From assembly GCA_964057225.1 (NCBI GenBank), contig OZ059899.1:19468001-19532000 (forward strand): a DNA stretch of 64,000 nucleotides. The letters are read 5' to 3'. The notes under the pieces are model-generated. The model worked only from the letters and a program-made list of their open reading frames with translations. It had not been told where the DNA came from and ran no database searches. The translations under genes were made by a program, and so were the position numbers. This document shows, one piece after another, positions 1 through 64,000 of the stretch. The stretch's first letter is position 1. Every line of letters begins with the position of its first letter. This DNA comes from Auanema rhodensis. Taxonomy: Eukaryota; Animalia; Nematoda.

Positions 1-171
1 TGTACATGGAAACTCAACATACACTAATGCATCATTTTTCAAACGATCATAACTAATTTTTGTATTGAGCGTTTCTCAATGTAGTATAGTGCATTCGATG
101 CGGATTTTTAAGCTGCGTCGATCTATGTTATCAGATTTGCGCTATCTTAAAAATGCACCGAGATATCAACT

Positions 172-193
172 GATATAAGTTCACACTTATATC
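172..193. other. Dyad in the 351-bp monomer (example copy): GATATAAGT-tcac-ACTTATATC
   Basis: Perfect 9-bp inverted repeat with a 4-nt spacer, present in most monomers. Confidence 0.95.
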
Positions 194-343
194 CTCGATT
201 TTCACCCTGAAGAATTAATTTTTTCGTTGAATAACATTGTCCATCGTCTTCGCCTTGAAAAAAGGAATCTAAAAACATCTACTTTTTGTGAAATTATTTT
301 GAAATTTTTAGGGAAAATTTTTGTCAAAAAGTTTTTGGAAGCA

Positions 344-371
344 ATGTTGAGTGTACATGGAAACTCAACAT
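344..371. other. Dyad in the 351-bp monomer (example copy): ATGTTGAGT-gtacatggaa-ACTCAACAT
   Basis: Perfect 9-bp inverted repeat with a 10-nt spacer, nearly invariant across both arms. Confidence 0.95.
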
Positions 372-3300
372 ACACTAATGCATCATTTTTCAAACGATCA
401 TAACTAATTTTTGTATCGAGCGTTTCTCAATGTAGTATAGTGCATTCGATGCGGATTTGTAAGCTGCGTCGATCTATGTTATCAGATTTGCGCTATCTTA
501 AAAATGCACCGAGATATCAACTGATATAAGTTCACACTTATATCCTCGATTTTCAACCTGCAGAATTAATTTCTTCGTTGAATAACAATGTCCATCGTCT
601 TCGCCTTAAAAAAAAATCTAAAAACATCTACTTTTTGTGAAATTATTTTGAAATTTTTAGGGAAAATTTTTGTCAAAAAGTTTTTGGAAGCAATGTTGAG
701 TGTACATGGAAACTCAACATACACTAATGCATCATTTTTCAAACGATCATAAATAAATTTTGTATTGAGCGTTTCTCAATGTAGTATAGTGCATTCGATG
801 CGGATTTGTAAGCTGCGTCGATCTATGTTATCAGATTTGCGCTATCTTAAAAATGCACCGAGATATCAACTGATATAAGTTCACACTTATATCCTCGATT
901 TTCAACCTGAAGAATTAATTTCTTCGTTGAATAACAATGTCCATCGTCTTCGCCTTAAAAAAAAATCTAAAAACATCTACTTTTTGTGAAATTATTTTGA
1001 AATTTTTAGGGAAAATTTTTGTCAAAAAGTTTTTGGAAGCAATGTTGAGTGTACATGGAAACTCAACATACACTAATGCATCATTTTTCAAACGATCATA
1101 ACTAATTTTTGTATTGAGCGTTTCTCAATGTAGTATAGTGCATTCGATGCGGATTTTTAAGCTGCGTCGATCTATGTTATCAGATTTGCGCTAGATTAAA
1201 AATGCACCGAGATATCAACTGATATAAGTTCACACTTATATCCTCGATTTTCAACCTGAAGAATTAATTTCTTCGTTGAATAACAATGTCCATCGTCTTC
1301 GCCTTAAAAAAAAAATCTAAAAACATCTACTTTTTGTGAAATTATTTCGAAATTTTTAGGGAAAATTTTTGTCAAAAAGTTTTTGGAAGCAATGTTGAGT
1401 GTACATGGAAACTCAACATACACTAATGCATCATTTTTCAAACGATCATAACTAATTTTTGTATTGAGCGTTTCTCAATGTAGTATAGTGCATTCGATGC
1501 GGATTTTTAAGCTGCGTCGATCTATGTTATCAGATTTGCGCTATCTTTAAAATGCACCGATATATCAACTGATATAAGTTCACACTTATATCCTCGATTT
1601 TCACCCTGAAGAATTAATTTTTTTGTTGAATAACCTTGTCCATCGTCTTCACCTTGAAAAAAGGAATCTAAAAACATCTACTTTTTGTAAAATTATTTTG
1701 AAATTTTTAGGGAAAATTTTTGTCAAAATGTTTTTGGAAGCAATGTTGAGTGTACATGGAAACTCAACATACACTAATGCATCTTTTTTCAAACGATCAT
1801 AACTAAGTTTTGTATTGAGCGTTTCTCAATGTAGTATAGTGCATTCGATGCGGATTTTTAAGCTGCGTCGATCTGTGTTATCAGATTTGCGCTAGCTTAA
1901 AAATGCACCGAGATATCAACTGATAAAAGTTCACACTTATATCCTCGATTTTCACCCTGAAAAATTGATTTTTTCGTTGAATAACATTGTCCATCGTCTT
2001 TGCCTTGAAAAAAGGAATCTAAAAACATCTACTTTTTGTAAAATTATTTTGAAATTTTTAGGGAAAATTTTTGTCAAAATGTTTTTGGAAGCAATGTTGA
2101 GTGTACATGGAAACTCAACATACACTAATGCATCTTTTTTCAAACGATCATAACTAAGTTTTGTATTGAGCGTTTCTCAATGTAGTATAGTGCCTTCGAT
2201 GCGGATTTTTAAGCTGCGTCGATCTGTGTTATCAGATTTGCGCTATCTTTAAAATGCACCGATATATCAACTGATATAAGTTCACACTTATATCCTCGAT
2301 TTTCACCCTGAAGAATTAATTTTTTTGTTGAATAACCTTGTTCATCGTCTTCACCTTGAAAAAAGGAATCTAAAAACATCTACTTTTTGTAAAATTATTT
2401 TGAAATTTTTAGGGAAAATTTTTGTCAAAATGTTTTTGGAAGCAATGTTGAGTGTACATGGAAACTCAACATACACTAATGCATCATTTTTCAAACGATC
2501 ATAACTAAGTTTTGTATTAAGCGTTTCTCAATGTAGTATAGTGCATTCGATGCGGATTTTTGAGCTGCGTCGATCTGTGTTATCAGATTTGCGCTAGCTT
2601 AAAAATGCACCGAGATATCAACTGATATAAGTTCACACTTATATCCTCGATTTTCACCCTGAAAAATTGATTTTTTCGTTGAATAACATTGTCCATCGTC
2701 TTTGCCTTGAAAAAAGGAATCTAAAAACATCTACTTTTTGTAAAATTATTTTGAAATTTTTAGGGAAAATTTTTGTCAAAATGTTTTTGGAAGCAATGTT
2801 GAGTGTACATGGAAACTCAACATACACTAATACATCATTTTTTAAACGATCATAACTAATTTTTGTATTGAGGGTTTCTCAATGTAGTATAGTGCCTTCG
2901 ATGCGGATTTTTAAGCTGCGTCGATCTATGTTATCAGATTTGCGCTATCTTTAAAATGCACCGATATATCAACTGATATAAGTTCACACTTATATCCTCG
3001 ATTTTCACCCTGAAGAATTAATTTTTTTGTTGAATAACCTTGTCCATCGTCTTCACCTTGAAAAAAGGAATCTAAAAACATCTACTTTTTGTAAAATTAT
3101 TTTGAAATTTTTAGGGAAAATTTTTGTCAAAATGTTTTTGGAAGCAATGTTGAGTGTACATGGAAACTCAACATACACTAATGCATCATTTTTCAAACGA
3201 TCATAACTAATTTTCGTATTAAGCGTTTCTCAATGTAGTATAGTGCATTCGATGCGGATTTTTAAGCTGCGTCGATCTGTGTTATCAGATTTGCGCTATC

Positions 3301-6300
3301 TTTAAAATGCATCGAGATATCAACTGATATAAGTTCACACTTATATCCTCGATTTTCACCCTGAAAAATTGATTTTTTCGTTGAATAACATTGTCCATCG
3401 TCTTTGCCTTGAAAAAAGGAATCTAAAAACATCTAATTTTTGTGAAATTATTTCGAAATTTTTAGGTAAAATTTTTGTCAAAATGTTTTTGAAAGCAATG
3501 TTGAGTGTACATGGAAACTCAACATACACTAATGCATCATTTTTCAAACGATCATGACTAATTTTTGTATTGAGCGTTTCTCAATGTAGTATAGTGCCTT
3601 CGATGCGGATTTTTAAGCTGCGTCGATCTATGTTATCAGATTTGCGCTATCTTTAAAATGCACCGATATATCAACTGATATAAGTTCACACTTATATCCT
3701 CGATTTTCACCCTGAAGAATTAATTTTTTTGTTGAATAACATTGTCCATCGTCTTCGCCTTGAAAAAAGGAATCTAAAAACATCTACTTTTTGTGAAATT
3801 AATTTGAAATTTTTAGGGAAAATTTTTGTCAAAATGGTTTTGGAAGCAATGTTGAGTGTACATGGAAACTCAACATACACTAATGCATCATTTTTCAAAC
3901 GATCATAACTAATTTTCGTATTAAGCGTTTCTCAATGTAGCATAGTGCATTCGATGCGGATTTTTAAGCTGCGTCGATCTATGTTATCAGATTTGCGCTA
4001 GCTTAAAAATGCACCGAGATATCAACTGATATAAGTTCACACTTATATCCTCGATTTTCACCCTGAAGAATTAATTTTTTTGTTGAATAACATTGTCCAT
4101 CGTCTTCGCCTTGAAAAAAGGAATCTAAAAACATCTACTTTTTGTGAAATTAATTTGAAATTTTTAGGGAAAATTTTTGTCAAAATGGTTTTGGAAGCAA
4201 TGTTGAGTGTACATGGAAACTCAACATACACTAATGCATCATTTTTCAAACGATCATAACTAATTTTCGTATTAAGCGTTTCTCAATGTAGCATAGTGCA
4301 TTCGATGCGGATTTTTAAGCTGCGTCGATCTATGTTATCAGATTTGCGCTAGCTTAAAAATGCACCGAGATATCAACTGATATAAGTTCACACTTATATC
4401 CTCGATTTTCACCCTGAAAAATTGATTTTTTCGTTGAATAACATTGTCCATCGTCTTTGCCTTGAAAAAAGGAATCTAAAAACATCTACTTTTTGTAAAA
4501 TTATTTTGAAATTTTTAGGGAAAATTTTTGTCAAAATGTTTTTGGAAGCAATGTTGAGTGTACATGGAAACTCAACATACACTAATACATCATTTTTTAA
4601 ACGATCATAACTAATTTTTGTATTGAGGGTTTCTCAATGTAGTATAGTGCCTTCGATGCGGATTTTTAAGCTGCGTCGATCTATGTTATCAGATTTGCGC
4701 TATCTTTAAAATGCACCGATATATCAACTGATATAAGTTCACACTTATATCCTCGATTTTCACCCTGAAGAATTAATTTTTTTGTTGAATAACCTTGTCC
4801 ATCGTCTTCACCTTGAAAAAAGGAATCTAAAAACATCTACTTTTTGTAAAATTATTTTGAAATTTTTAGGGAAAATTTTTGTCAAAATGTTTTTGGAAGC
4901 AATGTTGAGTGTACATGGAAACTCAACATACACTAATGCATCATTTTTCAAACGATCATAACTAATTTTCGTATTAAGCGTTTCTCAATGTAGTATAGTG
5001 CATTCGATGCGGATTTTTAAGCTGCGTCGATCTGTGTTATCAGATTTGCGCTATCTTTAAAATGCATCGAGATATCAACTGATATAAGTTCACACTTATA
5101 TCCTCGATTTTCACCCTGAACAATTGATTTTTTCGTTGAATAACATTGTCCATCGTCTTTGCCTTGAAAAAAGGAATCTAAAAACATCTAATTTTTGTGA
5201 AATTATTTCGAAATTTTTAGGTAAAATTTTTGTCAAAATGTTTTTGAAAGCAATGTTGAGTGTACATGGAAACTCAACATACACTAATGCATCATTTTTC
5301 AAACGATCATGACTAATTTTTGTATTGAGCGTTTCTCAATGTAGTATAGTGCCTTCGATGCGGATTTTTAAGCTGCGTCGATCTATGTTATCAGATTTGC
5401 GCTATCTTTAAAATGCACCGATATATCAACTGATATAAGTTCACACTTATATCCTCGATTTTCACCCTGAAGAATTAATTTTTTTGTTGAATAACATTGT
5501 CCATCGTCTTCGCCTTGAAAAAAGGAATCTAAAAACATCTACTTTTTGTGAAATTAATTTGAAATTTTTAGGGAAAATTTTTGTCAAAATGGTTTTGGAA
5601 GCAATGTTGAGTGTACATGGAAACTCAACATACACTAATGCATCATTTTTCAAACGATCATAACTAATTTTCGTATTAAGCGTTTCTCAATGTAGTATAG
5701 TGCATTCGATGCGGATTTTTAAGCTGCGTCGATCTGTGTTATCAGATTTGCGCTAGCTTCAAAATGCACCGAGATATCAACTGAAATAAGTTAACACATA
5801 TATCCTCGATTTTCACCCTGAAGAATTAATTTTTTTGTTGAATAACATTGTCCATCGTCTTCGCCTTGAAAAAAGGAATCTAAAAACATCTACTTTTTGT
5901 GAAATTATTTTGAAATTTTTAGGGAAAATTTTTGTCAAAATGTTTTTGGAAGCAATGTTGAGTGTACATGGAAACTCAACATACACTAATACATCATTTT
6001 TTAAACGATCATAACTAATTTTTGTATTGAGGGTTTCTCAATGTAGTATAGTGCATTCGATGCGGATTTTTAAGCTGCGTCGATCTGTGTTATCAGATTT
6101 GCGCTATCTTTAAAATGCACCGAGATATCAACTGATATAAGTTCACACTTATATCCTCGATTTTCACCCTGAAAAATTGAATTTTCGTTGAATAATATTG
6201 TCCATCGTCTTTGCCTTGAAAAAAGGAATCTAAAAACATCTACTTTTTGTAAAATTCTTTTGAAATTTTTAGGTAAAATTTTTGTCAAAATGTTTTTGAA

Positions 6301-7215
6301 AGCAATGTTGAGTGTACATGGAAACTCAACATACACTAATGCATCATTTTTCAAACGATCATGACTAATTTTTGTATTGAGCGTTTCTCAATGTAGTATA
6401 GTGCCTTCGATGCGGATTTTTAAGCTGCGTCGATCTATGTTATCAGATTTGCGCTATCTTTAAAATGCACCGATATATCAACTGATATAAGTTCACACTT
6501 ATATCCTCGATTTTCACCCTGAAGAATTAATTTTTTTGTTGAATAACCTTGTCCATCGTCTTCACCTTGAAAAAAGGAATCTAAAAACATCTACTTTTTG
6601 TAAAATTATTTTGAAATTTTTAGGGAAAATTTTTGTCAAAATGTTTTTGGAAGCAATGTTGAGTGTACATGGAAACTCAACATACACTAATGCATCTTTT
6701 TTCAAACGATCATAACTAAGTTTTGTATTAAGCGTTTCTCAATGTAGTATAGAGCATTCGATGCGGATTTTTAAGCTGCGTCGATCTGTGTTATCAGATT
6801 TGCGCTATCTTAAAAATGCACCGAGATATCAACTGATATAAGTTCACACTTATATCCTCGATTTTCACCCTGAAGAATTAATTTTTTTGTTGAATAACCT
6901 TGTCCATCGTCTTCACCTTAAAAAAAGGAATCTAAAAACATCTACTTTTTGTAAAATTATTTTGAAATTTTTAGGGAAAATTTTTGTCAAAATGTTTTTG
7001 GAAGCAATGTTGAGTGTACATGGAAACTCAACATACACTAATGCATCATTTTTCAAACGATCATAACTAATTTTCGTATTAAGCGTTTCTCAATGTAGTA
7101 TAGTGCCTTCGATGCGGATTTTTAAGCTGCGTCGATCTGTGTTATCAGATTTGCGCTATCTTTAAAATGCATCGAGATATCAACTGATATAAGTTCACAC
7201 TTATATCCTCGATTT

Positions 7216-10200
7216 TCACCCTGAAAAATTGATTTTTTCGTTGAATAACATTGTCCATCGTCTTTGCCTTGAAAAAAGGAATCTAAAAACATCTAATTTT
7301 TGTGAAATTATTTCGAAATTTTTAGGTAAAATTTTTGTCAAAATGTTTTTGAAAGCAATGTTGAGTGTACATGGAAACTCAACATACACTAATGCATCAT
7401 TTTTCAAACGATCATGACTAATTTTTGTATTGAGCGTTTCTCAATGTAGTATAGTGCCTTCGATGCGGATTTTTAAGCTGCGTCGATCTATGTTATCAGA
7501 TTTGCGCTATCTTTAAAATGCACCGATATATCAACTGATATAAGTTCACACTTATATCCTCGATTTTCACCCTGAAGAATTAATTTTTTTGTTGAATAAC
7601 ATTGTCCATCGTCTTCGCCTTGAAAAAAGGAATCTAAAAACATCTACTTTTTGTGAAATTAATTTGAAATTTTTAGGGAAAATTTTTGTCAAAATGGTTT
7701 TGGAAGCAATGTTGAGTGTACATGGAAACTCAACATACACTAATGCATCATTTTTCAAACGATCATAACTAATTTTCGTATTAAGCGTTTCTCAATGTAG
7801 TATAGTGCATTCGATGCGGATTTTTAAGCTGCGTCGATCTGTGTTATCAGATTTGCGCTAGCTTCAAAATGCACCGAGATATCAACTGAAATAAGTTAGC
7901 ACATATATCCTCGATTTTCACCCTGAAGAATTAATTTTTTTGTTGAATAACATTGTCCATCGTCTTCGCCTTGAAAAAAGGAATCTAAAAACATCTACTT
8001 TTTGTGAAATTATTTTGAAATTTTTAGGGAAAATTTTTGTCAAAATGTTTTTGGAAGCAATGTTGAGTGTACATGGAAACTCAACATACACTAATACATC
8101 ATTTTTTAAACGATCATAACTAATTTTTGTATTGAGGGTTTCTCAATGTAGTATAGTGCATTCGATGCGGATTTTTAAGCTGCGTCGATCTGTGTTATCA
8201 GATTTGCGCTATCTTTAAAATGCACCGAGATATCAACTGATATAAGTTCACACTTATATCCTCGATTTTCACCCTGAAAAATTGATTTTTTCGTTGAATA
8301 ATATTGTCCATCGTCTTTGCCTTGAAAAAAGGAATCTAAAAACATCTACTTTTTGTAAAATTATTTTGAAATTTTTAGGTAAAATTTTTGTCAAAATGTT
8401 TTTGAAAGCAATGTTGAGTGTACATGGAAACTCAACATACACTAATGCATCATTTTTCAAACGATCATGACTAATTTTTGTATTGAGCGTTTCTCAATGT
8501 AGTATAGTGCCTTCGATGCGGATTTTTAAGCTGCGTCGATCTATGTTATCAGATTTGCGCTATCTTTAAAATGCACCGATATATCAACTGATATAAGTTC
8601 ACACTTATATCCTCGATTTTCACCCTGAAGAATTAATTTTTTTGTTGAATAACCTTGTCCATCGTCTTCACCTTGAAAAAAGGAATCTAAAAACATCTAC
8701 TTTTTGTAAAATTATTTTGAAATTTTTAGGGAAAATTTTTGTCAAAATGTTTTTGGAAGCAATGTTGAGTGTACATGGAAACTCAACATACACTAATGCA
8801 TCATTTTTCAAACGATCATGACTAATTTTTGTATTGAGCGTTTCTCAATGTAGTATAGTGCCTTCGATGCGGATTTTTAAGCTGCGTCGATCTATGTTAT
8901 CAGATTTGCGCTATCTTTAAAATGCACCGATATATCAACTGATATAAGTTCACACTTATATCCTCGATTTTCACCCTGAAGAATTAATTTTTTTGTTGAA
9001 TAACCTTGTCCATCGTCTTCACCTTGAAAAAAGGAATCTAAAAACATCTACTTTTTGTAAAATTATTTTGAAATTTTTAGGGAAAATTTTTGTCAAAATG
9101 TTTTTGGAAGCAATGTTGAGTGTACATGGAAACTCAACATACACTAATGCATCTTTTTTCAAACGATCATAACTAAGTTTTGTATTAAGCGTTTCTCAAT
9201 GTAGTATAGAGCATTCGATGCGGATTTTTAAGCTGCGTCGATCTGTGTTATCAGATTTGCGCTATCTTAAAAATGCACCGAGATATCAACTGATATAAGT
9301 TCACACTTATATCCTCGATTTTCACCCTGAAGAATTAATTTTTTTGTTGAATAACCTTGTCCATCGTCTTCACCTTAAAAAAAGGAATCTAAAAACATCT
9401 ACTTTTTGTAAAATTATTTTGAAATTTTTAGGGAAAATTTTTGTCAAAATGTTTTTGGAAGCAATGTTGAGTGTACATGGAAACTCAACATACACTAATG
9501 CATCATTTTTCAAACGATCATAACTAATTTTCGTATTAAGCGTTTCTCAATGTAGTATAGTGCATTCGATGCGGATTTTTAAGCTGCGTCGATCTGTGTT
9601 ATCAGATTTGCGCTAGCTTAAAAATGCACCGAGATATCAACTGATAAAAGTTCACACTTATATCCTCGATTTTCACCCTGAAGAATTAATTTTTTTGTTG
9701 AATAACCTTGTTCATCGTCTTCACCTTGAAAAAAGGAATCTAAAAACATCTACTTTTTGTAAAATTATTTTGAAATTTTTAGGGAAAATTTTTGTCAAAA
9801 TGGTTTTGGAAGCAATGTTGAGTGTACATGGAAACTCAACATACACTAATGCATCATTTTTCAAACGATCATAACTAATTTTCGTATTAAGCGTTTCTCA
9901 ATGTAGCATAGTGCATTCGATGCGGATTTTTAAGCTGCGTCGATCTGTGTTATCAGATTTGCGCTAGCTTCAAAATGCACCGAGATATCAACTGAAATAA
10001 GTTAACACATATATCCTCGATTTTCACCCTGAAGAATTAATTTTTTTGTTGAATAACATTGTCCATCGTCTTTGCCTTGAAAAAAGGAATCTAAAAACAT
10101 CTAATTTTTGTGAAATTATTTCGAAATTTTTAGGGAAAATTTTTGTCAAAATGTTTTTGAAAGCAATGTTGAGTGTACATGGAAACTCAAAATACACTAA

Positions 10201-13200
10201 TGCATCTTTTTTCAAACGATCATAACTAAGTTTTGTATTAAGCGTTTCTCAATGTAGTACAGTGCATTCGATGCGGATTTTTGAGCTGCGTCGATCTGTG
10301 TTATCAGATTTGCGCTAGCTTAAAAATGCACCGAGATATCAACTGATATAAGTTCACACTTATATCCTCGATTTTCACCCTGAAAAATTGATTTTTTTCG
10401 TTGAATAACATTGTCCATCGTCTTTGCCTTGAAAAAAGGAATCTAAAAACATCTACTTTTTGTAAAATTATTTTGAAATTTTTAGGGAAAATTTTTGTCA
10501 AAATGTTTTTGGAAGCAATGTTGAGTGTACATGGAAACTCAACATACACTAATACATCATTTTTTAAACGATCATAACTAATTTTTGTATTGAGGGTTTC
10601 TCAATGTAGTATAGTGCCTTCGATGCGGATTTTTAAGCTGCGTCGATCTATGTTATCAGATTTGCGCTATCTTTAAAATGCACCGATATATCAACTGATA
10701 TAAGTTCACACTTATATCCTCGATTTTCACCCTGAAGAATTAATTTTTTTGTTGAATAACCTTGTCCATCGTCTTCACCTTGAAAAAAGGAATCTAAAAA
10801 CATCTACTTTTTGTAAAATTATTTTGAAATTTTTAGGGAAAATTTTTGTCAAAATGTTTTTGGAAGCAATGTTGAGTGTACATGGAAACTCAACATACAC
10901 TAATGCATCATTTTTCAAACGATCATAACTAATTTTCGTATTAAGCGTTTCTCAATGTAGTATAGTGCATTCGATGCGGATTTTTAAGCTGCGTCGATCT
11001 GTGTTATCAGATTTGCGCTATCTTTAAAATGCATCGAGATATCAACTGATATAAGTTCACACTTATATCCTCGATTTTCACCCTGAAAAATTGATTTTTT
11101 CGTTGAATAACATTGTCCATCGTCTTTGCCTTGAAAAAAGGAATCTAAAAACATCTAATTTTTGTGAAATTATTTCGAAATTTTTAGGTAAAATTTTTGT
11201 CAAAATGTTTTTGAAAGCAATGTTGAGTGTACATGGAAACTCAACATACACTAATGCATCATTTTTCAAACGATCATGACTAATTTTTGTATTGAGCGTT
11301 TCTCAATGTAGTATAGTGCCTTCGATGCGGATTTTTAAGCTGCGTCGATCTATGTTATCAGATTTGCGCTATCTTTAAAATGCACCGATATATCAACTGA
11401 TATAAGTTCACACTTATATCCTCGATTTTCACCCTGAAGAATTAATTTTTTTGTTGAATACCATTGTCCATCGTCTTCGCCTTGAAAAAAGGAATCTAAA
11501 AACATCTACTTTTTGTGAAATTAATTTGAAATTTTTAGGGAAAATTTTTGTCAAAATGGTTTTGGAAGCAATGTTGAGTGTACATGGAAACTCAACATAC
11601 ACTAATGCATCATTTTTCAAACGATCATAACTAATTTTCGTATTAAGCGTTTCTCAATGTAGTATAGTGCATTCGATGCGGATTTTTAAGCTGCGTCGAT
11701 CTGTGTTATCAGATTTGCGCTAGCTTCAAAATGCACCGAGATATCAACTGAAATAAGTTAACACATATATCCTCGATTTTCACCCTGAAGAATTAATTTT
11801 TTTGTTGAATAACAATGTCCATCGTCTTCGCCTTGAAAAAAGGAATCTAAAAACATCTACTTTTTGTGAAATTATTCTGAAATTTTTAGGGAAAATTTTT
11901 GTCAAAATGTTTTTGGAAGCAATGTTGAGTGTACATGGAAACTCAACATACACTAATACATCATTTTTTAAACGATCATAACTAATTTTTGTATTGAGGG
12001 TTTCTCAATGTAGTATAGTGCATTCGATGCGGATTTTTAAGCTGCGTCGATCTGTGTTATCAGATTTGCGCTATCTTTAAAATGCACCGAGATATCAACT
12101 GATATAAGTTCACACTTATATCCTCGATTTTCACCCTGAAAAATTGATTTTTTCGTTGAATAATATTGTCCATCGTCTTTGCCTTGAAAAAAGGAATCTA
12201 AAAACATCTACTTTTTGTAAAATTATTTTGAAATTTTTAGGTAAAATTTTTGTCAAAATGTTTTTGAAAGCAATGTTGAGTGTACATGGAAACTCAACAT
12301 ACACTAATGCATCATTTTTCAAACGATCATGACTAATTTTTGTATTGAGCGTTTCTCAATGTAGTATAGTGCCTTCGATGCGAATTTTTAAGCTGCGTCG
12401 ATCTATGTTATCAGATTTGCGCTATCTTTAAAATGCACCGATATATCAACTGATATAAGTTCACACTTATATCCTCGATTTTCACCCTGAAGAATTAATT
12501 TTTTTGTTGAATAACCTTGTCCATCGTCTTCACCTTGAAAAAAGGAATCTAAAAACATCTACTTTTTGTAAAATTATTTTGAAATTTTTAGGGAAAATTT
12601 TTGTCAAAATGTTTTTGGAAGCAATGTTGAGTGTACATGGAAACTCAACATACACTAATGCATCATTTTTCAAATGATCATGACTAATTTTTGTATTGAG
12701 CGTTTCTCAATGTAGTATAGTGCCTTCGATGCGGATTTTTAAGCTGCGTCGATCTATGTTATCAGATTTGCGCTATCTTTAAAATGCACCGATATATCAA
12801 CTGATATAAGTTCACACTTATATCCTCGATTTTCACCCTGAAGAATTAATTTTTTTGTTGAATAACCTTGTCCATCGTCTTCACCTTGAAAAAAGGAATC
12901 TAAAAACATCTACTTTTTGTAAAATTATTTTGAAATTTTTAGGGAAAATTTTTGTCAAAATGTTTTTGGAAGCAATGTTGAGTGTACATGGAAACTCAAC
13001 ATACACTAATGCATCTTTTTTCAAACGATCATAACTAAGTTTTGTATTAAGCGTTTCTCAATGTAGTATAGAGCATTCGATGCGGATTTTTAAGCTGCGT
13101 CGATCTGTTTTATCAGATTTGCGCTATCTTAAAAATGCACCGAGATATCAACTGATATAAGTTCACACTTATATCCTCGATTTTCACCCTGAAGAATTAA

Positions 13201-13400
13201 TTTTTTTGTTGAATAACCTTGTCCATCGTCTTCACCTTAAAGAAAGGAATCTAAAAACATCTACTTTTTGTAAAATTATTTTGAAATTTTTAGGGAAAAT
13301 TTTTGTCAAAATGTTTTTGGAAGCAATGTTGAGTGTACATGGAAACTCAACATACACTAATGCATCATTTTTCAAACGATCATAACTAATTTTCGTATTA
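7216..13400 (+). repeat. Block duplication with an 11-monomer offset (3862 bp) in the left 351-bp arm
   Basis: Variant ORF translations recur at 7216/11078, 7567/11429 and 8269/12131. The same marker monomer also occurs at 3356 and 5111 (5- and 6-mer spacing). Boundaries are approximate. Confidence 0.8.
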
Positions 13401-16400
13401 AGCGTTTCTCAATGTAGTATAGTGCATTCGATGCGGATTTTTAAGCTGCGTCGATCTGTGTTATCAGATTTGCGCTATCTTTAAAATGCACCGAGATATC
13501 AACTGATATAAGTTCACACTTATATCCTCGATTTTCACCCTGAAAAATTGATTTTTTTGTTGAATAACATTGTCCATCGTCTTTGCCTTGAAAAAAGGAA
13601 TCTAAAAACATCTAATTTTTGTGAAATTATTTCGAAATTTTTAGGTAAAATTTTTGTCAAAATGTTTTTGAAAGCAATGTTGAGTGTACATGGAAACTCA
13701 ACATACACTAATGCATCATTTTTCAAACGATCATGACTAATTTTTGTATTGAGCGTTTCTCAATGTAGTATAGTGCCTTCGATGCGGATTTTTAAGCTGC
13801 GTCGATCTATGTTATCAGATTTGCGCTATCTTTAAAATGCACCGATATATCAACTGATATAAGTTCACACTTATATCCTCGATTTTCACCCTGAAGAATT
13901 AATTTTTTTGTTGAATAACCTTGTCCATCGTCTTCACCTTGAAAAAAGGAATCTAAAAACATCTACTTTTTGTAAAATTATTTTGAAATTTTTAGGGAAA
14001 ATTTTTGTCAAAATGTTTTTGGAAGCAATGTTGAGTGTACATGGAAACTCAACATACACTAATGCATCTTTTTTCAAACGATCATAACTAAGTTTTTTAT
14101 TAAGCGTTTCTCAATGTAGTATAGTGCATTCGATGCGGATTTTTAAGCTGCGTCGATCTGTGTTATCAGATTTGCGCTAGCTTAAAAATGCACCGAGATA
14201 TCAACTGATATAAGTTCACACTTATATCCTCGATTTTCACCCTGAAAAATTGATTTTTTCGTTGAATAACATTGTCCATCGTCTTTGCCTTGAAAAAAGG
14301 AATCTAAAAACATCTACTTTTTGTGAAATTATTCTGAAATTTTCAGAGAAAATTTTTGTCAAAATGTTTTTGGAAGCAATGTTGAGTGTACATGGAAACT
14401 CAACATACACTAATGCATCATTTTTCAAACGATCATAACTAATTTTTGTATTAAGCGTTTCTCAATGTAGTATAGTGCATTCGATGCGGATTTTTAAGCT
14501 GCGTCGATCAGTGTTATCAGATTTGCGCTAGCTTAAAAATGCACCGAGATATCAACTGATATAAGTTTACACTTATATCCTCGATTTTCACCCTGGAGAA
14601 TTAATTTTTTCGTTGAATAACAATGTCCATCGTCTTCGCCTTAAAAAAAAATCTAAAAACATCTACTTTTTGTGAAATTATTTTGAAATTTTTAGGGAAA
14701 ATTTTTGTCAAAATGTTTTTGGAAGCAATGTTGAGTGTACATGGAAACTCAACATACACTAATGCATCATTTTTCGAACGATCATAACTAATTTTTGTAT
14801 TGAGCGTTTCTCAATGTAGTATAGTGCATTCGATGCGGATTTTTAAGCTGCGTCGATCTATGTTATCAGATTTGCGCTAGCTTAAAAATGCACCGAGATG
14901 TCAACTGATATAAGTTCACACTTATATCCTCGATTTTCACCCTGAAAAATTGATTTTTTCGTTGAATAACATTGTCCATCGTCTTTGCCTTGAAAAAAGG
15001 AATCTAAAAACATCTACTTTTTGTGAAATTATTTCGAAATTTTTAGGGAAAATTTTTGTCAAAATGTTTTTGAAAGCAATGTTGAGTGTACATGGAAACT
15101 CAACATACACTAATACATCATTTTTTAAACGATCATAACTAATTTTTGTATTGAGGGTTTCTCAATGTAGTATAGTGCATTCGATGCGGATTTTTAAGCT
15201 GCGTCGATCTGTGTTATCAGATTTGCACTAGCTTAAAAAAGCACCGAGATATCAACTGATATAAGTTCACACTTATATCCTCGATTTTCACCCTGAAGAA
15301 TTAATTTTTTTGTTGAATAACGATGTCCATCGTCTTCGCCTTGAAAAAAGGAATCTAAAAACATCTACTTTTTGTGAAATTATTTCGAAATTTTTAGGGA
15401 AAATTTTTGTCAAAATGTTTTTGGAAGCAATGTTGAGTGTACATGGAAACTCAACATACACTAATACATCATTTTTTGAACGATCATAACTAATTTTTGT
15501 ATTGAGGGTTTCTCAATGTAGTATAGTGCATTCGATGCGGATTTTTAAGCTGCGTCGATCTGTGTTATCAGATTTGCGCTAGCTTGAAAATGCACCGAGA
15601 TATCAACTGATATAAGTTTACACTTATATCCTCGATTTTCACCCTGGAGAATTAATTTTTTCGTTGAATAACAATGTCCATCGTCTTCGCCTTAAAAAAA
15701 AAATCTAAAAACATCTACTTTTTGTGAAATTATTTTGAAATTTTTAGGGAAAATTTTTGTCAAAATGTTTTTGGAAGCAATGTTGAGTGTACATGGAAAC
15801 TCAACATACACTAATGCATCATTTTTCGAACGATCATAACTAATTTTTGTATTGAGCGTTTCTCAATGTAGTATAGTGCATTCGATGCGGATTTTTAAGC
15901 TGCGTCGATCTATGTTATCAGATTTGCGCTAGCTTAAAAATGCACCGAGATGTCAACTGATATAAGTTCACACTTATATCCTCGATTTTCACCCTGAAAA
16001 ATTGATTTTTTCGTTGAATAACATTGTCCATCGTCTTTGCCTTGAAAAAAGGAATCTAAAAACATCTACTTTTTGTGAAATTATTTCGAAATTTTTAAGG
16101 AAAATTTTTGTCAAAATGTTTTTGAAAGCAATGTTGAGTGTACATGGAAACTCAACATACACTAATACATCATTTTTTAAATGATCATAACTAATTTTTG
16201 TATTGAGGGTTTCTCAATGTAGTATAGTGCATTCGATGCGGATTTTTAAGCTGCGTCGATCTGTGTTATCAGATTTGCACTAGCTTAAAAAAGCACCGAG
16301 ATATCAACTGATATAAGTTCACACTTATATCCTCGATTTTCACCCTGAAGAATTAATTTTTTTGTTGAATAACGATGTCCATCGTCTTCGCCTTGAAAAA

Positions 16401-16549
16401 AGGAATCTAAAAACATCTACTTTTTGTGAAATTATTTCGAAATTTTTAGGGAAAATTTTTGTCAAAATGTTTTTGGAAGCAATGTTGAGTGTACATGGAA
16501 ACTCAACATACACTAATACATCATTTTTTGAACGATCATAACTAATTTT

Positions 16550-19500
16550 TGTATTGAGGGTTTCTCAATGTAGTATAGTGCATTCGATGCGGATTTTTAA
16601 GCTGCGTCGATCTGTGTTATCAGATTTGCGCTAGCTTAAAAAAGCACCGAGATATCAACTGATATAAGTTCACACTTATATCCTCGATTTTCACCCTGAA
16701 GAATTAATTTTTTTGTTGAATAACATTGTCCATCGTCTTCGCCTTGAAAAAAGGAATCTAAAAACATCTACTTTTTGTGAAATTATTTCGAAATTTTTAG
16801 GTAAAATTTTTGTCAAAATGTTTTTGAAAGCAATGTTGAGTGTACATGGAAACTCAACATACACTAATGCATCATTTTTCAAACGATCATGACTAATTTT
16901 TGTATTGAGGGTTTCTCAATGTAGTATAGTGCATTCGATGCGGATTTTTAAGCTGCGTCGATCTGTGTTATCAGATTTGCGCTAGCTTAAAAATGCACCG
17001 AGATATCAACTGATATAAGTTCACACTTATATCCTCGATTTTCACCCTGAAAAATTGATTTTTTCGTTGAATAACACTGTCCATCGTCTTTGCCTTGAAA
17101 AAAGGAATCTAAAAACATCTACTTTTTGTGAAATTATTTTGAAAATATCAGGGAAAATTTTTGTCAAAATGTTTTTGGAAGCAATGTTGAGTGTACATGG
17201 AAACTCAACATACACTAATGCATCATTTTTCAAATGATCATGACTAATTTTTGTATTGAGGGTTTCTCAATGTAGTATAGTGCATTCGATGCGGATTTGT
17301 AAGCTGCGTCGATCTGTGTTATCAGATTTGCGCTAGCTTAAAAATGCACCGAGATATCAACTGATATAAGTTCACACTTATATCCTCGATTTTCACCCTG
17401 AAAAATTGATTTTTTCGTTGAATAACATTGTCCATCGTCTTTGCCTTGAAAAAAGGAATCTAAAAACAACTACTTTTTGTGAAATTATTTCGAAATTTTT
17501 AGGGAAAATTTTTGTCAAAATGTTTTTGGAAGCAATGTTGAGTGTACATGGAAACTCAACATACACTAATGCATCATTTTTCAAACGATCATAACTAATT
17601 TTTGTATTAAGCGTTTCTCAATGTTGTATAATGCATTCGATGCGGATTTTTAAGCTGCGTCGATCTATGTTATCAGATTTGCGCTATCTTAAAAATGCAC
17701 CGAGATATCAACTGATATAAGTTCACACTTATAATCTCGATTTTCACCCTGAAGATTTAATTTTTTTGTTGAATAACATTGTCCATCGTCTTCGCCTTGA
17801 AAAAAGGAATCTAAAAACATCTACTTTTTGTGAAATTATTTCGAAATTTTTAGGGAAAATTTTTGTCAAAATGTTTTTGGAAGCAATGTTGAGTGTACAT
17901 GGAAACTCAACATACACTAATACATCATTTTTTAAACGATCATAACTAATTTTTGTATTGAGGGTTTCTCAATGTAGTATAGTGCATTCGATGCGGATTT
18001 TTAAGCTGCGTCGATCTGTGTTATCAGATTTGCGCTAGCTTAAAAAAGCACCGAGATATCAACTGATATAAGTTCACACTTATATCCTCGATTTTCACCC
18101 TGAAGAATTAATTTTTTTGTTGAATAACATTGTCCATCGTCTTCGCCTTGAAAAAAGGAATCTAAAAACATCTACTTTTTGTGAAATTATTTCGAAATTT
18201 TTAGGTAAAATTTTTGTCAAAATGTTTTTGAAAGCAATGTTGAGTGTACATGGAAACTCAACATACACTAATGCATCATTTTTCAAACGATCATGACTAA
18301 TTTTTGTATTGAGGGTTTCTCAATGTAGTATAGTGCATTCGATGCGGATTTTTAAGCTGCGTCGATCTGTGTTATCAGATTTGCGCTAGCTTAAAAATGC
18401 ACCGAGATATCAACTGATATAAGTTCACACTTATATCCTCGATTTTCACCCTGAAAAATTGATTTTTTCGTTGAATAACACTGTCCATCGTCTTTGCCTT
18501 GAAAAAAGAAATCTAAAAACATCTACTTTTTGTGAAATTATTTTGAAATTTTCAGGGAAAATTTTTGTCAAAATGTTTTTGGAAGCAATGTTGAGTGTAC
18601 ATGGAAACTCAACATACACTAATGCATCATTTTTCAAATGATCATGACTAATTTTTGTATTGAGGGTTTCTCAATGTAGTATAGTGCATTCGATGCGGAT
18701 TTTTAAGCTGCGTCGATCTGTGTTATCAGATTTGCGCTAGCTTAAAAATGCACCGAGATATCAACTGATATAAGTTCACACTTATATCCTCGATTTTCAC
18801 CCTGAAAAATTGATTTTTTCGTTGAATAACATTGTCCATCGTCTTTGCCTTGAAAAAAGGAATCTAAAAACAACTACTTTTTGTGAAATTATTTCGAAAT
18901 TTTTAGGGAAAATTTTTGTCAAAATGTTTTTGGAAGCAATGTTGAGTGTACATGGAAACTCAACATACACTAATGCATCATTTTTCAAACGATCATAACT
19001 AATTTTTGTATTAAGCGTTTCTCAATGTTGTATAATGCATTCGATGCGGATTTTTAAGCTGCGTCGATCTATGTTATCAGATTTGCGCTATCTTAAAAAT
19101 GCACCGAGATATCAACTGATATAAGTTCACACTTATAATCTCGATTTTCACCCTGAAGATTTAATTTTTTTGTTGAATAACATTGTCCATCGTCTTCGCC
19201 TTAAAAAAAAGAATCTAAAAACATCTACTTTTAGTAAAATTATTTTGAAATTTTTAGGGAAAATTTTTGTCAAAAAGTTTTTGGAAGCAATGTTGAGTGT
19301 ACATGGAAACTCAACATACACTAATACATCATTTTTTGAACGATCATAACTAATTTTTGTATTGAGGGTTTCTCAATGTAGTATAGTGCATTCGATGCGG
19401 ATTTTTAAGCTGCGTCGATCTGTGTTATCAGATTTGCGCTAGCTTAAAAAAGCACCGAGATATCAACTGATATAAGTTCACACTTATATCCTCGATTTTC

Positions 19501-22200
19501 ACCCTGAAGAATTAATTTTTTTGTTGAATAACATTGTCCATCGTCTTCGCCTTGAAAAAAGGAATCTAAAAACATCTACTTTTCGTGAAATTATTTCGAA
19601 ATTTTTAGGTAAAATTTTTGTCAAAATGTTTTTGAAAGCAATGTTGAGTGTACATGGAAACTCAACATACACTAATGCATCATTTTTCAAACGATCATGA
19701 CTAATTTTTGTATTGAGGGTTTCTCAATGTAGTATAGTGCATTCGATGCGGATTTTTAAGCTGCGTCGATCTGTGTTATCAGATTTGCGCTAGCTTAAAA
19801 ATGCACCGAGATATCAACTGATATAAGTTCACACTTATATCCTCGATTTTCACCCTGAAAAATTGATTTTTTCGTTGAATAACACTGTTCATCGTCTTTG
19901 CCTTGAAAAAAGGAATCTAAAAACATCTACTTTTTGTGAAATTATTTTGAAATTTTCAGGGAAAATTTTTGTCAAAATGTTTTTGGAAGCAATGTTGAGT
20001 GTACATGGAAACTCAACATACACTAATGCATCATTTTTCAAATGATCATGACTAATTTTTGTATTGAGGGTTTCTCAATGTAGTATAATGCATTCGATGC
20101 GGATTTTTAAGCTGCGTCGATCTATGTTATCAGATTTGCGCTATCTTAAAAATGCACCGAGATATCAACTGATATAAGTTCACACTTATAATCTCGATTT
20201 TCACCCTGAAGATTTAATTTTTTTGTTGAATAACATTGTCCATCGTCTTCACCTTGAAAAAAGGAATCTAAAAACATCTACTTTTTGTAAAATTATTTTG
20301 AAATTTTTAGGGAAAATTTTTGTCAAAATGTTTTTGGAAGCAATGTTGAGTGTACATGGAAACTCAACATACACTAATGCATCATTTTTCAAACGATCAT
20401 AACTAATTTTTGTATCAAGCGATTCTCAATGTAGTATAGTGCATTCGAATCGGATTTTTAAGCTGCGTCGATCTGTGTTATCAGATTTGCGCTAGCTTAA
20501 AAAAGCACCGAGATATCAACTGATATAAGTTCACACTTATATCCTCGATTTTCACCCTGAAGAATTAATTTTTTTGTTGAATAACATTGTCCATCGTCTT
20601 CACCTTGAAAAAAGGAATCTAAAAACATCTACTTTTTGTGAAATTATTTCGAAATTTTTAGGGAAAATTTTTGTCAAAATGTTTTTGGAAGCAATGTTGA
20701 GTGTACATGGAAACTCAACATACACTAATACATCATTTTTTGAACGATCATAACTAATTTTTGTATTGAGGGTTTCTCAATGTAGTATAGTGCATTCGAT
20801 GCGGATTTTTAAGCTGCGTCGATCTGTGTTATCAGATTTGCGCTAGCTTAAAAAAGCACCGAGATATCAACTGATATAAGTTCACACTTATATCCTCGAT
20901 TTTCACCCTGAAGAATTAATTTTTTTGTTGAATAACATTGTCCATCGTCTTCGCCTTGAAAAAAGGAATCTAAAAACATCTACTTTTCGTGAAATTATTT
21001 CGAAATTTTTAGGTAAAATTTTTGTCAAAATGTTTTTGAAAGCAATGTTGAGTGTACATGGAAACTCAACATACACTAATGCATCATTTTTCAAACGATC
21101 ATGACTAATTTTTGTATTGAGGGTTTCTCAATGTAGTATAGTGCATTCGATGCGGATTTTTAAGCTGCGTCGATCTGTGTTATCAGATTTGCGCTAGCTT
21201 AAAAATGCACCGAGATATCAACTGATATAAGTTCACACTTATATCCTCGATTTTCACCCTGAAAAATTGATTTTTTCGTTGAATAACACTGTCCATCGTC
21301 TTTGCCTTGAAAAAAGGAATCTAAAAACATCTACTTTTTGTGAAATTATTTTGAAATTTTCAGGGAAAATTTTTGTCAAAATGTTTTTGGAAGCAATGTT
21401 GAGTGTACATGGAAACTCAACATACACTAATGCATCATTTTTCAAATGATCATGACTAATTTTTGTATTGAGGGTTTCTCAATGTAGTATAGTGCATTCG
21501 ATGCGGATTTTTAAGCTGCGTCGATCTGTGTTATCAGATTTGCGCTAGCTTAAAAATGCACCGAGATATCAACTGATATAAGTTCACACTTATATCCTCG
21601 ATTTTCACCCTGAAAAATTGATTTTTTCGTTGAATAACATTGTCCATCGTCTTTGCCTTGAAAAAAGGAATCTAAAAACAACTACTTTTTGTGAAATTAT
21701 TTCGAAATTTTTAGGGAAAATTTTTGTCAAAATGTTTTTGGAAGCAATGTTGAGTGTACATGGAAACTCAACATACACTAATGCATCATTTTTCAAACGA
21801 TCATAACTAATTTTTGTATTAAGCGTTTCTCAATGTTGTATAATGCATTCGATGCGGATTTTTAAGCTGCGTCGATCTATGTTATCAGATTTGCGCTATC
21901 TTAAAAATGCACCGAGATATCAACTGATATAAGTTCACACTTATAATCTCGATTTTCACCCTGAAGATTTAATTTTTTTGTTGAATAACATTGTCCATCG
22001 TCTTCGCCTTAAAAAAAAGAATCTAAAAACATCTACTTTTTGTAAAATTATTTTGAAATTTTTAGGGAAAATTTTTGTCAAAAAGTTTTTGGAAGCAATG
22101 TTGAGTGTACATGGAAACTCAACATACACTAATACATCATTTTTTGAACGATCATAACTAATTTTTGTATTGAGGGTTTCTCAATGTAGTATAGTGCATT
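16550..22200 (+). repeat. 4-mer higher-order repeat (1404 bp) in the left 351-bp arm
   Basis: The rare variant ATAACACTGT occurs at 17071, 18475, 19879 and 21283. The ORF variant series falls at 16691/18095/19499/20903. Boundaries are approximate. Confidence 0.88.
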
Positions 22201-22899
22201 CGATGCGGATTTTTAAGCTGCGTCGATCTATGTTATCAGATTTGCGCTATCTTAAAAATGCACCGAGATATCAACTGATATAAGTTCACACTTATAATCT
22301 CGATTTTCACCCTGAAGATTTAATTTTTTTGTTGAATAACATTGTCCATCGTCTTCGCCTTAAAAAAAAGAATCTAAAAACATCTACTTTTTGTAAAATT
22401 ATTTTGAAATTTTTAGGGAAAATTTTTGTCAAAAAGTTTTTGGAAGCAATGTTGAGTGTACATGGAAACTCAACATACACTAATACATCATTTTTTGAAC
22501 GATCATAACTAATTTTTGTATTGAGGGTTTCTCAATGTAGTATAGTGCATTCGATGCGGATTTTTAAGCTGCGTCGATCTGTGTTATCAGATTTGCGCTA
22601 GCTTAAAAAAGCACCGAGATATCAACTGATATAAGTTCACACTTATATCCTCGATTTTCACCCTGAAGAATTAATTTTTTTGTTGAATAACATTGTCCAT
22701 CGTCTTCGCCTTGAAAAAAGGAATCTAAAAACATCTACTTTTCGTGAAATTATTTCGAAATTTTTAGGTAAAATTTTTGTCAAAATGTTTTTGAAAGCAA
22801 TGTTGAGTGTACATGGAAACTCAACATACACTAATGCATCATTTTTCAAACGATCATGACTATTTTTTGTATTGAGGGTTTCTCAATGTAGTATAGTGC

Positions 22900-25800
22900 A
22901 TTCGATGCGGATTTTTAAGCTGCGTCGATCTGTGTTATCAGATTTGCGCTAGCTTCAAAATGCACCGAGATATCAACTGATATAAGTTCAAACTTATAAT
23001 CTCGATTTTCACCCTGAAGATTTAATTTTTTTGTTGAATAACATTGTCCATCGTCTTCACCTTGAAAAAAGGAATCTAAAAACATCTACTTTTTGTAAAA
23101 TTATTTTGAAATTTTTAGGGAAAATTTTTGTCAAAATGTTTTTGGAAGCAATGTTGAGTGTACATGGAAACTCAACATACACTAATGCATCATTTTTCAA
23201 ACGATCATAACTAATTTTTGTATCAAGCGTTTCTCAATGTAGTATAGTGCATTCGAATCGGATTTTTAAGCTGCGTCGATCTGTGTTATCAGATTTGCGC
23301 TAGCTTAAAAATGCACCGAGATATCAACTGAAATAAGTTAACACTTATATCCTCGATTTTCACCCTGAAGAATTAATTTTTTCGTTAAGTAACATTGTCC
23401 ATCATCTTCGCCTTGAAAATAGGAATCTAAAAACAACTACTTTTTGTGAAATTATTTCGAAATTTTTAGGGAAAATTTTTGTCAAAATGTTTTTGGAAGC
23501 AATGTTGAGTGTACATGGAAACTCAACATACACTAATACATCATTTTTTAAACGATCATAACTAATTTTTGTATTGAGGGTTTCTCAATGTAGTATAGTG
23601 CATTCGATGCGGATTTTTAAGCTGCCTCGATCTGTGTTATCAGATTTGCGCTAGCTTAAAAAAGCACCGAGATATCAACTGATATAAGTTCACACTTATA
23701 TCCTCGATTTTCACCCTGAAAAATTGATTTTTTCGTTGAATAACATTGTCCATCGTCTTTGCCTTGAAAAAAGGAATCTAAAAACAACTACTTTTTGTGA
23801 AATTATTTCGAAATTTTTAGGTAAAATTTTTGTCAAAATGTTTTTGAAAGCAATGTTGAGTGTACATGGAAACTCAACATACACTAATGCATCATTTTTC
23901 AAACGATCATGACTAATTTTTCTATTGAGCGTTTCTCAATGTAGTATAATGCACTCGATGCGGATTTTTAAGCTGCGTCGATCTGTGTTATCAGATTTGC
24001 ACTAGCTTAAAAATGAACCGAGATATCAACTGATATAAGTTCACACTTATATCCTCGATTTTCACCCTGAAAAATTGATTTTTTCGTTGAATAACATTGT
24101 CCATCGTCTTCGCCTTGAAAAAAGGAATCTAAAAACATCTACTTTTTGTGAAATTATCTTGAAATTTTTAGGGAAAATTTTGGTCAAAATGTTTTTGGAA
24201 GCAATGTTGAGTGTACATGGAAACTCAACATACACTAATGCATCATTTTTCAAACGATCATAACTAATTTTTGTATTAAGAGTTTCTCAATGTAGTATAA
24301 TGCATTCGATGCGGATTTTTAAGCTGCGTCGATCTGTGTTATCAGATTTGCGCTAGCTTAAAAATGCACCGAGATATCAACTGATATAAGTTCACACTTA
24401 TATCCTCGATTTTCACATTGAAGAATTAATTTCTTCGTTGAATAACATTGTCCATCGTCTTCACCTTAAAAAAAAAATCTAAAAACATCTACTTTTTGTG
24501 AAATTATTTTGAAATTTTTAGGGAAAATTTTGGTCAAAATGTTTTTGGAAGCAATGTTGAGTGTACATGGAAACTCAACATACACTAATGCATCATTTTT
24601 CAAACGATCATAACTAATTTTTGTATTGAGCGTTTCTCAATGTAGTATAGTGCATTCGATGCGGATTTTTAAGCTGCGTCGATCTGTGTTATCAGATTTG
24701 CGCTAGCTTAAAAATGCACCGAGATATCAACTGATATAAGTTCACACTTATATCCTCGATTTTCACATTGAAGAATTAATTTCTTCGTTGAATAACATTG
24801 TCCATCGTCTTCACCTTGAAAAAAAAATCTAAAAACATCTACTTTTTGTGAAATTATTTTGAAATTTTTAGGGAAAATTTTGGTCAAAATGTTTTTGGAA
24901 GCAATGTTGAGTGTACATGGAAACTCAACATACACTAATACATCATTTTCTAAACGATCATAACTAATTTTTGTATTGAGGGTTTCTCAATGTAATATAG
25001 TGCATTCGATGCGGATTTTTAAGCTGCGTCGATCTGTGTTATCAGATTTGCGCTAGCTTAAAAATGCACCGAGATATCAACTGATATAAGTTCACACTTA
25101 TAATCTCGATTTTCACCCTGAAGATTTAATTTTTTTGTTGAATAACATTGTCCATCGTCTTCACCTTGAAAAAAGGAATCTAAAAACATCTACTTTTTGT
25201 AAAATTATTTTGAAATTTTTAGGGAAAATTTTTGTCAAAATGTTTTTGGAAGCAATGTTGAGTGTACATGGAAACTCAACATACACTAATGCTTCATTTT
25301 TCAAACGATCATAACTAATTTTTGTATCAAGCGTTTCTCAATGTAGTATAGTGCATTCGAATCGGATTTTTAAGCTGCGTCGATCTGTGTTATCAGATTT
25401 GCGCTAGCTTAAAAATGCACCGAGATATCAACTGAAATAAGTTAACACTTATATCCTCGATTTTCACCCTGAAGAATTAATTTTTTCGTTAAGTAACATT
25501 GTCCATCATCTTCGCCTTGAAAAAAGGAATCTAAAAACAACTACTTTTTGTGAAATTATTTCGAAATTTTTAGGGAAAATTTTTGTCAAAATGTTTTTGG
25601 AAGCAATGTTGAGTGTACATGGAAACTCAACATACACTAATACATCATTTTTTAAACGATCATAACTAATTTTTGTATTGAGGGTTTCTCAATGTAGTAT
25701 AGTGCATTCGATGCGGATTTTTAAGCTGCGTCGATCTGTGTTATCAGATTTGCGCTAGCTTAAAAAAGCACCGAGATATCAACTGATATAAGTTCACACT

Positions 25801-27100
25801 TATATCCTCGATTTTCACCCTGAAAAATTGATTTTTTCGTTGAATAACATTGTCCATCGTCTTTGCCTTGAAAAAAGGAATCTAAAAACAACTACTTTTT
25901 GTGAAATTATTTCGAAATTTTTAGGTAAAATTTTTGTCAAAATGTTTTTGAAAGCAATGTTGAGTGTACATGGAAACTCAACATACACTAATGCATCATT
26001 TTTCAAACGATCATGACTAATTTTTCTATTGAGCGTTTCTCAATGTAGTATAATGCACTCGATGCGGATTTTTAAGCTGCGTCGATCTGTGTTATCAGAT
26101 TTGCACTAGCTTAAAAATGAACCGAGATATCAACTGATATAAGTTCACACTTATATCCTCGATTTTCACCCTGAAAAATTGATTTTTTCGTTGAATAACA
26201 TTGTCCATCGTCTTCGCCTTGAAAAAAGGAATCTAAAAACAACTACTTTTTGTGAAATTATTTCGAAATTTTTAGGTAAAATTTTTGTCAAAATGTTTTT
26301 GAAAGCAATGTTGAGTGTACATGGAAACTCAACATACACTAATGCATCATTTTTCAAACGATCATGACTAATTTTTCTATTGAGCGTTTCTCAATGTAGT
26401 ATAATGCACTCGATGCGGATTTTTAAGCTGCGTCGATCTGTGTTATCAGATTTGCACTAGCTTAAAAATGAACCGAGATATCAACTGATATAAGTTCACA
26501 CTTATATCCTCGATTTTCACCCTGAAAAATTGATTTTTTCGTTGAATAACATTGTCCATCGTCTTCGCCTTGAAAAAAGGAATCTAAAAACATCTACTTT
26601 TTGTGAAATTATCTTGAAATTTTTAGGGAAAATTTTGGTCAAAATGTTTTTGGAAGCAATGTTGAGTGTACATGGAAACTCAACATACACTAATGCATCA
26701 TTTTTCAAACGATCATAACTAATTTTTGTATTAAGAGTTTCTCAATGTAGTATAGTGCATTCGATGCGGATTTTTAAGCTGCGTCGATCTGTGTTATCAG
26801 ATTTGCGCTAGCTTAAAAATGCACCGAGATATCAACTGATATAAGTTCACACTTATATCCTCGATTTTCACATTGAAGAATTAATTTCTTCGTTGAATAA
26901 CATTGTCCATCGTCTTCACCTTAAAAAAAAAATCTAAAAACATCTACTTTTTGTGAAATTATTTTGAAATTTTTAGGGAAAATTTTGGTCAAAATGTTTT
27001 TGGAAGCAATGTTGAGTGTACATGGAAACTCAACATACACTAATGCATCATTTTTCAAACGATCATAACTAATTTTTGTATTGAGCGTTTCTCAATGTAG
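22900..27100 (+). repeat. 6-mer duplication (about 2104 bp) in the left 351-bp arm
   Basis: Variants CGAATCGG and CGTTAAGTAAC recur about 2104 bp apart. ORF variants at 23711/25815. Boundaries are approximate. Confidence 0.75.
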
Positions 27101-30100
27101 TATAGTGCATTCGATGCGGATTTTAAAGCTGCGTCGATCAATGTTATCAGATTTGCGCTATCTTTAAAATGCACCGAGATATCAACTGTTATAAGTTCAC
27201 ACTTATATCCTCGATTTTCACCCTGAAGAATTAATTTTTTTGTTGAATAACATTGTCCATCGTCTTCGCCTTGAAAAAAGAAATCTAAAAACATCTACTT
27301 TTTGTGAAATTATTTTGAAATTTTTCGGGAAAATTTTTGTCAAAATGTTTTTGGAAGCAATGTTGAGTGTACATGGAAACTCAACATACACTAATACATC
27401 ATTTTCTAAACGATCATAACTAATTTTTGTATTGAGGGTTTCTCAATGTAATATAGTGCATTCGATGCGGATTTTAAAGCTGCGTCGATCAATGTTATCA
27501 GATTTGCGCTATCTTTAAAATGCACCGAGATATCAACTGATATAAGTTCACACTTATAATCTCGATTTTCACCCTGAAGAATTAATTTTTTCGTTGAATA
27601 ACATTGTTCATCGTTTTTGCCTTGAAAAAAGGAATCTAAAAACATCTACTTTTTGTGAAATTATTTTGAAATTTTTAGGCAAAATTTTTGTCAAAATGTT
27701 TTTGAAAGCAATGTTGAGTGTACATGGAAACTCAACATACACTAATGCATCATTTTTCAAACGATCATGACTAATTTTTGTATTGAGCGTTTCTCAATGT
27801 AGTATAATGCACTCGATGCGGAGTTTTAAGCTGCTTCGATCTGTGTTATCAGATTTGCGCTAGCTTAAAAATGCACCGAGATATCAACTGATATAAGTTC
27901 ACACTTATATCCTCGATTTTCACCCTGAAGAATTAATTTTTTCGTTGAATAACATTGTCCATCATCTTCGCCTTGAAAAAGGGAATCTAAAAACGACTAC
28001 TTTTTGTGAAATTATTTCGAAATTTTTAGGTAAAATTTTTGTCAAAATGTTTTTGAAAGCAATGTTGAGTGTACATGGAAACTCAACATACACTAATGCA
28101 TCATTTTTCAAACGATCATGACTAATTTTTGTATTGAGCGTTTCTCAATGTAGTATAATGCACTCGATGCGGATTTTTAAGCTGCGTCGATCTGTGTTAT
28201 CAGATTTGCACTAGCTTAAAAATGAACCGAGATATCAACTGATATAAGTTCACACTTATATCCTCGATTTTCACCCTGAAGAATTAATTTTTTCGTTGAG
28301 TAACATTGTCCATCATCTTCGCCTTGAAAAAAGGAATCTAAAAACAACTACTTTTTGTGAAATTATTTCGAAATTTTTAGGCAAAATTTTTGTCAAAATG
28401 TTTTTGAAAGCAATGTTGAGTGTACATGGAAACTCAACATACACTAATGCATCATTTTTCAAACGATCATGACTAATTTTTGTATTGAGCGTTTCTCAAT
28501 GTAATATAGTGCATTCGATGCGGATTTTTAAGCTGCGTCGATCTATGTTTTCAGATTTGCGCTATCTTTAAAATGCACCGAGATATCAACTGTTATAAGT
28601 TCACACTTATATCCTCGATTTTCACCCTGAAGAATTAATTTTTTTGTTGAATAACATTGTCCATCGTCTTCGCCTTGAAAAAAGAAATCTAAAAACATCT
28701 ACTTTTTGTGAAATTATTTTGAAATTTTTCGGGAAAATTTTTGTCAAAATGTTTTTGGAAGCAATGTTGAGTGTACATGGAAACTCAACATACACTAATA
28801 CATCATTTTCTAAACGATCATAACTAATTTTTGTATTGAGGGTTTCTCAATGTAATATAGTGCATTCGATGCGGATTTTTAAGCTGCGTCGATCTGTGTT
28901 ATCAGATTTGCGCTAGCTTAAAAATGCACCGAGATATCAACTGATATAAGTTCACACTTATATCCTCGATTTTCACCCTGAAGAATTAATTTTTTCGTTG
29001 AATAACATTGTCCATCGTTTTTGCCTTGAAAAAAGAAATCTAAAAACATCTACTTTTTGTGAAATTATTTTGAAATTTTTAGGCAAAATTTTTGTCAAAA
29101 TGTTTTTGAAAGCAATGTTGAGTGTACATGGAAACTCAACATACACTAATGCATCATTTTTCAAACGATCATGACTAATTTTTGTATTGAGCGTTTCTCA
29201 ATGTAGTATAATGCACTCGATGCGGATTTTTAAGCTGCGTCGATCTGTGTTATCAGATTTGCACTAGCTTAAAAATGAACCGAGATATCAACTGATATAA
29301 GTTCACACTTATATCCTCGATTTTCACCCTGAAGAATTAATTTTTTCGTTGAGTAACATTGTCCATCATCTTCGCCTTGAAAAAAGGAATCTAAAAACAA
29401 CTACTTTTTGTGAAATTATTTCGAAATTTTTAGGCAAAATTTTTGTCAAAATGTTTTTGAAAGCAATGTTGAGTGTACATGGAAACTCAACATACACTAA
29501 TGCATCATTTTTCAAACGATCATGACTAATTTTTGTATTGAGCGTTTCTCAATGTAGTATAATGCACTCGATGCGGAGTTTTAAGCTGCTTCGATCTGTG
29601 TTATCAGATTTGCGCTAGCTTAAAAATGCACCGAGATATCAACTGATATAAGTTCACACTTATATCCTCGATTTTCACCCTGAAGAATTAATTTTTTCGT
29701 TGAATAACATTGTCCATCATCTTCGCCTTGAAAAAGGGAATCTAAAAACGACTACTTTTTGTGAAATTATTTCGAAATTTTTAGGTAAAATTTTTGTCAA
29801 AATGTTTTTGAAAGCAATGTTGAGTGTACATGGAAACTCAACATACACTAATGCATCATTTTTCAAACGATCATGACTAATTTTTGTATTGAGCGTTTCT
29901 CAATGTAGTATAATGCACTCGATGCGGATTTTTAAGCTGCGTCGATCTGTGTTATCAGATTTGCACTAGCTTAAAAATGAACCGAGATATCAACTGATAT
30001 AAGTTCACACTTATATCCTCGATTTTCACCCTGAAGAATTAATTTTTTCGTTGAGTAACATTGTCCATCATCTTCGCCTTGAAAAAAGGAATCTAAAAAC

Positions 30101-31986
30101 AACTACTTTTTGTGAAATTATTTCGAAATTTTTAGGCAAAATTTTTGTCAAAATGTTTTTGAAAGCAATGTTGAGTGTACATGGAAACTCAACATACACT
30201 AATGCATCATTTTTCAAACGTCATGACTAATTTTTGTATTGAGCGTTTCTCAATGTAGTATAATGCACTCGATGCGGAGTTTTAAGCTGCTTCGATCTGT
30301 GTTATCAGATTTGCGCTAGCTTAAAAATGCACCGAGATATCAACTGATATAAGTTCACACTTATATCCTCGATTTTCACCCTGAAGAATTAATTTTTTCG
30401 TTGAATAACAATGCCCATCATCTTCGCCTTGAAAAAAGGAACCTAAAAACATCTACTTTTTGTGAAATTATTTTGAAATTTTTAGGCAAAATTTTTGTCA
30501 AAATGTTTTTTAAAGCAATGTTGAGTGTACATGGAAACTCAACATACACTAATGCATCATTTTTCAAACGATCATAACTAATTTTTGTATTGAGGGTTTC
30601 TCAATGTAGTATAATGCACTCGATGCGGATTTTTAAGCTGCGTCGATCTGTGTTATCAGATTTGCGCTAGCTTAAAAATGCACCGAGATATCAACTGATA
30701 TAAGTTCACACTTATATCCTCGATTTTCACCCTGAAGAATTGATTTTTTTGTTGAATAACATTGTCCATCGTCTTCGGCTTGAAAAAAGGAATCTAAAAA
30801 CATCTACTTTTTGTGAAATTATTCTGAAATTTTTAGGGAAAATTTTTGTCAAAATGTTTTTCGAAGCAATGTTGAGTGTACATGGAAACTCAACATACAC
30901 TAATGCATCATTTTTCAAACGATCATAACTAATTTTTGTATTTGGCGTTTCTTAATGTAGTATAGTGCATTCGATGCGGATTTTTAAGCTGCGTCGATCT
31001 GTGTTATCAGATTTGCGCTAGCTTAAAAATGCACCGAGATATCAACTGATATAAGTTCACACTTATATCCTCGATTTTCACCCTGAAGAATTGATTTTTT
31101 TGTTGAATAACATTGTCCATCGTCTTCGCCTTGAAAAAAGGAACCTAAAAACACCTACTTTTTGTGAAATTATTTTGAAATTTTTAGCCAAAATTTTTGT
31201 CAAAATGTTTTTGAAAGCAATGTTGAGTGTACATGGAAACTCAACATACACTAATGCATCATTTTTCAAACGATCATAACTAATTTTTGTATTGAGCGTT
31301 TCTCAATGTAGTATAGTGCATTCGATGCGGATTTTTAAGCTGCGTTGATCTGTGTTATCAGAGTTGCGCTAGCTTAAAAATGCACCGAGATATCAACTGA
31401 TATAAGTTCACACTTATATCCTCGATTTTCACCCTGAAGAATTGATTTTTTTGTTGAATAACATTGTCCATCGTCTTCGGCTTGAAAAAAGGAATCTAAA
31501 AACATCTACTTTTTGTGAAATTATTCTGAAATTTTTAGGGAAAATTTTTGTCAAAATGTTTTTGGAAGCAATGTTGAGTGTACATGGAAACTGAACATAC
31601 ACTAATGCATCATTTTTCAAACGATCATAACTAATTTTTGTATTGAGCGTTTCTCAATGTAGTATAGTGCATTCGATGCGGATTTTTAAGCTGCGTCGAT
31701 CTGTGTTATCAGATTTGCGCTAGCTTAAAAATGCACCGAGATATCAACTGATATAAGTTCACACTTATATCCTCGATTTTCACCCTGAAGAATTAATTTT
31801 TTCGTTGAATAACATTGTCCATCGTGTTCGCCTTGAAAAAAGGAATCTAAAAACATCTACTTTTTGTGAAATTATTTTGAAATTTTTAGGCAAAATTTTT
31901 TGCTCTAGCTTTAAGATTTTTGCTACTACATGCCCTGTGTTTACTGCTCTTCAATTTTTATGAGATTTTTCATCATCTTACAACAA

Positions 31987-31998
31987 ATTCAATTGAAT
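31987..31998. other. 12-bp palindrome ATTCAATTGAAT in the 182-bp monomer (example copy)
   Basis: Perfect palindrome. Some monomers carry the variants ATTCATTTGAAT or ATTCAATTAAAT. Confidence 0.93.
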
Positions 31999-32249
31999 CT
32001 AACATGAAATATTTTTTCGTTTTGAAAAGCATTGAATATCATTGTTCCTTGTAATATTGGATTTGAATATTGCTTCGTTAGTTTTATGATTTTTGCTACT
32101 ACATGTCATGTGTTTACTGCTCTAGCTGGTGTTCACTTTTTATGAGATTTTTCATCATCTTACAACAAATTCAATTGAATCTAACATGAAATATTTTTTC
32201 GTTTTGAAAAGCATTGAATATCATTGTACCTTGTAATATTGGATTTGAT

Positions 32250-34430
32250 TATTGCTTTGTTAGCTTCATGATTTTTGCTACTGTATAGCTTCAGTTTGCT
32301 GCTCTAGCTGGTTTTCAATTTTTATGAGATTTTGCATCATCTTACAACAAATTCAATTAAATCGAACATGAAATGTTTTTTCGTTTTGAAAAGCATTGAA
32401 TATCATTGTTCCTTATAATATTGGATTTGAATATTGCTTCGATAGTTTTATGATTTTTGCTACTACATGTCATGTGTTTACTGCTCTAGCTGGTTTTCAA
32501 TTTTTATGGGATATTTCATCATCTTACAACAAATTCAATTGAATCTAACATGAAATATTTTTTCGTTTTGAAAAGCATTGAATATCATTGTTCCTTATAA
32601 TATTGGATTTGAATATTGCTTCGATAGTTTTATGATTTTTGCTACTACATGTCATGTGTTTACTGCTCTAGCTGGTTTTCAATTTTTATGAGATTTTTCA
32701 TCATCTTACAACAAATTCAATTGAATCTAACATGAGTTATTTTTTCGTTTTGAAAAGCATTGAATATCATTGTTCCTTGTAATATTGGATTTGATTATTG
32801 CTTTGTTAGCTTTATGATTTTTGCTACTGTATAGGTTCAGTTTGCTGCTCTAGCTGGTTTTCAATTTTTATGAGATTTTGCATCATCTTACAACAAATTC
32901 AATTAAATCTAACATGAAATATTTTTTCGTTTTGAAAAGCATTGAATATCATTGTTCCTTATAATATTGGATTTGAATATTGCTTCGTTAGTTTTATGAT
33001 TTTTGCTACTACATGTCATGTGTTTACTGCTCTAGCTGGATTTCAATTTTTATGAGATTTTTCATAATCTTACAACAAATTCAATTGAATCTAACATGAG
33101 TTATTTTTTCGTTTTGAAAAGCATTGAATATCATTGTTCCTTGTAATATTGGATTTGATTATTGCTTTGTTAGCTTTATGATTTTTGCTACTGTGTAGCT
33201 TCAGTTTGCTGCTCTAGCTGGTTTTCAATTTTTATGAGATATTTCATCATCTTACAACAAATTCAATTGAATCTAACATGAAATATTTTTTCGTTTTGAA
33301 AAGCATTGAATATCATTGTTCCTTGTAATATTGGATTTGATTATTGCTTTGTTAGCTTCATGATTTTTGCTACTGTATAGCTTCAGTTTGCTGCTCTAGC
33401 TGGTTTTCAATTTTTATGAGATTTTGCATCATCTTACAACAAATTCAATTAAATCTAACATGAAATGTTTTTTCGTTTTGAAAAGCATTGAATATCATTG
33501 TTCCTTATAATATTGGATTTGAATATTGCTTCGATAGTTTTATGATTTTTGCTACTACATGTCATGTGTTTACTGCTCTAGCTGGTTTTCAATTTTTATG
33601 AGATATTTCATCATCTTACAACAAATTCAATTGAATCTAACATGAAATATTTTTTCGTTTTGAAAAGCATTGAATATCATTGTTCCTTATAATATTGGAT
33701 TTGAATATTGCTTCGATAGTTTTATGATTTTTGCTACTACATGTCATGTGTTTACTGCTCTAGCTGGTTTTCAATTTTTATGAGATTTTTCATCATCTTA
33801 CAACAAATTCAATTGAATCTAACATGAGTTATTTTTTCGTTTTGAAAAGCATTGAATATCATTGTTCCTTGTAATATTGGATTTGATTATTGCTTTGTTA
33901 GCTTTATGATTTTTGCTACTGTATAGCTTCAGTTTGCTGCTCTAGCTGGTTTTCAATTTTTATGAGATTTTGCATCATCTTACAACAAATTCAATTAAAT
34001 CTAACATGAAATATTTTTTCGTTTTGAAAAGCATTGAATATCATTGTTCCTTATAATATTGGATTTGAAAATTGCTTCGTTAGTTTTATGATTTTTGCTA
34101 CTACATGTCATGTGTTTACTGCTCTAGCTGGATTTCAATTTTTATGAGATTTTTCATCATCTTACAACAAATTCAATTGAATCTAACATGAGTTATTTTT
34201 TCGTTTTGAAAAGCATTGAATATCATTGTTCCTTGTAATATTGGATTTGATTATTGCTTTGTTAGCTTTATGATTTTTGCTACTGTGTAGCTTCAGTTTG
34301 CTGCTCTAGCTGGTTTTCAATTTTTATGAGATATTTCATCATCTTACAACAAATTCAATTGAATCTAACATGAAATATTTTTTCGTTTTGAAAAGCATTG
34401 AATATCATTGTTCCTTGTAATATTGGATTT
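32250..34430 (+). repeat. 6-mer higher-order repeat (1092 bp, two copies) in the 182-bp array
   Basis: The subtype order B-A-A-B-A-B' is repeated. The rare AAATGTTTTT occurs at 32371 and 33463. Confidence 0.85.
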
Positions 34431-37000
34431 GATTATTGCTTTGTTAGCTTCATGATTTTTGCTACTGTATAGCTTCAGTTTGCTGCACTAGCTGGTTTTC
34501 AATTTTTATGAGATTTTTCATCATCTTACAAGAAATTCAATTGAATCTCAGATGAAATATTTTTTCGTTTTGAAAAGCATTGAATATCATTGTTTCTTGT
34601 AATAATTGATTTGAATATTGCTTTGTTAGTTTTATGATTTTTGCTACTACATGTCATGTGTTTACTGCTCTAGCTGGATTTCAATTTTTATGAGATTTTT
34701 CATCATCTTACAAGAAATTCAATTGAATCTCAGATGAAATATTTTTTCGTTTTGAAAAGCATTGAATATCATTGTTCCTTGTAATATTGGATTTGAATAT
34801 TGCTTTGTTAGCTTTATGATTTTTGCTACTGTGTAGCTTCAGTTTGCTGCTCTAGCTGGTTTTCAATTTTTATGAGATATTTCATCATCTTACAACAAAT
34901 TCAATTGAATCTAACATGAAATATTTTTTCGTTTTGAAAAGCATTGAATATCATTGTTCCTTGTAATATTGGATTTGATTATTGCTTTGTTAGCTTCATG
35001 ATTTTTGCTACTGTATAGCTTCAGTTTGCTGCACTAGCTGGTTTTCAATTTTTATGAGATTTTTCATCATCTTACAAGAAATTCAATTGAATCTCAGATG
35101 AAATATTTTTTCGTTTTGAAAAGCATTGAATATCATTGTTTCTTGTAATAATTGATTTGAATATTGCTTTGTTAGTTTTATGATTTTTGCTACTATATGT
35201 CATTTGTTTACTGCTCTAGCTGCTGTTCACTTTTTATGAGATTTTTCATCATCTTACAACAAATTCAATTGAATCTAACATGAAATATTTTTTCGTTTTG
35301 AAAAGCATTGAATATCATTGTTCCTTATAATATTGGATTTGAATATTGCTTCGTTAGTTTTATGATTTTTGCTACTACATGTCATGTGTTTACTGCTCTA
35401 GCTGGTTTTCAATTTTTATGAGATTTTTCATCATCTTACAACAAATTCAATTGAATCTAACATGAGTTATTTTTTCGTTTTGAAAAGCATTGAATATCAT
35501 TGTTCCTTGTAATATTGGATTTGATTATTGCTTTGTTAGCTTTATGATTTTTGCTACTGTATAGCTTCAGTTTGCTGCTCTAGCTGGTTTTCAATTTTTA
35601 TGAGATTTTGCATCATCTTACAACAAATTCAATTAAATCTAACATGAAATATTTTTTCGTTTTGAAAAGCATTGAATATCATTGTTCCTTATAATATTGG
35701 ATTTGAATATTGCTTCGATAGTTTTATGATTTTTGCTACTACATGTCATGTGTTTACTGCTCTAGCTGGTTTTCAATTTTTATGAGATTTTTCATCATCT
35801 TACAACAAATTCAATTGAATCTAACATGAGTTATTTTTTCGTTTTGAAAAGCATTGAATATCATTGTTCCTTGTAATATTGGATTTGATTATTGCTTTGT
35901 TAGCTTTATGATTTTTGCTACTGTGTAGCTTCAGTTTGCTGCTCTAGCTGGTTTTCAATTTTTATGAGATATTTCATCATCTTACAACAAATTCAATTGA
36001 ATCTAACATGAAATATTTTTTCGTTTTGAAAAGCATTGAATATCATTGTTCCTTGTAATATTGGATTTGAATATTGCTTTGTTAGCTTTAAGATGTTTGC
36101 TTATGCATAGCTTCAGTTTGCTGCTCTAGCTGGTTTTCACTTTTTATGAGATTTTTCATCATCTTACAACAAATTCATTTGAATCTCATGTGAATTATTT
36201 TTTTTTTTAAAAAAGCATTGAATATCATTGTTCCTTATAATATTGGATTTGAATATTGCTTCGTTAGTTTTATGATTTTTGCTACTGTATAGCTTCAGTT
36301 TGCTGCTCTAGCTGGTTTTCAATTTTTATGAGATTTTTCATCATCTTACAACAAATTCAATTGAATTTAACATGAAATATTTTTTCGTTTTGAAAAGCAT
36401 TGAATATCATTGTTCCTTATAATATTGGATTTGAATATTGCTTCGATAGTTTTATGATTTTTGCTACTACATGTCATGTGTTTACTGCTCTAGCTGGTTT
36501 TCAATTTTTATGAGATTTTTCATCATCTTACAACAAATTCAATTGAATCTAACATGAGTTATTTTTTCGTTTTGAAAAGCATTGAATATCATTGTTCCTT
36601 GTAATATTGGATTTGAATATTGCTTTGTTAGCTTTAAGATGTTTGCTTATGCATAGCTTCAGTTTGCTGCTCTAGCTGGTTTTCACTTTTTATGAGATTT
36701 TTCATCATCTTACAACAAATTCATTTGAATCTCATGTGAATTATTTTTTTTTTTAAAAAAGCATTGAATATCATTGTTCCTTATAATATTGGATTTGAAT
36801 ATTGCTTCGTTAGTTTTATGATTTTTGCTACTGTATAGCTTCAGTTTGCTGCTCTAGCTGGTTTTCAATTTTTATGAGATTTTTCATCATCTTACAACAA
36901 ATTCAATTGAATTTAACATGAAATATTTTTTCGTTTTGAAAAGCATTGAATATCATTGTTCCTTGTAATATTGGATTTGAATATTGCTTTGTTAGCTTTA
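34300..37000 (+). repeat. Two separate 3-mer duplications (546 bp) in the 182-bp array
   Basis: GCACTA at 34485 and 35031; GAATTTAA at 36363 and 36909. Confidence 0.8.
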
Positions 37001-40000
37001 TGATTTTTGCTACTGTATAGCTTCAGTTTGCTGCTCTAGCTGGTTTTCAATTTTTATGAGATTTTTCATCATCTTACAACAAATTCATTTGAATCTAACA
37101 TGAACTATTTTTTCGTTTCAAATAGTAGTGAATATCATTGTTTCTTGTAATATTGGATTTGAATATTGCTTTGTTTGCTTTAAGATTTTTGCTACTACAT
37201 GCCCTGTGTTTACTGCTCTAGCTAGTTTTCAATTTTTATGAGATTTTTCATCATCTTACAACAAATTCATTTGAATCTCATGTGAATTATTTTTTTTTTT
37301 AAAAAAGCATTGAATTTCATTGTTTCTTGTAATGATGGATTTGAATATTGCTTTGTTAGCTTTATGATTTTTGCTACTGTTTAGCTTCAGTTTGCTGCTC
37401 TAGCTGGTTTTCAATTTTTATGAGATTTTTCATCATCTTACAACAAATTCAATTGAATCTAACATGAATTATTTTTTCGTTTTGAAAAGCATTGAATATC
37501 ATTGTTCCTTGTAATATTGGATTTGAATATTGCTTTGTTAGCTTTAAGATGTTTGCTTATGCATAGCTTCAGTTTGCTGCTCTAGCTGGTTTTCACTTTT
37601 TATGAGATTTTTCATCATCTTACAACAAATTCATTTGAATCTCATGTGAATTATTTTTTTTTTTAAAAAAGCATTGAATTTCATTGTTTCTTGTAATATT
37701 GGATTTGAATATTGCTTTGTTAGCTTTAAGATGTTTGCTTATGCATAGCTTCAGTTTGCTGCTCTAGCTGGTTTTCAATTTTTATGAGATTTTTCATCAT
37801 CTTACAACAAATTCAATTGAATCTAACATGAAATATTTTTTCGTTTTGAAAAGCATTGAATATCATTGTTCCTTATAATATTGGATTTGAATATTGCTTC
37901 GTTAGTTTTATGATTTTTGCTACTGTATAGCTTCAGTTTGCTGCTCTAGCTGGTTTTCAATTTTTATGAGATTTTTCATTATCTTACAACAAATTCATTT
38001 GAATCTAACATGAAATATTTTTTCGTTTTGAAAAGCATTGAATATCATTGTTCCTTATAATATTGGATTTGAATATTGCTTCGTTAGTTTTATGATTTTT
38101 GCTACTGTATAGCTTCAGTTTGCTGCTCTAGCTGGTTTTCAATTTTTATGAGATTTTTCATTATCTTACAACAAATTCATTTGAATCTAACATGAAATAT
38201 TTTTTCGTTTTGAAAAGCATTGAATATCATTGTTCCTTGTAATATTGGATTTGAATATTGCTTTGTTAGCTTTATGATTTTTGCTACTGTATAGCTTCAG
38301 TTTGCTGCTCTAGCTGGTTTTCAATTTTTATGAGATTTTTCATCATCTTACAACAAATTCAATTGAATCTAACATGAATTATTTTTTCGTTTTGAAAAGC
38401 ATTGAATATCATTGTTCCTTGTAATATTGGATTTGAATATTGCTTTGTTAGCTTTAAGATGTTTGCTTATGCATAGCTTCAGTTTGCTGCTCTAGCTGGT
38501 TTTCACTTTTTATGAGATTTTTCATCATCTTACAACAAATTCATTTGAATCTCATGTGAATTATTTTTTTTTTTAAAAAAGCATTGAATTTCATTGTTTC
38601 TTGTAATATTGGATTTGAATATTGCTTTGTTAGCTTTATGATTTTTGCTACTGTTTAGCTTCAGTTTGCTGCTCTAGCTGGTTTTCAATTTTTATGAGAT
38701 TTTTCATCATCTTACAACAAATTCAATTGAATCTAACATGAAATATTTTTTCGTTTTGAAAAGCATTGAATATCATTGTTCCTTGTAATATTGGATTTGA
38801 ATATTGCTTTGTTAGCTTTAAGATGTTTGCTTATGCATAGCTTCAGTTTGCTGCTCTAGCTGGTTTTCACTTTTTATGAGATTTTTCATCATCTTACAAC
38901 AAATTCAATTGAATCTCATGTGAATTATTTTTTTTTTTAAAAAAGCATTGAATTTCATTGTTTCTTGTAATGATGGTTTTGAATATTGCTTCGTTAGTTT
39001 TATGATTTTTGCTACTGTATAGCTTCAGTTTGCTGCTCTAGCTGGTTTTCAATTTTTATGAGATTTTTCATCATCTTACAACAAATTCAATTGAATCTAA
39101 CATGAAATATTTTTTCGTTTTGAAAAGCATTGAATATCATTGTTCCTTATAATATTGGATTTGAATATTGCTTCGTTAGTTTTATGATTTTTGCTACTGT
39201 ATAGCTTCAGTTTGCTGCTCTAGCTGGTTTTCAATTTTTATGAGATTTTTCATCATCTTACAACAAATTCATTTGAATCTAACATGAACTATTTTTTCGT
39301 TTCAAATAGTAGTGAATATCATTGTTTCTTGTAATATTGGATTTGAATATTGCTTTGTTTGCTTTAAGATTTTTGCTACTACATGCCCTGTGTTTACTGC
39401 TCTAGCTAGTTTTCAATTTTTATGAGATTTTTCATCATCTTACAACAAATTCATTTGAATCTCATGTGAATTATTTTTTTTTTTAAAAAAGCATTGAATT
39501 TCATTGTTTCTTGTAATGATGGATTTGAATATTGCTTTGTTAGCTTTATGATTTTTGCTACTGTTTAGCTTCAGTTTGCTGCTCTAGCTGGTTTTCAATT
39601 TTTATGAGATTTTTCATCATCTTACAACAAATTCAATTGAATCTAACATGAATTATTTTTTCGTTTTGAAAAGCATTGAATATCATTGTTCCTTGTAATA
39701 TTGGATTTGAATATTGCTTTGTTAGCTTTAAGATGTTTGCTTATGCATAGCTTCAGTTTGCTGCTCTAGCTGGTTTTCACTTTTTATTAGATTTTTCATA
39801 ATCTCACAACAAATTCAATTGAATCTAAGATGAATTATTTTTTCTTTTTAAAAAGCATTGAATATCATTATTTCTTGTAATATTGGATTTGAATATTGCT
39901 TTGTTTGCTTTAAGATTTTTGCTACTACATGCCCTGTGTTTACTGCTCTAGCTAGTTTTCAATTTTTATGAGATTTTTCATCATCTTACAACAAATTCAT

Positions 40001-41119
40001 TTGAATCTCATGTGAATTATTTTTTTTTTTAAAAAAGCATTGAATTTCATTGTTTCTTGTAATGATGGATTTGAATATTGCTTTGTTAGCTTTATGATTT
40101 TTGCTACTGTTTAGCTTCAGTTTGCTGCTCTAGCTGGTTTTCAATTTTTATGAGATTTTTCATCATCTTACAACAAATTCAATTGAATCTAACATGAATT
40201 ATTTTTTCGTTTTGAAAAGCATTGAATATCATTGTTCCTTATAATATTGGATTTGAATATTGCTTCGTTAGCTTTATGATTTTTGCTACTGTATAGCTTC
40301 AGTTTGCTGCTCTAGCTGGTTTTCAATTTTTATGAGATTTTTCATCATCTTACAACAAATTCATTTGAATCTAACATGAAATATTTTTTCGTTTTGAAAA
40401 GCATTGAATATCATTATTTCTTGTAATAATTGATTTGATTATTGCTTTGTTAGCTTTATGATTTTTGCTACTGTATAGCTTCAGTTTGCTGCTCTAGCTG
40501 GTTTTCAATTTTTATTAGATTTTTCACCATCTTGCAACAAATTCATTTGAATCTAATATGAACTATTTTTTCGTTTCAAATAGTAGTGAATATAATTGTT
40601 TCTTGTAATATTGGATTTGAATATTGCTTTGTTTGCTTTAAGATTTTTGCTACTACATGCCCTGTGTTTACTGCTCTAGCTAGTTTTCCATTTTTATGAG
40701 AATAATCGTCCTGTGACAACAAATTCATTTGAATCTAATATGAATTATTTTTTCGTTTTAAAAAGCATTGAATTTCATTGTTTCTTGTAATATTGGATTT
40801 GATTATTTCTTCGTTTGTTTTAAGATTTTGCTTTTGCATAGCTTCAGTGCTCTAGCTGGTTTTCCATTTTTATGAGATTTTTCATCATCTTACAAGAAAT
40901 TCAATTGAATCTAATATGAATTATTTTTTCGTTTTAAAAAGCATTGAATTTCATTGTTTCTTGTAATATTGGATTTGATTATTGCTTCGTTTGTTTTAAG
41001 ATTTTGCTTCTGCATAGCTTCAGTGCTCTAGCTGGTTTTCCATTTTTATGAGATTTTTCATCATCTTGCAACAAATTCATTTGAATCTAATATGAACTAT
41101 TTTTTCGTTTCAAATAGTA

Positions 41120-41149
41120 ATAAAAATAAGAGAAATAAACAAAGCAATA
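41120..41149. other. Orientation-switch (inversion) junction inside the 182-bp satellite
   Basis: The forward monomer stops at CAAATAGTA (41119). It is followed by 17 bp of A-rich filler (ATAAAAATAAGAGAAAT), then AAACAAAGCAATA, then continuous reverse-complement satellite from CGAAGCAATAATCAAATCC. Confidence 0.95.
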
Positions 41150-43564
41150 CGAAGCAATAATCAAATCCAATATTACAAGAAACAATGAAATTCAATGCTT
41201 TTTCAAACGAAAAAATAATTCATGTTATATTTAAATGAATTTGTTGTAAGATGATGAAAAATCTCATAAAAAGTGAAAACCAGCTAGAGCAGTAAACACA
41301 GCACATGTAGTAGCAAAAATCTTAAAGCTAACAAAGCAATAATCAAATCCAATATTACAAGAAGCAATGAAATTCAATGCTTTTTAAAACGAAAAAATAA
41401 TTCATGTTAGATTCAATTGAATTTCTTGTAAGATGATGAAAAATCTCATAAAAATGGAAAACCAGCTAGAGCACTGAAGCTATGCAGAAGCAAAATCTTA
41501 AAACAAACGAAGCAATAATCAAATCCAATATTACCAGAAACAATGAAATTCAATGCTTTTTAAAACGAAAAAAACAATTCATGTTAGATTTAAATGAATT
41601 TGTTGTAAAATGATGAAAAATCTCATAAAAAGTGAAAACCAGCTAGAGCAGTAAACACAGGACATGTAGTAGCAAAAATTTTAAAGCTAACAAAGCAATA
41701 ATCAAATCCAATATTACCAGAAACAATGAAATTCAATGCTTTTTAAAACGAAAAAACAATTCATGTTAGATTTAAATGAATTTCTTGTAAGATGATGAAA
41801 AATCTCATAAAAAGTGAAAACCAGCTAGAGCAGTAAACACAGGACATGTAGTAGCAAAAATTTTAAAGCTAACAAAGCAATAATCAAATCCAATATTACA
41901 AGAAACAATGAAATTCAATGCTTTTTCAAACGAAAAAATAATTCATGTTAGATTTAAATGAATTTGTTGTAAGATGATGAAAAATCTCATAAAAATGGAA
42001 AACCAGCTAGAGCACTGAAGCTATGCAGAAGGAAAATCTTAAAACAAACGAAGCAATAATCAAATCGAATATTACAAGAAACAATGATACTCACTACTAA
42101 ACGAAAAAATAGTTCATATTAGATTCAAATGAATTTGTAGCAAGATGATGAAAAATCTAATAAAAATGGAAAACCAGCTAGAGCAGTAAACACAGGGCAT
42201 GTAGTAGCAAAAATCATAAAGCTAACGAAGCAATATTCAAATCCATCATTACAAGAAACAATGATATTCAATGCTTCTTAAAAAGAAAAAATAATTCATA
42301 TTAGATTCAAATGAATTTGTTGTCACAGGACTATTATTCTCATAAAAATGGAAAACTAGCTAGAGCAGTAAACACAGGGCATGTAGTAGCAAAAATCTTA
42401 TAACTATCAAAGTAATATTCAAATCCAATATTACAAGAAACAATGATATTCACTACTATTTGAAACGAAAAAATAGTTCATATTAGATTCAAATGAATTT
42501 GTTGCAAGATTATGAAAAATCTAATAAAAATTGAAAACTAGCTAGAGCAGTAAACACAGGGCATATAGTAGCAAAAATCTTATAACTATCAAAGTAATAT
42601 TCAAATCCAATATTACAAGAAACAATTATATTCACTACTATTTGAAACGAAAAAATAGTTCATATTAGATTCAAATGAATTTGTTGCAAGATTATGAAAA
42701 ATCTCATAATAATAGAAAACCAGCTAAAGCAGCAAACTGAAGCTATGCAGAAGCAAAAATGTTAAAGGTAACAAAGCAATATTCAAATCCATCATTACAA
42801 GAAACAATGAAATTCAATGCTTTTTAAAAAAAAAAAATTCATATTAGATTCAAATGAATTTGTTGTCACAGGACGATTATTCTCATAAAAATGGAAAACT
42901 AGCTAGAGCAGTAAACACAGGGCATGTAGTAGCAAAAATCTTAAAGCAAACAAAGCAATATTCAAATCCAATATTACAAGAAACAATTATATTCACTACT
43001 ATTTGAAACGAAAAAATAGTTCATATTAGATTCAAATGAATTTGTTGCAAGATGGTGAAAAATCTAATAAAAATTGAAAACCAGCTAGAGCAGCAAACTG
43101 AAGCTATACAGTAGCAAAAATCATAAAGCTAACAAAGCAATATTCAAATCAATTATTACAAGAAACAATGATATTCAATGCTTTTCAAAACGAAAAAATA
43201 TTTCATCTTAGATTCAATTGAATTTGTTGTAAGATTATGAAAAATCTAATAAAAAGTGAAAACCAGCTAAAGCAGCAAACTGAAGCTATGCAGAAGCAAA
43301 AATGTTAAAGGTAACAAAGCAATATTCAAATCAATTATTACAAGAAACAATGATATTCAATGCTTTTCAAAACGAAAAAATAATTCATCTTAGATTCAAT
43401 TGAATTTGTTGTAAGATTATGAAAAATCTAATAAAAAGTGAAAACCAGCTAAAGCAGCAAACTGAAGCTATGCAGAAGCAAAAATCATAAAGCTAACGAA
43501 TCAATATTCAAATCCATCATTACAAGAAACAATGAAATTCAATGCTTTTCAAAAAAAAAATTCA
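41137..43564 (-). repeat. 182-bp satellite, reverse orientation (about 13 more heterogeneous monomers)
   Basis: Reverse complements of the forward motifs (CCAGCTAGAGCAG, CAAATCCAATATTACAAG, AATCTCATAAAA) recur every ~170-182 bp. Confidence 0.98.
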
Positions 43565-43617
43565 GGATCTAGTGCAGTTTTTCCCCCCCCCCCCGCCTAA
43601 GCCCCGCCCCTTTTGCC
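43565..43617 (+). repeat. Left terminal inverted repeat of the MITE
   Basis: Pairs with 43733-43786. Near-perfect over 43571-43617, with 2 mismatches in the outer 6 bp. Confidence 0.92.
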
Positions 43618-43732
43618 AAACGGTGCATACTTTTTGTCAGCCTGTATAATTTTAAACCAGCGGGAGACATACCTTTCAGAACGGGGGGTTTGGGGGGTTT
43701 ACCCCCCATTCCCGATGAACTGTGTGCATTTC

Positions 43733-43786
43733 GGCAAAAGGGGCGGGGCTTAGGGCCGGGGGGGGGGGAAAAACTGCACTTGAGCC
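43733..43786 (-). repeat. Right terminal inverted repeat of the MITE
   Basis: GGCAAAAGGGGCGGGGCTTAGGGCC(G11)AAAAACTGCACTTGAGCC, the reverse complement of the left end. Confidence 0.92.
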
Positions 43787-44153
43787 GAAAATTCTCATAA
43801 AAAGTGAAAACCAGCTAGAGCAGTAAACACAGGACATGTAGTAGCAAAAATTTTAAAGCTAACAAAGCAATAATCAAATCCAATATTACAAGAAACAATG
43901 AAATTCAATGCTTTTTCAAACGAAAAAATAATTCATGTTAGATTTAAATGAATTTGTTGTAAGATGATCAAAAATCTCATAAAAAGTGAAAACCAGCTAG
44001 AGCAGTAAACACAGCACATGTAGTAGCAAAAATCTAAAAGCTAACAAAGCAATAATCAAATCCAATATTACAAGAAACATAGAAATTCAATGCTTTTTAA
44101 AACGAAAAAATAATTCATATTAGATTCAATTGAATTTGTTGTCACATGACGAT
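43787..44153 (-). repeat. 182-bp satellite, reverse orientation (2 monomers between the MITE and the right 351-bp arm)
   Basis: Satellite resumes at GAAAATTCTCATAAAAAGTG and ends at GTCACATGACGAT (44153). Confidence 0.97.
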
Positions 44154-44249
44154 AAGTATAAGTGTGAACTTATATCAGTTGATATCTCGGTTCCTTTTTA
44201 AGCTAGCGCATATCTGATAACATAGATCGACGCAGCTTAAAAATCCGCA

Positions 44250-47200
44250 TCAAAAGCACTATATTACATTGAAAAACGCTCAATACAAAAATTAGTTATG
44301 ATCGTTTGAAAAATGATGCATTAGTGTATGTTGAGTTTCCATGTACACTCAACATTGCTTCCAAAAACATTTTGACAAAAATTTTCCCGAAAAATTTCAG
44401 AATAATTGCACAAAAAGTAGATGTTTTTAGATTCCTTTTTTCAAGGCAAAGACGATGGACAATGTTATTCAACGAAAAAATTAATTCTTCAGGGTGAAAA
44501 TTGAGGATATAAGTGTGAACTTATATCAGTTGATATCTCGGTGCATTTTCAAGCTAGCGCAAATCTGATAACACAGATCGACGCAGCTTAAAAATCCGCA
44601 TCGAATGCACTATACAACATTGAGAAACGCTTAATACAAAAATTAGTTATGATCGTTTGAAAAATGATGCATTAGTGTATGTTGACTTTCCATGTACACT
44701 CAACATTGCTTCCAAAAACATTTTGACAAAAATTTTCCCGGAAAATTTCGAAATAAATTCGCAAAAAGTAGATGTTTTTAGATTCCTTTTTTCAAGGCAA
44801 AGACGATGGACAATGTTATTCAACGAAAAAATTAATTCTGCAGGGTGAAAATCGAGGATATAAGTGTGAACTTATATCAGTTGATATCTCGGTGCATTTT
44901 TAAGCTAGCGGAAATCTGATAACATAGATCGACGCAGCTTAAAAATCCGCATCAAAAGCACTATATTACATTGAAAAACGCTCAATACAAAAATTAGTTA
45001 TGATCGTTTGAAAAATGATGCATTAGTGTATGTTGAGTTTCCATGTACACTCAACATTGCTTCCAAAAACATTTTGACAAAAATTTTCCCGAAAAATTTC
45101 AGAATAATTGCACAAAAAGTAGATGTTTTTAGATTCCTTTTTTCAAGGCAAAGACGATGGACAATGTTATTCAACGAAAAAATTAATTCTTCAGGGTGAA
45201 AATTGAGGATATAAGTGTGAACTTATATCAGTTGATATCTCGGTGCATTTTCAAGCTAGCGCAAATCTGATAACACAGATCGACGCAGCTTAAAAATCCG
45301 CATCGAATGCACTATACAACATTGAGAAACGCTTAATACAAAAATTAGTTATGATCGTTTGAAAAATGATGCATTAGTGTATGTTGAGTTTCCATGTACA
45401 CTCAACATAGCTTCCAAAAACATTTTGACAAAAATTTTTCCGAAAAATTTCGAAATAAATTCGCAAAAAGTAGATGTTTTTAGATTCCTTTTTTCAAGGC
45501 AAAGACGATGGACAATGTTATTCAACGAAAAAATTAATTCTGCAGGGTGAAAATCGAGGATATAAGTGTGAACTTATATCAGTTGATATCTCGGTGCATT
45601 TTTAAGCTAGCGGAAATCTGATAACACAGATCGACGCAGCTTAAAAATCCGCATCGAATGCACTATACTGCATTGAGAAACGCTTATTACAAAAGTTAGT
45701 TATGATCGTTTGAAAAATGATGCATTAGTGTATGTTGAGTTTCCATGTACACTCAACATTGCTTCCAAAAACATTTTGACAAAAATTTTTCCGAAAAATT
45801 TTAAAATAATTTCGCAAAAAGTCGATGTTTTTAGATTTCTTTTTTCAAGGCAAAGACGATAGACAATGTTATTCAACGAAAAAATTATTTCTGCAGGGTG
45901 AAAATCGAGGATATAAGTGTGAACTTATATCAGTTGATATCTCGGTGCATTTTTAAGCTAGCGCAAATCTGATAACACAGATCGACGCAGCTTAAAAATC
46001 CGCATCGAATGCACTATACTACATTGAGAAACGCTTGATACAAAAATTAGGTATGATCGTTTGAAAAATGATGCATTAGTGTATGTTGAGTTTCCATGTA
46101 CACTCAACATTGCTTCCAAAAACATTTTGACAAAAATTTTTCCGAAAAATTTTAAAATAATTTCGCGAAAATTAGATGTTTTTAGATTCCTTTTTTCAAG
46201 GCAAAGACGATGGACAATGTTATTCAACGAAAAAATTATTTCTGCAGGGTGAAAATCGAGGATATAAGTGTGAACTTATATCAGTTGATATCTCGGTGCA
46301 TTTTTAAGCTAGCGCAAATCTGATAACACAGATCGACGCAGCTTAAAAATCCGCATCGAATGCACTATACAACATTGAGAAACGCTCAATACAAAAATTA
46401 GTTATGATCGTTTGAAAAATGATGCATTAGTGTATGTTGAGTTTCCATGTACACTCAACATTGCTTCCAAAAACATTTTGATAAAAATTTTTCCGAAAAA
46501 TTTCAAAATAATTTCGCGAAAAGTAGATGTTTTTAGATTCCTTTTTTCAAGGCAAAGACGATGGACAATGTTATTCAACGAAAAAATTATTTCTGCAGGG
46601 TGAAAATCGAGGATATAAGTGTGAACTTATATCAGTTGATATCTCGGTGCATTTTTAAGCTAGCGCAAATCTGATAACACAGATCGACGCAGCTTAAAAA
46701 TCCGCATCGAATGCACTATATTACATTGAAAAACGCTCAATACAAAAATTAGTTATGATCGTTTGAAAAATGATGCATTAGTGTATGTTGAGTTTCCATG
46801 TACACTCAACATTGCTTCCAAAAACATTTTGATAAAAATTTTTCCGAAAAATTTCAAAATAATTTCGCGAAAAGTAGATGTTTTTAGATTCCTTTTTTCA
46901 AGGCAAAGACGATGGACAATGTTATTCAACGAAAAAATTATTTCTGCAGGGTGAAAATTGAGGATATAAGTGTGAACTTATATCAGTTGATATCTCGGTG
47001 CATTTTTAAGCTAGCGCAAATCTGATAACACAGATCGACGCAGCTTAAAAATCCGCATCGAATGCACTATATTACATTGAAAAACGCTCAATACAAAAAT
47101 TAGTTATGATCGTTTGAAAAATGATGCATTAGTGTATGTTGAGTTTCCATGTACACTCAACATTGCTTCCAAAAACATTTTGACAAAAATTTTCCCGAAA

Positions 47201-49500
47201 AATTTCAGAATAATTGCACAAAAAGTAGATGTTTTTAGATTCCTTTTTTCAAGGCAAAGACGATGGACAATGTTATTCAACGAAAAAATTAATTCTTCAG
47301 GGTGAAAATTGAGGATATAAGTGTGAACTTATATCAGTTGATATCTCGGTGCATTTTCAAGCTAGCGCAAATCTGATAACACAGATCGACGCAGCTTAAA
47401 AATCCGCATCGAATGCACTATACAACATTGAGAAACGCTTAATACAAAAATTAGTTATGATCGTTTGAAAAATGATGCATTAGTGTATGTTGACTTTCCA
47501 TGTACACTCAACATTGCTTCCAAAAACATTTTGACAAAAATTTTCCCGAAAAATTTCGAAATAAATTCGCAAAAAGTAGATGTTTTTAGATTCCTTTTTT
47601 CAAGGCAAAGACGATGGACAATGTTATTCAACGAAAAAATTAATTCTGCAGGGTGAAAATCGAGGATATAAGTGTGAACTTATATCAGTTGATATCTCGG
47701 TGCATTTTTAAGCTAGCGGAAATCTGATAACATAGATCGACGCAGCTTAAAAATCCGCATCAAAAGCACTATATTACATTGAAAAACGCTCAATACAAAA
47801 ATTAGTTATGATCGTTTGAAAAATGATGCATTAGTGTATGTTGAGTTTCCATGTACACTCAACATTGCTTCCAAAAACATTTTGACAAAAATTTTCCCGA
47901 AAAATTTCAGAATAATTGCAAAAAAAGTAGATGTTTTTAGATTCCTTTTTTCAAGGCAAAGACGATGGACAATGTTATTCAACGAAAAAATTAATTCTTC
48001 AGGGTGAAAATTGAGGATATAAGTGTGAACTTATATCAGTTGATATCTCGGTGCATTTTCAAGCTAGCGCAAATCTGATAACACAGATCGACGCAGCTTA
48101 AAAATCCGCATCGAATGCACTATACAACATTGAGAAACGCTTAATACAAAAATTAGTTATGATCGTTTGAAAAATGATGCATTAGTGTATGTTGAGTTTC
48201 CATGTACACTCAACATAGCTTCCAAAAACATTTTGACAAAAATTTTTCCGAAAAATTTCGAAATAAATTCGCAAAAAGTAGATGTTTTTAGATTCCTTTT
48301 TTCAAGGCAAAGACGATGGACAATGTTATTCAACGAAAAAATTAATTCTGCAGGGTGAAAATCGAGGATATAAGTGTGAACTTATATCAGTTGATATCTC
48401 GGTGCATTTTTAAGCTAGCGGAAATCTGATAACACAGATCGACGCAGCTTAAAAATCCGCATCGAATGCACTATACTGCATTGAGAAACGCTTATTACAA
48501 AAGTTAGTTATGATCGTTTGAAAAATGATGCATTAGTGTATGTTGAGTTTCCATGTACACTCAACATTGCTTCCAAAAACATTTTGACAAAAATTTTTCC
48601 GAAAAATTTTAAAATAATTTCGCAAAAAGTCGATGTTTTTAGATTTCTTTTTTCAAGGCAAAGACGATGGACAATGTTATTCAACGAAAAAATTATTTCT
48701 GCAGGGTGAAAATCGAGGATATAAGTGTGAACTTATATCAGTTGATATCTCGGTGCATTTTTAAGCTAGCGCAAATCTGATAACACAGATCGACGCAGCT
48801 TAAAAATCCGCATCGAATGCACTATACTACATTGAGAAACGCTTGATACAAAAATTAGGTATGATCGTTTGAAAAATGATGCATTAGTGTATGTTGAGTT
48901 TCCATGTACACTCAACATTGCTTCCAAAAACATTTTGACAAAAATTTTTCCGAAAAATTTTAAAATAATTTCGCGAAAATTAGATGTTTTTAGATTCCTT
49001 TTTTCAAGGCAAAGACGATGGACAATGTTATTCAACGAAAAAATTATTTCTGCAGGGTGAAAATCGAGGATATAAGTGTGAACTTATATCAGTTGATATC
49101 TCGGTGCATTTTTAAGCTAGCGCAAATCTGATAACACAGATCGACGCAGCTTAAAAATCCGCATCGAATGCACTATACAACATTGAGAAACGCTCAATAC
49201 AAAAATTAGTTATGATCGTTTGAAAAATGATGCATTAGTGTATGTTGAGTTTCCATGTACACTCAACATTGCTTCCAAAAACATTTTGATAAAAATTTTT
49301 CCGAAAAATTTCAAAATAATTTCGCGAAAAGTAGATGTTTTTAGATTCCTTTTTTCAAGGCAAAGACGATGGACAATGTTATTCAACGAAAAAATTATTT
49401 CTGCAGGGTGAAAATCGAGGATATAAGTGTGAACTTATATCAGTTGATATCTCGGTGCATTTTTAAGCTAGCGCAAATCTGATAACACAGATCGACGCAG
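44250..49500 (-). repeat. 8-mer higher-order repeat (2808 bp, about 2 copies) with an internal dimer duplication, right 351-bp arm
   Basis: The variant series at 44306, 44657, 45008, 45359, 46061, 46412 recurs at 47114, 47465, 47816, 48167, 48869, 49220. Confidence 0.88.
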
Positions 49501-52500
49501 CTTAAAAATCCGCATCGAATGCACTATACTGCATTGAGAAACGCTTATTACAAAAGTTAGTTATGATCGTTTGAAAAATGATGCATTAGTGTATGTTGAG
49601 TTTCCATGTACACTCAACATTGCTTCCAAAAACATTTTGACAAAAATTTTTCCGAAAAATTTTAAAATAATTTCGCAAAAAGTCGATGTTTTTAGATTTC
49701 TTTTTTCAAGGCAAAGACGATGGACAATGTTATTCAACGAAAAAATTATTTCTGCAGGGTGAAAATCGAGGATATAAGTGTGAACTTATATCAGTTGATA
49801 TCTCGGTGCATTTTTAAGCTAGCGCAAATCTGATAACACAGATCGACGCAGCTTAAAAATCCGCATCGAATGCACTATACTACATTGAGAAACGCTCAAT
49901 ACAAAAATTAGTTATGATCGTTTGAAAAATGATGCATTAGTGTATGTTGAGTTTCCATGTACACTCAACATTGCTTCCAAAAACATTTTGACAAAAATTT
50001 TTCCGAAAAATTTCGAAAAAATTTCGCGAAAAAGAGATGTTTTTAGATTCCTTTTTTCAAGGCAAAGACGATGGACAATGTTATTCAACAAAAAAATTAT
50101 TTCTGCAGGGTGAAAATCGAGGATATAAGTGTGAACTTATATCAGTTGATATCTCGGTGCATTTTTAAGCTAGCGCAAATCTGATAGCACAGATCGACGC
50201 AGCTTAAAAATCCGCATCGAATGCACTATACTACATTGAGAAACGCTCAATACAAAAATTAGTTATGATCGTTTGAAAAATGATGCATTAGTGTATGTTG
50301 AGTTTCCATGTACACTCAACATTGCTTCCAAAAACATTTTGACAAAAATTTTTCCGAAAAATTTCGAAAAAATTTCGCGAAAAAGAGATGTTTTTAGATT
50401 CCTTTTTTTAAGGCAAAGACGATGGACAATGTTATTCAACAAAAAAATTATTTCTGCAGGGTGAAAATCGAGGATATAAGTGTGAACTTATATCAGTTGA
50501 TATCTCGGTGCATTTTTAAGCTAGCGCAAATCTGATAACACAGATCGACGCAGCTTAAAAATCCGCATCGAATGCACTATACTACATTGAAAAACGCTTA
50601 ATACAAAAATTAGTTATGATCGTTTGAAAAAAGATGCATTAGTGTATGTTGAGTTTCCATGTACACTCAACATTGCTTCCAAAAACATTTTGACAAAAAT
50701 TTTTCCGAAAAATTTCGAGAAAATTTCGCGAAAAGTAGATGTTTTTAGATTCCTTTTTTCAAGGCAAAGACGATGGACAATGTTATTCAACGAAAAAATT
50801 ATTTCTGCAGGGTGAAAATCGAGGATATAAGTGTGAACTTATATTAGTTGATATCTCGGTGCATTTTTAAGCTAGCGCAAATCTGATAACACAGATCGAC
50901 GCAGCTTAAAAATCCGCATCGAATGCATTATACAACATTGAGAAACGCTTGATACAAAAATTAGTTATGATCGTTTGAAAAATGATGCATTAGTGTATGT
51001 TGAGTTTCCATGTACACTCAACATTGCTTCCAAAAACATTTTGACAAAAATTTTTCCGAAGAATTTCAAAATAATTTCGCGAAAAGTAGATGTTTTTAGA
51101 TTCCTTTTTTCAAGGCAAAGACGATGGACAATGTTATTCAACGAAAAAATTAATTCTCCAGAGTGAAAATCGAGGATATAAGTGTGAACTTATATCAGTT
51201 GATATCTCGGTGCAATTTTAAGCTAGCGCAAATCTGATAATACAGATCGACGCAGCTTAAAAATCCGCATCGAATGCATTATACTGCATTGAGAAACGCT
51301 TAATACAAAAGTTAGTTATGATCGTTTGAAAAATGATGCATTAGTGTATGTTGAGTTTCCATGTACACTCAACATTGCTTCCAAAAACATTTTGACAAAA
51401 ATTTTTCCGAAAAATTTCAAAATAATTTCGCAAAAAGTAGATGTTTTTAGATTCCTTTTTTCAAGGCAAAGACGATGGACAATGTTATTCAACGAAAAAA
51501 TTAATTCTGCAGGGTGAAAATCGAGGATATAAGTGTGAACTTATATCAGTTGATATCTCGGTGCATTTTTAAGCTAGCGCAAATCTGATAACACAGATCG
51601 ACGCAGCTTAAAAATCCGCATCGAATGCACTATATTACATTGAAAAACGCTCAATACAAAAATTAGTTATGATCGTTTGAAAAATGATGCATTAGTGTAT
51701 GTTGAGTTTCCATGTACACTCAACATTGCTTCCAAAAACATTTTGACAAAAATTTTTCCGAAAAATTTCAAAATAATTTCGCAAAAATTAGATGTTTTTA
51801 GATTCCTTTTTTCAAGGCAAAGACGATGGACAATGTTATTCAACGAAAAAATTATTTCTGCAGGGTGAAAATCGAGGATATAAGTGTGAACTTATATTAG
51901 TTGATATCTCGGTGCATTTTTAAGCTAGCGCAAATCTGATAACACAGATCGACGCAGCTTAAAAATCCGCATCGAATGCACTATACTACATTGAGAAACG
52001 CTTGATACAAAAATTAGGTATGATCGTTTGAAAAATGATGCATTAGTGTATGTTGAGTTTCCATGTACACTCAACATTGCTTCCAAAAACATTTTGACAA
52101 AAATTTTTCCGAAAAATTTCGAAAAAATTTCGCGAAAAGTAGATGTTTTTAGATTCCTTTTTTCAAGGCAAAGACGATGGACAATGTTATTCAACGAAAA
52201 AATTATTTCTGCAGGGTGAAAATCGAGGATATAAGTGTGAACTTATATTAGTTGATATCTCGGTGCATTTTTAAGCTAGCGCAAATCTGATAACACAGAT
52301 CGACGCAGCTTAAAAATCCGCATCGAATGCACTATACTACATTGAGAAACGCTTGATACAAAAATTAGGTATGATCGTTTGAAAAATGATGCATTAGTGT
52401 ATGTTGAGTTTCCATGTACACTCAACATTGCTTCCAAAAACATTTTGACAAAAATTTTTCCGAAAAATTTCGAAAAAATTTCGCGAAAAGTAGATGTTTT

Positions 52501-55500
52501 TAGATTCCTTTTTTCAAGGCAAAGACGATGGACAATGTTATTCAACGAAAAAATTATTTCTGCAGGGTGAAAATCGAGGATATAAGTGTGAACTTATATT
52601 AGTTGATATCTCGGTGCATTTTTAAGCTAGCGCAAATCTGATAACACAGATCGACGCAGCTTAAAAATCCGCATCGAATGCACTATACAACATTGAGAAA
52701 CGCTTGATACAAAAATTAGTTATGATCGTTTGAAAAATGATGCATTAGTGTATGTTGAGTTTCCATGTACACTCAACATTGCTTCCAAAAACATTTTGAC
52801 AAAAATTTTTCCGAAGAATTTCAAAATAATTTCGCGAAAAGTAGATGTTTTTAGATTCCTTTTTTCAAGGCAAAGACGATGGACAATGTTATTCAACGAA
52901 AAAATTAATTCTCCAGAGTGAAAATCGAGGATATAAGTGTGAACTTATATCAGTTGATATCTCGGTGCAATTTTAAGCTAGCGCAAATCTGATAATACAG
53001 ATCGACGCAGCTTAAAAATCCGCATCGAATGCATTATACTGCATTGAGAAACGCTTAATACAAAAGTTAGTTATGATCGTTTGAAAAATGATGCATTAGT
53101 GTATGTTGAGTTTCCATGTACACTCAACATTGCTTCCAAAAACATTTTGACAAAAATTTTTCCGAAAAATTTCAAAATAATTTCGCAAAAAGTAGATGTT
53201 TTAAGATTCCTTTTTTCAAGGCAAAGACGATGGACAATGTTATTCAACGAAAAAATTAATTCTGCAGGGTGAAAATCGAGGATATAAGTGTGAACTTATA
53301 TCAGTTGATATCTCGGTGCATTTTTAAGCTAGCGCAAATCTGATAACACAGATCGACGCAGCTTAAAAATCCGCATCGAATGCACTATACAACATTGAGA
53401 AACGCTTAATACAAAAGTTAGTTATGATCGTTTGAAAAATGATGCATTAGTGTATGTTGAGTTTCCATGTACACTCAACATTGCTTCCAAAAACATTTTG
53501 ACAAAAATTTTTCCGAAAAATTTCAAAATAATTTCGCAAAAATTAGATGTTTTTAGATTCCTTTTTTCAAGGCAAAGACGATGGACAATGTTATTCAACG
53601 AAAAAATTAATTCTGCAGGGTGAAAATCGAGGATATAAGTGTGATCTTATATCAGTTGATATCTCGGTGCATTTTTAAGCTAGCGCAAATCTGATAACAC
53701 AGATCGACGCAGCTTGAAAATCCGCATCGAATGCACTATACAACATTGAGAAACGCTTGATACAAAAATTAGTTATGATCGTTTGAAAAATGATGCATTA
53801 GTGTATGTTGAGTTTCCATGTACACTCAACATTGCTTCCAAAAACATTTTGACAAAAATTTTTCCGAAAAATTTCGAGAAAATTTTGCGAAAAGTAGATG
53901 TTTTTAGATTCCTTTTTCCAAGGCAAAGACGATGGACAATGTTATTCAACGAAAAAATTATTTCTGCAGGGTGAAAATCGAGGATATAAGTGTGAACTTA
54001 TATTAGTTGATATCTCGGTGCATTTTTAAGCTAGCGCAAATCTGATAACACAGATCGACGCAGCTTAAAAATCCGCATCGAATGCAATATACAACATTGA
54101 GAAACGCTTGATACAAAAATTAGTTATGATCGTTTGAAAAATGATGCATTAGTGTATGTTGAGTTTCCATGTACACTCAACATTGCTTCCAAAAACATTT
54201 TGACAAAAATTTTTCCGAAGAATTTCAAAATAATTTCGCGAAAAGTAGATGTTTTTAGATTCCTTTTTTCAAGGCAAAGACGATGGACAATGTTATTCAA
54301 CGAAAAAATTAATTCTCCAGAGTGAAAATCGAGGATATAAGTGTGAACTTATATTAGTTGATATCTCGGTGCATTTTTAAGCTAGCGCAAATCTGATAAT
54401 ACAGATCGACGCAGCTTAAAAATCCGCATCGAATGCATTATACTGTATTGAGAAACGCTTAATACAAAAGTTAGTTATGATCGTTTGAAAAATGATGCAT
54501 TAGTGTATGTTGAGTTTCCATGTACACTCAACATTGCTTCCAAAAACATTTTGACAAAAATTTTTCCGAAAAATTTCAAAATAATTTCGCAAAAAGTAGA
54601 TGTTTTTAGATTCCTTTTTTCAAGGCAAAGACGATGGACAATGTTATTCAACGAAAAAATTAATTCTCCAGAGTGAAAATCGAGGATATAAGTGTGAACT
54701 TATATCAGTTGATATCTCGGTGCAATTTTAAGCTAGCGCAAATCTGATAATACAGATCGACGCAGCTTAAAAATCCGCATCGAATGCACTATACAACATT
54801 GAGAAACGCTCAATACAAAAATTAGTTATGATCGTTTGAAAAATGATGCATTAGTGTATGTTGAGTGTCCATGTACACTCAACATTGCTTCCAAAAACAT
54901 TTTGATAAAAATTTTTCCGAAAAATTTCAAAATAATTTCGCGAAAAGTAGATGTTTTTAGATTCCTTTTTTCAAGGCAAAGACGATGGACAATGTTATTC
55001 AACGAAAAAATTATTTCTGCAGGGTGAAAATCGAGGATATAAGTGTGAACTTATATCAGTTGATATCTCGGTGCATTTTTAATCTAGCGCAAATCTGATA
55101 ATACAGATCGACGCAGCTTAAAAATCCGCATCGAATGCACTATACTGCATTGAGAAACGCTTAATACAAAAGTTAGTTATGATCGTTTGAAAAATGATGC
55201 ATTAGTGTATGTTGAGTGTCCATGTACACTCAACATTGCTTCCAAAAACATTTTGATAAAAATTTTTCCGAAAAATTTCAAAATAATTTCGCGAAAAGTA
55301 GATGTTTTTAGATTCCTTTTTTCAAGGCAAAGACGATGGACAATGTTATTCAACGAAAAAATTAATTCTGCAGGGTGAAAATCGAGGATATAAGTGTGAA
55401 CTTATATCAGTTGATATCTCGGTGCATTTTTAAGCTAGCGCAAATCTGATAACACAGATCGACGCAGCTTAAAAATCCGCATCGAATGCACTATACAACA

Positions 55501-58500
55501 TTAAGAAACGCTTAATACAAAAATTAGTTATGATCGTTTGAAAAATGATGCATTAGTGTATGTTGAGTTTCCATGTACACTCAACATTGCTTCCAAAAAC
55601 ATTTTGACAAAAATTTTTCCGAAAAATTTTAAAATAATTTCGCAAAAAGTAGATGTTTTTGGATCCCTTTTTTCAAGGCAAAGACGATGGACAATGTTAT
55701 TCAACGAAAAAATTAATTCTGTAGGGTGAAAATCGAGGATATAAGTGTGAACTTATATCAGTTGATATCTCGGTGCATTTTTAAGCTAGCGCAAATCTGA
55801 TAACACAGATCGACGCAGCTTAAAAATCCGCATCGAATGCACTATACTACATTGAAAAACGCTTGATACAAAAATTAGGTATGATCGTTTGAAAAAAGAT
55901 GCATTAGTGTATGTTGAGTTTCCATGTACACTCAACATTGCTTCCAAAAACATTTTTACAAAAATTTTTCCGAAAAATTTCGAAATAATTTCGCAAAAAG
56001 TAGATGTTTTTAGATTCCTTTTTTCAAGGCAAAGACGATGGACAATGTTATTCAACGAAAAAATTAATTCTGTAGGGTGAAAATCGAGGATATAAGTGTG
56101 AACTTATATCAGTTGATATCTCGGTGCATTTTTAAGCTAGCGCAAATCTGATAACACAGATCGACGCAGCTTAAAAATCCGCATCGAATGCACTATACAA
56201 CATTAAGAAACGCTTAATACAAAAGTTAGTTATGATCGTTTGAAAAATGATGCATTAGTGTATGTTGAGTTTCCATGTACACTCAACATTGCTTCCAAAA
56301 ACATTTTGACAAAAATTTTTCCGAAAAATTTTAAAATAATTTCGCAAAAAGTAGATGTTTTTGGATCCCTTTTTTCAAGGCAAAGACGATGGACAATGTT
56401 ATTCAACGAAAAAATTAATTCTGTAGGGTGAAAATCGAGGATATAAGTGTGAACTTATATCAGTTGATATCTCGGTGCATTTTTAAGCTAGCGCAAATCT
56501 GATAACACAGATCGACGCAGCTTAAAAATCCGCATCGAATGCACTATACAACATTAAGAAACGCTTAATACAAAAGTTAGTTATGATCGTTTGAAAAATG
56601 ATGCATTAGTGTATGTTGAGTTTCCATGTACACTCAACATTGCTTCCAAAAACATTTTGACAAAAATTTTTCCGAAAAATTTTAAAATAATTTCGCAAAA
56701 AGTAGATGTTTTTAGATTCCTTTTTTCAAGGCAAAGACGATGGACAATGTTATTCAACGAAAAAATTAATTCTGTAGGGTGAAAATCGAGGATATAAGTG
56801 TGAACTTATATCAGTTGATATCTCGGTGCATTTTTAAGCTAGCGCAAATCTGATAACACAGATCGACGCAGCTTAAAAATCCGCATCGAATGCACTATAC
56901 AACATTAAGAAACGCTTAATACAAAAGTTAGTTATGATCGTTTGAAAAATGATGCATTAGTGTATGTTGAGTTTCCATGTACACTCAACATTGCTTCCAA
57001 AAACATTTTGACAAAAATTTTTCCGAAAAATTTTAAAATAATTTCGCAAAAAGTAGATGTTTTTAGATTCCTTTTTTCAAGGCACAGACGATGGACAATG
57101 TTATTCAACGAAAAAATTAATTCTGTAGGGTGAAAATCGAGGATATAAGTGTGAACTTATATCAGTTGATATCTCGGTGCATTTTTAAGCTAGCGCAAAT
57201 CTGATAACACAGATCGACGCAGCTTAAACATCCGCATCGAATGCACTATACTACATTGAGAAACGCTTGATACAAAAATTAGGTATGATCGTTCGAAAAA
57301 TGATGCATTAGTGTATGTTGAGTTTCCATGTACACTCAACATTGCTTCCAAAAACATTTTGACAAAAATTTTTCCGAAAAATTTCGAAAAAATTTCGCGA
57401 AAAGTAGATGTTTTTAGATTCCTTTTTTCAAGGCAAAGACGATGGACAATGTTATTCAACGAAAAAATTAATTCTGTAGGGTGAAAATCGAGGATATAAG
57501 TGTGAACTTATATCAGTTGATATCTCGGTGCATTTTTAAGCTAGCGCAAATCTGATAACACAGATCGACGCAGCTTAAAAATCCGCATCGAATGCACTAT
57601 ACAACATTGAGAAACGCTCAATACAAAAATTAGTTATGATCGTTTGAAAAATGATGCATTAGTGTATGTTGAGTTTCCATGTACACTCAACATTGCTTCC
57701 AAAAACATTTTGATAAAAATTTTTCCGAAAAATTTCAAAATAATTTCGCGAAAAGTAGATGTTTTTAGATTCCTTTTTTCAAGGCAAAGACGATGGACAA
57801 TGTTATTCAACGAAAAAAATAATTCTGCAGGGTGAAAATTGAGGATATAAGTGTAAACTTATATCAGTTGATATCTCGGTGCATTTTTAAGCTAGCGCAA
57901 ATCTGATAATACAGATCGACGCAGCTTAAAAATCCGCATCGAATGCACTATACTGCATTGAGAAACGCTTAATACAAAAGTTAGTTATGATCGTTTGAAA
58001 AATGATGCATTAGTGTATGTTGAGTTTCCATGTACACTCAACATAGCTTCCAAAAACATTTTGACAAAAATTTTTCCGAAAAATTTCAAAATAATTTCGC
58101 GAAAAGTAGATGTTTTTAGATTCCTTTTTTCAAGGCAAAGACGATGGACAATGTTATTCAACGAAAAAATTAATTCTTCAGGGTGAAAATCGAGGATCAA
58201 AGTGTGAACTTATATCAGTTGATATCTCGGTGCATTTTTAAGCTAGCGCAAATCTGATAAAACAGATCGACGCAGCTTAAAAATCCGCATCGAATGCACT
58301 ATACTGCATTGAGAAACGCTTAATACAAAAGTTAGTTATGATCGTTTGAAAAATGATGCATTAGTGTATGTTGAGTTTCCATGTACACTCAACATTGCTT
58401 CCAAAAACATTTTGACAAAAATTTTTCCGAAAAATTTTAAAATAATTTCGCAAAAAGTAGATGTTTTTAGATTCCTTTTTTCAAGGCAAAGACGATGGAC

Positions 58501-58599
58501 AATGTTATTCAACGAAAAAATTATTTCTGCAGGGTGAAAATCGAGGATATAAGTGTGAACTTATATCAGTTGATATCTCGGTGCATTTTAGAGCTAGCG

Positions 58600-61500
58600 C
58601 AAATCTGATAACACAGATCGACGCAGCTTAAAAATCCGCATCGAATGCACTATACAACATTGAGAAACGCTTAATACAAAAATTAGTTATGATCGTTTGA
58701 AAAATGATGCATTAGTGTATGTTGAGTTTCCATGTACACTCAACATTGCTTCCAAAAACATTTTGACAAAAATTTTTCCGAAAAATTTCAAAATAATTTC
58801 GCGAAAAGTAGATGTTTTTAGATTCCTTTTTCCAAGGCAAAGACGATGGATAATGTTATTCAACGAAAAAATTATTTCTGCAGGGTGAAAATCGAGGATA
58901 TAAGTGTGAACTTATATCACTTGAAATCTCGGTGCATTTTTAAGCTAGCGCAAATCTGATAACACAGATCAACGCAGCTTAAAAATCCGCATCGAATGCA
59001 CTATACAACATTGAGAAACGCTTAATACAAAAATTAGTTATGATCGTTTGAAAAATGATGCATTAGTGTATGTTGAGTTTCCATGTACACTCAACATTGC
59101 TTCCAAAAACATTTTGACAAAAATTTTTTCGAAAAATTTTAAAATAATTTCGCAAAAAGTAGATGTTTTTAGATTCCTTATTTCAAGGCAAAGACGATGG
59201 ACAATGTTATTCAACGAAAAAATTATTTCTGCAGGGTGAAAATCGAGGATATAAGTGTGAACTTATATCAGTTGATATCTCGGTGCATTTTTAAGCTAGC
59301 GCAAATCTGATAACACAGATCGACGCAGCTTGAAAATCCGCATCAAATGCACTATACAACATTGAGAAACGCTTAATACAAAAATTAGTTATGATCGTTT
59401 GAAAAATGATGCATTAGTGTATGTTGAGTTTCCATGTACACTCAACATTGCTTCCAAAAACATTTTGACAAAAATTTTTCCGAAAAATTTCGAGAAAATT
59501 TCGCAAAAACTAGATGTTTTTAGATTCCTTTTTTCAAGGCATAGACGATGGACAATGTTATTCAACGAAAAAATTATTTCTGCAGGGTGAAAATCGAGGA
59601 TATAAGTGTGAACTTATATCAGTTGATATCTCGGTGCATTTTTAAGCTAGCGCAAATCTGATAACACAGATCGACGCAGCTTAAAAATCCGCATCGAATG
59701 CACTATACTGCATTGAGAAATGCTTAATACAAAAGTTAGTTATGATCGTTTGAAAAATGATGCATTAGTGTATGTTGAGTTTCCATGTACACTCAACATT
59801 GCTTCCAAAAACATTTTGACAAAAATTTTTCCGAAAAATTTTAAAATAATTTCGCAAAAAGTAGATGTTTTTAGATTCCTTTTTTCAAGGCAAAGACGAT
59901 GGACAATGTTATTCAACGAAAAAATTATTTCTGCAGGGTGAAAATCGAGGATATAAGTGTGAACTTATATCAGTTGATATCTCGGTGCATTTTTCAGCTA
60001 GCGCAAATCTGATAACACAGATCGACGCAGCTTAAAAATCCGCATCGAATGCACTATACAACATTGAGAAACGCTTGATACAAAAATTAGTTATGATCGT
60101 TTGAAAAATGATGCATTAGTGTATGTTGAGTTTCCATGTACACTCAACATTGCTTCCAAAAACATTTTGACAAAAATTTTTCCGAAAAATTTCAAAATAA
60201 TTTCGCGAAAAGTAGATGTTTTTAGATTCCTTTTTTCAAGGCAAAGACGATGGACAATGTTATTCAACGAAAAAATTATTTCTGCAGGGTGAAAATCGAG
60301 GATATAAGTGTGAACTTATATCAGTTGAAATCTCGGTGCATTTTTAAGCTAGCGCAAATCTGATAACACAGATCAACGCAGCTTAAAAATCCGCATCGAA
60401 TGCACTATACAACATTGAGAAACGCTTAATACAAAAATTAGTTATGATCGTTTGAAAAATGATGCATTAGTGTATGTTGAGTTTCCATGTACACTCAACA
60501 TTGCTTCCAAAAACATTTTGACAAAAATTTTTTCGAAAAATTTTAAAATAATTTCGCAAAAAGTAGATGTTTTTAGATTCCTTATTTCAAGGCAAAGACG
60601 ATGGACAATGTTATTCAACGAAAAAATTAATTCTGCAGGGTGAAAATCAAGGATATAAGTGTGAACTTATATCAGTTGATATCTCGGTGCATTTTCAAGC
60701 TAGCGCAAATCTGATAACACAGATCGACGCAGCTTAAAAATCCGCATCGAATGCACTATACTACATTGAGAAACGCTTGATACAAAAATTAGGTATGATC
60801 GTTTGAAAAATGATGCATTAGTGTATGTTGAGTTTCCATGTACACTCAACATTGCTTCCAAAAACATTTTGACAAAAATTTTTCCGAAAAATTTCGAAAA
60901 AATTTCGCAAAAAGTAGATGTTTTTAGATTTTTTTTTTCAAGGCAAAGACGATGGACAATGTTATTCAACGAAAAAATTATTTCTGCAGGGTGAAAATCG
61001 AGGATATAAGTGTGAACTTATATCAGTTGATATCTCGGTGCATTTTTAAGCTAGCGCAAATCTGATAACACAGATCGACGCAGCTTGAAAATCCGCATCA
61101 AATGCACTATACAACAGTGAGAAACGCTTAATACAAAAATTAGTTATGATCGTTTGAAAAATGATGCATTAGTGTATGTTGAGTTTCCATGTACACTCAA
61201 CATTGCTTCCAAAAACATTTTGACAAAAATTTTTCCGAAAAATTTCGAAAAAATTTCGCAAAAAGTAAATGTTTTTAGATTCCTTTTTTCAAGGCAAAGA
61301 CGATGGACAATGTTATTCAACGAAAAAATTATTTCTGCAGGGTGAAAATCGAGGATATAAGTGTGAACTTATATCAGTTGATATCTCGGTGCATTTTTAA
61401 GCTAGCGCAAATCTGATAACACAGATCGACGCAGCTTAAAAATCCGCATCGAATGCACTATACTGCATTGAGAAACGCTTAATACAAAAGTTAGTTATGA

Positions 61501-62100
61501 TCGTTTGAAAAATGATGCATTAGTGTATGTTGAGTTTCCATGTACACTCAACATTGCTTCCAAAAACATTTTGACAAAAATTTTTCCGAAAAATTTTAAA
61601 ATAATTTCGCAAAAAGTAGATGTTTTTAGATTCCTTTTTTCAAGGCAAAGACGATGGACAATGTTATTCAACGAAAAAATTATTTCTGCAGGGTGAAAAT
61701 CGAGGATATAAGTGTGAACTTATATCAGTTGATATCTCGGTGCATTTTTAAGCTAGCGCAAATCTGATAACACAGATCAACGCAGCTTAAAAATCCGCAT
61801 CGAATGCACTATACAACATTGAGAAACGCTTAATACAAAAATTAGTTATGATCGTTTGAAAAATGATGCATTAGTGTATGTTGAGTTTCCATGTACACTC
61901 AACATTGCTTCCAAAAACATTTTGACAAAAATTTTTTCGAAAAATTTTAAAATAATTTCGCAAAAAGTAGATGTTTTTAGATTCCTTATTTCAAGGCAAA
62001 GACGATGGACAATGTTATTCAACGAAAAAATTAATTCTGCAGGGTGAAAATCAAGGATATAAGTGTGAACTTATATCAGTTGATATCTCGGTGCATTTTT
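58600..62100 (-). repeat. 4-mer periodicity (1404 bp) in the right 351-bp arm
   Basis: The monomer carrying TTTTTTCGAAAA plus CCTTATTTC recurs at ORF starts 59048, 60452 and 61856. Confidence 0.8.
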
Positions 62101-64000
62101 AAGCTAGCGCAAATCTGATAACACAGATCGACGCAGCTTGAAAATCCGCATCAAATGCACTATACAACATTGAGAAACGCTTAATACAAAAATTAGTTAT
62201 GATCGTTTGAAAAATGATGCATTAGTGTATGTTGAGTTTCCATGTACACTCAACATTGCTTCCAAAAACATTTTGACAAAAATTTTTCCGAAAAATTTCG
62301 AAAAAATTTCGCAAAAAGTAAATGTTTTTAGATTCCTTTTTTCAAGGCAAAGACGATGGACAATGTTATTCAACGAAAAAATTAATTCTGCAGGGTGAAA
62401 ATCGAGGATATAAGTGTGAACTTATATCAGTTGATATCTCGGTGCATTTTTAAGCTAGCGCAAATCTGATAACACAGATCGACGCAGCTTGAAAATCCGC
62501 ATCAAATGCACTATACAACATTGAGAAACGCTTAATACAAAAATTAGTTATGATCGTTTGAAAAATGATGCATTAGTGTATGTTGAGTTTCCATGTACAC
62601 TCAACATTGCTTCCAAAAACATTTTGACAAAAATTTTTCCGAAAAATTTTAAAATAATTTCGCAAAAAGTAGATGTTTTTAGATTCCTTTTTTCAAGGCA
62701 AAGACGATGGACAATGTTATTCAACGAAAAAATTATTTCTGCAGGGTGAAAATCGAGGATATAAGTGTGAACTTATATCAGTTGAAATCTCGGTGCATTT
62801 TTAAGCTAGCGCAAATCTGATAACACAGATCGACGCAGCTTAAAAATCCGCATCGAATGCACTATACAACATTGAGAAACGCTTAATAAAAAAATTAGTT
62901 ATGATCGTTTGAAAAATGAAGCATTAGTGTATGTTGAGTTTCCATGTACACTCAACATAGCTTCCAAAAACATTTTGACAAAAATTTTTCCGAAAAATTT
63001 TAAAATAATTTCGCAAAAAGTAGATGTTTTTAGATTCCTTTTTTCAAGGCAAAGACGATGGACAATGTTATTCAACGAAAAAATTATTTCTGCAGGGTGA
63101 AAATCGAGGATATAAGTGTGAACTTATATCAGTTGAAATCTCGGTGCAATTTTAAGCTAGCGCAAATCTGATAATACAGATCGACGCAGCTTAAAAATCC
63201 GCATCGAATGCACTATACTGCATTGAGAAACGCTTAATACAAAAGTTAGTTATGATCGTTTGAAAAATGATGCATTAGTGTATGTTGAGTTTCCATGTAC
63301 ACTCAACATTGCTTCCAAAAACATTTTGACAAAAATTTTTCCGAAAAATTTCGAAAAAATTTTGCAAAAAGTAGATGTTTTTAGATTCTTTTTTTCAAGG
63401 CAAAGACGATGGACAATGTTATTCAACGAAAAAATTATTTCTGCAGGGTGAAAATCGAGGATATAAGTGTGAACTTATATCAGTTGATATCTCGGTGCAT
63501 TTTTAAGCTAGCGCAAATCTGATAACACAGATCGACGCAGCTTAAAAATCCGCATCGAATGCACTATACTGCATTGAGAAACGCTTAATACAAAAGTTAG
63601 TTATGATCGTTTGAAAAATGATGCATTAGTGTATGTTGAGTTTCCATGTACACTCAACATTGCTTCCAAAAACATTTTGACAAAAATTTTTCCGAAAAAT
63701 TTTAAAATAATTTCGCAAAAAGTAGATGTTTTTAGATTCCTTTTTTCAAGGCAAAGACGATGGACAATGTTATTCAACGAAAAATTTATTTCTGCAGGGT
63801 GAAAATCGAGGATATAAGTGTGAACTTATATCAGTTGAAATCTCGGTGCATTTTTAAGCTAGCGCAAATCTGATAACACAGATCGACGCAGCTTAAAAAT
63901 CCGCATCGAATGCACTATACAACATTGAGAAACGCTTAATAAAAAAATTAGTTATGATCGTTTGAAAAATGAAGCATTAGTGTATGTTGAGTTTCCATGT

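Follow-up and report, generated by a model that had tools for sequence, protein, structure and literature searches.

A two-satellite macro-dyad in Auanema rhodense is probably a copied rearrangement scar in germline-only repeat DNA

The window, a 64,000-bp stretch of the Auanema rhodense assembly (C7:19.468–19.532 Mb, on a contig of 21.47 Mb whose end is 1.9–2.0 Mb away), holds two satellite families arranged head to head around one axis. We conclude that this 'macro-dyad' is probably a rearrangement scar that was copied within germline-only repeat DNA, and not a working chromosomal element; its descent and its context suggest that the dyad as such has no function. The dyad exists in six related copies on the same contig, its outer arms do not mirror one another, and the copy analyzed here carries an additional inversion bounded on one side by a transposon.

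Layout of the satellites and symmetry of the dyad

The window reads, from left to right, a plus-strand 351-bp array (1–31900), a plus-strand 182-bp array (31901–41110), a 38-bp filler, a minus-strand 182-bp array (41149–44156) and a minus-strand 351-bp array (44157–64000). TRF resolved the left 351-bp array (1–31900) into 90.9 copies with 95% matches and the right array (44157–64000, opposite strand) into 56.5 copies with 97%, while monomer BLAST placed the truncation of the final left-hand monomer at position 321 and the cut in the right array at position 190. The two arrays represent a 'left-arm' subfamily (A209/T288/A309) and a 'right-arm' subfamily (C209/C288/C309), respectively. Between them, the 182-bp island spans 12,256 bp (31901–44156) and has unequal arms of 9.2 kb and 3.0 kb. 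TRF delimited the plus-strand 182-bp array to 31950–41110 (50.4 copies, 91%) and the minus-strand arrays to 41152–43561 and 43788–44149. BLAST with reference monomers located 91 plus- and 57 minus-strand monomers of the 351-bp family, as well as 51 plus- and 16 minus-strand monomers of the 182-bp family, without a single exception to the orientation blocks among the located monomers of either family. The AT skew changes sign at 40–42 kb. A preliminary description of this DNA had stated that both satellites switch strand across one axis near 41.13 kb, and TRF, AT skew and monomer BLAST all bear this out.

Kinship among the 182-bp, the 351-bp and the 176-bp AT-1 repeats was looked for and none was found; the idea that the 351-bp unit is a dimer of 176-bp-like halves was rejected, its score falling below those of shuffled sequences. 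An Rfam search of the region from 30 to 46 kb returned no family.

Three junctions define the dyad. The left 351/182 junction (type LJ-A, 31880–31925, plus strand) was read from the sequence, and its 39-nt pattern occurs five times, always on C7 and on the plus strand. The right 182/351 junction (type RJ-A, 44130–44175, plus strand), placed from the sequence and by monomer BLAST, has a 40-nt pattern with four occurrences, again all on C7. Located in the same way, the axis (type A, 41111–41148) consists of the 38-bp non-repeat filler between the head-to-head 182-bp arms, which are cut here at monomer positions 73 and 129; its 48-nt pattern occurs 11 times (three on C3, three on C6 and five on C7) and is confined to these contigs, at 17–22 Mb.

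Read toward the axis, both outer junctions run from 351 to 182 on one strand, and the monomer phases differ at the two 351/182 junctions and at the axis. The 351-bp monomers are 95.4% and 96.6% identical within the two arms and 94.3% identical between them, and the nearest relative of each monomer lies in its own arm (148/148). We found no mirror register between the 351-bp arms, with no mirror diagonal standing out among the window monomers. The dyad is not a palindrome. The inverted homology of at least 20 kb per side that had been described for this locus is present at the level of the satellite families, with about 94% identity in any register, but does not extend to a mirrored order of variants. 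Only the 182-bp arms give a mirror signal, a weak one that spans under 1 kb. In the 18.37-Mb copy, which is not flipped, the best mirrored partner of the 772-bp short arm is a long-arm stretch whose end lies 56 bp from the axis, with 93.6% identity where other registers give 87.8 ± 1.3%; in the copy at 17.40 Mb the signal is weaker still (91.0%, about 2.6 sd).

Copies of the dyad and the inversion in the window copy

The complete layout is present six times on C7, between 17.4 and 20.8 Mb, at irregular spacings of 0.13–1.1 Mb, and in all six dyads the 351-bp head-to-head switch falls on a 182-bp island. Junctions are base-identical between the C7 dyad copies, all six retain the arm-specific 351-bp alleles (positions 209, 288 and 309) at 0.90–1.00, and divergence in the 1.2 kb surrounding the axis is 0.2–1.9% among the C7 copies, compared with 4.4–8% between C7 and the C3 or C6 copies. 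Together, the shared junctions and arm-specific variants indicate one historical event rather than six independent associations, with the C7 dyads descending from it by segmental duplication. The earlier characterization of the dyad as a repeated structural unit is therefore accurate as to its sixfold presence on C7, but the repeats are copies by descent and not independent recurrences; likewise, the 182-bp island does mark the polarity switch of the 351-bp satellite in each of the six, all of them copies of one structure. A search for a direct 351-bp head-to-head switch without a 182-bp island, using a pattern with a gap of 0–30 bp that covers about 4% of junction geometries, gave no match.

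The copies have also changed. Short arms range from 391 to 1048 bp and long arms from 9 to 26 kb, and some paralogues carry junctions that were replaced by deletion (RJ-B, RJ-C and LJ-B). The sixth C7 copy has a different axis that lacks the filler, and no derivation of it from the type A axis was found.

The window copy, alone among the six C7 dyads, has an inverted center of 2.8 kb that includes the axis (40747–43564); the C3 and C6 copies are unflipped too. Megablast aligned the inverted segment to a paralogue in minus orientation with 97.2% identity over 3.2 kb, and chains of unique 24- and 28-mers against all five C7 paralogues delimit the inversion. Past the breakpoint, the copies on C3 and C6 follow the majority form (95–99% versus 75–89%), which identifies the window copy as the one that has flipped. 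The minus-strand 182-bp array at 41149–43564 comes from the ancestral long arm in this copy (TRF, monomer BLAST and paralogue comparison), and the minus-strand 182-bp stretch at 43787–44156 is the distal part left over from the ancestral short arm, and megablast and k-mer chains show it to be colinear with its counterparts in the paralogues. The axis-proximal 364 bp of the plus-strand 182-bp array (40747–41110) are part of the inverted segment as well.

The two breakpoints differ in character. A three-way alignment with the 18.37-Mb paralogue, in direct and reverse-complement orientation, placed the left crossover within the 7-bp motif ATGAATT (40740–40746), in monomer phase. The right joint begins at the reciprocal of ATGAATT and runs into a 222-bp MITE (43565–43786), and 33 bp of arm sequence are absent there. 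This MITE, which belongs to a Merlin/IS1595-type family with about 17 loci, interrupts the minus-strand 182-bp array. It shares its terminal inverted repeats with 1.26-kb family copies, aligning with both their ends at 93–97%, and these longer copies match DDE_Tnp_IS1595 (PF12762; E = 2.3e-17, 63.9 bits, cut-off 27) and, weakly and under its own cut-off, a zinc-ribbon domain. Other family copies are flanked by 8-bp target-site duplications (TCCATGTA, ATTAATTT and AAATTTTA). The MITE in the window has no such duplication and its flanks derive from different arms, as a position on a rearrangement joint would predict. Its predicted fold-back has an energy of −79 kcal/mol (z = −11.7).

Proposed history and rival explanations

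We propose that the dyad arose in four steps. An old fold-back-type inverted duplication within the minor 182-bp satellite would have created the head-to-head joint with its 38-bp filler. The island would then have been placed between two opposed and already distinct 351-bp subfamilies, with outer junctions that are not mirror images; we infer this order for the first two steps. Large segmental duplications would have amplified the whole unit to the six C7 copies, now 0.13–1.1 Mb apart, the axis having apparently spread to two other contigs before the C7 amplification. Last, and by our proposal very recently, an exchange between the inverted 182-bp arms would have flipped the central 2.8 kb in this copy only. 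The combination of an in-phase 7-bp joint with a reciprocal joint at the MITE, where 33 bp were lost, suggests transposon-linked repair, in which the break was made at or by the transposon and repaired from the inverted arm.

Alternatively, the whole dyad, 351-bp arms included, may stem from a single large fold-back of the breakage-fusion-bridge type, formed at a 351>182> boundary, in which case an asymmetric deletion later took out the mirrored junction and the greater part of one 182-bp arm. We consider this reading possible, if on balance doubtful. Although the families have the same relative orientation at both outer junctions, these junctions are not mirrored (351 position 321 versus 190, with different 182-bp phases), so that a single fold-back origin needs the later asymmetric deletion; junction-replacing deletions are indeed seen in paralogues (RJ-B, RJ-C and LJ-B). 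A mirror-register signal does lie beside the axis and the chromosome end is near, but the 351-bp arms belong to separate subfamilies whose differences are fixed in every copy, they show no mirror order, and the data agree just as well with an inversion that brought two separate 351/182 boundaries together. On this evidence, a junction of two unrelated 351-bp blocks is not separable from fold-back with asymmetric deletion.

We regard it as very unlikely that the dyad is a working germline unit whose 182-bp island attaches microtubules or mediates pairing in meiosis on certain autosome arms. The layout is kept in six recurrences and the type A axis is limited to 17–22 Mb on C3, C6 and C7, but duplication accounts for the recurrence (shared junctions, 0.2–1.9% divergence), the spacing of 0.13–1.1 Mb is irregular, junctions and arm lengths are freely lost or changed between copies, and one copy has a flipped center and an inserted transposon. 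In Parascaris male meiosis, microtubules enter the germline-only heterochromatic chromosome tips (PMC9071541), and some repeat blocks have been speculated to resemble pairing centers (bioRxiv 10.64898/2026.08.27.747507), whereas CENP-A is reduced on DNA fated for elimination in Ascaris (PMC9071541). If such a role were true, the dyads would be localized, sequence-defined germline elements ('telokinetic' attachment or pairing landmarks) in a holocentric worm, later discarded.

It is also very unlikely that misassembly of so repetitive a region created the orientation switches or, at a minimum, the 2.8-kb flip. The junctions and the flip were read from the assembly sequence, and HiFi coverage of the repeat blocks is only about 29-fold (bioRxiv 10.64898/2026.08.27.747507), but the three junction types recur in 4–11 diverged copies on up to three contigs, a pattern that assembler error would not yield. 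The flip is shorter than a HiFi read, and of its two breakpoints one carries a unique MITE while the other is a clean joint in phase; the majority of long reads are reported to map uniquely within the repeats (bioRxiv 10.64898/2026.08.27.747507).

Genomic setting and comparison with known systems

The 351-bp motif has 60,612 plus-strand and 56,058 minus-strand matches genome-wide, corresponding to at least 116,670 copies and at least 41 Mb in an assembly of 180.9 Mb, and the repeat is found on C1, C6 and C7. The germline genome of A. rhodense has been reported as 180 Mb (Gonzalez de la Rosa et al., bioRxiv 10.64898/2026.08.27.747507). Matches to published FISH probes likewise identify the assembly as this germline genome: the XT-2 probe has 30,199 matches with a 342-bp period on C8, a contig other than the window's, the AT-1 probe has 138,553 matches with a 176-bp period in the assembly, and none of the four published probes occurs in the window at up to 4 mismatches. 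As a second huge autosomal repeat that does not contain the AT-1 probe, the 351-bp repeat is probably AT-2.

Terminal multi-Mb autosomal repeat blocks are reported to be eliminated from all somatic cells of A. rhodense, the marks of such elimination being low read coverage and a FISH signal that is lost after the 12-cell stage, and AT-2 is described as eliminated from somatic cells (bioRxiv 10.64898/2026.08.27.747507). Following the preprint's general description, the window would be part of such an eliminated terminal block on an autosome-type contig. The likeness to the AT blocks is close: the window lies in a terminal multi-Mb repeat block on an autosome-type contig of the same genome, its 351- and 182-bp units fall within the reported unit sizes of 167–504 bp, and the 351-bp repeat is one of the two main autosomal repeats. 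The preprint does not describe the dyad unit, the minor family of 182 bp or the flip.

Our results portray the germline-only repeat blocks of A. rhodense as patchworks and not uniform arrays, in which an old scar with tens of kb of flanking satellite was copied at a scale of hundreds of kb and the copied units then diverged through deletions, lengthening of arrays, insertion of a transposon and local inversion. The result is relevant to whether eliminated DNA is a place where such changes pile up under little control or has a germline role, and it provides concrete markers in the three junction types, the arm-specific variants and the copy-specific flip.

A regional centromere of the fission-yeast type has a central core flanked by inverted imr/otr repeats, and the window resembles it superficially in having inverted repeat arrays around a central domain of roughly 12 kb. 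The analogy, on which the preliminary description had partly based a (peri)centromere reading, fails anatomically. The flanking arms are not the mirror copies expected of a regional centromere but satellite arrays without mirror register, with their own fixed variants and differing junction phases, and the 'core' is a head-to-head satellite junction of two opposed arrays and not unique sequence. A monocentric feature would be present once per chromosome, whereas here there are six dyads on one contig arm, in a type of DNA that is lost from somatic cells. Nematode chromosomes are holocentric (PMC9071541), which leaves the centromere reading unsupported, as does the position of the window in a terminal block of the eliminated type; the locus has no bearing on centromere biology as originally proposed.

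Two kinds of rearrangement offer parallels as well. Segments bounded by inverted repeats can 'flip-flop', and inversions associated with Foldback and Galileo elements are familiar from Drosophila. The window shares with these a segment bounded by inverted homologous arrays, one joint that is in phase within 7 bp, and, precisely at the second joint, a TIR element with strong self-pairing. It differs from Foldback/Galileo-type inversions in having a single transposon copy instead of one per breakpoint, and the one MITE, the missing 8-bp duplication and the loss of 33 bp argue for neither a clean reciprocal exchange nor classical two-element ectopic recombination. With the scars of fold-back and breakage-fusion-bridge events, the dyad has in common a short filler and offset arms where the two sides meet head to head, what may be a diverged mirror copy beside the joint and a location near a chromosome end. 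It departs from them in that its 351-bp arms and outer junctions are unmirrored, and in that an old scar was here later multiplied as part of a larger unit.

Organization of the satellite arrays

Tandem Repeats Finder and monomer BLAST were in agreement on the array layout. A plus-strand array of a 351-bp satellite (positions 1-31900; 91 monomers, the last one truncated at monomer position 321) is followed by a plus-strand 182-bp satellite array (31901-41110), an axis filler of 38 bp that is part of neither repeat (41111-41148), and a minus-strand 182-bp array (41149-44156). The latter is split by an element of 222 bp whose terminal inverted repeats are long, both this element (43565-43786) and the filler being read directly from the sequence, and a minus-strand 351-bp array, whose island-side monomer is truncated at position 190, occupies the remainder (44157-64000). 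Both methods thus bear out the two-family orientation layout of the preliminary description, with its axis near 41.13 kb and its 12-kb island. In the window, G+C content is 31–33% in the 351-bp arrays vs 26–30% in the island, and AT skew reverses sign at the axis. A comparison of the 351-bp and 182-bp families revealed no relatedness. Sequence resembling human DNA was not observed, nor were viral, toxin, or effector genes.

The preliminary description had also claimed inverted homology over at least 20 kb per side. We excised and compared every 351-bp monomer of the window (n = 148), yielding identities of 95.4% within the left arm, 96.6% within the right arm, and 94.3% between left and right. 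No mirror diagonal between the 351-bp arms stood out above the between-arm mean (best 94.8% vs 94.6% for same-order controls), 148/148 monomers have their closest relative in their own arm, and the left and right outer junctions truncate both repeats at unlike phases. The claimed homology therefore reduces to a single satellite family on opposite strands, with no mirror register. The 182-bp arms end at monomer positions 73 and 129 at the axis, and the dyad, i.e., the 182-bp island between opposed 351-bp arrays, is not a palindrome.

Related dyads and the origin of the axis

The window occupies 19,468,001-19,532,000 of contig C7 (OZ059899.1), which measures 21.47 Mb. Patterns across the three junctions were run genome-wide, and 180 kb around the sites on C7 were annotated. 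The left 351/182 junction occurs five times and the right 182/351 junction four times, in each case exclusively on C7, and the axis pattern is found 11 times, on contigs C3 (n = 3), C6 (n = 3), and C7 (n = 5). The dyad layout is present six times on C7, at 17.40, 18.37, 19.50 (the window), 19.63, 20.46, and 20.79 Mb, at an irregular spacing of 974, 1125, 136, 838, and 318 kb. The long 182-bp arm measures 9 to 26 kb among the six dyads, and the short arm 391–1048 bp in the five other than the window's. Three junctions among the C7 dyads are replaced by new ones, consistent with an origin by deletion.

Left- and right-arm 351-bp monomers of the window are set apart by positions 209, 288, and 309 (left/right alleles A/C, T/C, and A/C, respectively), and these arm-specific alleles have frequencies of 0.90–1.00 in 5/5 other dyads. 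Because the alleles are kept in all of them, the dyad was copied together with its 351-bp flanks, once the arms were already distinct subfamilies. The same alleles may serve as strand or arm markers over the whole repeat block. Within 1.2 kb around the axis, C7 copies differ by 0.2–1.9% and C3 copies by 0–0.7%, compared to 4.4–8% between C7 and C3 or C6 copies. Since divergence is high between and low within contigs, the axis predates its dispersal over three contigs, and the amplification inside each contig is recent. The proposed repeated structural unit is thus real insofar as the layout recurs six times on C7, and the 351-bp strand switch, which the preliminary description had linked to the 182-bp island, coincides with it in 6/6 C7 dyads (junction patterns, 180 kb). 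However, because the dyads are copies by descent, these six co-occurrences are one event counted six times, and the recurrence is owed to duplication alone.

For the origin of the axis, we used the 18.37-Mb copy, which has the ancestral arrangement, and compared the 17.40-Mb copy at the same register. In the best register, the 772-bp short arm of the 18.37-Mb copy mirrors a long-arm stretch ending 56 bp from the axis (93.6% vs 87.8 ± 1.3% over 63 other registers), and the 17.40-Mb copy gave 91.0%. Judged from these alignments, the mirror signal at the axis is probably what remains, after divergence, of an inverted duplication of the fold-back type. The opposed 351-bp arms could stem from the same fold-back followed by asymmetric deletion, or, as another possibility, from an inversion uniting two separate 351/182 boundaries.

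In the sixth dyad, the 182-bp arms meet head to head at another kind of axis (C7 20.80 Mb, L016:6614-6615; L-numbers label fetched stretches of the assembly, with positions counted inside each), which is nearly symmetric and without filler, the cut points of the arms being no more than ~13 bp apart in the monomer. The short arm there runs ~68 bp beyond the cut point of the common axis, ruling out a simple deletion of the latter.

The central inversion and its adjacent transposon

The window's dyad was mapped against its five C7 paralogues using megablast and chains of k-mers unique in both sequences. A 2.8-kb segment at ~40747-43564, axis included, is inverted with respect to 5/5 paralogues, with both flanks colinear. 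Three-way alignment with the 18.37-Mb copy, direct and reverse complement, placed the left crossover within the 7-bp interval ATGAATT (40740-40746), in monomer phase. On the right side, the reciprocal of these 7 bp closes the inverted segment, and the 222-bp element follows directly; past this element, the 182-bp arm picks up again 33 bp further on. Past the breakpoint, which lies 385 bp from the axis, identity of the C3 and C6 copies is 95–99% to the majority C7 form and only 75–89% to the window, so the window's central arrangement is the derived one. The inversion is young, since the window copy differs from its closest paralogues by only 0.2–0.4%.

The terminal repeats of the 222-bp element are found at ~17 loci in the assembly. 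Most members of this family measure 1.26 kb and code for a DDE transposase of the ISXO2/IS1595 type (Pfam PF12762, E = 2.3e-17); a zinc-ribbon domain scored below the cut-off in these copies. The 1.26-kb copies have terminal inverted repeats of ~57 bp, clean 8-bp target-site duplications accompany three copies other than the window's, and several copies reside inside 351-bp monomers. This low-copy DNA transposon family is of the Merlin type of eukaryotic transposon. Copies include L030:1472-2735 in the C1 18.73-18.79 Mb cluster, and L041 and L042 at C6 17.64 Mb, alongside a MITE form of 222–231 bp (window 43565-43786; L039:1467-1693). Some of the clustered C1 copies are just 5 bp apart. The window's copy, an internally deleted MITE resembling one on C6, has a predicted single-strand fold of -79 kcal/mol (z -11.7) and is the sole copy of its family across the six dyads.

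The window MITE has no target-site duplication because its flanks derive from different arms. Its end falls within a base or two of the crossover point that was located independently at the left joint, and this is unlikely to be a chance occurrence given a target of ~10 bp within a 12-kb island. We infer that a break occurred at or by the MITE and was then repaired from the inverted 182-bp arm. The inversion may have involved homologous repair with a crossover beside a resident MITE, or possibly an aberrant insertion, in which two MITE ends were joined to two arms and the leftover ends annealed in phase.

Variant 182/351 junctions at C7 19.645 Mb (L009:5400-5640) and C7 20.484 Mb (L014:3560-3760) belong to different dyads. 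At both, the 351-bp monomer ends at the same nucleotide (...CTCAACATAC), directly after its most conserved stretch, a short hairpin (GTTGAGT-N10-ACTCAAC) present in 142/148 monomers. The Merlin copy L030 is inserted in this motif, and the site may be prone to breakage or favored as a target. In the first dyad, non-satellite DNA interrupts the minus-strand 351-bp array (L003:6377-10000; C7 17,416,377 onwards); it includes 28–30-bp tandem repeats and AT-rich minisatellites and is probably another mobile element.

Repeat families and the probable germline-restricted compartment

[quoted passage not shown] Of the FISH probes used in that preprint, XT-2 has 30,199 matches in the assembly, with a 342-bp period on C8, and AT-1 has 138,553, with a 176-bp period. 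Across the assembly, a 30-mer conserved in the 351-bp monomer has 60,612 copies on one strand and 56,058 on the other, a count that puts the 351-bp satellite at 41 Mb or more, ~23% of the 180.9-Mb assembly. Based on this size and on the absence of the AT-1 probe from the 351-bp monomer, the satellite is most likely the preprint's AT-2, AT denoting autosomal terminal repeat blocks. The 182-bp satellite is a minor family, as its 32-mer occurs only 1,408 times in the assembly. At C5:913,839-931,870, the 182-bp satellite forms a plus-strand array of 18 kb or more, which has an exact 32-mer variant in common with the C7 islands; the junction-pattern search did not find the axis on C5.

The preprint text makes no mention of array orientation or higher-order units and does not treat the internal architecture of the eliminated DNA (bioRxiv 10.64898/2026.08.27.747507). 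The dyad itself is an ordinary but informative type of feature, in which rearrangement scars of satellite DNA are joined by segmental amplification and by an inversion associated with a transposon. Its interest lies in the setting, probably germline-restricted DNA in a worm that eliminates part of its genome in a programmed manner. A (peri)centromeric role, as initially suggested, is unsupported: nematode chromosomes are holocentric (PMC9071541), and the compartment is of a type reported to be eliminated (bioRxiv 10.64898/2026.08.27.747507). In Ascaris, CENP-A is reduced on DNA bound for elimination (reviewed in PMC9071541).
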